Positions 1-64,000 of a DNA stretch of 64,000 nucleotides are shown one piece after another. Numbering within the stretch: position 1 is the stretch's first letter; the number at the start of each line of letters is the position of its first letter. The notes under the pieces were generated by a model. That model was not told the origin of the DNA, made no database searches, and saw only the letters and a program-made list of their open reading frames with translations. The stretch lies in the sequence record NC_019521.1; one strand, 5' to 3'. The position numbers and the translations under genes are program-made.

Positions 1-32
1 AAAAACAGCATGACGGTGGAATCTATCTGTTC

Positions 33-62
33 AAGAAACTTTAGTCAGTTTCTTAGTAATAT
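33..62 (+). promoter_or_regulatory. Class I promoter in hairpin (AGAAAC-N14-TAGTAATAT)
   Basis: Inverted repeat AAGAAACT(33-40)/AGTTTCTT(47-54). Hexamer 34-39 is one mismatch from TGAAAC. TAGTAATAT at 54-62, upstream of ORF 95. Confidence 0.6.
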
Positions 63-94
63 TCAATTATAAAAACTTAACAAAAACAAATTTA

Positions 95-1825
95 ATGGAG
101 CATGTAGTTATATTGGCTGGTGGTCTTGGTTCTAGACTTCATAAATTTACAGCTAATCTTTATCCTAAGATTTTGATTTCGATGGGTAACGAAACTATGT
201 TAGACAAACTTGTAAATTACTATTCAGTTTACAAGGATTTGAAATCGTTTAACATTGTCGTTTCGACTGAAGAAAATCAAAGACTTATATCTAATTATCT
301 GAATCGATATCATTCTAACGCTTTCGGAAAAAATACAAAAATCGATGTATTACTTTACAAAAAGTTAGATGGTTCTTTCAATACGATTTACAACCTATTC
401 AAGGGTCAGGGATTGAAGAATGTAGTATTCAATTGGTCTGATATCATTCCAACATCACATCTTCAGGTAACAAAATTATTGACTAACGAATTCAAGATAA
501 TTACTGATGTTCAAAAACGTCATAGGATGGGTATCGAATTTAGACAAGGTACAAGAACTTATGAAGTTGTCAAATATTCGAAAGATGATATGAAGGGTAA
601 CATTCCAGGATATTTCTTTATAGGTGATTTCGATAGTATATTCGATCATGTATTCGTTGATAACTTAAGACTATATCATAATCTGTCACCAGAAATAGAT
701 TTGATGGATGCTTTAGAAGCACAAATCGAAAAGAATAGATGTATAGTTTCAACTAATGAAATAGATTTTATCGATATCGGAGATGTTGAAAAATATGAAA
801 AATACATGGAAACGATATCGTTAGAAACTAGATATTTCAATAGTTTAGAAATTACTGAAAATACAGTTCGTAAGAAAGCTTTAAACGAAAAAGGTATGTC
901 AGTAATCGATAATGAATTGAATTGGTATTCTACAGTTGGTAGATTCTTTCCAGATACTAAAAATCGTCCAGCTATTCCAAGAATTTCTAATATTCAAAAG
1001 AATTATGATTATCCTCAAGGTGAACAGAAATTTCATTCTATTGAATTTTCAATGAATCGTATTGACGGTAAAACTGTTGACGAATATCTTTGGAACGATC
1101 CTTTAGAAATGTATAATGTATTACGTTTATTTGATACTGAGATTTCTAAGTTTCATAATATCGAACAATCGAATAAACCTGAAAAACGTTGGAATGAACA
1201 TCATATGCATGAATATTTCAAAGTTACATATCAACGTTTAGATGAAATATTCTTCATGTTACAAGCTGATGTACATCATTTCAAAATCGGTGATAAGATT
1301 CATAGTTTCAAAGGTGATACTATTCATTTACTTGAACATACTATGAAATATCTTTATGACGCTTATTCTAAATCTGAAGCTAATGAATGGGGATTGATTC
1401 ATGGTGACCCAAACACTTCTAACGTAATGATTTCTAATGATGGTACCGAAATGTTCTTTATCGACCCAAGAGGATTATTCGGACATTCTTTGATGTTTGG
1501 TGATATTTATTACGATTGGGCTAAATTCATATATGGACTTCAAGGTTATTCTAGATTCAATTTAGATAAGACTTTCGAATTACATTATGACGAACATAGT
1601 AAAACTATGCAAGTAGATTTCTTCAAATATGGAATCTATGATATCGATACAGTGTTACATACTGTAAAACAGATTAGACCTGATTTAGATATCAAGCGTT
1701 TACGTGTTATCGTTGGTTTGATTCATGTTAAATTAGCACAGTACATAAGAAACAATCCATCAAAAATGTACGCAACTTATTATTACGGTAAATACTTATT
1801 AGAAACAACCTTATCTGAAAAATAA
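95..1825 (+). CDS. Sugar/phospho-nucleotidyltransferase fused to APH/choline-kinase-like domain
   Basis: N-terminal VILAGGLGSRL...PK.L and DIGD (NTP_transferase). C-terminal LIHGDPNTSNV, FFIDPRG and YYDWAKF (kinase-like phosphotransferase motifs). Confidence 0.8.
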   Translation: MEHVVILAGGLGSRLHKFTANLYPKILISMGNETMLDKLVNYYSVYKDLKSFNIVVSTEENQRLISNYLNRYHSNAFGKNTKIDVLLYKKLDGSFNTIYNLFKGQGLKNVVFNWSDIIPTSHLQVTKLLTNEFKIITDVQKRHRMGIEFRQGTRTYEVVKYSKDDMKGNIPGYFFIGDFDSIFDHVFVDNLRLYHNLSPEIDLMDALEAQIEKNRCIVSTNEIDFIDIGDVEKYEKYMETISLETRYFNSLEITENTVRKKALNEKGMSVIDNELNWYSTVGRFFPDTKNRPAIPRISNIQKNYDYPQGEQKFHSIEFSMNRIDGKTVDEYLWNDPLEMYNVLRLFDTEISKFHNIEQSNKPEKRWNEHHMHEYFKVTYQRLDEIFFMLQADVHHFKIGDKIHSFKGDTIHLLEHTMKYLYDAYSKSEANEWGLIHGDPNTSNVMISNDGTEMFFIDPRGLFGHSLMFGDIYYDWAKFIYGLQGYSRFNLDKTFELHYDEHSKTMQVDFFKYGIYDIDTVLHTVKQIRPDLDIKRLRVIVGLIHVKLAQYIRNNPSKMYATYYYGKYLLETTLSEK

Positions 1826-2814
1826 TGAAATTTAAAGGAACTGACCAAAAAACTTCAAGACTGATATTCACCGACTTCGATGGTATCTTCAGTCATGATA
1901 TGCAATACTCATATATTGACAGAACTAGTAACGGTCCTGAGAAAAATGCAAAAACTGTAGCATTCGGTATTCGTGATGTTGTTAAGATTCTGAATTACGC
2001 TGGTTTCGAAATTCATATTGTTTCGGGTGATTCTACAGAAAAAGGTCAAGCTTTAACTAAGAAGTTTTTACATAACATTCATGTGGAATCTGTAAACTTT
2101 GTACCAACCGATCAAAAACTTGATAGAATTCTTGAACTAGCTAATGGTAGGGATTTCATCTGGATCGGTGAGGACTTGATTGACTTACAAATCAAGGAAT
2201 TCGCCATGAATTACATAACTACCGATAACGCTCCAAACATGTTGAAGGAATTAGCTGATGCTAACTTTAGACAAGATTATTTTTGGCACGATTTGTTATC
2301 ATATTTAATGAAAACTAAAATCTTCAATGTTGTTGACGAAGATACACATTGTCTGATAAAATACGCTTTACAGAAATACATCAAACCAGATTTCTTCAAG
2401 TTAGTAAGTTACGGATTGATTGATAAAAACTATCTAATCGAATCCTTAGAAACATATCGAGGTGTTGAAGAACTTAACGAAATCAAAGTTAACGATATTG
2501 AAGACTTCATGGATAAGATAAAAACTACAGAAGTTCTAAAAACTGTACCAGTCTTTGGTAAACTCGATTTGATTTCATCTATGAAAGTTTTAGTCAATAA
2601 CATTTGTAAACATGAACTTAAGTTTGTATATACTAAGAACGTTCATTTGTTTTCAGACACTGTAAATATCGGTGACATATTCGAAGTTCTTTCATCATTA
2701 AGATTTACAGAATCTTCTAACAGTTTCCACGATTACTATATCTACGGATTTACAAAAATCGTAGAAGGTAAGATTGAAAACATGTTAAACGAGAAGTTAG
2801 GAGCTAAATTCTAG
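1825..2814 (+). CDS. HAD-family phosphatase, KdsC/YrbI-like N-terminal domain plus unknown C-terminal half
   Basis: LIFTDFDGIFS (DxD motif I), VSGD (motif II), IGEDLIDL (motif IV). TAATG-coupled to the upstream gene. Confidence 0.7.
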   Translation: MKFKGTDQKTSRLIFTDFDGIFSHDMQYSYIDRTSNGPEKNAKTVAFGIRDVVKILNYAGFEIHIVSGDSTEKGQALTKKFLHNIHVESVNFVPTDQKLDRILELANGRDFIWIGEDLIDLQIKEFAMNYITTDNAPNMLKELADANFRQDYFWHDLLSYLMKTKIFNVVDEDTHCLIKYALQKYIKPDFFKLVSYGLIDKNYLIESLETYRGVEELNEIKVNDIEDFMDKIKTTEVLKTVPVFGKLDLISSMKVLVNNICKHELKFVYTKNVHLFSDTVNIGDIFEVLSSLRFTESSNSFHDYYIYGFTKIVEGKIENMLNEKLGAKF

Positions 2815-2839
2815 GAAACTATTATTACAGTGTAGGTAT

Positions 2840-2847
2840 TATACATA
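2840..2847 (+). promoter_or_regulatory. Putative late promoter TATACATA
   Basis: Intergenic match upstream of ORF 2916. Overlaps a weak class I match GGAAAC(2814)-N17-TATTAT. Confidence 0.55.
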
Positions 2848-2864
2848 TCTACTAATAATTAATT

Positions 2865-2890
2865 AGGGAGACATTTGATCTTGTCTCCCT
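2865..2890 (+). terminator. Hairpin in leader of glucosaminidase gene (terminator or translational element)
   Basis: AGGGAGACA-TTTGATCT-TGTCTCCCT, perfect 9-bp stem, no clear U-tract. Confidence 0.45.
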
Positions 2891-2915
2891 TCATGGTTTC
2901 ACTAAAATAAAAATA

Positions 2916-3551
2916 ATGTTTAGTTCAAAAAATGAAAAATCAGATCAGAAACACCCAATCTTAAAATTAATCGAATCTATAAAGAAATTCTTTGATTTCG
3001 ATACAGTACTGTCAATTATTATAATGGTATTCATACTATGGTTACTATTAGCTTCTAAAGGTTCAGCAAAGGCTGAAATGCTGTCAACAGATTCTGATAT
3101 TGTTGACGTAAATCTCCCAGAAAAATTCAATGAAAAATCTACTTCAAGTAAAATCAAGAACAAAGAGGATTTGTATGTTTACATGAAGAAAGCTGGAATT
3201 AAGTTTCCTGAGCTTGTATGGTCTCAAGCTATGATGGAATCTGCTTGGATGAATTCAGCAGTTTTTAATCGTTCTAATAATCTTTTTGGAATGAAGAAAT
3301 CTGGAAAACGTGACCATTTACAAATACATAAACGTAACGATTCTTATTCACATTTCGAAACAATCAAGAAGTGTGTATTAGATTACAAGTTACATCAAGA
3401 ACAAGTTCTTAAAATCGAAAACATTAAAAACGAATCTCAATATATGAGAAGGTTAATCAAAACTGGTTATTGTCCTGATGAAGGATATGCTAGAAAGATA
3501 TTAGCTATTCGTAAGAATACAGATTTTAACGAATTGAAAAAATCTAGTTAG
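2916..3551 (+). CDS. Glucosaminidase-family (GH73/FlgJ-like) peptidoglycan hydrolase with N-terminal TM
   Basis: QAMMESAW (catalytic Glu), SNNLFGMK, GYCPDEGYARK. Hydrophobic segment at about aa 30-48. Confidence 0.8.
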   Translation: MFSSKNEKSDQKHPILKLIESIKKFFDFDTVLSIIIMVFILWLLLASKGSAKAEMLSTDSDIVDVNLPEKFNEKSTSSKIKNKEDLYVYMKKAGIKFPELVWSQAMMESAWMNSAVFNRSNNLFGMKKSGKRDHLQIHKRNDSYSHFETIKKCVLDYKLHQEQVLKIENIKNESQYMRRLIKTGYCPDEGYARKILAIRKNTDFNELKKSS

Positions 3552-3552
3552 T

Positions 3553-3560
3553 AATACATA
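3553..3560 (+). promoter_or_regulatory. Putative late promoter AATACATA
   Basis: Intergenic variant upstream of ORF 3583. Confidence 0.4.
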
Positions 3561-3582
3561 TTCAAATAAAAAATATACTATC

Positions 3583-3912
3583 ATGACCGAACAAGAAATT
3601 AATATTCGTATAGCTGAAGATAACAAGGTTATCAAACTTCAGGAAGAAACTGTAGAAACTCCAATCGTAAAGTATTACGAAGTTGTTAAAACTTCATGTA
3701 GTTCTGAGATTCTATTTTATGGTAATAATCCAAAACTTAAAGAAGGTGATTTATTCGAATGTTCGAATTCTTTACAATCTAACGTGTTAGGTGTAAGTAA
3801 ATGGTTACTACCGAATCATCTTGAATTTTCTGGATTGAATTCTATAGCTTTAGAATGCTGTCAAGAATTGACAGAAATGGAATACAAACAAAAATTAGCA
3901 AGACGTGATTAA
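3583..3912 (+). CDS. Hypothetical protein
   Basis: 109-aa ORF in packed + strand run. Confidence 0.7.
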   Translation: MTEQEINIRIAEDNKVIKLQEETVETPIVKYYEVVKTSCSSEILFYGNNPKLKEGDLFECSNSLQSNVLGVSKWLLPNHLEFSGLNSIALECCQELTEMEYKQKLARRD

Positions 3913-4189
3913 ATCTTTTGAAGAACGTAAATCAGAATTTCTTCGAAATTTCAAAGATTTTAGATTACCTAATGAAGCTAATTACGATACTAAGATTCGA
4001 TATGTTGTAGCTTACGAATTTCTAAACAACATTATGATAAACCGTAATGTTAGTTTCGATGGTAATGTATTCAAACTATCTAACGGTATGATAGTAAACA
4101 AAATAATAGCATTACGAAGGGCTAAACCTTACGAACCTAAGAACGCTTTTCATATTACTAACGAAATTCTAAAATCTGGAAAACTATAA
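3905..4189 (+). CDS. Hypothetical protein
   Basis: 94-aa ORF, GTG start overlapping the previous stop. Confidence 0.6.
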   Translation: MIKSFEERKSEFLRNFKDFRLPNEANYDTKIRYVVAYEFLNNIMINRNVSFDGNVFKLSNGMIVNKIIALRRAKPYEPKNAFHITNEILKSGKL

Positions 4190-4566
4190 TGAAAACTTTA
4201 ACAAAACTTTTTGAAAGTTCTATATATGTTGTTTCTTCAAAAGAAGCTTCTGAACAATATACCATGATTTCCGGTAACGAGTATGGTACGAAAAAGGGTA
4301 TTGATATTTACGTAAATGACGTTTTAGTATGTAAGACTAGAAAATATAAGATGTACATAGCTAAAGGCTACAGTCAAGTACTTAAAACTGTATCAGATAC
4401 TGATTATGATCATAATAATTTAGCTAAAGCTTTGAACTCAGACGTCAATGTTGTACAAAAATACTTCAGGTCTGATTTTCATAATACTAGAGTATGGAAT
4501 CCTGGTACTTATACAACAGTTAAAAATTTCAAAGAAAAGCTAGAATTCTTTTTAAAGCATAATTAG
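4189..4566 (+). CDS. Hypothetical protein, possible internal head protein
   Basis: N-terminus MKTLTKLFES matches that of the 19866 ORF and resembles T4 internal-protein capsid-targeting sequences. Confidence 0.6.
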   Translation: MKTLTKLFESSIYVVSSKEASEQYTMISGNEYGTKKGIDIYVNDVLVCKTRKYKMYIAKGYSQVLKTVSDTDYDHNNLAKALNSDVNVVQKYFRSDFHNTRVWNPGTYTTVKNFKEKLEFFLKHN

Positions 4567-4570
4567 TAAA

Positions 4571-4616
4571 ACGAAACCCTCGGAAACTGAAACTTTCGAG
4601 GGTTTCGTAGTAATAT
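4571..4616 (+). promoter_or_regulatory. Hairpin-embedded class I promoter, family A copy 1
   Basis: ACGAAACCCTCGGAA-ACTGAAAC-TTTCGAGGGTTTCGT then AGTAATAT. TGAAAC 4588-4593, TAGTAATAT 4608-4616. Confidence 0.85.
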
Positions 4617-4644
4617 ACATTTATAACTTTATAATTTATCAACT

Positions 4645-5130
4645 ATGGGACTATCTACAAAGGTTATCATTAACCCAAAGACCAAACTATCTGAAATCAT
4701 TACATTTCTGGAAACTAAATTCAAAACTAAGGTAGAATTACGTGAAGCTGCTTCAGGTATGTTCAGCTTAATGTTTACTATAAACTTAGACAAATCCGGA
4801 ACAAAAGAACAAAGAGTTTTATACGTTTTCATGGATCGGACAACATGTCGATATGATTTCGAAATCGATGGAATTCTTATAAGTTTCAATTGCTGGGGGA
4901 TGTTTAAATCTATAGCAGATTCACTATGTAACGAATTTGGTGGAATGGTTGACTATAACGATTGTGACGATGAAGGATTCATAACTATCTGTCCTGAAAA
5001 ATTCTTTAATTCTGAAGCTCCAGAAAACAAAGAACTTGATTCTGTATTACATGAAATCATATTAGCTTTCGGTAATGACAAAGTTAATAAGTTCATAGAA
5101 TTATCTAACAAATATCAAAACGTAAAGTAA
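4645..5130 (+). CDS. Hypothetical phage protein
   Basis: 161-aa ORF after family A element, leader TCAACTATG. Confidence 0.75.
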   Translation: MGLSTKVIINPKTKLSEIITFLETKFKTKVELREAASGMFSLMFTINLDKSGTKEQRVLYVFMDRTTCRYDFEIDGILISFNCWGMFKSIADSLCNEFGGMVDYNDCDDEGFITICPEKFFNSEAPENKELDSVLHEIILAFGNDKVNKFIELSNKYQNVK

Positions 5131-5651
5131 TGAAATACGAAATGAAAACTTGGAAGTTATCTACAGAAATTGAAACTTCTAATTTATTCAAAGCTATTAG
5201 AACATTAGCTGATAGATACATGTCAGCTTCAAGATTCGACGCTCCAGGAAATTCAATAATCGAAGGTTTGACTGGTACAGAATTAACTGGAAAACAAGCT
5301 AAATATATGTTCCTGTTCAAAGAACTTGAACTATTCGGTAAGAAACAAATGGTGAACTATATGTCTTTATCTTCTCAACCGTTTTCAAGAAATCATTATT
5401 GGAAAGAAGAACCTGAAGATAAAATTCCAGCAATGGATGGAATTCTTAGATGTGAAATAAAGGATTATGGTAACGAATTACCTGACAAATCTTATCCTAC
5501 TTTAATGTATTTCGAAATTGATGATAAATTCAAATGTATCAAAGTCGAAGCTTACAGTAAAGATGGTAAAGTAATTGGTACTATGACGAATCCAACACAG
5601 AAACGTTTCGAGAAAACATTCGAACATGCTTTAGAACATTTTAAATCTTAA
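5130..5651 (+). CDS. Hypothetical protein
   Basis: 173-aa ORF, TAATG coupling. Confidence 0.75.
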   Translation: MKYEMKTWKLSTEIETSNLFKAIRTLADRYMSASRFDAPGNSIIEGLTGTELTGKQAKYMFLFKELELFGKKQMVNYMSLSSQPFSRNHYWKEEPEDKIPAMDGILRCEIKDYGNELPDKSYPTLMYFEIDDKFKCIKVEAYSKDGKVIGTMTNPTQKRFEKTFEHALEHFKS

Positions 5652-5655
5652 CATC

Positions 5656-6267
5656 ATGAATTTCCATAATCCACTATCGTTTACATTCAGATGTAAGAAA
5701 ACAAACTCTACGTCTGATATAGCTATTCAAGACATTGATATCGCATACAGTTTTCTAAAGATGTTAGATAACATCGAAATGACACCTGATGATATTTACA
5801 AAGTCTATAAATATCTTGAGAAGGCGTTTCCAGATCATTCATTAAAGGATAAGATATTCTGGGAGGATTTCGATATGTTAGTTTCTGTTACTAGAATGTA
5901 TGATGTATCGATTTTACAAATAGAACCTATTCAGTTATCGAGATTCAATAGTTCATTTAACGTACAGAACTTTAGACATGAAATATGTGTCAGAACATTA
6001 GCGATATTAACAGATTCTTATGACTGTGAGAAAATAGTCAACATTCTTAATGATAGTATCTTTTCATTCTTTACAAAATATTTAGATGTTTCGATCGAAA
6101 CTGAAAGAAGTATTTCGTATCTAGTGAGCAATGTTGAGAATAACGAAACTATAGTTCTAAAGAATCTTGACGAAACAGATGAAATCCATTTCAAGTATTC
6201 GACTATCGAAGAAGTAAAAACAATCAAACGTAAACTATACATCTATAAAAATGACAGTAATTCCTAA
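5656..6267 (+). CDS. Hypothetical protein
   Basis: 203-aa ORF. Confidence 0.75.
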   Translation: MNFHNPLSFTFRCKKTNSTSDIAIQDIDIAYSFLKMLDNIEMTPDDIYKVYKYLEKAFPDHSLKDKIFWEDFDMLVSVTRMYDVSILQIEPIQLSRFNSSFNVQNFRHEICVRTLAILTDSYDCEKIVNILNDSIFSFFTKYLDVSIETERSISYLVSNVENNETIVLKNLDETDEIHFKYSTIEEVKTIKRKLYIYKNDSNS

Positions 6268-6658
6268 TCAATCGAATTTAGTAGATTCTAATATCCAATC
6301 CGAACTTCAAGTTAAACAAGAAAAACCTTCGAAGTTATTGTTAGTAGATTGTATCAAACCTCATAACAATCATTCAGTATTCGAAATTAACTTGTCTGAA
6401 CAAACTATTCAAGTAGCTTCATTCGTTTCTAAAGATACTATCACTTGGTGGGAAGCTTTAGATGGTTCTTACAAGAATCTTGAGATTATCCGTAAACCTA
6501 ATTGCGTTTATCATACAGCTTTGAATGTTGAAAATTTGGCAAAAAGAGTCAAAAGGGATTACGACTACGATTTATCAGGATTCGAATACATTGCTGACAA
6601 TTCAAATGGTGGTAGTAACCTGAAAGTTAATGTTAATGATTTAGTAAGTTCAGTTTAA
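6251..6658 (+). CDS. Hypothetical protein
   Basis: 135-aa ORF overlapping the previous gene. Confidence 0.7.
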   Translation: MTVIPNQSNLVDSNIQSELQVKQEKPSKLLLVDCIKPHNNHSVFEINLSEQTIQVASFVSKDTITWWEALDGSYKNLEIIRKPNCVYHTALNVENLAKRVKRDYDYDLSGFEYIADNSNGGSNLKVNVNDLVSSV

Positions 6659-6670
6659 AGCATTATATCA

Positions 6671-7057
6671 ATGTCATACGAAAGATTGAACAAAATTATA
6701 GAACTTGAATCTGATGGATTCAGATATAAGTTAATGCAATTACGTTGGAATACTTTCATGAGTTCGAATCCACCTGAAAAGTTTCATCCAGAAAACGTAT
6801 TACTGGATGACAATGAAACGATAATGATTCTATCTGTTTATAGCTTACCATTCACTTTAGAAATCTCTAATGTTGATTTACATGCTAACAGATTAGTTTT
6901 CGAAAATTCTGGAAACAATAAAAGTAAAATGGCTAAACGTAACAGTATTTACGAGCAAGATTATCGAATCTTTGGTTGTGAACCTGAAATGAAAAAGATT
7001 TCATATCATCCTAGCATCTGTTATAAGATTTTAGAAAAAGTTCAAATTAATACATAA
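6671..7057 (+). CDS. Hypothetical protein
   Basis: 128-aa ORF. Confidence 0.7.
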   Translation: MSYERLNKIIELESDGFRYKLMQLRWNTFMSSNPPEKFHPENVLLDDNETIMILSVYSLPFTLEISNVDLHANRLVFENSGNNKSKMAKRNSIYEQDYRIFGCEPEMKKISYHPSICYKILEKVQINT

Positions 7058-7092
7058 TTCATGGTACCATATATCTTCACTTTCATGTGTCA

Positions 7093-7120
7093 AGAACAGT
7101 AATAGTTCAATTGCTGTTCT
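7093..7120 (+). promoter_or_regulatory. Intergenic hairpin just upstream of ORF 7134
   Basis: AGAACAGTAAT-AGTTCA-ATTGCTGTTCT, 11-bp stem with one G-U pair. Confidence 0.4.
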
Positions 7121-7133
7121 ATGACTTATTATC

Positions 7134-7382
7134 ATGAAAGAAAATAGAACAATCGCTTATCGTAGACATAAAGCTTCTACGAAACTAAACAGAAAAATCA
7201 AACTAACTTATGACATAGATTTAATACATGAAGAAATGTCATATTCTGATTACAGTAAATCAGTATTATCAGGTAAGTTACATACTTGGATGCGTTCAAT
7301 GAACACTGCATGCTCCTGTTACATGTGTTCAGGATATTACAAGTATAAACGTATCAAGTTTGATTTCGATTCAGAAATGTAA
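7134..7382 (+). CDS. Small basic protein with CSCYMC motif (putative Zn-binding)
   Basis: 82 aa, Arg/Lys-rich N-terminus, CxCxxC. Confidence 0.7.
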   Translation: MKENRTIAYRRHKASTKLNRKIKLTYDIDLIHEEMSYSDYSKSVLSGKLHTWMRSMNTACSCYMCSGYYKYKRIKFDFDSEM

Positions 7383-7384
7383 AA

Positions 7385-7428
7385 GAAACCCTCAGAAACT
7401 GAAACTTCTGAGGGTTTCGTAGTATAAT
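7385..7428 (+). promoter_or_regulatory. Hairpin-embedded class I promoter, family A copy 2
   Basis: GAAACCCTCAGAA-ACTGAAAC-TTCTGAGGGTTTC. TGAAAC 7400-7405, TAGTATAAT 7420-7428. Confidence 0.88.
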
Positions 7429-7457
7429 AATCAATATAATCTATAAACTATATTCGT

Positions 7458-8009
7458 ATGTCAACTATTATCAATACTAAAGAGCTTAGAACTCGTATCG
7501 AAAGCAATCAAACTAAGTATCAAGATGTGAGATACATTCACAATCTTCTAGAATCTAAGGTTCTTGAAGAAGAGAACTTACGATACTTGCTACAATTACC
7601 ATTATCGAATTTACGATCTGAATCTACAGAACATTTGAATTTCGTTTCAGAAACTCTTAACAATTTAGGATATCACGTAAAAACTGACAGTAATCATATA
7701 TATGTTAAGTATGCTGATAGAGTTATGGATTCTATATTCAAATCTAAATCTTTATATTTTCTATATTCGATTTCAGCTGATAGACTTTCCATCAAGTACA
7801 ATAATGTTCAGAAAGCTAAGGAACTTTATCATAGACTAATGAAGGTTATGGAAATCGAATTGTTCTTTAATGGTAGTCAATACGATCAAATTTTAGACAA
7901 TGATCTCGTTCTTAAAGAATTAATCGTTTTGTTACAAATAAATGGTTTCAGAACTGAGAAAACTGTTATATCTGACAAGAAAGCTAACCTTAAAATTTCT
8001 TTAATATGA
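7458..8009 (+). CDS. Hypothetical protein
   Basis: 183-aa ORF. Confidence 0.75.
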   Translation: MSTIINTKELRTRIESNQTKYQDVRYIHNLLESKVLEEENLRYLLQLPLSNLRSESTEHLNFVSETLNNLGYHVKTDSNHIYVKYADRVMDSIFKSKSLYFLYSISADRLSIKYNNVQKAKELYHRLMKVMEIELFFNGSQYDQILDNDLVLKELIVLLQINGFRTEKTVISDKKANLKISLI

Positions 8010-8482
8010 AAAGTGTAAACTGGTACGATTTCGGTGCAATGGAAGTTAATCCTCCAGCTAATCGTAGAACTGAACATGGATTTAGATCATATGATTTTCG
8101 AGCACCTAAACGAAACGATAAGAAAAACTGGAAAAAGTTCTTATTATGGTTTCTAACATTTCGAGAGGAAAACGTCGTACGTTTCAAAGACGTAATGAAA
8201 CTTTATGGTGTAACTTTGGAAAATGTTGAACGTGAACGTAAGTCCTCTTACAACAGAATTAAACGTAATAACGTTGAAGCAAGGAGATTAAACAAAAGGA
8301 TTAGAACCCCCGAAACTGCTGCGAAACTTGACATAGAATTTCAATACCATTCTTATCGCTTAGACTGGATGAAAGAAAATCCAAAGAAAAATGATAAAGC
8401 GATCAAAAAATTGAAAACTAAATGTGAACGATTAAATTCACCTTCTAGAAGGAAACGAATTCAGAAAATCCTAGAATCATGA
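8006..8482 (+). CDS. Hypothetical basic protein
   Basis: 158-aa Arg/Lys-rich ORF, ATGA overlap. Confidence 0.75.
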   Translation: MKSVNWYDFGAMEVNPPANRRTEHGFRSYDFRAPKRNDKKNWKKFLLWFLTFREENVVRFKDVMKLYGVTLENVERERKSSYNRIKRNNVEARRLNKRIRTPETAAKLDIEFQYHSYRLDWMKENPKKNDKAIKKLKTKCERLNSPSRRKRIQKILES

Positions 8483-8895
8483 TAATAACAGTATTCATAA
8501 TATTAGCAGTAATGATTACTGCAGTATCTTTCATAACTATTAATGAAGAACCATCGAAAGTTAACAAACATGGACTGAAATATAAACTTGAAGAATTTGC
8601 TTCTACAAGTTACAATCTAGCATTTTGGGACGAATCTAAGAAAAAGTTAATTTGGATATTATACGTTGGTATCGATGTAGATAATTTCAATAGAAATCTT
8701 GTAACATATCCTCCGAAACTTGATAGAGCTTTCTTCGAAATGGGTAGAAAAATCGATTATGCGATTGACAAATTCGAAACTATCGAACAAGTTTACGAAT
8801 ATAACAAAGTTAGAGAATCAGAAGCTATAAGAGCTAATGAAAGATACGAAAATAGGGTAAAACAATTCGAGGAACAAAGATCAAAATATGAATAA
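8479..8895 (+). CDS. Hypothetical membrane-anchored protein
   Basis: N-terminal hydrophobic helix (MIITVFIILAVMITAVSFITI), ATGA overlap. Confidence 0.7.
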   Translation: MIITVFIILAVMITAVSFITINEEPSKVNKHGLKYKLEEFASTSYNLAFWDESKKKLIWILYVGIDVDNFNRNLVTYPPKLDRAFFEMGRKIDYAIDKFETIEQVYEYNKVRESEAIRANERYENRVKQFEEQRSKYE

Positions 8896-8928
8896 TTCTA
8901 TACATTCGTTATAATAAACTAAAGAAAC

Positions 8929-9543
8929 ATGAAAAATATTAAAAACGCTGACATACTAACTGACTACATATTACGTACATTCAAAGAATTAGATAACATT
9001 AGATTTACTTCTAACTATATCAAGGGTTCGATGACTAAACGTACTTTATGTGACACTGTTCAAGTAAATGACAATCTTGAAATATTTACAGCTTTATCTG
9101 GAAAACGTTTGTCACATGTGACAAAACTTGGATTAGTTTTCAAGGATGTGAATACTATTGTAAAAATCGACATTAACGAAATCAATTCAGAAAATCTTTC
9201 ATTCGTTATAGCACATCTTAGTAATAGAACTGTTAGTAAACTAATGAAAGTCATAACTAATACTAAGATGACAGAATCTACGAAATGTCGTGAAATTTCG
9301 AACCATTTCGTAAAGAAATACAAATTACATTTAGTAGATTCTGATGGTCATTTATGTTGGATTAAATGTTTGCATTCGAATACATATCTTAATAACTATC
9401 ATTCGAAATGTCATAGTAATGACAACGTTCTTGAAAAACTAAGGAAGGAAAGAACTAGTCTAATTCTAGAACTTGATATTGTCAATGCTAAAATAGAAAT
9501 GATAGAAAACAAAAATGCAATTTTAGAAAAACTAAATACTTAA
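8929..9543 (+). CDS. Hypothetical protein
   Basis: 204-aa ORF with C-terminal coiled coil. Confidence 0.7.
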   Translation: MKNIKNADILTDYILRTFKELDNIRFTSNYIKGSMTKRTLCDTVQVNDNLEIFTALSGKRLSHVTKLGLVFKDVNTIVKIDINEINSENLSFVIAHLSNRTVSKLMKVITNTKMTESTKCREISNHFVKKYKLHLVDSDGHLCWIKCLHSNTYLNNYHSKCHSNDNVLEKLRKERTSLILELDIVNAKIEMIENKNAILEKLNT

Positions 9544-9547
9544 AATT

Positions 9548-9694
9548 ATGCAATCGATCCTATATCTACCAATGACAATTTTATTCTTCACAGCTTTATC
9601 ATTCTTCACGATTTGGGGATCGTACAAGATTGGTAAATTAATCTTTCAATTATGCTCAGAAAAACTTCGAAATCTCAGAAACGTAAGTCTTTAA
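9548..9694 (+). CDS. Putative small membrane protein (48 aa, not in ORF track)
   Basis: Hand-translated MQSILYLPMTILFFTALSFFTIWGSYKIGKLIFQLCSEKLRNLRNVSL. Fills the gap after the 9543 stop. Confidence 0.45.
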   Translation: MQSILYLPMTILFFTALSFFTIWGSYKIGKLIFQLCSEKLRNLRNVSL

Positions 9695-9897
9695 TTCGTA
9701 AAGTTTTCATCAGTTTATATCCTGATGGAATGACTAATAACGCTCATAAATCTATGACAGAAATCATAGAATCTGGATATTGTAATAATCGAAAACGTTT
9801 GAGATGGTTTATCAAGAAAGGTTTGACAAGTTTCCAGAAATCTGGAATGGTTGCAACCCGTAAGAAAATTATCAATCGTCTTATAGCTTCAATTTAA
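9652..9897 (+). CDS. Hypothetical basic protein
   Basis: 81-aa ORF. Confidence 0.65.
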   Translation: MLRKTSKSQKRKSLIRKVFISLYPDGMTNNAHKSMTEIIESGYCNNRKRLRWFIKKGLTSFQKSGMVATRKKIINRLIASI

Positions 9898-9902
9898 TCG
9901 AA

Positions 9903-10298
9903 ATGTCAGTATCAGAACAAACTATAATAAATTCATTACATGATTTGAAACAGTTATTAGAAAGAAATCATTTAATAGACAATTTCGATTCTTTAGACAA
10001 TTCAATTTTTTCAAAACATTTGAAACTTACTAGTAGTATATACACTCACTGTCTTTATATAAATCTATTTCTTTTTGATTCTACTTGGTATAAAATCGAT
10101 AATACTGTAATAGGTTTGATAAAACGAATAGAATATGTAAAATGGTTCTTTCAGAATAGAAAGGAATCGTTTTATAGTAGTTATACTACATTGATGCGAT
10201 TAAACTCAGAACTTAAATCAATTCAGACACGATACTGGGATAAACCTATTCAAATGTTTTTAGAATTCGACAAGCTTGCTAAATTTCCAAGAAGATGA
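9903..10298 (+). CDS. Hypothetical protein
   Basis: 131-aa ORF. Confidence 0.7.
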   Translation: MSVSEQTIINSLHDLKQLLERNHLIDNFDSLDNSIFSKHLKLTSSIYTHCLYINLFLFDSTWYKIDNTVIGLIKRIEYVKWFFQNRKESFYSSYTTLMRLNSELKSIQTRYWDKPIQMFLEFDKLAKFPRR

Positions 10299-10681
10299 AA
10301 ACGTTAATATTATCAATATTCATAGCTTTGATGTTTCTTAGCTGTGAAGACAAAATCGAAATACTTTCTATCAATAAGAATTCTGTTATAGATTCTAAAG
10401 ATATCGAAAAGTTCAATACTGTAACAACTTACTATTCTGATAGTACTGTTACCTTGTATTACAACAGTCCTACAAAAACTGTTAATATTAAATCGAAAGG
10501 TTCTTATACGATACTTGATACTTTGGAATCTGGTAGTAAGATTACAACTTACTTGGGTGATTTGAAACGTAAAACAGGTACTTTGAAATTCTCGATATCT
10601 GATAACAAATCAACAAAACTAAATTGTACAGCCACTGATTCTATATTCGTAGCTGGTGTAAAGATAGTAAATTATAACTAA
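10295..10681 (+). CDS. Lipoprotein
   Basis: MKTLILSIFIALMFLSC: SPII signal with lipobox FLSC, followed by EDKIE. Confidence 0.75.
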   Translation: MKTLILSIFIALMFLSCEDKIEILSINKNSVIDSKDIEKFNTVTTYYSDSTVTLYYNSPTKTVNIKSKGSYTILDTLESGSKITTYLGDLKRKTGTLKFSISDNKSTKLNCTATDSIFVAGVKIVNYN

Positions 10682-10688
10682 ACTATTT

Positions 10689-10737
10689 ACAAAAAGTTTC
10701 ATCGTAAGTGAAACTTTTTGTCGTTTCGTAGTATAAT
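10689..10737 (+). promoter_or_regulatory. Hairpin-embedded class I promoter
   Basis: ACAAAAAGTTTCA-TCGTAAG-TGAAACTTTTTGT. TGAAAC 10709-10714, TAGTATAAT 10729-10737. Confidence 0.85.
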
Positions 10738-10799
10738 ATACTAAATAAATCAAATATACTTCATTTATGAAGCGCATTAGCTTCGCTAATTTTTCAACT

Positions 10800-10907
10800 A
10801 TGGAAATTCTTCAAACAATCGTTCAAACTGTAATGACAGGATTATTCGTTACAGCTTTAGTTCTTTTCGTTACTATCGGAATCAGAAATCTTATTAAACT
10901 TTTCTAA
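10800..10907 (+). CDS. 35-aa single-pass membrane peptide (not in ORF track)
   Basis: MEILQTIVQTVMTGLFVTALVLFVTIGIRNLIKLF. Same TTTCAACT-ATG leader as ORFs 11623, 20636 and 48090. Confidence 0.65.
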   Translation: MEILQTIVQTVMTGLFVTALVLFVTIGIRNLIKLF

Positions 10908-10908
10908 T

Positions 10909-10989
10909 ATGTTTAAGTTCTGTAAGAAATGCTGTACTATGGTACTGGTTAAATCATCTAAATGTACAATCTGTAAACGTAGCATATAA
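10909..10989 (+). CDS. 26-aa zinc-ribbon-like peptide (not in ORF track)
   Basis: MFKFCKKCCTMVLVKSSKCTICKRSI, two CxxC pairs. Starts 1 nt after the previous stop and its TAA overlaps the next ATG. Confidence 0.55.
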   Translation: MFKFCKKCCTMVLVKSSKCTICKRSI

Positions 10990-11192
10990 TGTCATCTATC
11001 AAAGAAGTAAACGCTAAGGTAAGAGCTAACAAAATAATCGAAAAATTAGAATTTCTTAAATCTAATGGATGTGATCAAAGAATTTATGTTCCAAATACTA
11101 TCGATAAATTAATTATCGAAGAATTAGAAAGTCGAAACTATGTAGTTGAAGACAACTTTCATGATTTAATCGTTTATCCTAAAATCAAATAA
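10989..11192 (+). CDS. Hypothetical protein
   Basis: 67-aa ORF, TAATG coupling. Confidence 0.7.
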   Translation: MSSIKEVNAKVRANKIIEKLEFLKSNGCDQRIYVPNTIDKLIIEELESRNYVVEDNFHDLIVYPKIK

Positions 11193-11193
11193 C

Positions 11194-11538
11194 ATGTACT
11201 TACTTCTTAAAAACAATATCTCAGATTCATCGAACTGGGAAGCTATAGCTACTTACGAAATTATTCCTTCACCTGAAGAACTTCTAAATCTTGAATGTTT
11301 CGGAGAAGGTTCTGATGCTAAACATAAAGAAACTGGTGAATCTTTAAACGAATTACTATGTAAACAGTTATCAGAAAAACTAATTACTAGTACGTTTCAA
11401 TTTTCTTCAAGTTTTAGATTCGAATATATGCTAATAGAATTCAAACATGGTGAAGATTTGAATTTACATGATTATCTTCTAACAGGTTATACAGATATCA
11501 ATCCTGGAATCGGATTCGATTTGGATAATTTTTGTTAA
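11194..11538 (+). CDS. Hypothetical protein
   Basis: 114-aa acidic ORF. Confidence 0.7.
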   Translation: MYLLLKNNISDSSNWEAIATYEIIPSPEELLNLECFGEGSDAKHKETGESLNELLCKQLSEKLITSTFQFSSSFRFEYMLIEFKHGEDLNLHDYLLTGYTDINPGIGFDLDNFC

Positions 11539-11555
11539 CTTTATTTTTCAGCAAC

Positions 11556-11584
11556 TGAAACAATCTAAACTTTCGTAGTATAAT
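11556..11584 (+). promoter_or_regulatory. Class I promoter (no hairpin)
   Basis: TGAAAC 11556-11561, N14, TAGTATAAT 11576-11584. Confidence 0.8.
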
Positions 11585-11622
11585 ATCTTCATAAATATCA
11601 TAAATAAAAAACATTTTCAACT

Positions 11623-12606
11623 ATGGCTAAGGTAAAACTTACAAAAAACGAACAATCAATTCTTGATGCTATAAAAAACGGTTCAACAACTATCGAATCG
11701 ATCTCAGAAAAAGCTAACGTTGCTAAAAACGTAGCACATCTTCTTGCAGGTTCACTTGTTAAGAAATCATTAGTTCGTAAAAATCCAAACGATAAAACTT
11801 TCTCAATTGTTCCAGAAGGTGCTGATACTTCTAAAATCGTATGTTACGGTAACTTGTTATTACCGGTTCGTTTCTATGTAAACAAACAAACTAAACAACG
11901 TTACGCTATTCGTGGAACTTGGAATCCAGTTGAGGATCATATTACTGAAGATGATATTCAATGGATCGATGATACAATTTCTCAGAAATCTAAGAAAGGT
12001 AAAACTGAATCTAAAAATCGTGATGGTTTAGCTAAACCAAGATTACGTGTAATAACACCTTCAAAATTCCAAGTTTGGTCAGAATTACCTTTAACTGATA
12101 AACAATTATCGGGTGAATACAAAGGTAAAACAGGTGATTTCAATATTGATTTCAAGGTCAAGGAATCTCGTGGTGAACAAACTCATATCGAAGCTTGTAT
12201 CAATTTCAAAATCGGTAAAATTACTTGGAGCATGTACCCAGTAACTAAAACTGATGTTCTTGTTGATACTGATAAATTGGAAAAATTCATCAAAGGAAAG
12301 GGTGAATCTATCTTCACTTTGGAACAATTCATTTGGCGAAATCCAGACCAAGTAATTCAATATCCAGTCGATATCAAAGTTAACGAAGACACATCTTTGA
12401 TTGGTACAACAATTCAATTCGTTAAATGGAAAGATATTAATAATCTTTCTTGGAATGTTTTCCAAATCACTTGTGCTGCTACAAACGGTAACTGTAAATT
12501 CAAGAAAATGTCATCTGGTACTGGGTCATTAGAGGAAGCTTTGAAATCTGTAAATGGAATGCCAGCATTTGTATCAGCTTTAGAAGCTTTCAAAATCGTA
12601 AAATAA
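11623..12606 (+). CDS. Protein with N-terminal winged-HTH-like domain
   Basis: LTKNEQSILDAIKNGSTTIESISEKANVAKNVAHLLAGSLVKKSLV resembles MarR/TrmB-type wHTH. Remainder unknown. Confidence 0.6.
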   Translation: MAKVKLTKNEQSILDAIKNGSTTIESISEKANVAKNVAHLLAGSLVKKSLVRKNPNDKTFSIVPEGADTSKIVCYGNLLLPVRFYVNKQTKQRYAIRGTWNPVEDHITEDDIQWIDDTISQKSKKGKTESKNRDGLAKPRLRVITPSKFQVWSELPLTDKQLSGEYKGKTGDFNIDFKVKESRGEQTHIEACINFKIGKITWSMYPVTKTDVLVDTDKLEKFIKGKGESIFTLEQFIWRNPDQVIQYPVDIKVNEDTSLIGTTIQFVKWKDINNLSWNVFQITCAATNGNCKFKKMSSGTGSLEEALKSVNGMPAFVSALEAFKIVK

Positions 12607-12627
12607 TAACACACTACTAAATCCTAA

Positions 12628-12655
12628 GATTCGGAAGATTTTTATCTTCCGAATC
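12628..12655 (+). terminator. Intrinsic terminator-like hairpin
   Basis: GATTCGGAAGAT-TTTT-ATCTTCCGAATC followed by ATTTTT. Confidence 0.7.
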
Positions 12656-12680
12656 ATTTTTAAAAGCTAAAAACGAAATA

Positions 12681-13304
12681 ATGATTAACACACCATACGA
12701 AAAACAAGTTGCGATTTTTGAAGAACTTAAAGAAGATTTTACTGACAGATTAGCACTTTTACTTGATAGTGAATTTGGACAAGACACTCAAGATTTACTT
12801 GATGTAAAATTCCTAGAAACTGGTATCATAATCTGTGACAAAGTATTTGTCGAATACGATCAAACTGTTATAACACCAACTTTCAATATCAAACCATTAT
12901 CTTCGTTTGAAGATTTCAAAATCATTAATGCTGTACTTTCGAATAAAGATGAAATCAAAGATTTCGTTAAGAAATATCATATAACTTTGGAAACTATTAA
13001 ATCGTTTTCGAACAAATCAATTTCTGAGGAAAATCCAATCATTGAAGAAATCAAAAACGAAATCCAAGCTGGAATCTTGGAAGGTGATATCACTGATAAC
13101 GTTTACGAAATCAATGAAAACTTGTTCTTGAAAATCTTATCATATGGTACTTCAAGACAATTACATGTAACTGTTGGATTTTTCAGAGACATTCAATTAG
13201 AAGAAAATCCTTTCAGAATAGATCGAATCAATAAAGATGATTTATTCGAAAGACTAACATATCTTATCAATCACGAATTAGACAATACTACTTTAGTAGA
13301 CTAG
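12681..13304 (+). CDS. Hypothetical acidic protein
   Basis: 207-aa ORF. Confidence 0.75.
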   Translation: MINTPYEKQVAIFEELKEDFTDRLALLLDSEFGQDTQDLLDVKFLETGIIICDKVFVEYDQTVITPTFNIKPLSSFEDFKIINAVLSNKDEIKDFVKKYHITLETIKSFSNKSISEENPIIEEIKNEIQAGILEGDITDNVYEINENLFLKILSYGTSRQLHVTVGFFRDIQLEENPFRIDRINKDDLFERLTYLINHELDNTTLVD

Positions 13305-13340
13305 GTTGTAGTTGACCATTTTATATTTTTGTTATTTTTA

Positions 13341-13372
13341 AAGAACTGGATATTAACGTATCCAGTTCTTTT
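13341..13372 (+). terminator. Intrinsic terminator
   Basis: AAGAACTGGATA-TTAACG-TATCCAGTTCTT plus T run. Confidence 0.75.
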
Positions 13373-13382
13373 CGATTAGATC

Positions 13383-13427
13383 AAATCGTTATTCAGATTG
13401 AAACGATTTCATATTTGTTAGTATAAT
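13383..13427 (+). promoter_or_regulatory. Class I promoter with short inverted repeat
   Basis: AAATCGTT(13383)/AACGATTT(13402). TGAAAC 13399-13404, TAGTATAAT 13419-13427. Confidence 0.8.
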
Positions 13428-13466
13428 ATATTTCAATACAAATATATTTACACTAATGTCATACAA

Positions 13467-15395
13467 ATGAACGACAAAGATTTTATCGACGACCTAGATG
13501 CGTTATTATCCCCAAAACCTGAAAATGTTTCAACGGAAACTGAAGAAACAAAAGAACTTGTAGAAAAACGTTCAAGGATTCTTGAATGTCTTGATAAAGT
13601 AATCGATAAGCTATGCGAGAATCCTGGAATCTTACGAGAAAGAATCGAACAAACTCAGAAACCTATTATCGAAAAAGCTCTTAACGCTTATATCAAAGGT
13701 GTTAAGAATTACATTGTAGAAGCACCTACAGGTGCTGGTAAATCAATCATTGGATTACTTATTAACGAATCAATCTATCTTTACAACAATAAAGATATTG
13801 CAGCTTATACGTTAACACCTACAAAGATTTTACAGGATCAGTTAGATGAAGACAACAAACGTTTGAATCTTGGATGGGCTTTGTTAAAGGGTCAAGGTAA
13901 TTACATGTGTCTTGAAAACAATGAAAACTTTACGAAAAGAGCTTGCCATAAGTTAGCTATTTCTAAAGCAGCTCAATTACCTTGTGCTGAAACATGTGAA
14001 TACATTCAAAAACGTAAAGCTGCTATTTTGTCACATAACGCTGTATTATCTTACGCTTATTGGTTATCTGCTATGAATTACATGTATAACATGCTTGGAG
14101 ATAATTCACCATTTCAACCGAGAGAAGTTACAGTATTTGATGAATGTCATATGTTAGCTGATACAGTTCAAAGTATGTTTCAAGTTGAAATATCGAATCA
14201 AGTTCAGGATAGAATCGTTAAGCTAATTTCATTCTATGAATCTGTTGAAAAAGATGTTTACAAGCTTGAAAGAATGTTTGGACTCACTAAAGATTTCAAG
14301 AAATGTTTCGATCATCTTTTCAAGATTACTAACGAACAATCATTGAAAGATGTTTACGATACTATGCTAATGACTACAGCATATATTCATAGGATTTCGA
14401 ATATGTTCTTAGACTTCATTCAAGAATATTTTCCTAAGAATACTAACCTTTGGTCTGTTGGTCAACAAGAATTCGATAAGAACTTTGAAAGATTCGCATC
14501 AGTTTCTTCAAACATGAAATTCTTCTTATCAAATAACAAAGATATTGAAAACATTGTTGCAGATAAAACAGTTTTAGATGATGGTACCGTAGTTCTACTA
14601 TTTAGAACTCTTAACGAATCTAGTTTAATGGCTAGACATGTTCATAAGTATACACAATTCGCAGTATGGACTTCAGCTACATTAGGTGGACGTAAAGGTT
14701 TAGAATCTTGGGCTGAACAAAATGGTATTACGAATTACGAATATACTATCATGGAATCTAATTTCGATTTCGAAAATTGTCCTATCAATATCTGTTCACC
14801 TACTATTTCAATGTCATTCAAAGATAAGGCGAATAACATGAATGCTTTAATGATGCGAATCATGACTTTGATCAATTGTCACGAAGATGAACGTGGTATC
14901 ATTCATACTGGTAATTTCGAAATAGCTAGAAATCTTAAGACTCGTACTGAAAAAGGTAATGACAGATTCATTTTCTATAACAATTCATTTGAAAAAGCTC
15001 ACGCTATCGAAGAACTTAAACGTTCTAAAAATGGTATTATCGTTGGACCTTCGTTATCAGAAGGATTGGATTTGAAAGATGATTTAGCCAGATTCGCTAT
15101 TCTCGCTAAAGTACCTTATCCGTCACTAGCTGATTCATTGAACAAATTAAAACTTGAAAGAATTCCAGGATGGTATGATTGGCAAACAGTTGTAACTGTT
15201 CAACAGCAGTTAGGTAGACACGTAAGACATAAAACGGATTGGGGTACAACTTATATGTTAGATTCGGGATTCGAAAGAGTTATAACTAATTCTACATTCC
15301 CGAATTACATTGCTAACCGTTTTACAAAAATCAATGTCAATAAATTAGTAACAGATTTCCAAAATCAAGATTCAGATTTCGATGACTTATACTAA
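13467..15395 (+). CDS. dinG: DinG/Rad3-family (SF2) ATP-dependent helicase with probable Fe-S cluster
   Basis: EAPTGAGKS (Walker A), VFDECH, SATL, SEGLDLKDDLARFAILAKVPYP, QQLGRHVRH. Four-Cys cluster C..C..C...C after motif Ia. Confidence 0.88.
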   Translation: MNDKDFIDDLDALLSPKPENVSTETEETKELVEKRSRILECLDKVIDKLCENPGILRERIEQTQKPIIEKALNAYIKGVKNYIVEAPTGAGKSIIGLLINESIYLYNNKDIAAYTLTPTKILQDQLDEDNKRLNLGWALLKGQGNYMCLENNENFTKRACHKLAISKAAQLPCAETCEYIQKRKAAILSHNAVLSYAYWLSAMNYMYNMLGDNSPFQPREVTVFDECHMLADTVQSMFQVEISNQVQDRIVKLISFYESVEKDVYKLERMFGLTKDFKKCFDHLFKITNEQSLKDVYDTMLMTTAYIHRISNMFLDFIQEYFPKNTNLWSVGQQEFDKNFERFASVSSNMKFFLSNNKDIENIVADKTVLDDGTVVLLFRTLNESSLMARHVHKYTQFAVWTSATLGGRKGLESWAEQNGITNYEYTIMESNFDFENCPINICSPTISMSFKDKANNMNALMMRIMTLINCHEDERGIIHTGNFEIARNLKTRTEKGNDRFIFYNNSFEKAHAIEELKRSKNGIIVGPSLSEGLDLKDDLARFAILAKVPYPSLADSLNKLKLERIPGWYDWQTVVTVQQQLGRHVRHKTDWGTTYMLDSGFERVITNSTFPNYIANRFTKINVNKLVTDFQNQDSDFDDLY

Positions 15396-15666
15396 AATCA
15401 AAGAACAATTCAAAGATCGATACAATCAGATTTGTATCGATCTAATGGAAATGATAATCGAGGAAGTTCTATACATAAACGTTTCTATAAACGAATCCGA
15501 TCAAATGGAAAGCATTTTAGATTCTATGGAACTATCAGCTTTAAGTTCTGTAATCGATAAATACTATCAAGTTTCGATAAGTAATACTGAAATAAGTTAT
15601 AAGACTTTCGAAGAGTTAGTATGTCGAATCATTTACTTACAAGTAACACCACAGTCAAGGTTATGA
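15382..15666 (+). CDS. Acyl carrier protein-like, conserved DS motif retained (Ser48)
   Basis: ILDSMELSALSSVIDKYYQVSISNTEISYKTFEELV aligns by eye to ACP [32 protein letters not shown]. Confidence 0.65.
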   Translation: MTYTKIKEQFKDRYNQICIDLMEMIIEEVLYINVSINESDQMESILDSMELSALSSVIDKYYQVSISNTEISYKTFEELVCRIIYLQVTPQSRL

Positions 15667-15923
15667 AAAAGACACATAGTGAAATCATCTCTACTATAAA
15701 TTCAGATTTAGAAGATTTTATGCGATCTAATAGCATGAATACTAGATTTTCGTATAATGAATATCTTTATAGACTTTGGAGAAGAGAAGATTACGAAGCT
15801 TTCTGTGAACATGTAATACATAAGTACGATGGATATAACATCAAACGTCAGTTTTTCATGACTATGAACACACTTATAACTAATCTAGCGAACAGGGAAA
15901 TTATTAAACAACAAAATTCTTAA
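15663..15923 (+). CDS. Divergent ACP-like paralog (RR at DS position)
   Basis: Start at 15663 gives an ATGA overlap. Same hydrophobic register and C-terminal MTMNTLI as KTFEELV/MTYHDLI. Confidence 0.4.
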   Translation: MKKTHSEIISTINSDLEDFMRSNSMNTRFSYNEYLYRLWRREDYEAFCEHVIHKYDGYNIKRQFFMTMNTLITNLANREIIKQQNS

Positions 15924-15928
15924 AAACT

Positions 15929-16192
15929 ATGATATCAAAGAAACGTTATCAATCAAAATATGACGAAATCAGGTTAGACTTGAATTTCTTCTTAGTAACA
16001 GAATTAGATCAGTCTAAAGACTTACAGGATTCTGATGTTCTAAACAAAGTATTAGATCATATGGAAATTGCTGATTTGAAAGACTATTTAGAATCAGAAT
16101 ATAACTGTAAAGTTGGAATCGATGCTATGACTTATCATGATCTTATCGATCTTCTAACTTTAAGATACTTCGTAAATATAGATTCCGAATAG
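15929..16192 (+). CDS. ACP-like paralog (DH at DS position)
   Basis: LQDSDVLNKVLDHMEI vs INESDQMESILDSMEL; LESEYNCKV vs ACP [9 protein letters not shown]. Confidence 0.6.
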   Translation: MISKKRYQSKYDEIRLDLNFFLVTELDQSKDLQDSDVLNKVLDHMEIADLKDYLESEYNCKVGIDAMTYHDLIDLLTLRYFVNIDSE

Positions 16193-16194
16193 AC

Positions 16195-16506
16195 ATGGAA
16201 AATTTCAAAGAAGTTTGCGATTATCTAAAGTCTGAACTAAAAGAAGTATGTTCTTTAGATTACGAAATATATGCTTACGAAACTCTTTCAGACTTTATCG
16301 ACGATTATGATATCTTGAATTTCATTTCAATAATCAAACATAAGAATCGAGGTTTATGTAATATCGAAGTATCGGATTACAGGAAACTGACATTAACTGA
16401 TATAGCGAACAATATTCTATATAATAAAAATAGATTGGAACTTTTCGATCTATTTTCTAAAGCTAGTAAAAGAATGAGAGAATCTTGTAAAATCTTGTAC
16501 ACGTAA
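16195..16506 (+). CDS. ACP-like paralog (DD at DS position)
   Basis: IYAYETLSDFIDDYDILNFISII...LTLTDIANNI matches the register of its neighbours. Confidence 0.5.
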   Translation: MENFKEVCDYLKSELKEVCSLDYEIYAYETLSDFIDDYDILNFISIIKHKNRGLCNIEVSDYRKLTLTDIANNILYNKNRLELFDLFSKASKRMRESCKILYT

Positions 16507-16523
16507 ACATAAAATATCAAGTT

Positions 16524-16537
16524 TAGTATAATACATA
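16524..16537 (+). promoter_or_regulatory. Overlapping TAGTATAAT and AATACATA elements upstream of nrdH
   Basis: TAGTATAAT 16524-16532 (upstream GTAAAC sits at N15, imperfect). AATACATA 16530-16537. Confidence 0.5.
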
Positions 16538-16567
16538 TAATTCAATATATAAATTCAGACAAAGAAC

Positions 16568-16834
16568 ATGACAGAACCTATCATTACAGTGTTGTCTAAA
16601 AACGGTTGCGTTCCCTGCGAAACTGTTAAAGCTACACTTAAATCGAGTAACATAAAGTTTGAAGAAATCAACTTATTCGATAACGCACATATTGCTACCA
16701 AATTCAAAATTCGAAACGTACCAACTGTAATGTTTACTAATAAACCATTAACAGATGATACAGCTATAGAAGTTTCGGAAAAATTCACAGGTCCTGGAAC
16801 ATTGGACAAAATTCAACAATACGTTTCTAAATAA
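16568..16834 (+). CDS. nrdH: NrdH-like glutaredoxin/thioredoxin
   Basis: CVPC active site, RNVPTV cis-Pro motif, position before nrdI-nrdE. Confidence 0.85.
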   Translation: MTEPIITVLSKNGCVPCETVKATLKSSNIKFEEINLFDNAHIATKFKIRNVPTVMFTNKPLTDDTAIEVSEKFTGPGTLDKIQQYVSK

Positions 16835-17205
16835 TGACTATCGTTTATGACTCAAGGACTGGGAATATTGAACGATTCATTAACAAAGTAAAAGAACAAA
16901 CTGGATGGACTTTCGTTAAGATTGATAAGAATCTTGTCATCGATGAGAAAGTCCATCTTGTTACTTATACTACAGGTTTCGGACACCTCCCAAATCCTAC
17001 AAAGGCTTTTCTAGCAAATCAATCTAATGTAAACAATTTACTTTCTGTATCAGTAAGTGGTAATCGTAACTGGGGACCTAATTTCGGTAAGGCTGGTGAT
17101 ATCATCTCAGATGAATACAACGTTCCGTTACTATTGAAATTCGAATTATCTGGTAATCCCTCTGAAATAGAAGCATTCATTGAAAACATTCAAAAATTCT
17201 CTTAA
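16834..17205 (+). CDS. nrdI: NrdI flavodoxin-like protein (class Ib RNR)
   Basis: IVYDSRTGNIERF, YTTGFG, SGNRNWGPNFG, LLLKFELSG. Confidence 0.95.
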   Translation: MTIVYDSRTGNIERFINKVKEQTGWTFVKIDKNLVIDEKVHLVTYTTGFGHLPNPTKAFLANQSNVNNLLSVSVSGNRNWGPNFGKAGDIISDEYNVPLLLKFELSGNPSEIEAFIENIQKFS

Positions 17206-17211
17206 TACAAT

Positions 17212-19794
17212 ATGAACAATCCTTGGATTTTACTTAACAACCAGCTGTTAAATCGAGCTGAAGGAACAATCGATTTAGAAAAAGACAAAGAAGCCGCGAG
17301 ACAATTCTTCCTAGGATATGTAAACAAGAATATGGTTTGGTTCCATTCGTTACATGAGAAACTATGTCATTTGGTTAACGAAGGTTACTATTTCGATATG
17401 TTTCAGAATTACGAATATGAAGAAATCAAGGAGGTATTTTCATTCGTATATTCTAAGAAATTTCGTTTCCAATCGTATATGGCTGCATTCTTATTTTACA
17501 AGAACTATGCAATGCGTGATGGAGAAACAGATCAATTCTTTGAAAGATATGAAGATCGTATAGCTACAGTAGCATTATATACTTCAATTGATCTTAAAAC
17601 TGGTAAAGGTGATTTACAAAAAGCTTTAGCACAAGCTGAAATCATGATTAATCAGGAATATCAACCTGCTACCCCGACATTCTCAAACGCTGGAAAACTT
17701 AAAGGTGGTGAATTGGTATCATGTTTCTTAGATGAAATCGGTGATTCTAAAGTTGGAATATCCAAATCTATTCAAGCCGCATTGGATTTATCTTCGATGG
17801 GTGGAGGTGTATCGTTTAACGTATCTAAATTACGTGCACGTGGTGAAGCTATTAAAGGAATCGACGGAAGAGCTTCAGGTGTTTTACCAGTAATGAAAAT
17901 CCTTGAAGATGCTTTTTCATATGCTAATCAATTAGGACAACGTCCAGGTGCTGGAGCTGCTTATATCAATATCTTCCATTCAGATGTTGAAGAATTTCTA
18001 GATTCTAAGAAAATCAACGCTGACGAAAAATCACGTCTTAAATCGCTTTCGTTAGGTGTTATCGTTCCTGACAAATTCATGGAATTAGCTGAGAAGGATG
18101 AACCATTTTATGTTTTCTATCCATATACAGTTAAGAAAGAATACGGTAAACATCTAGATGATTTGGATATCGATACAATGTATTCCGAATTAGTTTCTAA
18201 TCCTAATGTTAAGAAACGTAAGTTAAATGCTAGACGTATGTTAACTAAGATTGCACAAGTTCAGAAAGAATCAGGTTATCCATATTTCTTCTTGAAAACT
18301 AATGCTAACGAATATCATCCTTTGAAGAATTTGGGAGACGTTAAGTTTTCTAATTTATGTTTTACTGGTGATACTTTAGTTAACATAATTACTAGAGATG
18401 GTCAATATGTTAAACGTACTATTGAAGATTTATCTACAAATTTCGATCATGAAAAAGAAGGATGTATAACAGTACAGGGTGCGTATTGGTCCGATGATAA
18501 AGGTCAATGGGACTATGAATGGTTTTATGCTACAGCTTTCCAGACAGGTTGGAAAAAAGTAATAAAACTTGAACTATCTAACGGTGGTAATATAAAATGT
18601 ACACCCAATCATGAAATAGCTACAATTCATGGAAAGTATGTCAAGGCTTCAGAATCGATTGGTTCTATTTTAGCTTCAGATTCTAATAATGTATATGTAA
18701 CTGATATTAAAGAATTAAACGAATGTGTTCCAGTGTACGATTTGAATGTACAAGGCCCCCATAATTTTACTATTTCTGTAAGTGATAACGAATCGGTTTT
18801 AGTTCATAACTGTACCGAAATCATGCAATATTCAGAAGTGTCAGAATACAATGATTACGATAAGCAACATAACGATAAAATCAATTACGGTATTTCATGT
18901 AACTTAGGTTCTCTAAACATCGCAACTGTTATGAAGAATTCTAAAGATACTAATCGTTTCGAAAGGATCATAAGTACTGCAATGGATTCTTTAACTCATG
19001 TAACTGATCGAACTAACATTGCTGCTGTTCCTGCTATTGCTAGAGCTAACAAACATTTCAGGTCTGTTGGATTAGGTGCTATGAATTTACATGGTTATCT
19101 TGCACAAAATGAAATCATGTTCGAATCTGATGAAGCTTTAGATTTCGTTAATGTATTCTTCGGAATGGTAAATTACTATTCATTGAAACGTTCCATGGAA
19201 ATTAGTAGAGAACGTGATTGTGACACTTTCGAAGGATTTGATGAATCTGAATATGGAAATGGTAAGTACTTTGACAGATACATAGATAACTTCAATCTAG
19301 AACCTAAATTCGATAAAACTAGTGAGTTATTCGAAGGTATCGAAATTCCAAGTTTACAAGATTGGGTTGACTTAAAGGATGATGTAATGAATTACGGTAT
19401 CTATCATGCATATCGTTTAGCTATTGCACCTAACCAGTCAACAGCTTACATTATGTCAGCCACTCCTTCGATAATGCCAATATCTGATCAAGTTGAAGTA
19501 CGTGAATATGATCATTCGACAACCTTTTATCCTATGCCTGGAATGAACGATGATAACATGTTCTTCTATAAATCAGCATACGATATGGATCAGTTTAAGG
19601 TATTACGTTTAGTATCAGTTATTCAACGTCATATCGATCAAGGAATTTCATGTATTTTACATACAAATTCTGAAGATGATACCGCATTAATGGCAAGATA
19701 TTACATCTACGCTTGGAAGATGAAACTGAAATCGTTGTATTATACACGAACTCGTAAATCCTCTATTGACGGATGTATATCCTGTTCAGCTTAA
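17212..19794 (+). CDS. nrdE: Class Ib ribonucleotide reductase alpha subunit, intein-containing
   Basis: YQPATPTF, LVSCFL, GGGV, SNL|intein|CTEI, CNLGSLN, AIAPNQS, C-terminal CISC. No ATP cone. Confidence 0.97.
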   Translation: MNNPWILLNNQLLNRAEGTIDLEKDKEAARQFFLGYVNKNMVWFHSLHEKLCHLVNEGYYFDMFQNYEYEEIKEVFSFVYSKKFRFQSYMAAFLFYKNYAMRDGETDQFFERYEDRIATVALYTSIDLKTGKGDLQKALAQAEIMINQEYQPATPTFSNAGKLKGGELVSCFLDEIGDSKVGISKSIQAALDLSSMGGGVSFNVSKLRARGEAIKGIDGRASGVLPVMKILEDAFSYANQLGQRPGAGAAYINIFHSDVEEFLDSKKINADEKSRLKSLSLGVIVPDKFMELAEKDEPFYVFYPYTVKKEYGKHLDDLDIDTMYSELVSNPNVKKRKLNARRMLTKIAQVQKESGYPYFFLKTNANEYHPLKNLGDVKFSNLCFTGDTLVNIITRDGQYVKRTIEDLSTNFDHEKEGCITVQGAYWSDDKGQWDYEWFYATAFQTGWKKVIKLELSNGGNIKCTPNHEIATIHGKYVKASESIGSILASDSNNVYVTDIKELNECVPVYDLNVQGPHNFTISVSDNESVLVHNCTEIMQYSEVSEYNDYDKQHNDKINYGISCNLGSLNIATVMKNSKDTNRFERIISTAMDSLTHVTDRTNIAAVPAIARANKHFRSVGLGAMNLHGYLAQNEIMFESDEALDFVNVFFGMVNYYSLKRSMEISRERDCDTFEGFDESEYGNGKYFDRYIDNFNLEPKFDKTSELFEGIEIPSLQDWVDLKDDVMNYGIYHAYRLAIAPNQSTAYIMSATPSIMPISDQVEVREYDHSTTFYPMPGMNDDNMFFYKSAYDMDQFKVLRLVSVIQRHIDQGISCILHTNSEDDTALMARYYIYAWKMKLKSLYYTRTRKSSIDGCISCSA
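18358..18810 (+). mobile_element. Mini-intein (151 aa, residues 383-533) in NrdE
   Basis: CFTGDT (block A), KCTPNHEI (block B), VYDLNVQGPHNF (block F), VLVHN/C (block G). No room for an endonuclease. Confidence 0.95.
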
Positions 19795-19799
19795 AAACT

Positions 19800-19841
19800 A
19801 AACCCATGTAACTGAAACTTACATGGGTTTCTTAGTAAGAT
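19800..19841 (+). promoter_or_regulatory. Hairpin-embedded class I promoter, family B copy 1
   Basis: AAACCCATGTAA-CTGAAAC-TTACATGGGTTT. TGAAAC 19813-19818, TAGTAAGAT 19833-19841. Confidence 0.85.
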
Positions 19842-19848
19842 ATACATA
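19841..19848 (+). promoter_or_regulatory. Putative late promoter TATACATA
   Basis: 17 nt upstream of ATG 19866. Confidence 0.6.
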
Positions 19849-19865
19849 CTATTAAAAATAACTAA

Positions 19866-20543
19866 ATGAAAACACTTACTAAGATATACGAAAGTCTTTC
19901 ATAGATTAATGTCGGTGATTATGTAAAACTTACAGGATATGATAAAGATTACAGAGAAGCTGTAAGAGATTCTATAACACAAAATTTACTTGGTTTCGAA
20001 TTCAATGGTGATAGAATTGCATGGGTAGCTGCTGCTAAATACATAAACGATGCTGTAATGCAAGTTACAGGAATAGAAGATTCTAATTGGGGTGTTCGTG
20101 CTAATCTTGAATTGTCGACAGGTGTAAGTCCTGAGAAACGTAGAATGTCTATCCCTTTAACATTCTTATCACCTGCTTCAAAATCGGAAGTTAAATCATG
20201 GTATGACATGAAATTCGATGACTATATCAAAGAATATGGTACACCTAAAATTCTATCAGAAAAAGAATTTAAAGAAAGACAATCAGTACCAAGTTCTAAA
20301 ATGTTCCTAGTAACAAAACCATTTACGTTTAAAGGTAAACATGGTCAACTTAAATTCAGTAAGAATGATATAGCTAAATACTGGAATCAGAGTGGTAGTT
20401 TGGGTGACTTATTTACAGTAACTAATGTTACCACTGATAAATCTGATTCTAAAATGGAAACCGGTTATTCTGATACTCAAAATACTTCTGACAATCTTAA
20501 AGAATTGACTTATAAAGATTACGTAAAGTACATAAATAAATAA
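19866..20543 (+). pseudogene. 225-codon gene interrupted by one in-frame TAG at codon 13 (pseudogene, read-through or sequence error)
   Basis: MKTLTKIYESLS*INVGDYVKLTG... continues open and in frame into the track ORF 20058..20543. Confidence 0.7.
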
Positions 20544-20563
20544 TTGTTTTAGTATTTTTAAAA

Positions 20564-20607
20564 GAAACCCTCGGAAACTGAAACTTTCGAGGGTTTCGTA
20601 GTATAAT
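20564..20607 (+). promoter_or_regulatory. Hairpin-embedded class I promoter, family A copy 3
   Basis: 40 nt (20564-20603) identical to 4573-4612. TGAAAC 20579, TAGTATAAT 20599. Confidence 0.88.
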
Positions 20608-20635
20608 ATATACTAATAACAAATATATTTCAACT

Positions 20636-21340
20636 ATGAATACTATTTACAATCACCCATGTACTAATGAAGAACTTTTAACTATCGCTCTAGACAGAGT
20701 TAACTCTAACATTAAAGGAAAATGGCTTCATGTTTCAAGTCAATTCAATAACTTTGACAATGATTTTGAATACTATCTAGAAAAACCTATCTATACAGAA
20801 TTCAAAGACAAATACGGAAACATTAATACTGGTTATATTACTGTAATCGAATGTGAGAAATCACTATTCATTAATAAGTGGGAATTCAGTTTATTAGTAA
20901 TATCTTCAGAAGGTCATGACAAAACTGTTACAAAAACGAATTCAGGTTTTCATTATACGAAAACTGATAACATAAAAGATCATTATCTTTTCAATTCTAG
21001 AAATGCTGTTGTAAGCTGTTCTAAACGTAACACTTTAAACAAAGCTGATTGGGATTTAATCGTTAGCATAACTAAAACTTTGAAAGTTGACGATTTCTTA
21101 AATTCTGGAAATGTATCACCTGAAACTAAACGTGATATAGTTAATAACAGAATTACATCAGATGGTGGAAATGTTACCTTTCATGATCATGATGATTTGA
21201 TTCTTTTCACAGAACCGGATAATAGTAAGGTTTACACTTACTTAGATGTTGAACCTTCTGAAATGTTTCCAGATGGAAAACATAAGTTTCTAGCATCTAA
21301 CGAACAAATAGATATCGCTTACAATAAAATCGTAAAATAA
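20636..21340 (+). CDS. Hypothetical protein
   Basis: 234-aa ORF forming a single-gene unit between two hairpin promoters. Confidence 0.75.
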   Translation: MNTIYNHPCTNEELLTIALDRVNSNIKGKWLHVSSQFNNFDNDFEYYLEKPIYTEFKDKYGNINTGYITVIECEKSLFINKWEFSLLVISSEGHDKTVTKTNSGFHYTKTDNIKDHYLFNSRNAVVSCSKRNTLNKADWDLIVSITKTLKVDDFLNSGNVSPETKRDIVNNRITSDGGNVTFHDHDDLILFTEPDNSKVYTYLDVEPSEMFPDGKHKFLASNEQIDIAYNKIVK

Positions 21341-21343
21341 ATC

Positions 21344-21387
21344 AGAAACCCATGTAACTGAAACTTACATGGGTTTCTTAGTATAAT
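21344..21387 (+). promoter_or_regulatory. Hairpin-embedded class I promoter, family B copy 2
   Basis: 38 nt (21346-21383) identical to 19800-19837. TGAAAC 21359, TAGTATAAT 21379. Confidence 0.88.
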
Positions 21388-21416
21388 ATTTCTTTATCAA
21401 TGGTATATTAAACATC

Positions 21417-21791
21417 ATGAAATTCGAAACAGTTACATTAGGTATTTCAAATAAGGAAATCGAAAGTCTAAAGACTTATAATATAGACCCTCAAACAGAA
21501 CTTAAACGTAGACTTCTTGAAGAATTTGCAGCAGAGTTAGCTAATACTGAATTAGATTTGACAAAGGATCATATAGTCAAACTATCAGTTGAAGAATCTG
21601 AATATGTTAACTTTCATCACTTACAAGTTGGCGAAACCTATCATGTTGTAAATGGTTGTTGGGATTTCAAAGTTCTTGAATTACATGAAAAGTCTGTTAA
21701 GATTCTTATATACGATGGTGATGACACTGAAAAGACTTGGACTAGAAATGAATTTTCTTCTAACAACGTAACATTATCATCAAATGATTAA
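21417..21791 (+). CDS. Hypothetical protein
   Basis: 124-aa ORF. Confidence 0.7.
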   Translation: MKFETVTLGISNKEIESLKTYNIDPQTELKRRLLEEFAAELANTELDLTKDHIVKLSVEESEYVNFHHLQVGETYHVVNGCWDFKVLELHEKSVKILIYDGDDTEKTWTRNEFSSNNVTLSSND

Positions 21792-22095
21792 ATTCGTAAA
21801 ATCTTTATTCGAACCTAAACCGTTCACTATCGAAACTCTTATAGCTGATTCAGACGGAACTTGGAATGTTTCTGTATCAAGATTATCAGAAAACTCTTAT
21901 TCGTATAAAGCTGCTGGATATTTCTTTAGTTCACATAATAACGAAATAATAGATATTGACAAAGTTAAGAAAGTCATGAAGAAATCTAGATGGGGTTATC
22001 TAGCAATTGAACGTGACGGTAAGATGAAAACATTTACAGATTCTGATAAAATTCGAGAGTTTCTTAAATCGAATGAACATTTAATTCAAAGATAA
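21784..22095 (+). CDS. Hypothetical protein
   Basis: 103-aa ORF. Confidence 0.7.
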   Translation: MIKFVKSLFEPKPFTIETLIADSDGTWNVSVSRLSENSYSYKAAGYFFSSHNNEIIDIDKVKKVMKKSRWGYLAIERDGKMKTFTDSDKIREFLKSNEHLIQR

Positions 22096-22442
22096 TGAAT
22101 ACAATATACTTTAGAGGTAAAGACATTTTAACAGGATCATGGGTTTACGGTTACTACTATAAACATAATGAAGTTCATGGTATATTTACACCCGGTCGAG
22201 GTTCTGAAAGAGTAACTTTAGAAACTGTTGGTCAACTAGTTTACGAATTAGATGATACTATGGTTTTCGTTGGTGATATTATGACTAATCCGAGAGGTCA
22301 GAAATTTGAAGTCGTAATATACGACAACTTACCTAGCCTTAAACCAATCGATAGACAACAGTATAATGCTATGTCTAACGGTTATATGCAGAACAAAACA
22401 TTGATTGGAAACAAATTCGATAATCCTGAATTACTTAAATAA
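22095..22442 (+). CDS. YopX-family protein
   Basis: IYFRGKD...WVYGY, TVGQ, VGDI and C-terminal IGNKFDNPELL. Confidence 0.85.
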   Translation: MNTIYFRGKDILTGSWVYGYYYKHNEVHGIFTPGRGSERVTLETVGQLVYELDDTMVFVGDIMTNPRGQKFEVVIYDNLPSLKPIDRQQYNAMSNGYMQNKTLIGNKFDNPELLK

Positions 22443-22675
22443 TGAAACCAGAAAATTTCGATATAGAAAAAGTAAAAGAACATTTACAAGGTACTTGCAT
22501 GTCTTTAGATGAAGGCTTATCAGACTTATATCCAGACATGGATCAGTTTGACTTAGAAATGTCAGATCATGAAGCTATAGACATGGAAATGTTTAGATGT
22601 GATGGTTGTGGATGGTGGTTTGATAACTCAGAAATGGGTGAAGAAGAATGTCAAGATTGTGAAGAAACAGAATAA
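22442..22675 (+). CDS. Small acidic Zn-finger protein
   Basis: CDGC and CQDC pairs in 77 aa. Confidence 0.7.
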   Translation: MKPENFDIEKVKEHLQGTCMSLDEGLSDLYPDMDQFDLEMSDHEAIDMEMFRCDGCGWWFDNSEMGEEECQDCEETE

Positions 22676-22677
22676 AA

Positions 22678-23205
22678 ATGAAAAACGAATCAAAAACTAT
22701 ATCAGCTAAAGCTATAGCAACTGGAAAGGTTTATCATTCAGGTGAAAATAAATGCATCAGACTAAAAGATTTAACAATCGGGGAATTAGCTGACAAACTT
22801 AAAACTTCTTCAGATTTTCGAGATAATTCAGAATCGTATCATTTTCGCTTGTTCTCTGATAACGAAATTGAAATGATAAGGGATAATTATCCACATTTAT
22901 TAGAAGGTCATGAAGTTATCGACATACCCTTAGAAGTAGGTTACTGTGTGATTGATAGAGAAATTGATCAGTTATACAAGATTTATAGAAATGATATAAT
23001 ATCCGAAGAAGATGGAGAACTTTATACAGTTGTTAGAAAGTATAACGGTTCTAATCTTAAATCGATTATGAACGGATTTTCTTCTGAATTGTATTTTGTT
23101 AAATCCTCAAAACTTGAATTCATTTCTACCGAAGAACTTAGAAATCTTAGAAATCTTGGATATCATATGAAACATGATCGCGGTGATTCATATCTAGTTT
23201 GCTAG
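22678..23205 (+). CDS. Hypothetical protein
   Basis: 175-aa ORF. Confidence 0.7.
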   Translation: MKNESKTISAKAIATGKVYHSGENKCIRLKDLTIGELADKLKTSSDFRDNSESYHFRLFSDNEIEMIRDNYPHLLEGHEVIDIPLEVGYCVIDREIDQLYKIYRNDIISEEDGELYTVVRKYNGSNLKSIMNGFSSELYFVKSSKLEFISTEELRNLRNLGYHMKHDRGDSYLVC

Positions 23206-23207
23206 AT

Positions 23208-23215
23208 TATACATA
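23208..23215 (+). promoter_or_regulatory. Putative late promoter TATACATA
   Basis: In the 31-nt gap before nrdF. Confidence 0.6.
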
Positions 23216-23236
23216 TTACTGATACTTATTTTTAAC

Positions 23237-24232
23237 ATGACCGATAAAAAATATACTGCTGTAAACTGGAACAATCCAGATAACGATTATGCCCAAATGT
23301 TCTGGGATCAAAATATTAAACAATTCTGGATCGATACAGAATATGTACCTTCTAACGATATAACTTCTTGGAAGTCGTTAGAACCTGAAATGAAGAAAAC
23401 ATACATGAGAGCTTTAGGAGGTCTTACATTACTTGACACTTTACAAAGTCATACAGGTATGCCTAAGATCATAGATCATATCGACTCTCTACAAAACAAA
23501 GCTGTATTATCGTATATGTGTATGATGGAAGCGATACATGCTAAATCATACTCAACGATATTTACAACAGTAGCTAATAAAGATGAAATCGATGAAATCT
23601 TTAGTTGGATAACTACAAACCCTCAGATTCAATATAAAGCTAGTGTTATCGATTCTTACTATCAAAAGTTAGCAAATCCTGAAGTCGATCCAAAGGATTT
23701 ATTCATGGGGTTAGCTGCATCAGTAATGTTAGAATCATTTCTATTTTATTCTGGATTCTTTTTACCATTATATCTTTCTGGTAACGGTAAGATGAAAGCT
23801 TCAGCTGATATCATTAAGAAAATCGTAGCTGATGAATCTATTCATGGTGTATTCGTTGGATTACTTGCACAAGAAGTTTACAACACTTTCGATGATACTA
23901 CAAAGAAAGAATTAAAAGATGAACTGTTAAGAACTATTTACAGTTTATACGAAAACGAAGCTAAGTATACTGATTACATTTATACCGAAGTTGGATTATC
24001 TTCAGATGTAAAAGAATACGTTAAATACAATGCTAATAAAGCTTTGATGAATCTTGGATTCGATCCAGAATTCACACATGGTGAAATAAATCCAATCGTA
24101 TTGAATGGACTTAACACCGAAACAACTCAACATGATTTCTTTTCTATGAAATCTACTAATTACGAAATGGCTATTAATGTAAAACCAGTACATAATGAAG
24201 ATTTCGAATTAGACTTAAGCTGTCCAATCTAG
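23237..24232 (+). CDS. nrdF: Class Ib ribonucleotide reductase beta subunit
   Basis: AVNWN, GLTLLDTLQ, MEAIHAKSY (radical Tyr), LESFLFYSGF, DESIHG. Confidence 0.97.
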   Translation: MTDKKYTAVNWNNPDNDYAQMFWDQNIKQFWIDTEYVPSNDITSWKSLEPEMKKTYMRALGGLTLLDTLQSHTGMPKIIDHIDSLQNKAVLSYMCMMEAIHAKSYSTIFTTVANKDEIDEIFSWITTNPQIQYKASVIDSYYQKLANPEVDPKDLFMGLAASVMLESFLFYSGFFLPLYLSGNGKMKASADIIKKIVADESIHGVFVGLLAQEVYNTFDDTTKKELKDELLRTIYSLYENEAKYTDYIYTEVGLSSDVKEYVKYNANKALMNLGFDPEFTHGEINPIVLNGLNTETTQHDFFSMKSTNYEMAINVKPVHNEDFELDLSCPI

Positions 24233-24276
24233 GCAAATTATCAATCGACGTTTTGGAACAACGTTCATATCCTTCG

Positions 24277-24305
24277 AACCCTTACATTAACTTGTAAGGG
24301 TTTTT
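24277..24305 (+). terminator. Intrinsic terminator after nrdF
   Basis: AACCCTTACA-TTAACT-TGTAAGGGTT plus T run. Confidence 0.8.
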
Positions 24306-24310
24306 CTGTT

Positions 24311-24318
24311 TATACATA
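24311..24318 (+). promoter_or_regulatory. Putative late promoter TATACATA
   Basis: 4 nt before ATG 24323, opening the structural block. Confidence 0.65.
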
Positions 24319-24322
24319 ATCT

Positions 24323-25564
24323 ATGATAGGAATATTAAACGATAGTAATTTTTCTTTAGCTAGTCTTGATAACGTTCATAACTATGAACTTATGGTTAGG
24401 GCTATAGCTAATAAAACTGTAACACATCACGTTTCAGCAATTGAAAGATTCAAATCAAGCCCTTACGTAGACGATCCATTATTTCTAGGATATCGACCAC
24501 TGTTTCATTATACGGTAAATTCTGGATTATTAGCACCAGAGGAATTCACAGATTCAGCTTTAGCTTATCTGAAAAGAATCGGTGAGGAAACTAGATATGA
24601 AGCGTTAAAACAGTTTATCAGACAATTACAAAAAGTTAATGTCGATATGCCATACATGTTTCAAACTATCGAAGGGTTAGCAGAAGCTAAGAATAACTTC
24701 AATAAAACTATATTGAAAGAAAACAATATAATTTCTTTTGGTATGCTTGAAACTTTAGATATGCGAATTCAAGGATTGATTCAATCTTATCAAAACATAG
24801 CATATGATTCGATAAGACATGTATGGGTTCTTCCAAGAAATCTTAGACAATTTTCTATATCTATTGTCGTATATCCTATCGGTGTTTATAATGTTGGAAC
24901 TAATCTTGAAGCTGAATCAATCCCAAACGCTAAATCGGATGGAACTGGATTCAAGAAACCTGCTGACAATATTTTAGCGTTTAATCATTTAATGTTTGAA
25001 TTCGCTCAATGTGAATTCGATATTGAAAGTTCAGGGCAGACATTTATAGAAAGTGTTAATAACGCTGAGATAGAAATGGCTACAACTTCATTAGCTTTCA
25101 AATATACTAGAGTAAGACAATCCGGTGTATTCAAATCTTTACTTGGTCAAAAAGTAATATCACCTTCCTCTTTCGCTATCATAAATGCTGTAAAAGAAAA
25201 ACAATCAGGTAACAGAATTCTCAATTTTGTTAAGGATGCAGCAGCACCAGTTCTAAGAGATATAAATCAGTTAAAGGAAAGATTCAAATCGTTAGAAGAT
25301 TTCAAAGCTGGTTTCGGTGAACTATTTGGATCAGCTAGAGAATATCTTGAAAGGAACGCACAAGCCTTTCTAACGAATCAAATCAATAGATTATATCTTG
25401 GAAACGTTTACGAAACTTCACCCGCTGATATAGTAGCTATGGCTAATTCTAGAACATTTGAAAATCTATTGATAAATTCTGGAAGAGCCTTTAATAACGA
25501 TTCTAGACGTGGAACTTCTGGACAAGGTACACCACCAAACGAAAACATATATGGACAATCTTAA
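24323..25564 (+). CDS. Putative virion structural protein (tail tube/baseplate initiator-like)
   Basis: First gene of the late block. Beta-rich central part (FSISIVVY, FEFAQCEF, SLAFKY) is reminiscent of tube-fold proteins. Fold call is tentative. Confidence 0.45.
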   Translation: MIGILNDSNFSLASLDNVHNYELMVRAIANKTVTHHVSAIERFKSSPYVDDPLFLGYRPLFHYTVNSGLLAPEEFTDSALAYLKRIGEETRYEALKQFIRQLQKVNVDMPYMFQTIEGLAEAKNNFNKTILKENNIISFGMLETLDMRIQGLIQSYQNIAYDSIRHVWVLPRNLRQFSISIVVYPIGVYNVGTNLEAESIPNAKSDGTGFKKPADNILAFNHLMFEFAQCEFDIESSGQTFIESVNNAEIEMATTSLAFKYTRVRQSGVFKSLLGQKVISPSSFAIINAVKEKQSGNRILNFVKDAAAPVLRDINQLKERFKSLEDFKAGFGELFGSAREYLERNAQAFLTNQINRLYLGNVYETSPADIVAMANSRTFENLLINSGRAFNNDSRRGTSGQGTPPNENIYGQS

Positions 25565-25769
25565 TAATGCTTTAAATCGTTTACAGGAAAGTACTAAACG
25601 GTTAAATGCTTCATATGAATCAATAATAAAACGATTCGATGAATTAGATGAAAGTATTTCAGAATTGAAGAATCTAAATACTGAAATATTGTTCAAATCT
25701 GTAACTAAGTTACATGAAGTCGAAACAGAATTACATAAACAAATAACAGAAATCAAACAACTAATATAA
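25551..25769 (+). CDS. Small coiled-coil protein (72 aa)
   Basis: Likely start at ATG 25551 (MDNLNNALNRLQES...), heptad pattern. Confidence 0.6.
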   Translation: MDNLNNALNRLQESTKRLNASYESIIKRFDELDESISELKNLNTEILFKSVTKLHEVETELHKQITEIKQLI

Positions 25770-25771
25770 AA

Positions 25772-27781
25772 ATGAAAACTCAGAAACTATTAATATCGTT
25801 AGTTCTATTTATTACGACATTAACGACATTCGCTCAAAACGATTTGAAAGTTCGTACAAGATCAGCAGATGGATATCTTCAAACTGATTACTTTCTAAAC
25901 GTTCCAAAAAGATTAACAATTCCTTCAGGTCCTACTGAAACATTAAATTCGAGTTTAATCGATACTACTAAACAAGCTTCATTATTCTTCAACACTACAA
26001 CTAAGAAACTTAGAGCATTCGATCCAGTTGGAATGTCATGGGCTGATGTTGTAGCTGGAGGAAGTGACAGTCCTATTAAACTTAACAATAGCACTATTTA
26101 CGATTCTAGAACTTCTAATTACTCAAACAATAACAGTATTTTTCTAGGTGATATGGCTGGAAGAAATGCCACTAATGCTAACAATTCGATAATACTTGGT
26201 TATTATTCTGGTAATAATGCAACTAATTCTAGAAATTCTGTATTTATTGGTAACAGTACAGGTAATGGTGCTACAGCCGCAAACGAATCTGTATTTCTAG
26301 GTAGCTACGCAGGTGATGGTGCTACAGGTGCACATAGCTCAATAATGTTAGGAGAAAATGCAGGTTATAATGCAACAGGTGCTAGTATGTCTATTCTTTT
26401 AGGGAAACAGGCAGGTAAAGGTTTTACTGATAATGGTAATGTAAATACTATAGGAACTAATAATATCATCATTGGTAGAAATATATCATTACCAAACGCA
26501 TTCACGAATGGTATAAATATCGGTGGTATTCTTTTTGGTACTGGAACTAATGCTATTACAGGACTTAATCCAGTAATAACCCCAGTAATTGGTGGTAAAA
26601 TTGGTATAGGTGTTATACCAACAACTAGTACTTTTGAAGTTGCTGGAACTGGTTCGTTTACTGGAACTGTTAAAGGTTCTAACGCAATAAATGCTAACGA
26701 ATTCGCAACAAAAGGTCAAATGGACGCTCAATCAGTTATAGAAGGTGTTGACGTCAGTGGTAGATTAGCTTATAGATTGAGAGGTATTGGAGCGTTAGCT
26801 GGTGGTGCTGGATCAATAAATCTTTCATCTGCTCCAGTTAGTCAAGCTGTTGGTGAAAATTCAGTAATCATAGGTGTTGGTGCTGCTGATGCAACATCGT
26901 CAATAAAAGCCAATGGGAACAATTCCGTTATCATTGGAGGTAATGCAGGACAGGGTGGTACATTAAGTACAACAGGTAACGGTATTTTATTAGGAGGTAA
27001 TGTATATGCAGGTGGAAAAATATCATCAAATGGTACGACTATAAAATTAGATGCAGCTAATAGTAATGTAACAAACAATGGTACTATCATAGCATCAAGT
27101 ATATCACAGGGTACGCATACATTTGAGTCAGCTACATCGATTTTTTCATCATATTTAACGTCACCTTCGTTCGAATTTAATCTTAGACCTAATATACTTT
27201 TGGGTGTTAGATTTGATAGAGGTGCTATTAAACTAGGTAAAGGTACAAACGAAGACAGTGAATCAAATGCTACTATGATAGGTGGGTATTATCATGCTAG
27301 TATCTCAGACATGTCAACCAATATAACATCAAATGGTAGAGGTAATGTCATCATTGGAGGTTTTGAACAAACATCATCTACTAACAAAACTATTAATAAA
27401 TTTGCATACGGTAATGGTTCAGTTTTACTTGGTGGTACTGGATTACAATCTAATACACATGCGGCTGTTACTATGGGTGTATATAACGATCCAATAATAA
27501 CAACTAAACGAAACAGTTATGTTGCTACTGATCCTATTTTCATAATAGGTAATGGTACAAGTGATGTAGCACGTAGTAATTCGTACGTGATGCATGGTAA
27601 CGGTAATTCTTTACAGATTGGAACAGCTACAGCTAAACAATTTAACGTATCTAATCTTAATGAAGCACCAACCTCAGCTACAGACACAGGTACGATAGGT
27701 GAGATAAGAATAACAGCTGATTACATTTACATATGCGTTGGTGCTAACGAATGGAAACGTACAGCATTATCAACTTGGTAA
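25772..27781 (+). CDS. Fibre/adhesin-like protein with YadA-head-like repeats and a Sec signal peptide
   Basis: MKTQKLLISLVLFITTLTTFA|Q. About 14-aa repeats S(I/V)(F/M)LGxxAGxxA. Gly/Asn-rich body. C-terminal GEIRITADYIYICVGANEWKRTALSTW. Confidence 0.7.
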   Translation: MKTQKLLISLVLFITTLTTFAQNDLKVRTRSADGYLQTDYFLNVPKRLTIPSGPTETLNSSLIDTTKQASLFFNTTTKKLRAFDPVGMSWADVVAGGSDSPIKLNNSTIYDSRTSNYSNNNSIFLGDMAGRNATNANNSIILGYYSGNNATNSRNSVFIGNSTGNGATAANESVFLGSYAGDGATGAHSSIMLGENAGYNATGASMSILLGKQAGKGFTDNGNVNTIGTNNIIIGRNISLPNAFTNGINIGGILFGTGTNAITGLNPVITPVIGGKIGIGVIPTTSTFEVAGTGSFTGTVKGSNAINANEFATKGQMDAQSVIEGVDVSGRLAYRLRGIGALAGGAGSINLSSAPVSQAVGENSVIIGVGAADATSSIKANGNNSVIIGGNAGQGGTLSTTGNGILLGGNVYAGGKISSNGTTIKLDAANSNVTNNGTIIASSISQGTHTFESATSIFSSYLTSPSFEFNLRPNILLGVRFDRGAIKLGKGTNEDSESNATMIGGYYHASISDMSTNITSNGRGNVIIGGFEQTSSTNKTINKFAYGNGSVLLGGTGLQSNTHAAVTMGVYNDPIITTKRNSYVATDPIFIIGNGTSDVARSNSYVMHGNGNSLQIGTATAKQFNVSNLNEAPTSATDTGTIGEIRITADYIYICVGANEWKRTALSTW

Positions 27782-27784
27782 AAA

Positions 27785-27792
27785 TATACATA
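27785..27792 (+). promoter_or_regulatory. Putative late promoter TATACATA
   Basis: Intergenic, before ORF 27815. Confidence 0.6.
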
Positions 27793-27814
27793 TATCAATT
27801 AAACAAAATAGACC

Positions 27815-28339
27815 ATGAAAAGTTTTATAGTTAAGCATTTAGTTTTCGATTGGAAATTCAAAACTAATGTATTCTTCATTTTTGCAAATATTTTCATATT
27901 TGCTGTTCCACATGCTTATATTACGTCATTACGTGTTGGAAACATATTCGCATGTTCTGTAGCATTACTGTATTTGATAGCAATGATTCTAAAGAAACGT
28001 GAGAAAGCTGTAATAGTTTCTTCAGTACCTAGACCATATCTTATCATATTTGGAGGTCTGTCTATAGTAGCTGCGATTAGTATAGCTTTAGATTTACCGA
28101 CAATACCAAGTTTTATAGCAGCGTTCTTAGTATCATGGGTTATCTATTTACTTCCTTTGATTTATCAAAAGATTTTTGGTAGATTCACTTGGAATGATTT
28201 AGATGACTCTCAAAAATGGCAATTAGGTTTAGCTGAAGGTGGTGGTTACATAACTCCTGGAAAGGAAATTATGACGGAAGAAAACTGGAAAGAATGGAGG
28301 GATTTAGATCATAAATTTAAACTAGAATTATTCGGATAA
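27815..28339 (+). CDS. Membrane protein (about 4 TM helices)
   Basis: Four hydrophobic segments in the first 120 aa. Confidence 0.75.
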   Translation: MKSFIVKHLVFDWKFKTNVFFIFANIFIFAVPHAYITSLRVGNIFACSVALLYLIAMILKKREKAVIVSSVPRPYLIIFGGLSIVAAISIALDLPTIPSFIAAFLVSWVIYLLPLIYQKIFGRFTWNDLDDSQKWQLGLAEGGGYITPGKEIMTEENWKEWRDLDHKFKLELFG

Positions 28340-28340
28340 A

Positions 28341-29084
28341 ATGTCTCATCAAACATACGGAATTGTAGCAGATATCTCTGACCCTATGAAGAAATCTAGG
28401 GTCAGAGTTCGTGTGTTTACTAGAACAGATGACGAGAGTAAAATCTCAACAGACCTGTTACCTTGGTACACACTTCATGGTAACACGAATTTACATTCAT
28501 TACCAGCATTGAACGAAATCGTTAAAGTACATTTATACGATGACGATATTCATGTTGGTGAATACGAAAGAATAAAATCAACTTATCTAGCTTTATCTGA
28601 TGAAGATTACAAATCTGGTAGAATTCTATTGTCAGAAAATCTTGACAACTTCGAAGATTCTGGCATAGTAGAAGTATCATATCGTAAAGAAACTGGATTA
28701 GAACTACAACTTCGTGAATCTAAAGTAACAATTAGAAAGGACGGATCGATTTCGTTATACAATAAAGAATATGACAAGTACATACATCTTTCTAACGAAT
28801 CGATTTCATTAGGATCGGATCAAAAATCTGCAGAACCTGGAACTCTTGGTCAGACTAACGTTGATATGCTAAATCAATTAAATGATACTATCAATACGTT
28901 AAGAGATGACTTATCAAGCTTTCTTAAGGATCAAGCTAAATTAGCTTTATCGAATCCTAGAACCGCACATTTAGCAAAGGGTTACATAAAATGTGATGCT
29001 ACGATAACTAAACTTACATCAACTTTCAAAAAGAATAGTAGCGATTTCGAAAAGACTAAATCTAAAATAGTAACATTGGATTAA
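28341..29084 (+). CDS. Baseplate hub/spike protein, gp5/VgrG-like OB-fold N-terminus
   Basis: YGIVADISDPMKKSRVRVRV...LPW...LPALNEIVKV pattern of the Gp5 OB domain. Confidence 0.75.
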   Translation: MSHQTYGIVADISDPMKKSRVRVRVFTRTDDESKISTDLLPWYTLHGNTNLHSLPALNEIVKVHLYDDDIHVGEYERIKSTYLALSDEDYKSGRILLSENLDNFEDSGIVEVSYRKETGLELQLRESKVTIRKDGSISLYNKEYDKYIHLSNESISLGSDQKSAEPGTLGQTNVDMLNQLNDTINTLRDDLSSFLKDQAKLALSNPRTAHLAKGYIKCDATITKLTSTFKKNSSDFEKTKSKIVTLD

Positions 29085-29087
29085 AAT

Positions 29088-29095
29088 AATACATA
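29088..29095 (+). promoter_or_regulatory. Putative late promoter AATACATA
   Basis: 4 nt before ATG 29100. Confidence 0.55.
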
Positions 29096-29099
29096 TATC

Positions 29100-30065
29100 A
29101 TGAACACAAATTATTCATTACCTACAGTTCCAGAAGTTAAATCTAATGTTACATATACATTATCTGAATCAGCTTCAAAGGGTTCTAATTTTGTATTACT
29201 AGATCGTAAACTTGACGAACGATTTGAAATCGTTAGTGTTCAAGGTAACGTTCATATGATCGTAAGCTCCGTTAAAAGGGAAAACGGTAAAGTATATAAC
29301 GAAATATATCCAGCTTTATTATCTAACGTATCTTCAGGTTATGAAATTTCATGTTTATTATATAATCGAAACAATAACAATCTGATACTATCTTCTGAGA
29401 ATAATTATGATCTGATTTCAAGATTCATGATTTTAGCTGAAGAACTTAAATCTCTGTTCAAACAGTTATCTTCAGTTACTCTTAAATTACCTGATGATGC
29501 TTATAAGATAGCAGTTCGTAACGGTTTTACAGGAACTGAACAACAATGGTTATCTTCGTTAAAAGGTAAGGATGGTATATCTCTTGATCCAGCTTTATAT
29601 GTTACTTCTATTATCTTTAATCAAACAGTTAACGATCTTAATGCTAGAATAGATGCTATCGAAATTCCAAGTATATCAATGACATTGAACACTTGGGATA
29701 ATCAAAGATCATATTCTGAAAACGAATTCTGTTCTAAAATATTAACTAACGGATTTGAATTAATGTTCAAATCTAAAACTGATGATAATTTAGATAATGA
29801 TCCTATTTCAGATTCAACTAATTGGGAATGTATAAACAATTCTAAAAAGGTAATATTTGATGCTGACAATACTAAAGATGAAACTGAAATAATCGTAGAT
29901 TCTGAACTAAGATTATTATTCGGTAACTATCCTACTGTTAATACTTACGAAGATGGTATCGAACAAATGTCATGTATCGTAAGACGTGAAGTTGACGTTA
30001 ACGATGATTTAGTTAAACTTATCATAGTAACAAACAAATTAAATTACAAAATCATATTATCGTAA
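29100..30065 (+). CDS. Putative tail-associated structural protein
   Basis: Contains AYKIAVRNGFTGTEQQWLSSLKGKDG, a motif common in phage tail proteins. Confidence 0.6.
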   Translation: MNTNYSLPTVPEVKSNVTYTLSESASKGSNFVLLDRKLDERFEIVSVQGNVHMIVSSVKRENGKVYNEIYPALLSNVSSGYEISCLLYNRNNNNLILSSENNYDLISRFMILAEELKSLFKQLSSVTLKLPDDAYKIAVRNGFTGTEQQWLSSLKGKDGISLDPALYVTSIIFNQTVNDLNARIDAIEIPSISMTLNTWDNQRSYSENEFCSKILTNGFELMFKSKTDDNLDNDPISDSTNWECINNSKKVIFDADNTKDETEIIVDSELRLLFGNYPTVNTYEDGIEQMSCIVRREVDVNDDLVKLIIVTNKLNYKIILS

Positions 30066-30820
30066 TGGATTTATTAGTAATAAGAGATTTAGCTACAGAT
30101 AACGAAACATTAGGTAAACTATATATCGATGGTAAGTTTTTCTGTTATACATTGGAAGACGTTTCAAGACCTGTAAAATTGTACGGTGATACTTGTATTC
30201 CTTATGACGATAACTATAAAGTTAAGACTACTAATTCACCTAGATTCGGTAGACCTTTACCTTTAGTTTGGAATAACTCTAAAGACGAATCCGTAACTAA
30301 TAGAAATGGTGACAGATGGTCGGGTATTCGTTTCCATGGTGGTAATCATCATATGCATACTTTAGGATGTTTATTAGTAGCTAAGAATAGATACGATAAT
30401 AAACCTACGAAATTCGATTACAAAGGAAAGACTTATACTTTCGATAATTGGATTCAAGGTAGTATGATTGATCCGTTAGTTGCAAAACTTGGAAAGAATA
30501 CTTCGAATATGAAGATAGTTTTATCAGATAGTTTCAAAGATTTAAGAACTATCAATACTGATAAAATCAATTTCAGTTTTAAAGTAAACGAATTAGATAA
30601 TTCAGATACTTTAAAAATTAAGAACGCTTTGATTAAACATGGATATCCAATTGAAGATAGTAAGTTCGATTGGGTTATGCAAGAATACGTATACATGTTT
30701 CAGAAAGCTAATGGAATAAATCCAAACGGTATCGTTAACAAAGAAACTATGACAGCTTTAGGTCTGTTATGGGATGATTACGAATTAGTTGAACCAATCG
30801 ATCATTTAAAAATCAAATAA
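30065..30820 (+). CDS. DUF5675-family putative peptidoglycan enzyme with C-terminal PG-binding domain
   Basis: TLGKLYIDGKFFCYTLED, CIP, GIRFHGGN...TLGCLLV. C-terminal FQKANGINPNGIVNKETMTAL. Confidence 0.8.
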   Translation: MDLLVIRDLATDNETLGKLYIDGKFFCYTLEDVSRPVKLYGDTCIPYDDNYKVKTTNSPRFGRPLPLVWNNSKDESVTNRNGDRWSGIRFHGGNHHMHTLGCLLVAKNRYDNKPTKFDYKGKTYTFDNWIQGSMIDPLVAKLGKNTSNMKIVLSDSFKDLRTINTDKINFSFKVNELDNSDTLKIKNALIKHGYPIEDSKFDWVMQEYVYMFQKANGINPNGIVNKETMTALGLLWDDYELVEPIDHLKIK

Positions 30821-31104
30821 TGTCACTATCTAGTAAAGTAACAGCTTTAGGAAAGGATATAGAAAAAGCTAGTAAAGAAGCTATGAAATCAGCAATGAAA
30901 TCAGCTGACAAAATTTCAGTGGTTGAAGCTAATACTTCTGATGATATATCTGAAACTTATTCTGAAAGATTCGCTTCGGAATTTGGAAAATCGTTTGGTC
31001 CTAAATTAGCTGAATTGATAAAGGACTATGTTCAGGATGCTGAAGTAAAACACGTACTAACTGCACCTAACGGTCCAGTTAAAGGAGAAATAAAATTGCT
31101 ATAA
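30820..31104 (+). CDS. Small protein, probably baseplate-associated
   Basis: 94 aa ending LIKDYVQDAEV...APNGPVKG, located in the structural block. Confidence 0.55.
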   Translation: MSLSSKVTALGKDIEKASKEAMKSAMKSADKISVVEANTSDDISETYSERFASEFGKSFGPKLAELIKDYVQDAEVKHVLTAPNGPVKGEIKLL

Positions 31105-31106
31105 AA

Positions 31107-31931
31107 ATGACAGAACCTCAAAATCCAGATTTCGGTGGTATACAGCTAACAGAAGCTGATTACTCTTTCATGACTTTCATACAATCTGAGATTTCAGAAG
31201 ACGGTCAAATACCTTTCGAATATCCATTAGAATCTATGCCAAAAGTCATAAAGAAATGTGCATTGTTTTTCTATACAGAATACGATTTAGCTGTTCAAGA
31301 AGAATGGCTAATGATAAAGTATTCTGATATTCGTGACACTAATCAAAATCAATCTATAAGATTACCTGATGATATTCAAAACGTTTACGAATTGAAGGTT
31401 ATCAATCAAAATAGTTGTATGGCTTGTGGTAACATGGCTAAGTTCGCACCTTGGGGTATGTTATCGTATATGTCAGGACCTATGAACGGTTCATATTCTT
31501 CTATAAGTAGACAACGTTCAACTATGTTCAATAACTTATATGACAGAGAAATGGGATTTCAGGAAGGTCTTATAAGAATGTTTGAAGTTCAGCAATATGA
31601 ATCTCTGTTTACAAAAGGAGTAAGATTTAATTACAATCAGAACACGCATAAACTATTGATACAAGGTGCTTATAACGGTGATTTAGTTCTTTCAGTATTT
31701 AAACGAATTCCTCCGGAAGATTTGTATAACGATAGATTGTTCATCGAATATGTTACAGCAGCATGTCTAATGCGTGTTAAACGTATCATAAATTCTTTCG
31801 ATTTCCAATATCCTGGAAATGTTAAACTGAATGTCGATGAAATCACAGCTGACGCTAAAGAACGTTTCGATAAAGTTGAAGATTATATCAAGGAAACTAG
31901 TAACGGTTCCGATTTGATACTAATGAGTTAA
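31107..31931 (+). CDS. Neck protein, T4 gp13-like
   Basis: 274 aa. FNYNQNTHKLLI, LYNDRLFIEYVTA, PGNVKLNVDEI...AKE pattern of the gp13 family. Confidence 0.7.
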   Translation: MTEPQNPDFGGIQLTEADYSFMTFIQSEISEDGQIPFEYPLESMPKVIKKCALFFYTEYDLAVQEEWLMIKYSDIRDTNQNQSIRLPDDIQNVYELKVINQNSCMACGNMAKFAPWGMLSYMSGPMNGSYSSISRQRSTMFNNLYDREMGFQEGLIRMFEVQQYESLFTKGVRFNYNQNTHKLLIQGAYNGDLVLSVFKRIPPEDLYNDRLFIEYVTAACLMRVKRIINSFDFQYPGNVKLNVDEITADAKERFDKVEDYIKETSNGSDLILMS

Positions 31932-31952
31932 AAGTTACATGATCATTAATAC

Positions 31953-31986
31953 GAAACCTGTTAGAGAAATCTAACAGGTTTCTTTG
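31953..31986 (+). terminator. Intrinsic terminator, GAAA tetraloop
   Basis: GAAACCTGTTAGA-GAAA-TCTAACAGGTTTC plus TTT. Confidence 0.8.
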
Positions 31987-31989
31987 TTT

Positions 31990-31997
31990 TATACATA
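31990..31997 (+). promoter_or_regulatory. Putative late promoter TATACATA
   Basis: Directly after the terminator, before ORF 32033. Confidence 0.65.
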
Positions 31998-32032
31998 AAC
32001 TATAACGCATAAAAGAATAGATATTTGAACTT

Positions 32033-35000
32033 ATGGCTAACAATCAAACTAGGGCTGAAAACTCACTATCTGAACAACTTAGACAATTGAATCTTAATTC
32101 AAACAATATCGTTGATATTATGAATGCTATTCAAGAAGCTATAACTTCTGATAAAGTTTCTGTACCTTTTACAATTAAACATCCTGATGGAACTGAAACA
32201 ACTATTCAGTTACCTACGAATACTTCATTGTATAACGAATTAAAAATAGTCTTATCGAATCAAAAGCAAATACTTGGTCTTAATGAATCTGGTCAAAAAG
32301 CTGTAGTATTTCAAGATGGGGTAAGACGTAGTATTGTTCTTTCGTCATATGATAGAATGTTACAGAATTGGCAAAACATAACAAGACTTGAAGACGTTAA
32401 GTTATTGAACAAGTCTATTGTTATGAACTTTATGAATCCAGTTTCTTCAGTAGCTTTCGATTTACCTTCAAACATTCTATCGACAAATCAAGTATTCGTA
32501 AAGAAAATAACTGTATCTAAAGAATTCATAACGAATAATACTAACGAATTCGAATATTACGATTTAATACAAGCACTTAGAAATAGTGATACAGTTTTCA
32601 AAGAATATGAAGACGTATATGACACTGAACCTAGAGTTCAAAGATTTTATGGTAATTTCGATGTTCTTAAGATTACACCTTTGGATAATGGTACAAGTAA
32701 TGTCGAACTAGAATCATTGAATTACTCTGATACAGAATCTATATCAAATACTAGAGAATTAGATGCTGGGGATTATCTAACTAACGCTGAAGGTACTAGT
32801 AAGTATCTTGTAACTTCAGTAAATAAAACTACAAAAGTTGCAAATGTTAAACGTGTTGGTGGTTTTGACGCTATATCGGTTGGTGTAAAACAATTGAATC
32901 TTACTGTAGATATCGAAAACGAGCAAAGACGTTTACATGTTCCAATCAATGGTAATTCATATCAATATGTTTTCTTAGCACCTGTTAATGTCGATACTAG
33001 TGTAAGAACTGAATTATCTAAATCGTATAGAATAGATTCAGACGAATTGGTAGTTATCGAAGATTCTGCTAGATTACCATTCAATGCTTATTTCAATCAG
33101 AAGGTTCAAAATATAGGTTCGTATCTTTCTTCATTAATTGAAGAATCTACAATTCCGTTAAGCTTAGGTATTAAACCAGATCGACCACAAGTTGATTCAT
33201 CCTTCTTCCAAGTTGTTCAAGTTAACGAACATTTAATGGATAATACTGACATTAAGAAGATTAATCAGATGCTTACTGAAAAATCTAAAGTATATGCGCA
33301 AATCGTAGCTTTAGAAAATTCGATAAGGGATATTTCTAGTCGTATTAATGCTGGAAAGTATAAGTCAGCTAAAGAACGTAGTCAGGATAGAAACGAACTT
33401 CAAAAATTATCCGGTGAACGTAATGATCGTTCAAAATACTACGATTCTTTGATTAGTGATATAGCTTCGAAAACTCAAAATGAGGATTTGACTACATTAA
33501 AACCTAAATACAGAATTCGTGGTTTCTGGCCAGTACAAGAACCAATATTCTCAGAGAATTCAAGACCTCAGAATATCATTTCGTATTTAGTTCAGTATCG
33601 ATACTTATCTCCTACGAAAGCTAATACAAGTTCACAAAGATTAACATATACTGATCAAGGTAAAGAATTAGTTGGTTCGTTTACAGATTGGAACATTTAT
33701 CCATCCGTAACTTTGAAAAAGGTTAAGAATATCGATGGTTCTTATGTATGGGACGCTATTGTAACAGAAGATTCTGATAAGACAAACATAAATCAGTTAG
33801 ATATTCCTATTAGAGCAGGTGAGAAGGTTCAGATAAGAATAAAAGCTATTTCAGAAGCTGGTTATCCAGTTTCAGGATTGGAATCTGATTGGTCTGAAAT
33901 AATTACTGTTGACTTTCCAAACGATTTACTAAATACCACTGATGTAATCGATCAAGTAAAATCAAATTTCGAAGACTTAAAACAAGTACAGATAAACGAA
34001 TTGTTTAGATCAAAAGGAATCGATGAACATTTAGCAACTTCATTCGTTGAACGTGATAAGTATTTCGCTCATAGTTCTCAACAGATAGCATCAGGTTTCT
34101 TAACTAACGAACAAACAACGATTTCATTGTTTGATTATCTTACAAAACAAGCTAACGATCTTACAAGACTTGAAGAATTGTTATCTAAACGTATGGCTAA
34201 TCTTTCTATTGATATAGTTGACGGTGATACTCAACAGTCTTACTCAGTTCAAAAGAATGCTACTATAAATCTTTTTGGTGGATATTACACTGAGAAAGTT
34301 GATTTATCAGAAGCTTCTAATTTCGGTGATATCGTTAGGAAACTTTTCTATATTCGTATAACAAACAAATCTGCTATTACAGCTGAGTTACTTTCTACAA
34401 GTCCTGGAGTATTATCTAACGATACTACAAATAACAATTACAATGTTATAGGAGTTGCTATAAGTGAGGACACAGTTCGTCAGAAAAATGGTCAAGTGTT
34501 ATACTTACGTAAGAATGATATATCAAGTTCGATTCCTTTGTATTCTGATGATTTCAGTTTGATTCCAACAACTATTCCATTAGCTGATATCGTAGCTGGT
34601 GCTGTCGTAACTGAACATAACGCTGTACATATAAATAATTCAGGAGACGTTGAATCGGTACAAGTAAAAGCTGATTCGGTAGATTTAAACTGGGTTGCGT
34701 TAAGTATCAATCATCCTTTCGTTATCGAATGGAAAGCTAATCCAAATACAACTACAATAGACAGAATCAAAACTGAATTACAAAGAGTTTCTAGATACAA
34801 TCAAGTTCATAAAGCTCCAGTTATTCAAAATGCTTATAATGCTTCAATGACAGCACCTTATAACGTAAATGATAAACATATTGTTGGTTATTTTACAACG
34901 GGTTCGAAATTCTTTATGTCTTCGAATACGTTTTCATCTATTCAGGTAGCTTCATCAGATGCTGGTGCTGTAAGAGAATTACATCCAGGTGATTCTAATG

Positions 35001-35269
35001 CTTTGTTAATTCCTATTGTAATGCAATATCGAATGACTGATGCTTTAGGTAGACCTAATGGTGTTTCGACAAACTCATTAAACGATACCTTCGATTACAA
35101 TAAACTTATAGGTATCGATATGATTATTAACAATGAACCTTTTAGATTTGACTTAAATGTTCAAGCTAAATTTAGAAGTACAACGTTATCAAATCATGAC
35201 ATATCAATCGATAAAGTGAATCTTGTTAACCAATTCCAAACTGGTAACACTTCACCACAAATATCATAA
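32033..35269 (+). CDS. Large putative virion (baseplate/tail) protein
   Basis: 1078 aa in the late block with a central coiled coil (about aa 410-480). No family recognised. Confidence 0.6.
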   Translation: MANNQTRAENSLSEQLRQLNLNSNNIVDIMNAIQEAITSDKVSVPFTIKHPDGTETTIQLPTNTSLYNELKIVLSNQKQILGLNESGQKAVVFQDGVRRSIVLSSYDRMLQNWQNITRLEDVKLLNKSIVMNFMNPVSSVAFDLPSNILSTNQVFVKKITVSKEFITNNTNEFEYYDLIQALRNSDTVFKEYEDVYDTEPRVQRFYGNFDVLKITPLDNGTSNVELESLNYSDTESISNTRELDAGDYLTNAEGTSKYLVTSVNKTTKVANVKRVGGFDAISVGVKQLNLTVDIENEQRRLHVPINGNSYQYVFLAPVNVDTSVRTELSKSYRIDSDELVVIEDSARLPFNAYFNQKVQNIGSYLSSLIEESTIPLSLGIKPDRPQVDSSFFQVVQVNEHLMDNTDIKKINQMLTEKSKVYAQIVALENSIRDISSRINAGKYKSAKERSQDRNELQKLSGERNDRSKYYDSLISDIASKTQNEDLTTLKPKYRIRGFWPVQEPIFSENSRPQNIISYLVQYRYLSPTKANTSSQRLTYTDQGKELVGSFTDWNIYPSVTLKKVKNIDGSYVWDAIVTEDSDKTNINQLDIPIRAGEKVQIRIKAISEAGYPVSGLESDWSEIITVDFPNDLLNTTDVIDQVKSNFEDLKQVQINELFRSKGIDEHLATSFVERDKYFAHSSQQIASGFLTNEQTTISLFDYLTKQANDLTRLEELLSKRMANLSIDIVDGDTQQSYSVQKNATINLFGGYYTEKVDLSEASNFGDIVRKLFYIRITNKSAITAELLSTSPGVLSNDTTNNNYNVIGVAISEDTVRQKNGQVLYLRKNDISSSIPLYSDDFSLIPTTIPLADIVAGAVVTEHNAVHINNSGDVESVQVKADSVDLNWVALSINHPFVIEWKANPNTTTIDRIKTELQRVSRYNQVHKAPVIQNAYNASMTAPYNVNDKHIVGYFTTGSKFFMSSNTFSSIQVASSDAGAVRELHPGDSNALLIPIVMQYRMTDALGRPNGVSTNSLNDTFDYNKLIGIDMIINNEPFRFDLNVQAKFRSTTLSNHDISIDKVNLVNQFQTGNTSPQIS

Positions 35270-35293
35270 GACTTTTCTTTATGCGTAGAACTT

Positions 35294-35322
35294 GGTCGAT
35301 ATCGAAAGATATCGACCTTTCT
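35294..35322 (+). terminator. Intrinsic terminator, GAAA tetraloop
   Basis: GGTCGATATC-GAAA-GATATCGACC plus TTTCTT. Confidence 0.8.
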
Positions 35323-35328
35323 TGTTTT

Positions 35329-35336
35329 TATACATA
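35329..35336 (+). promoter_or_regulatory. Putative late promoter TATACATA
   Basis: Directly after the terminator, before ORF 35354. Confidence 0.65.
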
Positions 35337-35353
35337 TTTCATAAGACTTTACT

Positions 35354-38300
35354 ATGACACTTATCGATCCAACATTAACAGATTCACAGAGAACAAAAAC
35401 AGGAGTACATTCACTACAAAGAACGAATGTAAGATTATCTGGTAACATTAAGTACGTTTACGATAATGATTTCATGTATCTCGAATCGATAAACTCTACA
35501 ATGTATTTGTCTTCTTCACAATTCAAAGCTAATAAGATTAACAAGTCAGTTTCTCTTCCATTGGCTGTTAAGAACTTCATGCAAGGTTCTTCTGAATTAA
35601 CTGAATGGTATACACATAAAAACGTAAACTTAGAACAAGCTAAATATCCTTACGAACAGAGGGATTATCTATACGAATGGGGTGCTTATTATGACAGTTC
35701 ATCACCTTTACAGAAAAATAGATTCTTTGCACCATTGTTTACTTATGGTGAATTACCTGAAATGTTTTGTATCTTCAGATTAGAAAACGAATCATACGCT
35801 AACGATATCAAAAAGATTCTAACGAAAGGAAAACTAATCAAAGCTGTAGACATGCGTAAAGGTCATAACAGTTATTTCGATTGGATTAGAACATATTTAT
35901 CGGATAGAAACTTTAGACCTGATTCTTTACAGGTAAATTACAGTGGTGACGATAAATCGATTTCGTATTATGGATTTTCAGCTGAGAATGGTAACTGGGC
36001 TTCTAAGCGTGAATTCGTTCTTAACGATTACTTAGCTAACGAAAGAATGATTCTTGAAACAAATAACGATATCACTAATGGTTATTCCAGGAACTCATTG
36101 ATTCATCCAGCGTTATTCAATTTCGAATTCACTTTCGAAGATTTAGAAGTAGCTAATGGTTGGTCACAATATGTTGGATTCTATTGTAATTTGGATGATA
36201 TAACAACCGGTGAAGCTGAAAACGTATTGTTACAAAATCCTGAAGCGTTATTCATTTCCAAACATAAAAACGAATTCGAAAGAACTATTGAACAAGCTGA
36301 TCCATATTTACAAGTATCGAATAAATTGACAGCTTTCAAATCTGAAGAATTAGCTTCACAAGCTGAATTGAATTGGTTATGGATTCCACCTAAGAACTCA
36401 GTATTACAGATAAGATTTAATTCGATAATTGTTTACGAATTCAAATTTGATTCGTACAATACGATTAAACAGGCGAAACAAGCTTTGTTACGTGATTTTA
36501 GGTCAGCTAAGTTGAATAGTGTTTCGTTAAGAATGTTCGAAGATGGTGATAGATTTTTCATAGCTTCTGTAAATACTTCTGAACAATATGAAAATCTTGA
36601 ATTAGTTTTACCTTCATCTATAAGAACTACTTACGGATTCAAAGTTGTCAATAGTCACGATTTAATAGTAACAGGATTCCCTCAGGAAGACATAATATCT
36701 TTGAATAATGATTTATATTTAATCGAAGAAAGGTATATGTACAGAGACTTCTTTGTTATCAGACTAGACAAAGAAATCAATCTTAGTACAACAACTAATC
36801 TTGAATTGATGTCATATGTTTATCCGGAACTTTTCTTATGCTCTTACATTCCACATAAAGATTTCGATTATTCAATTGACAGGTCTAGTAATTACGATCC
36901 AGTAGATTCCGATCCAGTTCTTAACAAAAAGTATTTGATAGATTCTATTAACGATCCTTTATTTGTAGGAGGATGGGATCAGGATTCTGGAATATCATTA
37001 GCTCAATATAAAGCAAATCTAATCGATATGGTTAATGAACATTTCGATTCTATTAACATACCTAAAGAATTCATGTTAAAAGATTTAGATATCGTTACAT
37101 TAGAAGCTCAGTCAACTGTTCCTAACGAATATCTAAGACTTGAAGAATCAACTAACGCTATTACTAAAGACGTGAATAAATTCAATCCTTTCATAGTTAA
37201 ATGGGGTCATTCACAAGGTCGTAATGTTTATTCAAGACCTTATGATTTGAACATAGCTCTTTCTATGCGATATGATAATTTCGCACCAGAATATTCTAAC
37301 GCTGGAAGGGATTTAAGAACTCATACACATTCTTGGTATGTTATAGGTGAAGGTTTACCTCCATATTTTACTAACGCACGTAAAGCTTTAGGATATACTA
37401 ACAAACCTATAGAATATACTGACTTAATCGATACTGATATTGATGCTTACGAAGAATACTTAACTCACTTGGTTGATGGATATCATGAAACTTCTTGGTC
37501 GGAAATGAAGTTACGTGACGGTTCTCAAACTAATTACTATACATTTTTCAGAGGTGCTGAGTTAGAATTTACTGGTAATTATGAAGGTTACAGATTCTGT
37601 GCTATTTTATTGACAAAGGATCAAGTTTCGACAACATCAGTTTCTGATTACATATCGATAGTTGATAATAAACAGTTCAAAACGTTAACAATTCTTATCA
37701 GATTCTATATACCTGACCCTGTTCTAACATCATTAGAAGGTGGAATACCTTACATGCTTGACAGGTCTTTGTTGTATTTTTCTAACAAAGTATATTCTAC
37801 TAAGAAACTTTCTAGTTTCGGACAAGATGTAATTTCGTTAGATTTGTATAACGAAATCAATAGAAAGTATTTCAATGGTGTTGATGTAGGTTATGATTGG
37901 AGACATCACGATGTTCCTTCTAATACTACTTACTATAACATTAGAAGGGGTGATATTTTCAGATGGAACGGTGATTTCTTAGATGTATTGTCACAAGGTG
38001 ATGATTTTACTTGGAGAACTGTTAGAAACGATGGTACTACTATCGTCGAATACAAAGCTGTTAACGTAATCGAAATTCAGTCAGAATATTTCTGGTGTGA
38101 GGATATACAAATGCGTTCTTTCAGAGAACCAACTGGTCAACAATGGAGATCATTGAAATCTGAATTAGCTAGTTATACTGGTGAACCAACTTTACTTACT
38201 AAAGATAACGATTGGTATATTTCTAAAGCTATTTCATATTACAACTCTATTTACGATATCGTAGTATCACCTAGAACGAATAACAAAAGATATAAAGCTG

Positions 38301-39142
38301 TATCATTTGCTGCTATAGCTAACATATTGAACAATTACGCAATTAACTATACTTACGTAACCGAATCTGATATTACTGTTTCTGAGAAAAGGATAAAAGT
38401 TTATGAACCTTCTTATTTTCCGATACTGAATTCTATTAAGTCTGAAGACAATCGGTTATTACAGTTAGAAGATACTCAGTTAATTTTTCCAATGTATCGA
38501 TATAGTGGAACATATTCTCCGATTTTTAGAACTATTTACAATGGTTCTATGCTATACAATTCTAGTAAACATGGTACTATCGAAAAGATAAATAAAGACT
38601 TACGTTACATAAAGAAATGGTCAACTATTTCAATGACTGATCAAATCGATATCGAAGATCGTAATTATACATTATCACCGATTTATGATAGTACTTTGAA
38701 ATTGTATAATAACGATAACTTCTCAATAATGAATCGATATACTAACGTAAACAAATCGAATTCGTTTATATCATCAATTTTTAGATACTTCGATACTATC
38801 GAAATCATATCTACTGAAAGAATTTTTGATTTACGAAATCTAACTAGAGAAGTTTTACTAAGCACAGTATTTGGAGCTAGTTATGCAAATAATACAATAT
38901 CGAATCAAATGAAATTAGATGTATTGAAAACTTATGTACATAATGCTACAATGAATTCAATGCAGTTAGAAGATGTTGATAACTATACTTATACGAATTT
39001 CTTTCTAGGTACGTTTATCAGCATGTATTCTATAGATAGAATATTGACAATCGATGATAAGATAATCCAATATAGTCAGAAGAATACTTTCGAATACGAA
39101 ATGGAAGCTGATTATGGTAGAATTATTTTGAAATTGTCTTAA
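35354..39142 (+). CDS. Large putative virion (baseplate/tail) protein
   Basis: 1262 aa, aromatic/beta-rich, in the late block. No family recognised. Confidence 0.6.
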   Translation: MTLIDPTLTDSQRTKTGVHSLQRTNVRLSGNIKYVYDNDFMYLESINSTMYLSSSQFKANKINKSVSLPLAVKNFMQGSSELTEWYTHKNVNLEQAKYPYEQRDYLYEWGAYYDSSSPLQKNRFFAPLFTYGELPEMFCIFRLENESYANDIKKILTKGKLIKAVDMRKGHNSYFDWIRTYLSDRNFRPDSLQVNYSGDDKSISYYGFSAENGNWASKREFVLNDYLANERMILETNNDITNGYSRNSLIHPALFNFEFTFEDLEVANGWSQYVGFYCNLDDITTGEAENVLLQNPEALFISKHKNEFERTIEQADPYLQVSNKLTAFKSEELASQAELNWLWIPPKNSVLQIRFNSIIVYEFKFDSYNTIKQAKQALLRDFRSAKLNSVSLRMFEDGDRFFIASVNTSEQYENLELVLPSSIRTTYGFKVVNSHDLIVTGFPQEDIISLNNDLYLIEERYMYRDFFVIRLDKEINLSTTTNLELMSYVYPELFLCSYIPHKDFDYSIDRSSNYDPVDSDPVLNKKYLIDSINDPLFVGGWDQDSGISLAQYKANLIDMVNEHFDSINIPKEFMLKDLDIVTLEAQSTVPNEYLRLEESTNAITKDVNKFNPFIVKWGHSQGRNVYSRPYDLNIALSMRYDNFAPEYSNAGRDLRTHTHSWYVIGEGLPPYFTNARKALGYTNKPIEYTDLIDTDIDAYEEYLTHLVDGYHETSWSEMKLRDGSQTNYYTFFRGAELEFTGNYEGYRFCAILLTKDQVSTTSVSDYISIVDNKQFKTLTILIRFYIPDPVLTSLEGGIPYMLDRSLLYFSNKVYSTKKLSSFGQDVISLDLYNEINRKYFNGVDVGYDWRHHDVPSNTTYYNIRRGDIFRWNGDFLDVLSQGDDFTWRTVRNDGTTIVEYKAVNVIEIQSEYFWCEDIQMRSFREPTGQQWRSLKSELASYTGEPTLLTKDNDWYISKAISYYNSIYDIVVSPRTNNKRYKAVSFAAIANILNNYAINYTYVTESDITVSEKRIKVYEPSYFPILNSIKSEDNRLLQLEDTQLIFPMYRYSGTYSPIFRTIYNGSMLYNSSKHGTIEKINKDLRYIKKWSTISMTDQIDIEDRNYTLSPIYDSTLKLYNNDNFSIMNRYTNVNKSNSFISSIFRYFDTIEIISTERIFDLRNLTREVLLSTVFGASYANNTISNQMKLDVLKTYVHNATMNSMQLEDVDNYTYTNFFLGTFISMYSIDRILTIDDKIIQYSQKNTFEYEMEADYGRIILKLS

Positions 39143-39145
39143 AAT

Positions 39146-39153
39146 TATACATA
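39146..39153 (+). promoter_or_regulatory. Putative late promoter TATACATA
   Basis: Intergenic, before ORF 39179. Confidence 0.6.
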
Positions 39154-39178
39154 TATCATAAAACGAAATTAACAAGGA

Positions 39179-41806
39179 ATGGAAAATCTTCAAGATACTG
39201 GTATAAGGCTTAAACAACTATCCGTTAGTGATTGGAATACTTTAATTGAGAATTTGAACTATAACTTCTCGATACTTTTATCCAGTCCTTTGTTCAAGGG
39301 TATGCCTGGTAGGGAAGGTCTTCCAGGTCCTTCAACTAACGGTGAAAGGGGTTCAAGATGGTTTTGGGCTATTTGGGATGATTTCAGAGTAGCTTACAAT
39401 CTAACGAATCCTAATCAAGTGAATTTAGCTTTCATAAATGGGCAATTGGCTTCAGATTTAGCTAAATTATGTGACACTTTAAAAACTGATTCGATTATAT
39501 CAAATGATAATATAGTTTTACCTGACGGAAGTATCATAACATTCGATATTACTTTAGGTAAGTTCAAGGATGCTGGAATGTCATTTGCACAAGCACAAGG
39601 TGTTACCGAACAACGTGTTAATCAAATGATTAATGATGCTATCGCAGGTATTAACGAAGGTTCTATCATTTATGAAGTATTTAAAGCTTACGCAAAGAAC
39701 TTCCCTGATGCTACAACTTCTGGAAATAATAATCAAGTAAACCCTGATTCTATTATCGATATCGGTTCTCCTTTATCGAAACCAGGATATCTTCTAGATA
39801 AACATAGATTCGTAGCATTATCAACTTCGAATATGAATTCTATGGATGATGCTACAACATTCATATTCGGTGCTGCTGAAATGTATCATAACTTGATTCA
39901 AAAGACTCAGAACGGTGCTGGTAAAACAACTAACGAATATGGTCCAGGTGTAAACGATTCTACAGCTTTAGCTGTATTACAGGATAACTATAAAAATGGT
40001 ATCATAATCGGTTACAAAGGAGCTAATACACTTAGAGACTTTGCTAGAATTTATAGGGATCTAAACGCTTTACGATTAACTTCGAATTATTCAGTATACG
40101 AAAACGAATTCTCAGAAATCATAATTCGTGAAGACGTTATTAAGTTACGTACTAAGGATATGTCACAGACTAGTGAAGTTCAGGTTGAATCGAATTTCAA
40201 AGTTATTGGTAAGGCTAGATTTATGTCTGATATCTTACATACAGCATTTGAAGTATTAACTGCTCAAAATGTAACGAACATTGGTATACATCAATCTTTA
40301 ATGCCTGTTGGACAGACTTACAAAATAGATTTCAAGGAAACTCCTACATTTAGTACGATTCCAAACATGACATTTTTAAGTACTGATGCTTTAGGTAAGG
40401 TTAGAGGTTCTGGATATACTGTTACTGGTGTGGTTAATGGTTCTTCAACTTCTACACAGATTCCAACAGCTTTAGCTGTAATGAACGCTTTAAATGGATT
40501 CAATCAGAATATAGCAAATCAAATAGCTACGATTAATAACAGTATAAACGTTTTAAATAATAACGTAGGTAATTTACAAAGGGATGCTTTACAATTTAGA
40601 AATTCTGTTGCTATTCCAAGTGATGCTTCACCTAATGGTATTTATCGATTAGCTGCTGGAACTTCTCCTAATAATCAACCAGGATATGTTTTGAATTTGG
40701 TAGATACTTCTACTTCCACTAAAGCTCAATTTGCTGTAACAACTACTGATATATTGTTCAGAGCTTCGACAAGTTCTATAAATTCTGTAGCTTGGATTAC
40801 TTTAGCTAAAAAGACTGATTTGGATAATGTTAATGCTGCATTAACAGCCAGACTTAATGGTCATGATGTTGATATATCAAATTTAAGTTCGTTAGTTTCT
40901 GGTAACTATACAACACTAGATAATAAGATAAATACAGTAAATACGAATCTTACTAATAAGATAAACAGTGATATAGCTAATACTGTTACAATGCTAAGAA
41001 CTGAAACTGTACAAGCTATTCAAGGTATATCAGTTTCTGGTGGGTTGATAAAATCTAACGTAGGTAACTCCATCAATATAGCTCACCCGACATTCGGAAC
41101 TACTGTTCAACAGGAAGCTAATCCAAGTAGAATCATTACTTCGATTAGTACTAATAATGGTCATGTAACAGATGTAAAATGGACACCTTTTACATCAACT
41201 GGTGAGTTAGTTTATGGTATGGTTATAGACTTGATAGCATTCTACACACCTCCAGGATATTGGAATTGGTGGAATGATAGTGGTAGTATGAATTTTCATA
41301 GGGCTATAGTTGGTCAGTATTTCGAGCTTAATGGAAGAGGTAAAGTAAATGCACAAGCTATGATAAGTGGTGGTACAATTAAAGAATTTGATTTAAGTAA
41401 ATTCGTTTTATGTGATGGTAGAAATGGTACACCAAACCTTACTGGTCTAGTACTTATAGGTCAAGGTTATTCTAAAGCTTTAGATAGTTATGGTTACAGA
41501 GTAGACCCAGGTTTTTACATATCTGGTGACGCATTGATTCCACATACACCGAATACAGGTTCACATGAATATGGTCTACCGATTTATGGTTTGTCCACAA
41601 AGAGATTAAGTATAGCTGAAATGCCAGCCCACGATCACCAAGTTACATTTATGGAACCTTATCAAGAAAGAGAAGGTGGTGGTACTAAAACAAGATATGT
41701 ACAAGCTTCATCTAAAACTAAAACTACGACAAGTACTGGTAATGGTAACAGATTCTCAATATTACCAACATCTTTCTCGACATTCAAGTTAATGTATACA
41801 GGTTAG
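39179..41806 (+). CDS. Tail fibre protein with collar-like C-terminal domain
   Basis: Short GxxGxxG stretch, coiled-coil stalk, C-terminal FVLCDGRNGTPNL...LSIAEMPAHDH...NRFSILP collar/tip motif. Confidence 0.75.
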   Translation: MENLQDTGIRLKQLSVSDWNTLIENLNYNFSILLSSPLFKGMPGREGLPGPSTNGERGSRWFWAIWDDFRVAYNLTNPNQVNLAFINGQLASDLAKLCDTLKTDSIISNDNIVLPDGSIITFDITLGKFKDAGMSFAQAQGVTEQRVNQMINDAIAGINEGSIIYEVFKAYAKNFPDATTSGNNNQVNPDSIIDIGSPLSKPGYLLDKHRFVALSTSNMNSMDDATTFIFGAAEMYHNLIQKTQNGAGKTTNEYGPGVNDSTALAVLQDNYKNGIIIGYKGANTLRDFARIYRDLNALRLTSNYSVYENEFSEIIIREDVIKLRTKDMSQTSEVQVESNFKVIGKARFMSDILHTAFEVLTAQNVTNIGIHQSLMPVGQTYKIDFKETPTFSTIPNMTFLSTDALGKVRGSGYTVTGVVNGSSTSTQIPTALAVMNALNGFNQNIANQIATINNSINVLNNNVGNLQRDALQFRNSVAIPSDASPNGIYRLAAGTSPNNQPGYVLNLVDTSTSTKAQFAVTTTDILFRASTSSINSVAWITLAKKTDLDNVNAALTARLNGHDVDISNLSSLVSGNYTTLDNKINTVNTNLTNKINSDIANTVTMLRTETVQAIQGISVSGGLIKSNVGNSINIAHPTFGTTVQQEANPSRIITSISTNNGHVTDVKWTPFTSTGELVYGMVIDLIAFYTPPGYWNWWNDSGSMNFHRAIVGQYFELNGRGKVNAQAMISGGTIKEFDLSKFVLCDGRNGTPNLTGLVLIGQGYSKALDSYGYRVDPGFYISGDALIPHTPNTGSHEYGLPIYGLSTKRLSIAEMPAHDHQVTFMEPYQEREGGGTKTRYVQASSKTKTTTSTGNGNRFSILPTSFSTFKLMYTG

Positions 41807-41834
41807 ATTTTTAATTGTTCATCATATTCTTTTT

Positions 41835-41871
41835 AAACCCCATGAAATTTCATGGGGTTTTTAAGTATAAT
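41835..41871 (+). promoter_or_regulatory. Palindrome/terminator with variant class I promoter
   Basis: Perfect 26-nt palindrome AAACCCCATGAAATTTCATGGGGTTT. TGAAAT 41843, N14, AAGTATAAT 41863. Confidence 0.65.
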
Positions 41872-41879
41872 TATACATA
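41872..41879 (+). promoter_or_regulatory. Putative late promoter TATACATA
   Basis: Before ORF 41907. Confidence 0.6.
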
Positions 41880-41906
41880 TATCATAAAAACTAAAGAAAC
41901 AAGACT

Positions 41907-43061
41907 ATGAGTAATGCTCTAATCGGTTCTTATACAAGAATCAAACCTATCAATAGAGGTAGCGATGCTGTTACTTCTGAGAAAATAGAAATTGTAGATG
42001 TTCAGGGTGATTTCGCTTACACTAAAAAAGGTGAAAAAATAGACGTATTAGATTTATTCGACTCTACGCAATATGTTAAAAGTAATTTAGATTCAATTAA
42101 CTTAGGTGCTGGAAATCAGTTTAGAAATACTGCATCAAAAACTAATGAATCGAATCCTGGAATACATCATTCTCAAGTATTACCAGAACCTACTGTATCA
42201 ATACAAAATGTTACAGCTACATCACAGCCCGTTCAACAAGCTAAAGTTTCACCATTAACTGAACAGCAACAATTCGTAGATAGTGCTATTAAGATTTCAA
42301 AGAAACAAGGAACTAATTGTATCTATTCTATCGAAATTGAATTCTGTAACCATTTCGATATTGAATTCATTCATAAAACCGCTAAAGCTTTAAACGTTTC
42401 AGACTCTGACATAGCTAAAGTGGTTTCACAAAACCTTGATAACATTACATTAGAAGATATCAAACGTAAGATAGTTTCGCAGGTACTTGGTATCGAACAT
42501 GTAATCGAAGAACCAAAAGTTGTAGAAGTAATCGAAGAAAATACAAATGATAAAGAAACAGGAATAGCTTATGTAACTGTAGCTTCTCAATTTTTCAACG
42601 ATCCTGTAGTTTTGATACTGGATTATCAAGAAGCTGGTATTGAACAATCTGATATTACTAATACAGTTTTACCTAATGAAACGATTCTTCAAAACTTTTT
42701 AACAGATGGTAACCTTGTACATTCAGTTAAGAATGGAATCTCTGATATGATCGAAAGTTTCGGTAGTAATATAAGCAAAGATAATATCAAGTTCGAATTC
42801 GCTGAAGATGTATATTACAGTATGTTCGATTCTATTTCTGATATAGTTCTAGAAGAACCTAAGGTTTTAGAAAATGTAGAACCTGTTGTAATTAACGAAT
42901 CGACAATTACTGAAGAATCTGAAACTACTGAGAAAGAAGAGGAAATCATCAATCCTGTAACATTACAAGAAGCTAAAGAAAACACTTCAAAATTACCTAG
43001 AGTACCGAAACTTAATTCTTTATCCAGTTTATGGAAAATGAAAAACGTTTCTAAAGACTAA
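41907..43061 (+). CDS. Hypothetical protein with acidic, low-complexity C-terminus
   Basis: 384-aa ORF. Confidence 0.75.
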   Translation: MSNALIGSYTRIKPINRGSDAVTSEKIEIVDVQGDFAYTKKGEKIDVLDLFDSTQYVKSNLDSINLGAGNQFRNTASKTNESNPGIHHSQVLPEPTVSIQNVTATSQPVQQAKVSPLTEQQQFVDSAIKISKKQGTNCIYSIEIEFCNHFDIEFIHKTAKALNVSDSDIAKVVSQNLDNITLEDIKRKIVSQVLGIEHVIEEPKVVEVIEENTNDKETGIAYVTVASQFFNDPVVLILDYQEAGIEQSDITNTVLPNETILQNFLTDGNLVHSVKNGISDMIESFGSNISKDNIKFEFAEDVYYSMFDSISDIVLEEPKVLENVEPVVINESTITEESETTEKEEEIINPVTLQEAKENTSKLPRVPKLNSLSSLWKMKNVSKD

Positions 43062-43065
43062 CAAT

Positions 43066-43073
43066 TATACATA
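43066..43073 (+). promoter_or_regulatory. Putative late promoter TATACATA
   Basis: 4 nt before ATG 43078. Confidence 0.6.
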
Positions 43074-43077
43074 GAAT

Positions 43078-43533
43078 ATGGATATACTTCATAGAAAGCT
43101 GCACGCTAAAGATGATGTTGTTTATTTTCTTAGAAGTTCTATAGAAAATCCTTTCCTATACCTCAGATTTAGGGGTATAGTAAAGGATGTTATAATCGAA
43201 GGTGAATCAATAACATATCATCTTAAAACTGTACAAGTTCACGAATCTTTCGAAGATGTTAAAACTCATTTGAATCGTGTACGTTTTAGAGTAAGAGGTC
43301 GTAAGATAAACAGATATTTAGACAAATGGACATATTCATTTGATGTTCGAGAGAAAACATATTCAGATGATTTCTGTAAGAAATATGCTAACTATCTATT
43401 CGATGTTCCATCATTACTTGTATTCGAAACTAGAGACGAATTAGAGACCAATCTGAATAAGCTTAATAAGAAAATACTTAATGACTTAAACAGATACACA
43501 CATTTTGTAAAAGTTAGAACGAATGAATATTAA
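43078..43533 (+). CDS. Hypothetical protein
   Basis: 151-aa ORF. Confidence 0.75.
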   Translation: MDILHRKLHAKDDVVYFLRSSIENPFLYLRFRGIVKDVIIEGESITYHLKTVQVHESFEDVKTHLNRVRFRVRGRKINRYLDKWTYSFDVREKTYSDDFCKKYANYLFDVPSLLVFETRDELETNLNKLNKKILNDLNRYTHFVKVRTNEY

Positions 43534-45133
43534 CGATGCGCCTGTAACAGATAATATCGATACTAAAGAAACGATAGAAGTATCTAAGAATGAATTTAGT
43601 AACGATGTATTACCCGAAGTTCAATGGGGTGACGAGTTCTTCGATTTGGAAGAAATTGAGTTACCACGTGGTGATGATTTTCATGATACAGATTCAGGTG
43701 AAGTACCAGCACCAAAAATAACTGGACATCAGTCACTTTTCAATGATTATCATCTTTTCAAATACAAGGGTCCACATGCTAACGCTTATCCTAGAACTGA
43801 TGATGAATATCGAATACGTGAAGGAAATAAGTTATATGCTGACATAAAGCTTACAGATTTAATAAAGAATCCTTTAGGTCATAGAATTTATAAAGCTGCT
43901 GACTTTTTGTATCTTGAAGATATTGGTTCACCTATAAATAGAATGATTACGTTAAGACGTTTTCCATTTCCTATTCTAGATGATATCACAGATACTTCTA
44001 CAATAAAGGATCATGATATAGGTAGACTTGTTACTTTCATGACGGAAGATGTAAATAAGCTTTCTGATTTCATGACATTCGATTATGGAATGAATTGGAG
44101 ACCTTTGGAAGCTTCAACTGAACGAGCTGACATGCAAGGTGATCAGAATGGTGTAAATGGTTACATGAAAGACATACTTAGATTCGTTGACCCAAAATTC
44201 GGTAGAGAAGCGATGATGGGTGAAAATCGTTTAGATTACAATCCTATTCATGACAATAACCGAGTTTATGGTCCAGTTGATTCTATTCATACTACACATA
44301 TTCGTGATATAGGTCTTAGATTTGAATTCGAAACTACTTTGACATTTAGATACAAACTAGATTCTATAAACGGTATTAACGGTAAGGCTGCATTTATCGA
44401 CTTGATTTCAAATATTCTAGCAGTTACTATGAACAACGGTAAATTCTGGGGTGGTGCTAGATTCTGGACAGGTCCTAGACCTACAAGATATTTGAAAGAC
44501 TTACAGTTCCTTTCAGCAACATCATTTGATGATTTTCTAACTAAAGGTTTCGATCAAATGAAAGTAGTTTTGAATAAGTTTACAGGTCCTAATGCTAAGA
44601 CTAACGTTGTAAACTTGTTGAAAACAATCGCTTTTAATGCTTTGAATCTTGGATTTGGTCAGTTACTTGACAAAGTTGGTAGACCTTCAATTCCAATGAT
44701 TACTTCATTATTGACTAACGCACCAATAGGTAACTGGCATTTAACAGTTGGTAATCCTATGAATCCTATAATTACTATCGGTAACTTGATTTTAACTAAT
44801 TCTAAATTAGGATTCGGTGATACTTTAGGATATGATGATTTCCCTGATGAAATAGTTTTGGAAGTTACTTTGAAACCAGCAATGCCCAAGGATAAAGCTG
44901 GTATAGAATCAATGTTTAACTTAGGTAAAGGTAGAACTTACTGGAAGCCTACTGATGAAGCTTTAAAGAAACGTAGAAGTGGTGGTAAACGTAGAAATCC
45001 TGACCATGGTTTAGTATACAACGAATTGATCTCAAGACCTATTGACGCTTTAGCTACAGGTAGATATGATGCTGCTGAAGCTAGAGATGTTTTGAAAGAC
45101 GTGATATACGATTTCCGTCAGTTGAAGAAATAG
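43523..45133 (+). CDS. Putative baseplate/tail-tube cap-like structural protein
   Basis: 536 aa. RMITLRRFP, FEFETTLTFRY, WHLTVGNPMNP...LEVTLKPAMP resemble tube-fold baseplate proteins. Tentative. Confidence 0.5.
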   Translation: MNINDAPVTDNIDTKETIEVSKNEFSNDVLPEVQWGDEFFDLEEIELPRGDDFHDTDSGEVPAPKITGHQSLFNDYHLFKYKGPHANAYPRTDDEYRIREGNKLYADIKLTDLIKNPLGHRIYKAADFLYLEDIGSPINRMITLRRFPFPILDDITDTSTIKDHDIGRLVTFMTEDVNKLSDFMTFDYGMNWRPLEASTERADMQGDQNGVNGYMKDILRFVDPKFGREAMMGENRLDYNPIHDNNRVYGPVDSIHTTHIRDIGLRFEFETTLTFRYKLDSINGINGKAAFIDLISNILAVTMNNGKFWGGARFWTGPRPTRYLKDLQFLSATSFDDFLTKGFDQMKVVLNKFTGPNAKTNVVNLLKTIAFNALNLGFGQLLDKVGRPSIPMITSLLTNAPIGNWHLTVGNPMNPIITIGNLILTNSKLGFGDTLGYDDFPDEIVLEVTLKPAMPKDKAGIESMFNLGKGRTYWKPTDEALKKRRSGGKRRNPDHGLVYNELISRPIDALATGRYDAAEARDVLKDVIYDFRQLKK

Positions 45134-45138
45134 AAATT

Positions 45139-45146
45139 AATACATA
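45139..45146 (+). promoter_or_regulatory. Putative late promoter AATACATA
   Basis: Intergenic, before ORF 45177. Confidence 0.55.
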
Positions 45147-45176
45147 TACTTTACAATAAAGATAACAAAACTAAAT

Positions 45177-46220
45177 ATGAAAGGATTACATAATCTATAT
45201 GAAGCTAAACTAAATGAAGCTAATGAATCTAAGAAAATCAATGAACTGTTCAAATATCCATTGACGAAAAACTTCTTATTAAATTTATCCAAAGAAAAAG
45301 GTATCGATTTATCTAGAATAACTGATGATCAAGTATCATTAGTTACTCGTCTTGTTAAATCTGAAGATACTTATAATCGTGTATCTTTATACGATTTCAT
45401 GGATTTAGGTAAATCGAAAAATTATAACAGATATGCTAGTAATGACATAGCTTACTATATTTTTCAGAAAATTGACGGTACACCGTTTTTGATAATCGAA
45501 CAGGACATGAATGATAAAAAGGATAAATATTCTCAAGTTGCTGTTGATCCTTCTCTAAAACGTGTTTTCCCAAAATCGTCTAATCAATTGTTTATTGGTA
45601 TTGGAAACTGGTTAACTGATAATTTCAGTGATTCAGCATTTACTGTTACTGTAATGAATATTAGAAATCTTACAGTTATGGATCATAAAGCATTAGACGA
45701 TAAAAAGAAAGGATATGCTTTAGCTAACGATAATACTAATCTAGGTGTACTTTCTATGTTAATGAAAAATTCTAACATGGAAGTTAATGATTTAGAAGGT
45801 ATAATCGAAAAAGATTTAGCTAACGAATTGTCTAAGTACGGTAATAGTTTCAAAAATCATAGAACATATTGTTCAATGGGTACTAATGACGGTGTTACTA
45901 CTATACGTAGAATTGGTATTGAAGCTTCATCAAGCTTTAACCGTGCACCTTCTGACGCTTTACAGAAACTTGATATTTCTTTAGAACATTGGAGAGATTC
46001 TAAAACTAAAAAGACTTTAGAACTTAATCAATTTAGATCAGAATATGAAATGTATGACGATATTTCCAAAGATTTAGATATTTACAGTAAAGCTGTTAAC
46101 GATATAAAAAGTCTTGACAAATTCCTTACAGAATATTTCCATGATATAAATTCCAACAGTGGTAAAATGAATAAGAATACACAGTTGCGAAAACTAGCAC
46201 AGAAATACAAAGACATGTAA
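45177..46220 (+). CDS. Hypothetical protein, possible internal head protein
   Basis: N-terminus MKGLHNLYEAKLNEANESKKINE with repeated (L/I)xE sites. Confidence 0.6.
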   Translation: MKGLHNLYEAKLNEANESKKINELFKYPLTKNFLLNLSKEKGIDLSRITDDQVSLVTRLVKSEDTYNRVSLYDFMDLGKSKNYNRYASNDIAYYIFQKIDGTPFLIIEQDMNDKKDKYSQVAVDPSLKRVFPKSSNQLFIGIGNWLTDNFSDSAFTVTVMNIRNLTVMDHKALDDKKKGYALANDNTNLGVLSMLMKNSNMEVNDLEGIIEKDLANELSKYGNSFKNHRTYCSMGTNDGVTTIRRIGIEASSSFNRAPSDALQKLDISLEHWRDSKTKKTLELNQFRSEYEMYDDISKDLDIYSKAVNDIKSLDKFLTEYFHDINSNSGKMNKNTQLRKLAQKYKDM

Positions 46221-46225
46221 AAATA

Positions 46226-46254
46226 AGTAACTTTGCATAATTCTTTAGTACTAT
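46226..46254 (+). promoter_or_regulatory. Class I promoter variant
   Basis: AGTAAC-N14-TAGTACTAT. Confidence 0.6.
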
Positions 46255-46291
46255 TCTATCATACTAAAATGATAATTTAATACAAAGAATT

Positions 46292-47602
46292 ATGCAAAAT
46301 TTATTTAAAGACTTTGGTTTAGAAATTGTTGATAAAGAAAACATTTCTAACATCAATTTATGTAAAAACACTGAAGATGTCAGAGTTAAGCCAGTTATCC
46401 TAATAACTGGTATTTCGAGTCAAATTGGTAACGACTTAGCTAATCTGATACAATCTTCCTGGAAGCCAAAATTTCTAAGTGATTCTAAAGAACTGGAAGC
46501 TTTCAAAAATCATCCATCTGAAAGCGGTACTTACGCTGAAAAGACTAAGGAAAAATTCATAAATTATGTACATTCCTTAGAAACATCGAAATACTCTTTC
46601 TTTGACATATATTGTACATCGTCCAGTGAATTAGATATGTCAGATATAACAGAATTAAGAGAGTATATCAATAGAAGAAAACCGGACTATATCATTAACT
46701 TAGCAGCATTTACTAACGTTCAAGCATGTGGTACTAATCCAAACGCTTTTAAAGTAAATACTAAAGCTGTTGAAGTTTTCGCTGAATACATTAGAAATAA
46801 CAAAGCTAAGTTGTTACATGTTTCAACAGATTTCGTTTACAATAAAGATACTAACAGAAACGATAAAGGTTTAATTCTTAGTGAAACTATACCAACTGGA
46901 ATTCCATGCAATCATTATGCTATTCAGAAAATGCTTTCTGAAGCTATTATAGATAATGCTGTTAACAAACCGGAATGTAAAGGTGTTGCTGAAATCGTAA
47001 GAGTTTCCCATTTGTTTTCAACTCATAAAAACAATATCGTAAAGTCATTGACTAGAAATCTGATTAATCGATCTGTCACTAAAGCTGTTAGTGATAATAG
47101 ATTCGTTCCAACTTACTCAGAAAATGTTGCTAAATTCATAGCAATGTCGATATTAACTTTCCATCCTAATAAAGATTATAAGGGTAAATGCTATCCAGAA
47201 TGTTCGAACTTTGTGGAGAATATTGAACCTATGTCTACTAACGATTTGACATTAATGATTAAATCCGTTATCAAAAACATCGATGAAAATACAGAAACGT
47301 TAAGGAAAAAGGATGATGGTATTTCTATTGGGTCAGTTCTTAGTGTTACTAGTGATTTTTATGTTTCTGAATCGGAATTACCTGAAATGTTACCAACTGA
47401 TACAGCTTTAGCTAGGGATTGTAAATATTTCACGCCTTATCCGGATAGTGATAATTCCACTAAAGAAATAAACAAATTGATCGATAATCTTATGCTAAAA
47501 TATGATTATGTTTCATGTTCTGATGCTATTAAAACAGTAACTGGTATAGAATATGCAAATCAATTAAATTCAATAACTTTACAAATGCAAATAAAAGGAT
47601 AA
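46292..47602 (+). CDS. RmlD-like (dTDP-4-dehydrorhamnose reductase family) SDR with insertions
   Basis: ILITGISSQIG, PDYIINLAAFTNV, LLHVSTDFVY, YAIQK (YxxxK), FVPTY. Confidence 0.8.
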   Translation: MQNLFKDFGLEIVDKENISNINLCKNTEDVRVKPVILITGISSQIGNDLANLIQSSWKPKFLSDSKELEAFKNHPSESGTYAEKTKEKFINYVHSLETSKYSFFDIYCTSSSELDMSDITELREYINRRKPDYIINLAAFTNVQACGTNPNAFKVNTKAVEVFAEYIRNNKAKLLHVSTDFVYNKDTNRNDKGLILSETIPTGIPCNHYAIQKMLSEAIIDNAVNKPECKGVAEIVRVSHLFSTHKNNIVKSLTRNLINRSVTKAVSDNRFVPTYSENVAKFIAMSILTFHPNKDYKGKCYPECSNFVENIEPMSTNDLTLMIKSVIKNIDENTETLRKKDDGISIGSVLSVTSDFYVSESELPEMLPTDTALARDCKYFTPYPDSDNSTKEINKLIDNLMLKYDYVSCSDAIKTVTGIEYANQLNSITLQMQIKG

Positions 47603-48012
47603 TGGAACAATTTGAACTAAAAACAGATTTACATGATGCTTCGATATTGGCTATCATGTCAGATGGTAAAGTTTATACTTGCGAAAGTGGTAAACTACCA
47701 GAACAACCCATAATGTATATCGATACAATCTTAGGTTTGAATACGATAACAACTAATCCGAGAACTTCTACAGATTTCAGAGAGATTAACGGATTGTTTT
47801 GGGAGAATGGTCATTTCAACAAATTCGAGTTGATAACTTTAAATACTGATTATGAGATTTACGCTTATAATACGAGGCATGAAGTCCATCAAGAACTTGA
47901 AGAAATCTTATTCTATGATCCTGAATCTGATTTCATAATTACAGTTATCGACATAGATAAGAATCAATATTATGATGTCAAAGAAAAAGTCTGGAAAGAT
48001 TACGAAAAATAA
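47602..48012 (+). CDS. Hypothetical protein
   Basis: 136-aa ORF, TAATG coupling. Confidence 0.7.
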   Translation: MEQFELKTDLHDASILAIMSDGKVYTCESGKLPEQPIMYIDTILGLNTITTNPRTSTDFREINGLFWENGHFNKFELITLNTDYEIYAYNTRHEVHQELEEILFYDPESDFIITVIDIDKNQYYDVKEKVWKDYEK

Positions 48013-48018
48013 AAGTAA

Positions 48019-48064
48019 ACGAAACCCTCGGAAACTGAAACTTCTGAGGGTTTCGTAGTACTAT
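48019..48064 (+). promoter_or_regulatory. Hairpin-embedded class I promoter, family A copy 4 (chimeric arms)
   Basis: Left arm as copies 1/3 (CTCGGAA), right arm as copy 2 (TTCTGAG). TGAAAC 48036, TAGTACTAT 48056. Confidence 0.85.
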
Positions 48065-48089
48065 ACATTTATAACAAAATATTTCAACT

Positions 48090-48275
48090 ATGCTAACACC
48101 TTTCGAAAAATCCCTAGTCAGATTAATCAATCTAAATCACAAGAAATCTTACAAATTCGACGACTTACAAGAATGGTCAACTGATGAAGAAGTAGTGAAA
48201 ATGAACAAGCAAGATAATGAAACGATTTACAAAGTTTCAGGTACCTATGTTGCGATGCGTAACTCTAAGAAATAA
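48090..48275 (+). CDS. Small hypothetical protein
   Basis: 61 aa, TTTCAACT-ATG leader. Confidence 0.7.
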   Translation: MLTPFEKSLVRLINLNHKKSYKFDDLQEWSTDEEVVKMNKQDNETIYKVSGTYVAMRNSKK

Positions 48276-48278
48276 GAC

Positions 48279-48611
48279 ATGTCATTAAAAGGAAAAACTT
48301 TCGTACCTTACACTAATTCAAGATCGTTTAATTACGATTTGACTGGTACAAATGATCTTTGGTTAGCTGGAACTGTCACCTTAATACCAAAAGAATCCAT
48401 TATCATGGAAGACGAACCTACATTAATTTGGACAGGTTTCGATTTCGAGCCATACATTTTAGTATTGACTGAAGATAATAAACCAGTATTAGCTAACATA
48501 TGTACTGTAAGGGATTACATAGATGTACCTTTTTCTAAAGTTATGGAAGATCATGAAGAATTTCTAGATAATTTCAGGAATTCTGATGAAGATGACGAAA
48601 CAATGTATTAA
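48279..48611 (+). CDS. Hypothetical protein
   Basis: 110-aa ORF. Confidence 0.7.
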   Translation: MSLKGKTFVPYTNSRSFNYDLTGTNDLWLAGTVTLIPKESIIMEDEPTLIWTGFDFEPYILVLTEDNKPVLANICTVRDYIDVPFSKVMEDHEEFLDNFRNSDEDDETMY

Positions 48612-48612
48612 T

Positions 48613-49098
48613 ATGGAAAACTCGATCCTAGAAATGGTCAAAGAAGTTGACTATCAGAAAGAATATGATTACGATAAACGTGTTGAACTTTTCAACAAAT
48701 ATCATATTTCAACTTCTTTGTCATACATCAATCCAATAATGTTATTGACTGAAAGACTTCTAAATCCAGGAATGTCATTTTCGAGATTCTATCAATTTGA
48801 TTGTTGGGGTACATCACATCATGGTGCTGTCAAAACTGCATTCAATCAAAAGATTAAAGAAGATCGTTCAGATTTCTGTAAGATTCGAGAACTTAAAAGT
48901 AAAACTGTGATAACGATTAAACGTTATAAATACGATTCTAAGAAATTCGAATTAGTCATGAACTATCATATAGAAAACGATTTAGTTCATTTCAGTTTCT
49001 TAGAAGGTGTGAAATTCTCACCTAAACGTGGTTTTTGTTTTATAGCTTTAGCTGAAGAGTTCTGTAAAGATTTAGGTTACGACATAAAATTCGAATAA
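48613..49098 (+). CDS. Hypothetical protein
   Basis: Likely start at ATG 48613, 1 nt after the previous stop (track starts at 48586). Confidence 0.7.
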   Translation: MENSILEMVKEVDYQKEYDYDKRVELFNKYHISTSLSYINPIMLLTERLLNPGMSFSRFYQFDCWGTSHHGAVKTAFNQKIKEDRSDFCKIRELKSKTVITIKRYKYDSKKFELVMNYHIENDLVHFSFLEGVKFSPKRGFCFIALAEEFCKDLGYDIKFE

Positions 49099-49625
49099 TG
49101 AAGAGATACAAAGCCCTAATATTCCTAGATATCGACGGTGTTCTTAATAGTGAAAGATTCTATGAACTTAGAAGTCAAGGAAAACTTGAAAAACTTGAAA
49201 TAGAACATGATATGTGTTCTGATTCGATTTCTATGATCGATGAAGAATTTTCAAAACATTTTCCTGAAGTCGCTATAGTTCTTACTTCCACTAGAAGATT
49301 CGATCATACTGTAAAAGAATGGAATACGATTTTCAAATCGTTAGGTCTTAATAACATTCCCATTATTGACGTTACTAATAGACATGATAATAGTTTCGGT
49401 TACGGTTTCAGAGGTGGTGAAGTTTATCAATATCTTTTAGAAAACAAAGTCATTCTAGAAACATCAACAAACAATTACGTTATTTTCGATGACGATTGTG
49501 ACTTCCTTATCGAGCAAGCCCCAAGATTCTTTAGAATCAATAAACAGATTGGAATAACTTATAACGATATTCATGAAGCTTTAGTATATCTTACTAACGA
49601 TTCGTTTTACTTTCAGAAGAAATGA
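49098..49625 (+). CDS. HAD-superfamily protein (HAD_SAK_2-like)
   Basis: IFLDIDGVLNS, IVLTSTRR, RGGEV, YVIFDDD. Confidence 0.85.
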   Translation: MKRYKALIFLDIDGVLNSERFYELRSQGKLEKLEIEHDMCSDSISMIDEEFSKHFPEVAIVLTSTRRFDHTVKEWNTIFKSLGLNNIPIIDVTNRHDNSFGYGFRGGEVYQYLLENKVILETSTNNYVIFDDDCDFLIEQAPRFFRINKQIGITYNDIHEALVYLTNDSFYFQKK

Positions 49626-49867
49626 ACAAACTGATTAACGTTTTACAGAAACTTACGAAGTATTATTCATCGTATTACTGGATGATTACAGAAAATTCGA
49701 TAACTGTAAAACTTTCCTATAAAGTAGGTAACGAATTCAAGGAAGATGTTTACATGAAATCGAATACTGAAAAGCATATAGAACAATTAACAGAATCATT
49801 AAAACGTCTAGAACGTAAGAAACGTTTATCTGAAAAGAAGAAACAAGATAAAGCTTGTATCGGATAA
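49622..49867 (+). CDS. Hypothetical protein
   Basis: 81-aa ORF, ATGA overlap. Confidence 0.65.
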   Translation: MNKLINVLQKLTKYYSSYYWMITENSITVKLSYKVGNEFKEDVYMKSNTEKHIEQLTESLKRLERKKRLSEKKKQDKACIG

Positions 49868-49885
49868 ACATTAAATCGGACAAAC

Positions 49886-50386
49886 ATGAAAACAATACTA
49901 TTTGAAAACTTTAGATTACTTTCAAAAGAAGTAGAATTATTCGTTAAATCCATTGACGAAGATTTTGTAGAAATCGACCCAAGTTTCAAAGATACTTATA
50001 TTGGTTTACGTGACGATTTACGAATGTATTCTTTACTGATACAACCAGAACTTGAAAATATAGTTGTTAGTTCAGCGTTCGAACATATATCAAGTAATCA
50101 ATCTTTTGAATCGCAAATTGGTTGGTTTGCTGAAATCTTATTCGCTGCGATTGAATATCGTAAAGATAAGAAACTAAAACCGATCAAAGTCTGGATATGG
50201 CACCGTTCATATGATTTTATCAAATGGCTTAATAATGACGCTAACTCACCAAAGTATGATTATCTTAGACAGTCTATAAGAATGATGATAAGACCTGATA
50301 GAAATTATCCAATCCATATCATATTTACAGACGATGGTGAACATAAGGACAAATTAACAATACTAACACCTGAAATGATAGATTAA
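49886..50386 (+). CDS. Hypothetical protein
   Basis: 166-aa ORF. Confidence 0.7.
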   Translation: MKTILFENFRLLSKEVELFVKSIDEDFVEIDPSFKDTYIGLRDDLRMYSLLIQPELENIVVSSAFEHISSNQSFESQIGWFAEILFAAIEYRKDKKLKPIKVWIWHRSYDFIKWLNNDANSPKYDYLRQSIRMMIRPDRNYPIHIIFTDDGEHKDKLTILTPEMID

Positions 50387-50410
50387 CTATTTTCAAAAGT
50401 TTAGTAAAAT
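50382..50410 (+). promoter_or_regulatory. Weak class I promoter match
   Basis: ATTAAC-N14-TAGTAAAAT. Confidence 0.4.
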
Positions 50411-50432
50411 TCAAATATAACAAATTTCAATT

Positions 50433-50891
50433 ATGAGCATTAAAATTCAAATCAATAGCGTTGAAGCTTTAGAACGCTTAATCGGAGGCGATACCCAAAT
50501 CGAAATAGATATTCGTAACAATATCGTCCAAGAATTCGCAAAACGTCATTTAAAAGATATCGCTGAATCTGAAACTTTCAAAGGTATCGAATCTTCAATC
50601 AAAAACTTCATGACTGATAATTTCATGACTAAAATGAAATACGGTTTTAATGAATACGAATTCAATGAAGAAGTTCTTAAGAAATTCAAATCATCTCTGC
50701 TAATAGCAGGTGAAAGTAGCTTATTACAAGCTGTTAGAGATGTATCAGAAGATATAAACTTCAAAGGTCGTATCGAAGGTATGCTTAATGAAGCTGCTAG
50801 AAATATTGAACATCAACTTTCTGATGCAATCTTGTCTAAGAAAATCGATGAATTAGTTGACAAGAAAATCAAACAAAAACTAGGACTGTAA
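50433..50891 (+). CDS. Hypothetical helical protein
   Basis: 152-aa ORF, TTTCAATT-ATG leader. Confidence 0.75.
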   Translation: MSIKIQINSVEALERLIGGDTQIEIDIRNNIVQEFAKRHLKDIAESETFKGIESSIKNFMTDNFMTKMKYGFNEYEFNEEVLKKFKSSLLIAGESSLLQAVRDVSEDINFKGRIEGMLNEAARNIEHQLSDAILSKKIDELVDKKIKQKLGL

Positions 50892-50893
50892 TC

Positions 50894-51748
50894 ATGAAAA
50901 TCAAAACTAGAGCACGTATTCTAAATTTCTTTGGTTTAGCTTACGATAAAGTATCATATCCTGTAACTATCTGTAAGGAAGTTAACATAATTACAAAGAT
51001 CAAGAAAGGAACTATTAAGAATCCTAATTGCATACGTAATTACAGTTCAGTTGTTTTAGAATATCCTTACGATATTACTAAATCACTGAACGAAAATATC
51101 GATTTGTTTGAAACTTACTTATTCGATTTTGGAAAACATATTGAATTCGTTGGACAGAGATGTTCGGAATTAGGACAGGAATGTTCTTACGAATTATTAA
51201 GTATGAATATTGATCGATATTCTATCAGAACTAATAGAAACAAAGTTGTCGAAAACATAGAACGTGAATCAGATTACGATTTTTTCGATGATGTTAGTTT
51301 CTATCCATCTAATAGTAATTACAATAAGTTCATGTCGAATTTCAAAATCATTCATTGGTTAAGAAAGAAGATTTCAGGATCAAGTAAACATGTAACTTGT
51401 TCAGCTGTGAATGTTGTTATAGAACGAGATGAGGAAAATCATCCTAGTAGAAGATTATCATTATATGGTAGACGTCATGGATGTATTCAGAAGTTAATCG
51501 ATATTCTAGTTCATAATGATTATAGTAAAGAAATTCTTAATGATTCTAACGTTACTATGGGTTTCATGATTAACGATTACAATAATCGATTTGATAAGAA
51601 TCTTACAATGTACTTTAATTCCCGTAAAGATTCTTTCGAAGTAGCTTACAATGCTTTACAATTGTCTGAAATCAATTATCAGCTACCTCCAGAAAATGAA
51701 ATGTTGATTTCAGAAGACTTATACTTCTTGGATAAATATGGAAGATAG
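50894..51748 (+). CDS. Hypothetical protein
   Basis: 284-aa ORF. Confidence 0.75.
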   Translation: MKIKTRARILNFFGLAYDKVSYPVTICKEVNIITKIKKGTIKNPNCIRNYSSVVLEYPYDITKSLNENIDLFETYLFDFGKHIEFVGQRCSELGQECSYELLSMNIDRYSIRTNRNKVVENIERESDYDFFDDVSFYPSNSNYNKFMSNFKIIHWLRKKISGSSKHVTCSAVNVVIERDEENHPSRRLSLYGRRHGCIQKLIDILVHNDYSKEILNDSNVTMGFMINDYNNRFDKNLTMYFNSRKDSFEVAYNALQLSEINYQLPPENEMLISEDLYFLDKYGR

Positions 51749-51959
51749 ACTTGTAGAACTTCTAAACGAATTCAATAAAATTATGGATTCGAATAGATAC
51801 TTTCGAGATAATCTTAATCGATTGAAATCTATATTTCAAGAACTTGAACATAAGTTTCTAAGTGTTGAACATTTGGAAACTTTGAAATTTGAATTAAATG
51901 AATTCGAAATGTTTACTAAAACTTTCGAATTGGAAGATTTTTGCAACTATATAATCTAA
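51738..51959 (+). CDS. Hypothetical protein
   Basis: 73-aa ORF. Confidence 0.65.
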   Translation: MEDRLVELLNEFNKIMDSNRYFRDNLNRLKSIFQELEHKFLSVEHLETLKFELNEFEMFTKTFELEDFCNYII

Positions 51960-51963
51960 CGAA

Positions 51964-52380
51964 ATGGATTTTTTAACAATAAAGGACATAGTCGTCCTTA
52001 AAACTAACGGTAAATCTAGATGTGTATTTCCAGGTTCTAATGTTACTAGAAATAGTGAACATTTCAATACATTGATGGAAGACATGAAAGTGTCGAATCT
52101 TTATGATTCTTTCAAACTAATCGAAATCGGTACTAATATCGGTAATATCAAAAGTATTGAAGATAATATAGCTCGATTTGAATACGAGGATTATTCTATA
52201 GCTCTTCCGATGGAATCTTTAGGATTCTTTGTAAGTAGATATACTGAAGAAAATGCTATGCTTACCTCAGAACTTTCTAGATTTTCTAATGAACGTGCTG
52301 GTATTAACAACGTAATCGAAAAATGTTTGACTAGATTAAAGAACGATTTCGTTGAACACGTACAAATAGTAATATCTTAG
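51964..52380 (+). CDS. Hypothetical protein
   Basis: 138-aa ORF. Confidence 0.7.
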   Translation: MDFLTIKDIVVLKTNGKSRCVFPGSNVTRNSEHFNTLMEDMKVSNLYDSFKLIEIGTNIGNIKSIEDNIARFEYEDYSIALPMESLGFFVSRYTEENAMLTSELSRFSNERAGINNVIEKCLTRLKNDFVEHVQIVIS

Positions 52381-52382
52381 CT

Positions 52383-52655
52383 ATGGGAGTAATGACTTGT
52401 CATAGATTAGATTGTGACAATATAATGTGTTCTGTCTATATTGATGAAAACGACATAGGTTACATTTGTCATGAATGTATGAGAGAATTCGAAGATTCTA
52501 ACCCAAGTGAAATGACAGAATCTAAACTTGTTAAACGTTTAAAGAAATTCATGCTTACTAGTAAAACCGATGTAGTTGAAAAAGTAAGTGAGAATCTTAT
52601 AAACGTTTCAATTTTTTTCTGGAAACGTAATAGACATAATGATGAAAACTATTAA
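52383..52655 (+). CDS. Small Cys-rich (Zn-finger-like) protein
   Basis: CHRLDC..MC...ICHEC. Confidence 0.7.
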   Translation: MGVMTCHRLDCDNIMCSVYIDENDIGYICHECMREFEDSNPSEMTESKLVKRLKKFMLTSKTDVVEKVSENLINVSIFFWKRNRHNDENY

Positions 52656-52992
52656 AGCTTTATTAACGCAACCTATTTCTTTACTAATAAATTGTAAAAG
52701 AGTATTAGACAGAAACATAGTATTAGTTTACGAAACTAACTATGAACTGTATCAACCTGAAGATTGTGTTGTTATGAAACCTGGAACTGTTGTTGATGTT
52801 TGTACATCATCGAATGATATCATATTCGATGGACATCGATTCGATAATAATTACAAATGGCTATTCGTAGAAAATACTGAAGAAAATCTAAGACTTATTA
52901 ATGACGCACAGATGTTAAGTACTGCTATAAAGTCTTTGGAAAAACAACGTAAGTCAGTAATGAGTAAATTCGAACCTTTGAATAAATCATGA
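52639..52992 (+). CDS. Hypothetical protein
   Basis: 117-aa ORF. Confidence 0.7.
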   Translation: MMKTIKALLTQPISLLINCKRVLDRNIVLVYETNYELYQPEDCVVMKPGTVVDVCTSSNDIIFDGHRFDNNYKWLFVENTEENLRLINDAQMLSTAIKSLEKQRKSVMSKFEPLNKS

Positions 52993-53495
52993 ACAGTCAT
53001 ATCAAAATGATAGATTTCAAGGATATCATATTCAATATCAAAAATATTGATTCAATATCTGAAGTTAAACATAATTATGGTTCTATCAATCCTGAATCTA
53101 TTAGATGTAACTTAAAAATCTATATAACTTTAAAGGGTAAGTCATTAACTTTATGCATAGAATCTGTTTTACCTTATTATGGATTATCGTATTCGTTCAT
53201 ATCCAAAGATTCTAAAGCTAAATTAGATTCGATGGATATGTCAGAAAATACAATTTCTATAGAAACTATGTCAGGACTTGAAGTTGACTCTCATAATCAT
53301 TTGATTATATTCGAATTTATGCAAAATCTTAGACATGAAATACTAACTTTCGTTAGTAACGAATCTAATGAAAGTCTATTTTCTTTGAATAAAATCAGAA
53401 ACGATTTGTACATAAGACTTCATGAAAACGATTCTCTGTATCTTAACAAAAATGATAATTTCGTATTAAACTTCATTACATGGTCAAATTCATAA
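52989..53495 (+). CDS. Hypothetical protein (paralog of next gene)
   Basis: KMIDFKDIIFNIKNIDSI matches KFIKINDRTINIDQIQSL of the next ORF. Confidence 0.7.
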   Translation: MNSHIKMIDFKDIIFNIKNIDSISEVKHNYGSINPESIRCNLKIYITLKGKSLTLCIESVLPYYGLSYSFISKDSKAKLDSMDMSENTISIETMSGLEVDSHNHLIIFEFMQNLRHEILTFVSNESNESLFSLNKIRNDLYIRLHENDSLYLNKNDNFVLNFITWSNS

Positions 53496-53884
53496 AAATC
53501 AATGATCGGACAATAAACATCGACCAAATACAGAGTTTGGAAGCTGTAAGTACTTACAATGATTCAACTCCTCTATACATGTGTGGTATTAAGTATAGTA
53601 CGACAAGTTACTTGTCTATCATATTTAAGAAATATGTTTATACGATAGATGTTACTATATCTAGTAATACTCTTACCAGTTCTGATAACTATGAAAAGGT
53701 TATAAACGATCTAAGAGAATCTGTTGAAGGTATACGTTCACAAATCGAAACTTTCTTATGTGATGATTCACCAATGCTAGAATTGAGTACAGCAAATATC
53801 GATTTATCTGAAAGTTTCAAAGAACCTGTTCTTATAGACGGAATAGAATACACTGTGACTTTCGAAATTAAACTAAGCTACTAA
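53480..53884 (+). CDS. Hypothetical protein (paralog of previous gene)
   Basis: Shared N-terminus, and IRSQIETFL vs LRHEILTFV. Confidence 0.7.
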   Translation: MVKFIKINDRTINIDQIQSLEAVSTYNDSTPLYMCGIKYSTTSYLSIIFKKYVYTIDVTISSNTLTSSDNYEKVINDLRESVEGIRSQIETFLCDDSPMLELSTANIDLSESFKEPVLIDGIEYTVTFEIKLSY

Positions 53885-53908
53885 CATTGGTACAATATAA
53901 ATAAAAAT

Positions 53909-54109
53909 ATGAAACAGATTATATCAAGATTCTTACTATTTACTGGTATTTTATGGCTTATGACATATATCGGATTTTCTATTATCTCAAGTTCTTTTGC
54001 TATATTCGAATGGAACGACATTCAACGAGGTAACTTCAGTATGTGGATTATGATATTCGGAGTAGCTAGTTTGATAGGTTCAATCATATCAGTCGAAGAC
54101 GATAAATAA
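53909..54109 (+). CDS. Small membrane protein (2 TM)
   Basis: 66 aa with two hydrophobic helices. Confidence 0.7.
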   Translation: MKQIISRFLLFTGILWLMTYIGFSIISSSFAIFEWNDIQRGNFSMWIMIFGVASLIGSIISVEDDK

Positions 54110-54123
54110 AGATACAGATAACA

Positions 54124-54173
54124 AAAAAGACCTTGTTACTTAAATGTAACAAGGTCTTTTTGTTTAGTAATAT
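54124..54173 (+). promoter_or_regulatory. Terminator hairpin with embedded class I promoter, family D copy 1
   Basis: AAAAAGACCTTGTTAC-TTAAAT-GTAACAAGGTCTTTTT. TGTAAC 54145, N14, TAGTAATAT 54165. Confidence 0.8.
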
Positions 54174-54197
54174 TATCTTATTAACAATTTGTAACTT

Positions 54198-57100
54198 ATG
54201 CTAAAAATTCTACATCTATCCGACATCCAAATCGAGATTCGGAGAAATTCACAAAGATATGATGAATATGCTAGCGCATTAGAAGAAGTCATATCTTATG
54301 CTAAATCAAATTTAGATATTTCAAAGGTTGTACTTTCTGGTGACATTTTCGAATTCTGTGCAGTTACTGACACTGAACGCGTGATGTTTATCAGATTCAT
54401 TAAAACTTTAGAAAGTATCGAAACTATTAATGAAATCGTTATCACTTCCGGAAATCATGATTTGAAACAACGTTTTAACGATATCAACATTTCTGGTGTG
54501 TCAGTTATCGAAAATTCGGTAATGGATTCGTTACATGAATCATTCAAGGAATCTAGTAAGATTAAAGTTCTTACGAAATCAGGTTTTTATCCTTCAAATA
54601 CTGTTGGATTAAATTGGGGTGCATGGGCACATGAACATAAGTTCGATGGAAACATTGAAAACTATAGCCCATGGGAACGTGAAGTTGTAATAGAACCTAA
54701 AAATGTTATTGAGATTTATCATGACAATTTCGCTGGTGCTATGAACTTCAATGGATTAATTCAGAAAGGTTGTGAAGATGCTAAGAGTTTTGACATGTTT
54801 AAAGCTAAAACGATATTAGCTGGACATATTCATAATCCTCAACAATTCAAATCTGATTCGAATCAAACATTTACTTACGCTTCATCATTAGTGATGCGTG
54901 ATTTCGGTGAAGGTGATTATTATCTTAACGGTAACAGGACAGTCAAAGGTTTACAGAATCATGGTTTCTATGTACATACTATCGACACTAATGATTATTC
55001 TACAGTAAGTTCAGAATTCATTCCAGTAGATTGTTATACTACTAGAGCTACATTCTTAATCGATAAGAACTTTAATTGGGAGACTATTAACGATCTAAGA
55101 TTAGATTACGTTTCGAAATACAAAAACATGTTACGTATTGTCGTAACTGGAAACGAATCTAAATATCATGAAAAATCTGCAGAAATCTTACAAGCTATTT
55201 CTAGGAACGTACCAAATCTTGAAGTATCTATTGATATTGATTCTTCAAATATCTTTTCTGAAACATCAGAAGACTTGGATTTAGAACTTGACAAATTAGT
55301 TACAGAAGAGCAAATACTCGATATCGCTATTCCATTTATCAAAAGACGTATTCGTTCTACTAAACGTATTCTTGAAGAGGATAAAGACAATGCTGAAACT
55401 ACAACAATCGAATTGTTCAAAACTCAGTTATTGAAACTACGTAAAACTATCGAACGTAATCATATTACTTTTCATAATCTTACAGTTTCGAACTTCTTAT
55501 CTTTCGAAGACAATGTAAATATAGATTTTAGTAAATTACGTTCTTTGGTTAAGATTTCTGGAACTAATGGTATCGGTAAGACTAATATCATGAAAACGTT
55601 AAAATGGATTGTTGATGATTTGATCGATGGTTCACAAGCACGTAATTCAGTGAATCAAAACGCTTTAGACGTATTTAACGATAAACGTTTAGATACGAAT
55701 TTAGTTGAATCAACTTTCGTTTTCAGTCGTAATGGTAAGAAATATACTTTGAAGAAATCGATAGAAAGATTCTTTAAATCACGTTCTAAGGATATTACTG
55801 TACATAACTGGAAAGAACATATCAAGAATCTAACGATTTCTAAAGAACTATTGATACAGTCTTCGAATTCCGAAGAAACATTAACAGATTTGGATTTGAT
55901 TCAAAATGAATTACGTGAAATCTTTGGTTCTGTACATGACATGGAAGCTTTGTTATTCACTAACGCTAATTCTTTAGAACGATTAGTTAAATCTAATCCT
56001 GATGTATTAGCTGATCAAATCATGCATCACTTAGGTTTGAGATATTTTCAGGATATGAGTAACGATTATGAAAATGTCAGAACTGAGAAATTGAAAACTT
56101 TAAGTAAACCTTCGAAATCTATAGAAGCTATGGTTTTAGAACTTGAAGATTTCAAGGAAACTAAGACAAATGGTTCTAATATCGTTAAGTCATTAACCGA
56201 ACAAAAAGAAATCGATTCTTTAAAAATAGCTACGAAGCATTCAGAGATTAACGAATTACGTGAAACTTTACATCAAGTTGAAAATCCTGAAATGTTAGAA
56301 ACTAATATCGAAAGTACTAGTAAAGATATCGAAACTAAGACTAACGATTTGGAACTTGTTCATACTGGTATGAAAACCTTGTCAGATGCTTTAGCTTTGG
56401 ATTACAAGAATTTCGATGCGATAATCGATGAATATAATTCTGAAATCAAAACTATAGAAAATGAAATATCAGAATTAAACAATTCTGTTAAGTTAGAAGC
56501 TTCGAATCTTGAAACTGAGAAACAAAAGGTTCTGACAATAACTGAATCAGTTAAATCAGAAATGAATTCTGAAATCAATAACAGATATTCTTCGAAAACT
56601 GAAACATTGAATTCAGAACTTAAATCTAAAGAAAACGAAAAGAATACAGTTCTAACGTTATTACGTGAAGCTAAACATGAGTTTGAACTTAAACGTAATC
56701 AAAAGAAATCTGAATTCGAAACTTCATTATCTGATGCTAAGAAGAAAGCGGAAACTCTTGTAGAATTAATCGATACTAATACGGGATTGATTACAGTATA
56801 TGAAACTGCTACAACTTGTAAAACTTGTGGAAATGCTATTACTGGTAAAGCTTTAGAAGAAATTCAAAATCGTAAGAATGAATGTCAAGTAAAGATTAAC
56901 GAATCTAGAAATGATTTAAATGAAGTTTACGAAGCTATCAAAATTATAGAATCTGAATTAGCTAAACCATATTATAGTATAGAACCTAATGCTTGGTTAA
57001 CTGAGAATTGTGCTGATAATTTGAAATTGGCTAGAAGTCTTACAGATACTATAACTGATATCGAAAAACAAATAAAAGAGATTAACGATGAGAAACAAAA

Positions 57101-58103
57101 AGAAATCGATTCGATTATCGAAAAGGTCAAAGAGTCTAAGAAAGTTATTGACGCTATCGAAAGTTATAAGATTAGAAAAACCTCTTATGATGGGTTCAAT
57201 CAAACTACTATCGATACAATCTCTCGTAAATCGGATCAGGTTGAAGAGATTAATGGAAAGATTTCGATAGTTAAGAAACAAAAACTTGATTACGATACTA
57301 AATCGAAATCGTTAGTTGATCTGAAATTAAAGGTTCCAGAGTTAACAAACATAATCGAAAATCTTAAATCGAAACTTGAAAGATTCAAATCTGATCTCGA
57401 AAAGATGTATCAGAATAAGGAAGTTCAGGAAAAGATAAAACTTCAAGAATTGTATTTGTCACAGATGGAATCGAATCTTAACGAAACTGTTGAAAATCTA
57501 CAAATGTATATCAGGAAAGTTGAAAACGCTACTAACAGTATCAATGATTTAGAAACTGACATACAAGATTCGATTAACTATCGTGTTATGGAATCATCGT
57601 TAGCGATATACAAAACTTTCATAGGTAAATCTGGATTGAATAAATTGATATTCGATGCAGTTTCTAAGAAGTTGAATCTTCATATGAACGATTTACTTAA
57701 GGATTCACCTTACAAGTTAGCTTTCGTAAACGGTGTTCTACATCTTATCGATTCGACTAATATCGAAACTCCTGTAACAAGAACAGCTCCAGCTTTCTCA
57801 GGTATGCAAATCATACTTGGTGGATTATCATTATTCTACGTTTTACGAAATGCTTCATTAGGTACGAAATATGATTGTGTATTTATTGATGAGATTTCAG
57901 GACCTTTGAATGACGGTAAGGAATTAACATACAAAGCTATAAATTACAAACAGTTACTAATCGATATGATAGCTAAAATGAGAGAATCTTCAAAGGTTTT
58001 CATTGTAGATCATTATCTGGATTTTTACGATGGTTCTATTCTTGAAGTTTATCCTTCTAATGATGGATCGAATATCAAGGAAATCTTAGTTCCACAAGCT
58101 TAA
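54198..58103 (+). CDS. Fused SbcD-SbcC (Mre11-Rad50; T4 gp47-gp46-like) nuclease-ATPase
   Basis: LHLSDIQ, SGDIFE, SGNHD, AGHIH (phosphoesterase). GTNGIGKT (Walker A), long coiled coil with CKTC hook, FSGMQ signature, FIDE, IVDH. Confidence 0.92.
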   Translation: MLKILHLSDIQIEIRRNSQRYDEYASALEEVISYAKSNLDISKVVLSGDIFEFCAVTDTERVMFIRFIKTLESIETINEIVITSGNHDLKQRFNDINISGVSVIENSVMDSLHESFKESSKIKVLTKSGFYPSNTVGLNWGAWAHEHKFDGNIENYSPWEREVVIEPKNVIEIYHDNFAGAMNFNGLIQKGCEDAKSFDMFKAKTILAGHIHNPQQFKSDSNQTFTYASSLVMRDFGEGDYYLNGNRTVKGLQNHGFYVHTIDTNDYSTVSSEFIPVDCYTTRATFLIDKNFNWETINDLRLDYVSKYKNMLRIVVTGNESKYHEKSAEILQAISRNVPNLEVSIDIDSSNIFSETSEDLDLELDKLVTEEQILDIAIPFIKRRIRSTKRILEEDKDNAETTTIELFKTQLLKLRKTIERNHITFHNLTVSNFLSFEDNVNIDFSKLRSLVKISGTNGIGKTNIMKTLKWIVDDLIDGSQARNSVNQNALDVFNDKRLDTNLVESTFVFSRNGKKYTLKKSIERFFKSRSKDITVHNWKEHIKNLTISKELLIQSSNSEETLTDLDLIQNELREIFGSVHDMEALLFTNANSLERLVKSNPDVLADQIMHHLGLRYFQDMSNDYENVRTEKLKTLSKPSKSIEAMVLELEDFKETKTNGSNIVKSLTEQKEIDSLKIATKHSEINELRETLHQVENPEMLETNIESTSKDIETKTNDLELVHTGMKTLSDALALDYKNFDAIIDEYNSEIKTIENEISELNNSVKLEASNLETEKQKVLTITESVKSEMNSEINNRYSSKTETLNSELKSKENEKNTVLTLLREAKHEFELKRNQKKSEFETSLSDAKKKAETLVELIDTNTGLITVYETATTCKTCGNAITGKALEEIQNRKNECQVKINESRNDLNEVYEAIKIIESELAKPYYSIEPNAWLTENCADNLKLARSLTDTITDIEKQIKEINDEKQKEIDSIIEKVKESKKVIDAIESYKIRKTSYDGFNQTTIDTISRKSDQVEEINGKISIVKKQKLDYDTKSKSLVDLKLKVPELTNIIENLKSKLERFKSDLEKMYQNKEVQEKIKLQELYLSQMESNLNETVENLQMYIRKVENATNSINDLETDIQDSINYRVMESSLAIYKTFIGKSGLNKLIFDAVSKKLNLHMNDLLKDSPYKLAFVNGVLHLIDSTNIETPVTRTAPAFSGMQIILGGLSLFYVLRNASLGTKYDCVFIDEISGPLNDGKELTYKAINYKQLLIDMIAKMRESSKVFIVDHYLDFYDGSILEVYPSNDGSNIKEILVPQA

Positions 58104-58122
58104 TTACAAATTGTTAAAATCT

Positions 58123-58170
58123 GAATCGGTTGTTACAATTAAGTAACAACCGATTCTTGTTTAGTACTAT
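58123..58170 (+). promoter_or_regulatory. Terminator hairpin with embedded class I promoter, family D copy 2
   Basis: GAATCGGTTGTTAC-AATTAA-GTAACAACCGATTC. AGTAAC 58142, N14, TAGTACTAT 58162. Confidence 0.78.
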
Positions 58171-58188
58171 ATTCTAAATCAAACAGAT

Positions 58189-58518
58189 ATGCATTATACG
58201 ATATTACTAATTTTGAATATTATTCTAATCGGTATAGTAGTTCATACTATTTCTAGTAATAAGCTAAGTATCAAAATAAAGAGAAATTTGAATAGAGAAT
58301 TCATAACATTTTCTATTACTGTAATATTAGCTTTGATATTTTTCTATCCATGGAAAGAACTTCATATGATAGAAAACGAAATCGATAAAACTTCGAAATT
58401 ATTTGATACTTTCGTTATTTATACGATCTTGTATTTTGTTATGCAGTCATTAGCTATAGTATCGTTTCTATTCTTTCAGTTACAATTACAGTATCTAAAA
58501 TCTAGAAAAATAAAATAA
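58189..58518 (+). CDS. Membrane protein (3 TM), holin/antiholin candidate
   Basis: Three hydrophobic helices and a basic C-terminal tail, upstream of the spanin-like pair. Confidence 0.55.
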   Translation: MHYTILLILNIILIGIVVHTISSNKLSIKIKRNLNREFITFSITVILALIFFYPWKELHMIENEIDKTSKLFDTFVIYTILYFVMQSLAIVSFLFFQLQLQYLKSRKIK

Positions 58519-58524
58519 TACATA
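58517..58524 (+). promoter_or_regulatory. Putative late promoter AATACATA
   Basis: 6 nt before ATG 58531. Confidence 0.5.
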
Positions 58525-58530
58525 TTTCAT

Positions 58531-58707
58531 ATGGATTCGATAACAAATTTTTCGATAATACTTTTCCTGCTGATCTTCATATCAGTGGTAATACTCCTAC
58601 TAGTCGATAGAATACCTTTCAAATTGAGAGTAATTCTATTATTACAGATTATCTTCTATTCGTTATTCATGCTATTCCATATCTTATTTCTAACAAAGAC
58701 ATTATAA
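58531..58707 (+). CDS. 58-aa two-TM protein, holin candidate (not in ORF track)
   Basis: MDSITNFSIILFLLIFISVVILLLVDRIPFKLRVILLLQIIFYSLFMLFHILFLTKTL fills the gap exactly. Confidence 0.6.
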   Translation: MDSITNFSIILFLLIFISVVILLLVDRIPFKLRVILLLQIIFYSLFMLFHILFLTKTL

Positions 58708-58711
58708 AACA

Positions 58712-59185
58712 ATGACACAATTCATTAACTATCTATCTAGTATAGATTACGAAATCTATATAGGTTACGTATACATGCTAGCATTAATCGGTATTACTAC
58801 TGTATTCTTTACAAAGAATCCCACAAAACTTATAGCTTTCATTTTAACTATATCGTTACTTTTCGTTTCAATGTTCCTATTATCAGATAACATTAAGAAA
58901 ACAGTTTCTAACGTTAAAGAACTAGAAATTAAAAACGATTCATTAAATAACTTGAATTCAGTAATACAAAATAGCAACGATTCATTAACATTGATTATTG
59001 ACAAACTTGCTATAAGAGTTGATTCAGTCGACAAAGTTATATTACGTTACAAAGAAATCATCAAACAAAATAAACAAATAAACAATGAAAAAATTATCGC
59101 TATTGATACTTTCGATTCTGATGACATTGACAGCTTCTTCTCAGATTACGAAAAACGATACTACAATATCTTTATTAAACCTTAA
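58712..59185 (+). CDS. i-spanin-like protein
   Basis: N-terminal TM helices, long coiled coil, acidic tail overlapping the next gene by 101 nt. Confidence 0.55.
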   Translation: MTQFINYLSSIDYEIYIGYVYMLALIGITTVFFTKNPTKLIAFILTISLLFVSMFLLSDNIKKTVSNVKELEIKNDSLNNLNSVIQNSNDSLTLIIDKLAIRVDSVDKVILRYKEIIKQNKQINNEKIIAIDTFDSDDIDSFFSDYEKRYYNIFIKP

Positions 59186-59543
59186 ACCAAAAACAATTAC
59201 GTATTACGATACAACTTACAAAGCTTTCACTTTAGAACAAACTAGAGAAATCGTTAAAGAATTAGCAACTCTTGAGTATCTAGCTTGGGAAAACGATCTA
59301 AGGGAAAATTGGATTACAGATTTAGAAGGTACAGTAGCTGATCAAAATACAATGATAAATCTTTATAAACAGAAATCAAGTAATTATCAGAGTATTATTT
59401 CCAATCAACAGAATATCATAAAGAACAAGGATAATATTATACATATTCATCAAAATACTATTAAACGTAAGAATAAGATAATGATCCTTGGTACTACAGT
59501 TAGTATAGCTGCAATCGTTGGTATCTTATTCGTAGTAAAATAA
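59085..59543 (+). CDS. Exported coiled-coil protein with C-terminal TM (non-lipoprotein spanin partner candidate)
   Basis: MKKLSLLILSILMTLTASS|Q signal, no Cys, C-terminal IMILGTTVSIAAIVGILFVVK. Confidence 0.55.
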   Translation: MKKLSLLILSILMTLTASSQITKNDTTISLLNLKPKTITYYDTTYKAFTLEQTREIVKELATLEYLAWENDLRENWITDLEGTVADQNTMINLYKQKSSNYQSIISNQQNIIKNKDNIIHIHQNTIKRKNKIMILGTTVSIAAIVGILFVVK

Positions 59544-59547
59544 GAAT

Positions 59548-60411
59548 ATGAAACAGAACAAAGAACTTTTTACAGAAATACGGACCATTTTCTGGGACAC
59601 TTCACAAGCTTATAATGCTAAACATAAGTTAGATTTATTAGGACCTGTCTGGTTTAACGCTTATGACATTATCGCAGCACATACACCGGAAGTTGATTTT
59701 GATGCTGTTGCTGAAAAATGTGCAAGAACTCATACGAAACCTACTGACAAATACTATGGTATGTCAAAGGAAGAAATTCTTACACAATGGAGAACTAAAT
59801 CTGACAAAGGTGCTAAATCTGGAAACGATTTAGATGCTTATAATCAAGCTCTATTTCATGATAAACCTTTACCTGAATTAGACTTAGAACTTGATATCGA
59901 AACTCTTGAGAAATATCGTAAGTTAAGAATTAACGCTGATACTTTCTATTCTAAATTGAATCAAAATCCAGCAGTTGAACTTGTAAATACTGAAGTTTGG
60001 GTAAACGAACCATTGTTTGGATTCCGTGGTAAAATGGATTTACTTCTTAACAATACATCAGCTGAATCATTATTGATAGTCGATCATAAGCAGAACGAAT
60101 TCATTTCAACAACTAACGCTTATGGTAAATTCATGACAGGTTGTCTAAGTATGTTACCCGAAACTGACTTGAATAAAATGACACTTCAACTTTACGCATA
60201 TCGATATGCTATAGAAGAGGTTGCTAAAAAGAAAGTTGGTTCCACTGCTTTAGCACATAACACCGTAAATGCTTTCAATTTGATTAGACCTACTTTCGAT
60301 TATTCTAAAGAAATGATGGAACGTATTTTTAATGACACCCGTGAATACGTTGTTAAGAAACGTAAAGCTGCTTATGATGCTAAGTTTAACGAAAATAATC
60401 AACCATTGTAA
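59548..60411 (+). CDS. PD-(D/E)xK exonuclease (RecB/Cas4-like superfamily)
   Basis: TEVWV, GFRGKMDLL, IVDHK, QLYAY motifs. Confidence 0.8.
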   Translation: MKQNKELFTEIRTIFWDTSQAYNAKHKLDLLGPVWFNAYDIIAAHTPEVDFDAVAEKCARTHTKPTDKYYGMSKEEILTQWRTKSDKGAKSGNDLDAYNQALFHDKPLPELDLELDIETLEKYRKLRINADTFYSKLNQNPAVELVNTEVWVNEPLFGFRGKMDLLLNNTSAESLLIVDHKQNEFISTTNAYGKFMTGCLSMLPETDLNKMTLQLYAYRYAIEEVAKKKVGSTALAHNTVNAFNLIRPTFDYSKEMMERIFNDTREYVVKKRKAAYDAKFNENNQPL

Positions 60412-60413
60412 AT

Positions 60414-60755
60414 ATGACATACAAAGATTTCGAAAAGATTATTAGTGTTTGGAAGGAAGACACTATTAACTATATTGCTATTACTAAGAAGCTTGGAGAA
60501 CTAGGTGTTCATCCTTCCAATTTACAAGATGTTTCGAATCCTTCAAGCATTAAGAAACATTTGATAGCTTATCTGATAACTAAATGTCGTGTAACATATT
60601 CAAGTGATTTAGTTTCGATCTATAGTTCTAAGACTATGGGATTCATCGTATACGATAAGAAGAACAATTTCATTTTCATTGATGAAATCATGATTAACGC
60701 ATTCGATCTTAGAAATCTTCCAAACGAAAAAGAATTCTATAGGAAGCTTATGTAA
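60414..60755 (+). CDS. Hypothetical protein
   Basis: 113-aa ORF. Confidence 0.7.
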   Translation: MTYKDFEKIISVWKEDTINYIAITKKLGELGVHPSNLQDVSNPSSIKKHLIAYLITKCRVTYSSDLVSIYSSKTMGFIVYDKKNNFIFIDEIMINAFDLRNLPNEKEFYRKLM

Positions 60756-60758
60756 TAC

Positions 60759-60787
60759 TGAAACATATTTCATTCGTTGAGTATAAT
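60759..60787 (+). promoter_or_regulatory. Class I promoter
   Basis: TGAAAC-N14-GAGTATAAT. Confidence 0.75.
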
Positions 60788-60823
60788 ATAAACATATCAA
60801 TATTTAAATTATACTCAACGAAC

Positions 60824-61654
60824 ATGAAATCAATTATTTCGAAAGTACTTAAGGTAGCTGAAACAGCCCAACCTAGAAATATCGAAAACGTAATGTTAAA
60901 GGTTCAGGAAGAAGTTGGAGAACTTGCTACTGAAGTTAATGTCAAATCTGGTTTCCTTGGTCAGCATAAAGCTGGAAAGGATGGAATTCTTGGAGAAGCA
61001 TGTGACTCAATCATAGCACTTCTAGATATTATTTATCTTGACAATCCAAATGTCACTGAAGAAGATATAGCAAAAACTATCAAAAAGAAAGTTAAGAAAT
61101 GGGTAAATCGTAATACGAATAACGAATCTAAGAAAGAAAGTGTATTCTCGCATTCTGATTTTCACTACAATATTATCGAAGCTTCTAAACGTAATCGTAT
61201 TGGTAAGTTGAAATTTCAAAATGATATAGTTTTCGAAAGAAATGAAGACGTAGTAACACTTTTTCATGTATCTGTTACTGAAAACAATATGTTCGAACCA
61301 GTTTATAATGAAGAATCTAAACGTATAAATGTTCCAACTGACAAAGAAATTTACTATACTATCGAATTAAGATTCAATCCTAATGATAGTATATCAATCA
61401 TTCTTAATCTTAACTATAACGATGGTAATAGTAATGTAGAAATATTTTCAAGTTTCATAGGTATTTACGAAAACTGTGATAACGTTTTGAATACATTTTT
61501 ATATGAAGAATTTGAAGACGGTATCGTTTCCAGAGAATCTGTAAACGAACTATTGAATTTACAGTTCAATCGTACTAATCATCTTGGTTTTAATGATAAC
61601 GAACTTATCAAATTATTGACACGTTCTATATTTGTTACCAAGACATACGCGTAA
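60824..61654 (+). CDS. MazG-like NTP pyrophosphohydrolase domain plus unknown C-terminal domain
   Basis: LKVQEEVGELATEV and GEACDSII (ExxE...ExxD metal ligands). Confidence 0.75.
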   Translation: MKSIISKVLKVAETAQPRNIENVMLKVQEEVGELATEVNVKSGFLGQHKAGKDGILGEACDSIIALLDIIYLDNPNVTEEDIAKTIKKKVKKWVNRNTNNESKKESVFSHSDFHYNIIEASKRNRIGKLKFQNDIVFERNEDVVTLFHVSVTENNMFEPVYNEESKRINVPTDKEIYYTIELRFNPNDSISIILNLNYNDGNSNVEIFSSFIGIYENCDNVLNTFLYEEFEDGIVSRESVNELLNLQFNRTNHLGFNDNELIKLLTRSIFVTKTYA

Positions 61655-61659
61655 TACAA

Positions 61660-62088
61660 GTGATTAAATTCAAAACTTACAAGGGTGACATAACATATTT
61701 ACCACCTCGTGGTATTTTCGTATTCGGGTCAAATACTGAAGGTCGACATAGTAAAGGAGCTGCATTAACAGCTAAATTGATGTTTGGTGCTGAATATGGG
61801 AACCCTGTAGGAAGACAGGGTCAATCTTATGCTATAATTACGAAAGACCTTACGAAATGTTTTCATCCGTCTGTTTCAAGAATTCATATAGAAAATCAAA
61901 TCCTGGATTTATACGATTATGCTATAGCACATCCTGATTTATTGTTCTTTGTACCTTACAAAGATAATCAAGAAAACTTAAATTATTACACTTCGAAAGA
62001 AATGGCTGATATGTTCAGTAGATGGAAAATTCCAGATAACATGGTTTTCGAGGAATCATTTTCTAAACTTTTAACACAATGCTACTAG
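61660..62088 (+). CDS. A1S_2505-like phage non-structural protein
   Basis: IFVFGSNTEGRHSKGAA...GRQGQSYAI signature, GTG start. Confidence 0.75.
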   Translation: MIKFKTYKGDITYLPPRGIFVFGSNTEGRHSKGAALTAKLMFGAEYGNPVGRQGQSYAIITKDLTKCFHPSVSRIHIENQILDLYDYAIAHPDLLFFVPYKDNQENLNYYTSKEMADMFSRWKIPDNMVFEESFSKLLTQCY

Positions 62089-62357
62089 ACAATAAGAAAG
62101 TATTAGCACCTGTTATTTCATTGATACTTTTTGAATTACTTAAAGAAAAACATTCTGAAGAAATCGATAAGATTTTCCAGATTTCGATAAACAAGATAAA
62201 TCATTTACAATTTATACCTTCAGTTGATTCTAGAGTAACTGTTCAATTCGATTATACGATAGCATATAAGGAAAATTGGCCTGAAAATAAACGTAAATTA
62301 AATGGTCTGGAATACGTTCAAATTCTTGATTTATTAGCATATATTGTAGGATCATGA
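62079..62357 (+). CDS. Hypothetical protein
   Basis: 92-aa ORF. Confidence 0.65.
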   Translation: MLLDNKKVLAPVISLILFELLKEKHSEEIDKIFQISINKINHLQFIPSVDSRVTVQFDYTIAYKENWPENKRKLNGLEYVQILDLLAYIVGS

Positions 62358-62641
62358 CAAAAGGATTTAAACTATTAGAAAAGGCTGATTTGGATCAAAT
62401 TAAATCTGACAAATCTGCTAACAAATTACTTGACTATATCAAGAAACATGTTCATAACGAAACTGGTCCAGATTTCGAGCTTCAAGAATTCATTGACAAT
62501 TTAGGAATCTGTTATCAACAAGCTGACGGATTTGTTTTGACTGATGGTTCTAGAAAGAATTATTCGGTTCCTTCTATTCTATCACATATCGATAGAACTG
62601 GTGAAATATCAATTACTGAACTTACAAATAATAGCATATAA
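62354..62641 (+). CDS. Hypothetical protein
   Basis: 95-aa ORF, ATGA overlap. Confidence 0.7.
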   Translation: MTKGFKLLEKADLDQIKSDKSANKLLDYIKKHVHNETGPDFELQEFIDNLGICYQQADGFVLTDGSRKNYSVPSILSHIDRTGEISITELTNNSI

Positions 62642-62961
62642 TGAAATTCGATCCTCAAATATACACAGTTTACACTTCTAATGAAGACTGTAAGGTAAAA
62701 ATTTCGTACATGATAAAAGTTTACTTGTACGAAATGTCATTATTCGGTTTAATGAAAACTTTGAAACAGAAAAAGGAGCTATTCTTATGTAAGAATGGTG
62801 ACGAAATTGTTCCATTACGTTTCGAAACGTTAGAAGAAGCTTTCAGATTCAAACGTGATTTAAACGATAAAGAAATAACATTGTATCAAGCTGACAAAAG
62901 TGATACATATTTTGTAAAAGAATTAGACATATTGTCATATTATAACTTTATAAACAACTAA
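62641..62961 (+). CDS. Hypothetical protein
   Basis: 106-aa ORF. Confidence 0.7.
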   Translation: MKFDPQIYTVYTSNEDCKVKISYMIKVYLYEMSLFGLMKTLKQKKELFLCKNGDEIVPLRFETLEEAFRFKRDLNDKEITLYQADKSDTYFVKELDILSYYNFINN

Positions 62962-63007
62962 TTATGAAAAAGAAACTAGACAGGCTTTAGTACTAAACTA
63001 AAGCAAA

Positions 63008-63181
63008 ATGAAAATAGATAAATTCGAAACGAATCCAAAGGCTATTCGTTTACATAACAAAAGATTTCAAAGATGTGAATACTGTCCACCTAATAAGGGT
63101 TGTAACGTTCAAAGGGATAATGACTATAAAGGTTGGAAATTCTGGAACAAGACAAGAAAACAGTATCAACGTCATAACTAA
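63008..63181 (+). CDS. 57-aa basic Cys-motif protein (not in ORF track)
   Basis: MKIDKFETNPKAIRLHNKRFQRCEYCPPNKGCNVQRDNDYKGWKFWNKTRKQYQRHN. The stop abuts the next hairpin. Confidence 0.7.
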   Translation: MKIDKFETNPKAIRLHNKRFQRCEYCPPNKGCNVQRDNDYKGWKFWNKTRKQYQRHN

Positions 63182-63225
63182 AAGAAAGCTCGTTAATGAA
63201 ACTTAACGAGCTTTCTTAGTATAAT
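63182..63225 (+). promoter_or_regulatory. Hairpin-embedded class I promoter; loop is exactly TGAAAC
   Basis: AAGAAAGCTCGTTAA-TGAAAC-TTAACGAGCTTTCTT. TAGTATAAT 63217-63225. Confidence 0.88.
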
Positions 63226-63250
63226 ATTACTTTAACAAATCATATCAATT

Positions 63251-63463
63251 ATGAAAACTGAATTTCAAGAAGCTGTTAAACAAGAATTAGAAAACCTTCT
63301 AAACGATAAAGAAACACTCAAGTCAATTTTACAAGATAGATTAACTATCGAAACTGAGAAAGAAACAAGTTACGGATTTCATAGTGATTCTAATCATGTG
63401 ACAGTAAAACTTAGATTAGATGGTGAAGTTATATCATCAGATTCGTTTCTTATACGAACTTAA
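63251..63463 (+). CDS. Small hypothetical protein
   Basis: 70-aa single-gene unit between two promoters. Confidence 0.7.
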   Translation: MKTEFQEAVKQELENLLNDKETLKSILQDRLTIETEKETSYGFHSDSNHVTVKLRLDGEVISSDSFLIRT

Positions 63464-63472
63464 AAATAATTG

Positions 63473-63510
63473 TTCAGAAACTGAAACTTTTGATAAAACT
63501 GTAGTACTAT
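63473..63510 (+). repeat. Class I promoter, family C copy 1 (34-nt direct repeat)
   Basis: TTCAGAAACTGAAACTTTTGATAAAACTGTAGTA identical to 63904-63937. TAGTACTAT 63502. Confidence 0.85.
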
Positions 63511-63529
63511 ACATTTAAATCAAAATCAT

Positions 63530-63880
63530 ATGTCAACTGTATATATCATTCAATATTCGACAAATCGTTACAACTTACATAAAATCTCTCCAGTAGATTT
63601 TGACGGTTTCGGTTTTCTTAGAGCATGTAATATCGATATTCCGAGCTTGATGAAAGCTGGTTTCAAATCGATTCGTTCTTTAATCAAAGAATCTTCAGAG
63701 AATGGGAAATCTTTAGTTTCATTGAAACTTAACAGATCGATTCCTAAATCGGTTGTCAAAAGTCTTGAAGAAAAATCTAACAGTTTCTCAGTCCCTTATT
63801 GTGAGATTTGCATTGAACATGAAATTGATGGTGAAATCTTCAAAGCTTATTTCAAAATAACTAAATCTCGTTTAAAATAG
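63530..63880 (+). CDS. Hypothetical protein
   Basis: 116-aa ORF flanked by family C repeats. Confidence 0.7.
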   Translation: MSTVYIIQYSTNRYNLHKISPVDFDGFGFLRACNIDIPSLMKAGFKSIRSLIKESSENGKSLVSLKLNRSIPKSVVKSLEEKSNSFSVPYCEICIEHEIDGEIFKAYFKITKSRLK

Positions 63881-63903
63881 TTTCATTTATTTGAAACTTT
63901 TTA

Positions 63904-63941
63904 TTCAGAAACTGAAACTTTTGATAAAACTGTAGTATAAT
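63904..63941 (+). repeat. Class I promoter, family C copy 2
   Basis: TGAAAC 63913, TAGTATAAT 63933. Confidence 0.85.
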
Positions 63942-63958
63942 ATATACAAATAAATCAT

Positions 63959-63966
63959 TATACATA
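63959..63966 (+). promoter_or_regulatory. Putative late promoter TATACATA
   Basis: Intergenic match at the window end. Downstream gene not visible. Confidence 0.4.
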
Positions 63967-64000
63967 TACTCAATTGGTTTACATTGTCAAATAAATTGAT

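Follow-up and report, generated by a model that had tools for sequence, protein, structure and literature searches.

The window, i.e., the whole stretch of DNA that was analysed, comprises the final 64 kb of the genome of Sphingomonas phage PAU, a giant phage and distant member of the T4 superfamily with a gp23-type capsid and a T4-type portal. Despite the name, its true host is a Sphingobacterium (Bacteroidetes) (PMC3738902), and a heavy modification of the phage DNA has been reported (PMC7824862). Shine-Dalgarno sequences are absent in PAU, and only two of its genes are located on the minus strand, one of them the terminase gene gp87. The only sigma factor recognised is gp1 (362 aa; TIGR02937, 52.8 bits at a cut-off of 42.9), whose region 2 has its best alignments with sigma factors of the primary (RpoD/SigA) type. 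BLAST and phmmer searches of PAU recognised no homologues of gp55, gp33 or gp45, and tests of eight PAU proteins, seven of which exceed 850 aa, revealed neither a phage RNA polymerase nor an RNAP domain.

The TGAAAC/TAGTAnnAT motif

A preliminary description of the window had listed 18 sites with a TGAAAC hexamer or a variant at a fixed distance from an AGTAnnAT element. All 18 exist, each consisting of the hexamer, 14 nt and (T/G/A)AGTAnnAT; the gap is counted from the hexamer to TAGTA, the first T of which is counted in, and corresponds to TGAAAC-N15-AGTAnnAT. Four weaker sites (2814, 16503, 50382 and 53868) were added to the list. The string TGAAAC-N14-TAGTAnnAT has 13 matches in the window compared to 0.03 expected from shuffled sequences, all of them on the plus strand, which is the coding strand. 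In the whole genome, 32 strict sites were detected on the plus strand and a single one on the minus strand, just upstream of the minus-strand gene gp87, while a profile search resulted in about 58–63 matches on the plus and 1–5 on the minus strand. Nearly all sites are intergenic and located 15–90 nt before an ATG.

The consensus AAC-TGAAAC-TTT, N11, tcg-TAGTAnnAT-A, termed class A here, is bipartite and of the sigma-70-family type: two gene-oriented elements near start codons are spaced by 17 ± 1 nt, with 17 nt from TGAAAC to TAnnAT. The −35 variants (TGAAAC, TGTAAC, AGTAAC, AGAAAC, GGAAAC, TTAAAC) nearly always end in AAC. Judged by its sequence, class A is a class of phage promoters for replication genes and ORFans. 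Since the predicted targets are ORFans and genes of replication and nucleotide metabolism, an early or middle class is probable. Candidate readers are the phage sigma factor gp1 or a host factor. Class A sites of the window without a hairpin around the hexamer include the following:

34..62, plus strand: AGAAAC ... TAGTAATAT, no hairpin; overlaps the end of gp214, upstream of gp215
11556..11584, plus strand: no hairpin (z −0.2), upstream of gp237
13340..13427, plus strand: separate hairpin (13340-13371), then hairpin-less class A with −35 at 13399-13404 and TAGTATAAT at 13419-13427, upstream of the DNA helicase gene gp239
16503..16532, plus strand: GTAAAC, spacer longer by 1 nt, TAGTATAAT at 16524-16532; upstream of NrdH-like gp244 and the RNR operon
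46226..46254, plus strand: AGTAAC ... TAGTACTAT, weak 7-bp pairing only, upstream of the epimerase gene gp271
60759..60787, plus strand: TGAAAC ... GAGTATAAT, no loop hairpin (z 0.4), upstream of MazG-like gp295
63482..63510, plus strand: 6-bp AT-rich pairing only, upstream of gp302
63913..63941, plus strand: at the end of the record

The last of these sites faces the sigma factor gene gp1 across the record junction, the continuity of which is backed by synteny with the relative L130.

Hairpins overlapping the promoter motif

Other sites of the window are combined with hairpins and form predicted composite units:

4571..4616, plus strand: gp220/gp221; hairpin 4571-4608 (15 bp, 8-nt loop), TGAAAC in the loop at 4588-4593, TAGTAATAT at 4608-4616; dG −23.7 kcal/mol, z −6.5
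7385..7428, plus strand: gp226/gp227; hairpin 7385-7418 (13 bp), −35 at 7400-7405, TAGTATAAT at 7420-7428
19800..19841, plus strand: after NrdE (gp246); hairpin 19800-19830 (12 bp, CCCATGTAA stem), −35 at 19813-19818, TAGTAAGAT at 19833-19841; z −4.4
20564..20607, plus strand: gp247/gp248; hairpin 20564-20597, −35 at 20579-20584, TAGTATAAT at 20599-20607
21344..21387, plus strand: gp248/gp249; hairpin 21344-21378 (14 bp), −35 at 21359-21364, TAGTATAAT at 21379-21387
48019..48064, plus strand: gp272/gp273; hairpin 48019-48056 (15 bp, one G.U), −35 at 48036-48041, TAGTACTAT at 48056-48064
54124..54173, plus strand: upstream of gp288 (metallophosphoesterase/SbcC-like); hairpin 54124-54161 (14-16 bp), TGTAAC at 54145-54150 across loop and 3′ arm, TAGTAATAT at 54165-54173; z −7.8
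58123..58170, plus strand: gp288/gp289; hairpin 58123-58156 (12-14 bp), AGTAAC at 58142-58147 across loop and 3′ arm, TAGTACTAT at 58162-58170
63182..63225, plus strand: gp300/gp301; hairpin 63182-63217 (15 bp, AGCTCGTTAA stem, the 6-nt loop being the hexamer itself), −35 at 63197-63202, TAGTATAAT at 63217-63225; z −7.9
10689..10737, plus strand: register variant, gp233/gp234; 14-bp hairpin 10689-10721, −35 at 10709-10714 inside the 3′ arm, TAGTATAAT at 10729-10737
41835..41879, plus strand: upstream of gp267; hairpin 41835-41860, weak class-A-like TGAAAT/AAGTATAAT with the lowest score (11.5), late-type TATACATA directly after at 41872-41879

The statement that most hexamers lie in the loop or at the junction of loop and 3′ arm is just true for the 18 sites initially listed (10–11 of 18). 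A strong stem of 11–16 bp with the hexamer in this position is present at ten (4588, 7400, 19813, 20579, 21359, 41843, 48036, 54145, 58142, 63197), and at one (10709), a 14-bp stem includes the hexamer in its 3′ arm. The remaining seven (34, 11556, 13399, 46226, 60759, 63482, 63913) have no stem or weak AT-rich pairing.

Genome-wide, about 24–26 sites were found to have a hairpin of 10–16 bp that holds the −35 hexamer in its loop. Such a loop hairpin is present at 23 of the 63 profile sites, the corresponding frequency being 0.5% for random positions and 3.9% for intergenic ones; the hairpin scores are bimodally distributed. One register dominates (about 24 of roughly 29 hairpin-associated promoters): the loop contains the hexamer, directly followed by the 3′ arm, which occupies the spacer and stops −1 to +5 nt short of TAGTA. 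In three promoters the hairpin is located wholly upstream and in two it is shifted. The loops mostly comprise 7–8 nt, and free energies range from −14 to −24 kcal/mol (z scores −4.4 to −7.9).

The GC-rich hairpins start 15–40 nt past the upstream stop codon. In a tally of the site table, a loop hairpin was present at 21 of the 27 sites where the distance from the stop codon leaves space for it, versus two of about 36 where it does not. They have the form of the other terminators of PAU (5′ A-tract, GC core, loop, GC core, T-tract), and the tail is typically TTTCGTAGTA, the U-tract being broken off after 3–4 U by the CGTAGTA of the promoter itself. The mean T content of the tail is 5.3 per 10 nt, compared to 7.2 for hairpins before the late-type motif. 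Using a simple terminator scan (at least 5 T in 8 nt, plus strand; 40 kb), only one of the six loop-hairpin units located there passed (58123-58156); most loop hairpins were called on the minus strand only or missed.

The four stem sequences quoted in the preliminary description are correct, and its impression that differing stems around a constant loop hexamer reflect selection is supported in silico by the pairing pattern. At least 12 unrelated stem sequences occur. In the largest stem family, 12 core pairs are 100% paired and two-sided changes were found at six pairs, which was equalled in none of 500 shuffles. Read on the sense strand, the 26 hairpins have G.U pairs in 15 instances and A.C mismatches in none, so that every imperfection is a G.T on the coding strand. 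These compensatory changes and G.U-only imperfections point to selection on the sense-strand RNA. Many of the unit copies fall into two stem families, and the repetition may therefore partly be due to duplication rather than independent selection. The composite architecture was not found in the nearest relatives of PAU, and thus the units show no conservation across these species.

A second motif, TATACATA (tTATACATAT), is located before structural genes and conserved among relatives of PAU. Like the T4 late promoters (TATAAATA, −10 only), from which it differs in its octamer, it lacks a −35 element. Hairpins of the AAAcc...ggTTT form with T-rich tails also precede this motif:

24276..24318, plus strand: upstream of gp255; hairpin 24276-24303, T-rich tail, TATACATA at 24311-24318
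31953..31997, plus strand: upstream of gp264; hairpin 31953-31982, T-rich tail, TATACATA at 31990-31997
35294..35336, plus strand: upstream of gp265; hairpin 35294-35317, T-rich tail, TATACATA at 35329-35336

The late-type motif serves as context for the composite units. The site at 41843 is the weakest promoter match and is directly followed by TATACATA, and for this reason 41835..41879 is more likely a terminator hairpin with a late promoter.

Interpretation of the composite units

Transcription initiation at class A and termination at the hairpins are both predicted from the DNA sequence, and on this basis the units are probably composite cassettes of intrinsic terminator and promoter. The initial proposal that one unit of about 45 nt ends the upstream transcript and starts the next is thus plausible in silico, given a promoter-like motif and a selected, terminator- or attenuator-like hairpin at the RNA level. 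Given a gap of about 15 nt or more between the end of the upstream gene and the −35 element, a terminator of the form usual in PAU would be overlaid on the promoter. The 5′ arm would be placed in unconstrained upstream DNA, the loop would be formed by the −35 hexamer and the 3′ arm would fill the equally unconstrained spacer, with a rather weak U-tract supplied by the TTTCG/TAGTA region of the promoter. The register with the −35 element in the loop would be the tightest overlap that keeps both signals intact. The hairpin would form solely in RNA originating from upstream promoters, where it would stop or attenuate read-through, so that each gene or small operon would be insulated and then restarted; it may also protect the 3′ end of the upstream RNA.

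In likeness to intrinsic terminators, a GC-cored hairpin with 5′ A-tract and 3′ T-run follows the stop codon and pairs in the sense RNA; the PAU hairpins differ in the interrupted U-tract and in the unusually large loop, which is explained by the −35 element it holds. The weak U-tracts, the RNA-sense polarity of the pairing and the position just past stop codons would also fit RNA 3′-end stabilisers or processing sites, at which read-through transcripts are trimmed or cut at the stem and the upstream mRNA is shielded from 3′ exonucleases. As the main role this is unlikely: the stems share their A-tract/GC-core/T-tract form with hairpins elsewhere in the genome that have good T-tails, and stem-loops of the promoter-early stem-loop (PeSL) cassettes terminate in reporter assays (PMC2839356). 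Such a stabilising role is compatible with termination.

The near-identical copies of 45–60 nt dispersed across the genome could instead be mainly mobile recombination modules, which persist by shuffling ORFans and use the hairpin as a recombination signal. PeSL elements offer a precedent, and the ORFans gp289-291 and gp297-302, located by dense units, are missing in L130, a syntenic relative that does have counterparts of the flanking genes. However, likeness between copies seldom reaches past the unit, the 12 or more unrelated stems cannot all derive from each other, and the relatives (about 50–60% amino acid identity) are too divergent to map breakpoints. This explanation is considered improbable.

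The suggestion of a cruciform switch or an N4-like hairpin promoter, i.e., a DNA structure that is needed for promoter recognition or switches it, was not supported. The inverted repeats do center on the −35 element, and the reported heavy modification of PAU DNA (PMC7824862) leaves room for unusual DNA behaviour. N4 virion-RNAP promoters also contain an inverted repeat. Nevertheless, 33 of 55 good class A promoters (about 60%) have no hairpin and show the same −35/−10 logo as the hairpin-bearing ones. N4 promoters have a 5–7 bp stem and a 3-nt loop on the template strand and are read by a virion single-subunit RNAP. The PAU hairpins, with stems of 10–16 bp, loops of 7–8 nt and coding-strand polarity, are of a different kind, and none of the eight proteins tested was recognised as a phage RNA polymerase. 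The G.T imperfections would appear on the template strand as A.C mismatches and fit RNA pairing rather than extrusion of both DNA strands, and the five promoters with upstream or shifted hairpins also argue against it. Taken together, a functional DNA structure is very improbable. That the palindromes, with dyad symmetry centered on a promoter element, are operators for a dimeric DNA-binding regulator over the −35 element is hardly credible, as the arms of different families have unrelated sequences yet remain paired, a pattern that marks structure rather than sequence-specific binding.

Comparison with known systems

The closest known system, also named as an analogue in the preliminary description, are the PeSL cassettes of T4-type phages, of which the PAU units are probably a compact variant. 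They are known from RB49/phi1, T4/PST and KVP40/nt-1 (Arbiol et al., 2010, PMC2839356; Comeau et al., 2014, PMC4122927). In both systems, repeated intergenic units pair a −35/−10 consensus promoter with a stable stem-loop that adjoins or overlaps it and acts on upstream transcription, an action that in PAU is deduced from the sequence. Furthermore, the units extend over the interval between the preceding stop codon and the following start codon, contain G-T pairs in the stems and occur in several registers (including overlap with the −35 element and placement between −35 and −10). PeSL cassettes are enriched in hyperplastic regions beside variable ORFans, with indels bounded by the units; units of PAU also lie densely next to ORFans, of which gp289-291 and gp297-302 are missing in L130, at a divergence too deep for placing breakpoints. 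PeSL promoters were also shown to fire in reporter assays, and subclasses with the stem-loop between −35 and −10 or overlapping −35 were already listed (Arbiol et al., 2010, PMC2839356), so that the novelty claimed for a −35 element inside the loop was overstated. The PAU units differ in the dominance of one register, in stems of A-tract/GC-core instead of polyG/polyC type and in a Bacteroidetes host with no Shine-Dalgarno sequence. PeSL promoters have the consensus of the host primary sigma factor, which was not found for class A in comparison with the Bacteroidetes TTG/TAnnTTTG.

Bacteroidetes sigma-A promoters consist of TTTG at −33 and TAnnTTTG at −7 (PMC9723704), a consensus that class A does not match. 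No match to TTG-N17-21-TAnnTTTG was found in the intergenic plus-strand DNA of PAU, and a TAnnTTT(A/G) box, starting 8 nt into the −10 element, occurs at only 11 of 55 class A sites. In the nearest relatives of PAU, sigma-A promoters fill the same niche, being located directly past terminator hairpins and in front of early-looking genes, among them the sigma factor gene.

A further resemblance is to promoters of ECF sigma factors, exemplified by the Bacillus subtilis SigW promoter TGAAAC-N16-CGTA. Class A shares the AAC end of the −35 element and a GTA 16 nt downstream of it, which is a resemblance only. The −10 element of PAU is a 9-bp TAGTAnnAT with GTA in place of CGT(A/C), and gp1 is nearest to primary sigma factors in region 2.

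While composite cassettes as such are already known, the PAU units are new in their stereotyped register and in a promoter consensus that differs from the type of the Bacteroidetes host. With these units, PAU would repeatedly pack a stop hairpin and the next start signal into a single element of about 45 nt.

Predicted class A and late-type promoters and the sigma factor

The class A motif (-35 hexamer TGAAAC, 14 nt, TAGTAnnAT) was judged over the whole genome of Sphingomonas phage PAU (NC_019521/JQ362498, 219,372 bp), beyond the window, which starts at record position 155,373 and covers the final 64 kb of the record. A 7-kb part of the window matches PAU with 100% identity. All 18 sites listed in the preliminary description were recovered as described, and the 14-nt spacing holds once the T of TAGTA is counted, the gap between TGAAAC and TAnnAT being 17 nt. 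In the window, 13 copies match this pattern exactly, all of them on the plus strand (0.03 expected from shuffles); the whole genome has 32 on the plus and one on the minus strand. Using a two-block profile (AAC-TGAAAC-TTT and tcg-TAGTAnnAT-a), 58–63 sites were found on the plus strand and 1–5 on the minus strand, almost all of them intergenic and 15–90 nt upstream of an ATG. PAU genes lie on the plus strand almost throughout, with only two annotated on the minus strand, and the sole exact minus-strand site is located directly upstream of one of these two, the terminase gene gp87. Such strand and position rules are the behavior that a promoter should show. A generic sigma-70 scan gave no enrichment overall (107 matches vs. 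113 expected).

The genes downstream of class A are ORFans and genes of replication and nucleotide metabolism, among them those for a topoisomerase, a helicase, the RNR operon, a DNA polymerase, a ligase, an ssDNA-binding protein, a MazG-like protein and the sigma factor. Class A is taken as a putative early or middle class of promoter. TAGTAnnAT is followed by a further element, A.ATTTA, and many class A-driven genes have TTTCAA(C/T)TATG at the start codon (18 of 290 genes; e.g., window 4636-4647, 20627-20638, and 48081-48092), so that a conserved cassette reaches from the stop codon of one gene to the start codon of the next. Some class A units share a longer 5′UTR with its own small hairpin, such as CCGTTAC...GTAACG and AATTACTTTAT...ATAAAGTAATT, which are possible leader structures. 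At window 60773-60822, an inverted repeat (20 bp, 10-nt loop) extends from the -10 region of the promoter at 60759 to the start codon of gp295 (MazG-like). Most of its 5′ arm precedes the expected transcription start, so that the repeat may act in the DNA, as an operator, rather than as an mRNA structure.

A second motif, tTATACATAT, occurs 50 times on the plus and twice on the minus strand of the genome, has no -35 element and lies 12–80 nt upstream of structural genes, including those for the portal, protease, major capsid, sheath and baseplate proteins. In the nearest relatives it is conserved in front of the same genes, and it is probably a late promoter.

Late-type motifs and class A units with a shared longer 5′UTR (L002, L003, and L004 are pieces of the PAU genome)
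Window 23208, 24311, 27785, 31990, 35329, 39146, 41872, and 43066: late-type motif tTATACATAT; about 40 more elsewhere in the genome
L003:40609-40660 and L004:46775-46830: class A units sharing a longer 5′UTR
L002:26343-26370 and L003:41517-41542: class A units sharing a longer 5′UTR

The PAU host strain HER1398 is now classed as Sphingobacterium, a member of the Bacteroidetes (PMC3738902). In agreement with this, the hosts of all phages with a related capsid protein are Bacteroidetes, and a Shine-Dalgarno sequence was found at just 12 of 290 PAU start codons. The primary-sigma consensus of the Bacteroidetes consists of TTTG at -33 and TAnnTTTG at -7 (PMC9723704). A search for TTG-N17-21-TAnnTTTG gave no intergenic plus-strand match in the whole PAU genome; a weak TAnnTTT(A/G) box is located 8 nt into the -10 element at 11 of 55 class A sites.

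The nearest relatives are Logan contigs (L128–L131 and L252), which were found via the capsid protein (77–82% identity) and the sigma factor gp1 (62–63%). Their density of host-type promoter matches is three to five times that of PAU, with textbook copies directly following terminators and in front of the sigma gene. The class A motif is absent from about 70 kb of their sequence, as well as from 50 kb each of two distantly related isolated phages, Chryseobacterium phage MA9V-1 and Tenacibaculum phage PTm1. Scans of IMG/VR and of the GTDB genomes revealed class A clusters in PAU alone among the matches listed, the rest being single chance matches. Surprisingly, host-type promoters appear to have been replaced altogether in PAU.

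The only sigma factor recognized in PAU is gp1 (TIGR02937, 52.8 bits, cut-off 42.9), with a match covering regions 2 to 4. Its sequence matches in the PDB are primary sigmas, and NCBIfam places it in the sigma-70 family. Searches for a late sigma factor or clamp with T4 gp55, gp45 and RpbA (tblastn, phmmer) and with a local sigma HMM yielded no convincing candidate besides gp1. The presence of region 4 in gp1 agrees with a bipartite promoter, but its candidacy as the class A reader is weakened because the sigma factor and the late motif are conserved in the relatives and class A is not, which argues for gp1 serving the late motif. Almost all -35 variants end in AAC, with GTA 16 nt downstream. 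This combination recalls ECF-type promoters, as a resemblance only. The gp1 gene (L002:94-1182) is located just past the record junction from window 63913-63941, and is preceded by a class A promoter and a TATACATA motif; in the syntenic relative contig L130, a host-type promoter is found there instead. The RefSeq label of gp1 also reads "internal capsid vertex protein (mango) subunit 2"; if truly packaged, gp1 would be a virion-borne sigma factor.

Hairpins over the -35 hexamer

Hairpin strength around the class A -35 is bimodal. A strong stem is present at 23 of 63 profile sites, compared to 0.5% of random and 3.9% of intergenic positions, and three additional hairpin sites with variant hexamers were found by eye. 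The hairpins have energies of -14 to -24 kcal/mol (z-scores -4.4 to -7.9); class A promoters without a hairpin fold no better than shuffles. The register is almost invariant: the loop of 7–8 nt consists of (A)C+TGAAAC, the 3′ arm starts directly after the hexamer, and it ends between -1 and +5 nt before TAGTA. The hexamer had been placed in the loop or at its junction with the 3′ arm in most cases, which is true for 10 of the 18 listed sites; at 10709 the stem is 14 bp long and its 3′ arm contains the hexamer, and seven sites have no real stem. Among the 67 strong intergenic hairpins of the genome, about 24–26 carry a -35 in the loop and two carry it in the 3′ arm, while three are located 6–14 nt upstream of it.

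The view that this architecture is selected was supported by three lines of evidence. Firstly, at least 12 unrelated stem sequences share the one register. Secondly, the largest stem family (12 copies) shows changes on both sides at six base pairs, which was matched by none of 500 shuffles and in none of the slid registers, and its 12 core pairs are intact in all copies. Thirdly, the imperfections in 26 stems are G.T on the coding strand every time (15 cases, at least seven of them independent) and never A.C. RNA can accommodate G.U pairs; in a cruciform or in a hairpin of the template strand, these positions would have to be A.C mismatches. Judged from these imperfections, the selected object is the sense-strand RNA made by polymerases coming from upstream.

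Probable terminator function and alternative explanations

The best supported explanation of the units, and one that we consider likely, is a terminator combined with a promoter. The stems start 15–40 nt past the upstream stop codon. By our tally, 21 of 27 class A sites with 15–40 nt of room have the loop hairpin and two more a shifted form, whereas only 2 of about 36 sites abutting or inside the upstream ORF have a hairpin. The stems follow the plan A-tract, GC core, short loop, GC core, T-tract, as do the other hairpins between PAU genes; many of the latter have good T-rich tails and lie 5–14 nt upstream of tTATACATAT. With terminators of the same form before both motifs, PAU would pack terminators tightly against both promoter classes. 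Where the promoter also has to have a -35, the overlap would be closest if the loop holds the hexamer and the free spacer takes up the 3′ arm, and the promoter's own TTTCG would be the start of the U-tract.

The U-tract is the weak point of the terminator explanation. It is typically TTTCGTAGTA in class A hairpins, with a mean of 5.3 T per 10 nt vs. 7.2 at late-motif hairpins, and a simple terminator scan called most class A hairpins on the minus strand only or not at all. They may be leaky attenuators or chiefly 3′-end stabilizers. An A-rich tract upstream of the stems accounts for the minus-strand calls at 7385-7418, 19800-19830, 54124-54161, and 63182-63217; these hairpins could also block antisense transcription as bidirectional terminators. 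No Rfam family was matched within the 64-kb window.

A selective value of the register beyond compactness, in which termination drops the core RNA polymerase on the next promoter and a phage sigma factor (candidate gp1) re-programs it, is very improbable in our estimate. Such a terminate-and-reinitiate relay would fit PAU because it has no host-type promoter, and, if true, would make a Bacteroidetes phage independent of the host primary sigma from the start of infection.

The preliminary description had also suggested a cruciform switch or an N4-like hairpin promoter. This was abandoned, since 33 of 55 good class A sites lack a hairpin and have the same TGAAAC and TAGTAnnAT logo, so that the hairpin is not required for recognition. 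Furthermore, the loops are long, a structure at the DNA level does not agree with the polarity of the wobble pairs, and other registers are present; an RNA polymerase domain was found in none of eight PAU proteins tested. A dimeric operator was rejected, as the arm sequences vary between families while pairing is retained.

Relation to PeSL cassettes and significance

The closest known system is the promoter-early stem-loop (PeSL) cassette of T4-type phages, the structural definition of which is satisfied by the PAU units. The PAU units differ from it in their single dominant register, in a consensus that is not of the host primary-sigma type, and in a phage and host lineage that is new for the element. 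By its capsid and portal sequences, PAU is assigned to the T4 superfamily. The ORFans gp289-291 and gp297-302, located beside dense units, have no counterpart in the syntenic contig L130, which is at most suggestive of PeSL-type shuffling, but the unit copies have little sequence in common outside the unit. The gene order gp288 ... gp296 ... sigma gp1 ... gp11-13 is unbroken in this contig (window 54198-64000 vs. L130:185-11119). The point at which the PAU record was opened therefore falls inside a co-linear region, which fits a genome that is circularly permuted or was opened arbitrarily.

For PAU, a 219-kb jumbo phage that infects a Bacteroidetes host and has been little studied, the analysis provides the first map of regulatory signals, with a predicted set of about 60 bipartite promoters, about 45 promoters of the late type with a -10 only, and about 65 hairpins between genes. 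Because the 5′ arm lies outside the promoter, the units offer a clean natural means of testing termination apart from initiation, and they may be useful as compact insulator parts in Bacteroidetes genetics. The absence of host-type promoters poses the testable question of how PAU transcription starts. With the PAU units, the idea of the promoter-terminator cassette from T4-type coliphages would reach a very distant branch, in an unusually stereotyped overlap.

Follow-up and report, generated by a model that had tools for sequence, protein, structure and literature searches.

Two probable, divergent carrier-protein relatives, gp240 and gp242, among four small genes of the giant phage PAU

Carrier proteins related to the PAU locus

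The closest described relatives of the genes analyzed here are the stand-alone (type II) carriers of the PF00550 family, such as PltL, PigG and the metagenomic proteins P0004 and P0006. They are like gp240 of phage PAU in length (about 90 aa), in acidic pI and in an I-L-D-S-M motif where helix II begins, after which a hydrophobic pattern extends through helix IV, and they were the best matches in every search. However, gp240 falls below the Pfam cut-off for this family, its relative gp242 lacks the serine, and neither an adenylating enzyme nor a phosphopantetheinyl transferase is found in PAU among the matches listed.

Carrier proteins are rare in phages; in the phage collection searched, AcpP-like genes are present in 24 of 50,697 records, as a single copy in each. 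A 2026 paper describes duplicated ACP genes in jumbophages of Flavobacterium (PMC13573597), and the statement of the first-pass annotation that no such array had been described therefore needs softening. That case and PAU have in common a carrier-type duplication, a jumbo phage and a Bacteroidota host (PMC13573597, PMC7760394). The other phage carrier genes are recognizably AcpP-like, whereas the two PAU proteins have diverged much further and one of them is without the serine. In addition, known phage ACPs lie among secreted or lipoprotein genes, while the PAU pair is set in a replication/nucleotide module; for the Flavobacterium phages (FKo-2) the comparison draws on their published description. 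A carrier relative without the serine is known from Plasmodium falciparum, where the mitochondrial ACP works as a protein-binding subunit (PMC8547962). By analogy, this protein, which also escapes phosphopantetheinylation, may serve as a functional model for gp242, although that protein is eukaryotic, with the LYR protein Isd11 as its partner, and PAU shows no LYR-family protein.

The gp240-gp243 locus

The window analyzed is the final 64 kb of the giant phage PAU, named as a Sphingomonas phage but really a phage of Sphingobacterium. Four adjacent ORFs of 86-103 aa had been pointed out in it, and they are present exactly as described, being the annotated genes gp240-gp243 (Table 1). The peptide strings quoted for them and the numbering of Ser48, Arg41, His44 and Asp37 were all correct on checking. 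For each of the four genes, the annotated frame has positive codon-usage log-odds, and both other frames have negative values. From its annotated ATG gp241 has the length given in Table 1, and it would reach 100 aa if the upstream ATG at 15621 were used.

Table 1. Positions (in the window) and assignments of gp240-gp243 and the neighboring genes
Feature	Position	Strand	Protein	Assignment
gp239	13467..15395	+	Rad3/XPD-like DNA helicase	Pfam Helicase_C_2, ResIII, DEAD
gp240	15382..15666	+	94 aa, pI 4.4	Putative divergent stand-alone carrier-protein homolog, D47-S48-M49 intact
gp240 Ser48 codon	15523-15525			
gp241	15663..15923	+	86 aa, pI 7.9	Small four-helix orphan, not detectably carrier-like
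gp242	15929..16192	+	87 aa, pI 4.5	gp240 paralog, His44 at the carrier-serine position
gp242 His44 codon	16058-16060			
gp243	16195..16506	+	103 aa, pI 5.2	Small helical orphan
nrdH, nrdI, nrdE (intein in nrdE)	16568..19794	+		Directly downstream of gp243

The genes are tightly packed. The end of gp239, whose product has four invariant Cys, overlaps the start of gp240 by 14 nt, the gp240 stop and the gp241 start share ATGA, and the gaps between gp241 and gp242 and between gp242 and gp243 are 5 nt and 2 nt. The nrd genes, named after the annotation, have Pfam Glutaredoxin, Flavodoxin_NdrI, RNR and Intein_splicing domains. No terminator-like sites were found from 13398 to about 19800. A scan for Sigma-70 promoters gave 41 sites against 44 expected from shuffles; since this is no enrichment, the scan is a weak operon hint at most. 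That gp240-gp243 adjoin the Fe-S helicase on one side and nrdHIE on the other without gaps makes it probable that they are produced together with these genes, in the replication/nucleotide-metabolism phase.

Kinship among the four proteins and with carrier proteins

The first-pass annotation had read the four proteins as paralogs in one shared register, with mutual profile similarity to be expected in all of them. The register holds for gp240 and gp242, which align with a Smith-Waterman score of 83 (z 8.8; 0 of 2000 shuffles as high; Gumbel P about 7e-6) and are reciprocal best matches among the 97 small PAU proteins. This is the only significant pair. The gp240-gp243 alignment, with a score of 54 (z 3.8, P about 0.004), is borderline, and the four remaining pairs do not rise above background, those of gp241 with gp240, gp242 and gp243 having z from -0.3 to 1.6. 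HMM and hhalign comparisons for gp243 detected nothing. The DNA of the four genes has no repeats beyond short chance ones, and a recent tandem duplication was rejected; likewise, a carrier and partner module duplicated as a unit was rejected on the gp241-gp243 comparison (z -0.3). Two candidates for further PAU paralogs were discarded: gp117, a GmrSD_N/DUF262-type protein with a spurious HMM match of 13 bits to the gp240-gp242 profile, and gp24, whose match is confined to the N-terminal half of gp240.

Several searches converge on carrier proteins for this pair. The profile built from gp240 and gp242 (A2), searched against 1.84 billion proteins, gave a single genuine match other than itself, P0004, with an E-value of 7.3e-5 that already includes the database size; P0004 is a bona fide PF00550 carrier (E 8.5e-10). 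In hhalign, A2 matched P0004 and P0006 together with a probability of 91% (E 9e-7) and the motif in register. Taken singly, gp240 reached 82% (P 9.8e-6) with serine aligned on serine, and gp242 34% (P 4.3e-4) over 69 columns with His44 on the carrier serine. PP-binding was the top Pfam match of gp240 (E 0.0033, 18.1 bits, under the gathering cut-off of 20.8), while gp241, gp242 and gp243 had no Pfam match at E<=10, and its sole NCBIfam match was the ACP AmcB (E 0.027). Furthermore, six of nine matches in the PDB profile search were named carriers, including PltL, PigG, an ACP and a PCP, and two further ones (2lki and 6cxt) align on an LDSM/LDSL motif. In absolute terms, all database matches of gp240 and gp242 are weak, at 13-39 bits. 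Both proteins are acidic, and the conserved D-S-[LMI] serine at the N-terminus of helix II is found in gp240 only. The corresponding column holds His44 in gp242, which has no Ser or Thr in NKVLDHMEIADL, and the positions aligned with it earlier are Arg41 in gp241 and Asp37 in gp243.

Remote homology to PF00550 members, full-length and in register, was found for gp240 and gp242 alone. The sequence comparisons support these two as strongly diverged relatives of the acyl/peptidyl carriers, nearest to the stand-alone (type II) ones. The by-eye alignment of the first and third ORFs with ACP was right as to carrier homology, but the nearest proteins are PltL/PigG-type carriers and not fatty-acid AcpP. 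Similarly, the proposal of one carrier accompanied by non-modifiable relatives is supported for gp240, carrier-like with its serine, and its His paralog gp242, and is not supported for gp241 and gp243. The profile comparison with PP-binding divides them in the same way, the hhalign probability of 91% for the pair contrasting with about 0.2% or less for gp241 and gp243 against carrier profiles.

For gp241 an AF2 model with a pLDDT of 83 is available, with helices at 5-22, 31-39, 44-54 and 60-84. Foldseek with this model against 350,542 PDB chains gave no match at E<=0.001, and its 27 weak matches include neither an ACP nor a PCP, so that the structure check proposed by the first-pass annotation did not retrieve the ACP/PCP structures expected for gp241; in BFVD the model matches itself alone. 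Together with a pI of 7.9 and the missing sequence and profile similarity, this speaks against the carrier assignment of gp241. Its LYR tripeptide was also considered, but a LYR-motif protein was rejected, as there was no Pfam LYR match, no BLASTP alignment with LYRM4 and no LYRM match in Foldseek. The AF2 model of gp243 (pLDDT 52.7) is too poor to judge the fold, and its Foldseek matches were meaningless, as expected from the low confidence. Both gp241 and gp243 appear to be small helical orphans, not demonstrably paralogs of gp240 and gp242, with gp243 as a possible, very remote third member. Since they have no detectable link to the others, the claimed four-gene array is, as far as sequence can tell, a pair flanked by and interspersed with two unrelated small orphans.

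It is decidedly unlikely that all four are ACP-fold paralogs which arose by tandem duplication and diverged past recognition into one functional carrier and three non-modifiable mimics. Their similar sizes, adjacency and common strand fit such an origin, as do the in-register alignment of gp243 with gp240, its best small-protein match, and the succession of helices in the models of gp241 and gp243, which loosely resembles helix I, loop, helix II and helix IV. Against it, gp241 is at background with the other members and with carrier profiles, and its fairly confident model has no ACP/PCP match in the PDB, where many such structures exist; gp243 fails in HMM and hhalign, the carrier matches get weaker when gp243, or gp241 and gp243 together, are added to the profile, and no DNA-level repeat is seen. 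A family of three, in which gp240, gp242 and gp243 would be carrier-fold paralogs, gp243 with an extra C-terminal helix, and gp241 an unrelated insert, is a possible though doubtful alternative. The gp240-gp243 alignment extends full-length over 75 residues with Asp37 in the Ser column, gp243 is mildly acidic, and adjacency raises the prior for paralogy. However, the gp240-gp243 score is tied with that of the unrelated gp24, profile support is absent, and the gp243 model offers no help.

The opposite extreme would be that none of the four is kin to carriers, gp240 and gp242 being paralogous small acidic helical orphans with a convergent or chance likeness. The low bit scores, the sub-threshold Pfam match, the absence of partner genes from PAU and the absence of the family from all other genomes speak for it, but Pfam, NCBIfam, the PDB, the library of 1.84e9 proteins and hhalign all converge on one family in one register, and the library E-value of 7e-5 is already corrected for database size; we consider it unlikely. 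The distribution is indeed narrow. In searches of 5.8 billion proteins gp240 and gp243 each found only themselves, and tblastn of gp240 against phages gave chance matches only, the one in phAPEC6 lying within a 314-aa hypothetical protein. In Tenacibaculum phages PTm1 and pT24 and in Chryseobacterium phage MA9V-2, the orthologous helicase is followed by small ORFs that are unrelated. The homologous arrays for which a survey had been suggested were not seen in the 78 IMG/VR loci that contain a related helicase, where none of 2,909 small ORFs matched carrier profiles, gp241 or gp243. The pair gp240/gp242 is lineage-specific, without homologs in the other genomes searched.

A possible action on host carrier machinery

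Carrier genes of this family are associated in the genome with enzymes that load or use the carrier; no such enzyme was observed in PAU among the matches listed, while the nearest carriers P0004 and P0006 adjoin AMP-binding enzymes. Among the matches listed for 289 PAU ORFs (Pfam, E<=1e-3) there was no phosphopantetheinyl transferase domain and no AMP-binding, ketoacyl-synthase, acyltransferase or condensation domain, nor was any fatty-acid or polyketide enzyme recognizable. The role suggested by the first-pass annotation, as decoys or in redirecting lipid synthesis, is hypothetical. Because gp240 keeps Ser48 in its D-S-M motif, it could become a holo form, and since PAU has no recognizable phosphopantetheinyl transferase of its own, a host enzyme would be needed for the conversion. 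By contrast, gp242 has His44 at the serine position and thus should not be able to carry the cofactor.

We give a probability of about 60% to the reading in which gp240 and gp242 are a divergent carrier pair, gp241 and gp243 are orphans, and the pair acts on the carrier machinery of the host. Under this reading, gp240 could be converted to the holo form by a host phosphopantetheinyl transferase and, no phage partner enzymes being recognizable, the pair may target carrier-dependent machinery of the host. There gp240 might stand in for another carrier or compete with it, and gp242, permanently in the apo form, might bind the partners without delivering cargo. An extension that we hold to be very improbable is that gp240-gp243, being translationally coupled, encode a single complex, in which gp241 and gp243 would be helical adaptors, each holding the carrier gp240 or the apo mimic gp242. 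Just as improbably, this same complex would dock during replication on carrier-dependent hubs of the host, with possible examples in a defense sensor, a PPTase, a stringent-response enzyme or a cysteine desulfurase. If true, it would be a phage ACP-mimicry takeover or anti-defense module without a described counterpart.

The corrected picture keeps a four-member ACP-mimic array, drawn by eye, out of annotation. A candidate modifiable carrier with a paralog devoid of the serine, in a phage without recognizable partner enzymes of its own, constitutes a compact test system, and the PAU pair allows a direct test of whether phage carrier-fold proteins are cargo carriers or host-binding mimics.

Gene layout around gp240-gp243

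Window positions 13400-17300 match Sphingomonas phage PAU at 100% identity. The PAU record (NC_019521 / JQ362498) has 219,372 bp, its last 64 kb form the window, and window coordinates equal record coordinates minus 155,372. HER1398, the PAU host, is now placed in Sphingobacterium, Bacteroidota (PMC3738902). The four ORFs that the first-pass annotation had read as an acyl carrier protein (ACP)-like array are real genes. The record annotates them, giving the names gp240, gp241, gp242 and gp243 and nothing more, and in 4/4 codon usage favours the annotated frame (log-odds above zero) over both alternative frames (log-odds below zero). The peptide strings quoted for them and the numbering of the residues placed at the phosphopantetheine-serine position (Ser48, Arg41, His44 and Asp37, in gene order) were also correct. 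The first 14 nt of gp240 lie within the upstream helicase gene and the gp240 TGA overlaps the ATG of gp241 (ATGA), while gaps of 5 nt and 2 nt separate gp241 from gp242 and gp242 from gp243.

Features of the gp240-gp243 region and other PAU loci (window coordinates unless marked)
Feature	Coordinates	Size	Description
Promoter-like site	13398-13427		TTGAAA-18-TATAAT
gp239	13467-15395		Rad3/XPD-like helicase, upstream of gp240
gp240	15382-15666	94 aa	Ser48
gp241	15663-15923	86 aa	Arg41
LYR tripeptide	15765-15773		gp241 residues 35-37
gp242	15929-16192	87 aa	His44
gp243	16195-16506	103 aa	Asp37
NrdE gene	17212-19794	860 aa	contains mini-intein
Hairpin	19800-19830	12-bp stem	3' of nrdE
gp288	54198-58100	1301 aa	annotated metallo-phosphoesterase
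gp117, gp118	92544-93736 (PAU record, beyond window)		tandem paralogues

In gp239, C148, C160, C173 and C177 are invariant across Bacteroidota-phage orthologues, and this pattern is that of XPD/DinG-type Fe-S helicases. Downstream of gp243 lie nrdH, nrdI, nrdE and, farther away, nrdF. The intein of nrdE (about 150 aa, CFTGDTLV...VLVHNC) follows KFSNL, and the Pfam scan covering this ORF gave Intein_splicing at E 4.3e-8. The best sigma-70-like site of the region (11/12) falls in the 162 nt that precede the helicase gene, as found by a scan with the sigma-70 consensus, the scope of which excludes Bacteroidota and phage-specific promoters. Because no terminator-like hairpin was found between this site and the hairpin after nrdE, a single transcription unit running from the helicase through gp240-gp243 to nrdE is plausible.

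Elsewhere in PAU, gp288 is a very large ORF annotated as a metallo-phosphoesterase, and the window-wide Pfam scan gave a Metallophos match. Outside the window, dTDP-sugar pathway genes (NTP_transferase, dehydratase, 3,5-epimerase and FdtA-like) are found at several loci, together with three Glyco_transf_7C proteins, two thymidylate-synthase homologues and a dCMP deaminase; these genes may serve DNA or surface-sugar modification.

Carrier-like proteins gp240 and gp242

The top Pfam match of gp240 is PP-binding (PF00550; E 0.0033, 18.1 bits), just below the cut-off of 20.8 bits, and its single NCBIfam match is the acyl carrier protein AmcB (E 0.027). A two-sequence profile of gp240 and gp242 retrieved nine PDB chains at E<=10, of which 6/9 are named carriers (PltL twice, PigG, a peptidyl carrier and two ACPs); of the other three, 2lki and 6cxt align on an LDSM/LDSL motif. 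Searched against 1.84 billion representative proteins, this profile had one genuine non-self match, P0004 (E 7.3e-5), a metagenomic stand-alone carrier of 90 aa that is a bona fide PP-binding protein (E 8.5e-10). P0005, the sole other protein listed, was rejected as a repeat protein matching in four short stretches. P0004 and its relative P0006 both adjoin AMP-binding (adenylating) enzymes. By hhalign, gp240 and gp242 together align with P0004 and P0006 at 91% probability (E 9e-7, 67 columns); taken singly, gp240 (P 9.8e-6) and gp242 (P 4.3e-4) place Ser48 and His44, respectively, on the carrier serine. Both proteins are acidic (pI 4.4 and 4.5; median of small PAU proteins 6.6). The claim that the first and third ORFs are ACP-like is thus sustained, and their homology to the carrier superfamily is well supported and very probable. 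Their nearest kin are stand-alone type II carriers, not fatty-acid AcpP. A match of the carrier HMM to gp117/gp118 was spurious; these are GmrSD_N/DUF262-type proteins with the motif IDGKQRL.

Paralogy was assessed by Smith-Waterman comparison of each pair against 2000 shuffles. The gp240-gp242 pair scored 83 (z 8.8, reached by 0/2000 shuffles, Gumbel P ~7e-6) and gp240-gp243 scored 54 (z 3.8, P ~0.004), while gp240-gp241 (z 1.6), gp242-gp243 (z 1.0), gp241-gp242 (z 0.3) and gp241-gp243 (z -0.3) were at background. Among 97 small PAU proteins, gp240 and gp242 are reciprocal top matches by a wide margin; gp243 ranks second for gp240, level with gp24, an unrelated protein that matches over part of its length. 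Between gp240 and gp243 the alignment is full length and keeps the register proposed for all four proteins. That register exceeds chance for gp240 with gp242, is borderline for gp243 and does not extend to gp241. Mutual profile similarity of all four was not found: hhalign of the gp240/gp242 profile gave <=0.4% probability against gp241 and against gp243, and both were absent from the top ranks when the corresponding HMM was run on PAU ORFs. At the DNA level, the repeats shared by the four genes are confined to short matches of the kind expected by chance.

Adding gp243 to the profile reduces the PDB list to three, with carrier-like 2lki as sole survivor at a lower score, which falls further when gp241 is also added. 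The AlphaFold model of gp243 (pLDDT 52.7) is unusable, making a fold search from it meaningless. gp243 is thus a weak candidate for a third, diverged member, and an unlikely one. For gp241 (pI 7.9) there was no signal in Pfam, PHROG, PDB or carrier profiles. Its best single-sequence AlphaFold model, a fairly confident one (pLDDT 83.2, pTM 0.67; other models 51-71), has four helices (5-22, 31-39, 44-54 and 60-84). With this model, Foldseek against 350,542 PDB chains gave 0 matches at E<=0.001 and no carrier among 27 weak matches, and BFVD returned its own entry alone (H9NCB8, TM 0.86). An ACP fold for gp241 is not supported by this model, although single-sequence models can err. The LYR tripeptide of gp241, inside YLYRLWRR, recalls ACP-binding LYR proteins; membership of that group was rejected, there being no LYRM4 or Pfam LYR similarity and no LYRM fold match. 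The four-member array is not upheld, and the carrier-like set has two members, gp240 with Ser and gp242 with His at the key position.

Distribution and possible role of the carrier pair

No relatives of gp240 or gp243 were present among 5.8 billion proteins, and the pair profile found no further relatives among the 1.84 billion. Orthologues of the gp239 helicase occur in Tenacibaculum and Chryseobacterium jumbophages and at 78 IMG/VR loci, where no nearby small ORF is carrier-like or gp241/gp243-like. Phage ACPs are described as rare (PMC7760394), and canonical AcpP-like genes were detected in 24/50,697 phage records, always one per record; PAU is not included. The remark that no description of such an array was known needs qualifying, since a paper of 2026 reports Flavobacterium jumbophages with duplicated ACPs in a 'host-interface island' (PMC13573597), and carrier duplication in Bacteroidota phages thus has precedent.

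PAU carries, within four tightly coupled genes, a divergent carrier homologue that retains the serine and a paralogue that has lost it, with no phage partner enzyme: the Pfam matches listed for 289 ORFs, about the whole phage, include no phosphopantetheinyl transferase (PPTase), AMP-binding, ketosynthase, acyltransferase or condensation domain. Carrier chemistry, if any, must therefore use host enzymes. A host PPTase may turn gp240 into the holo form, which would then stand in for other carriers or compete with them. gp242 would not be modifiable and could therefore act only by binding, like the Plasmodium mitochondrial ACP, another carrier relative without the serine, which still works in this manner (PMC8547962). 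We give a probability of roughly 0.6 to this overall account of the pair; any one target, whether in lipid metabolism, in secondary or envelope metabolism, or at a hub of regulation or defence, is much less probable.
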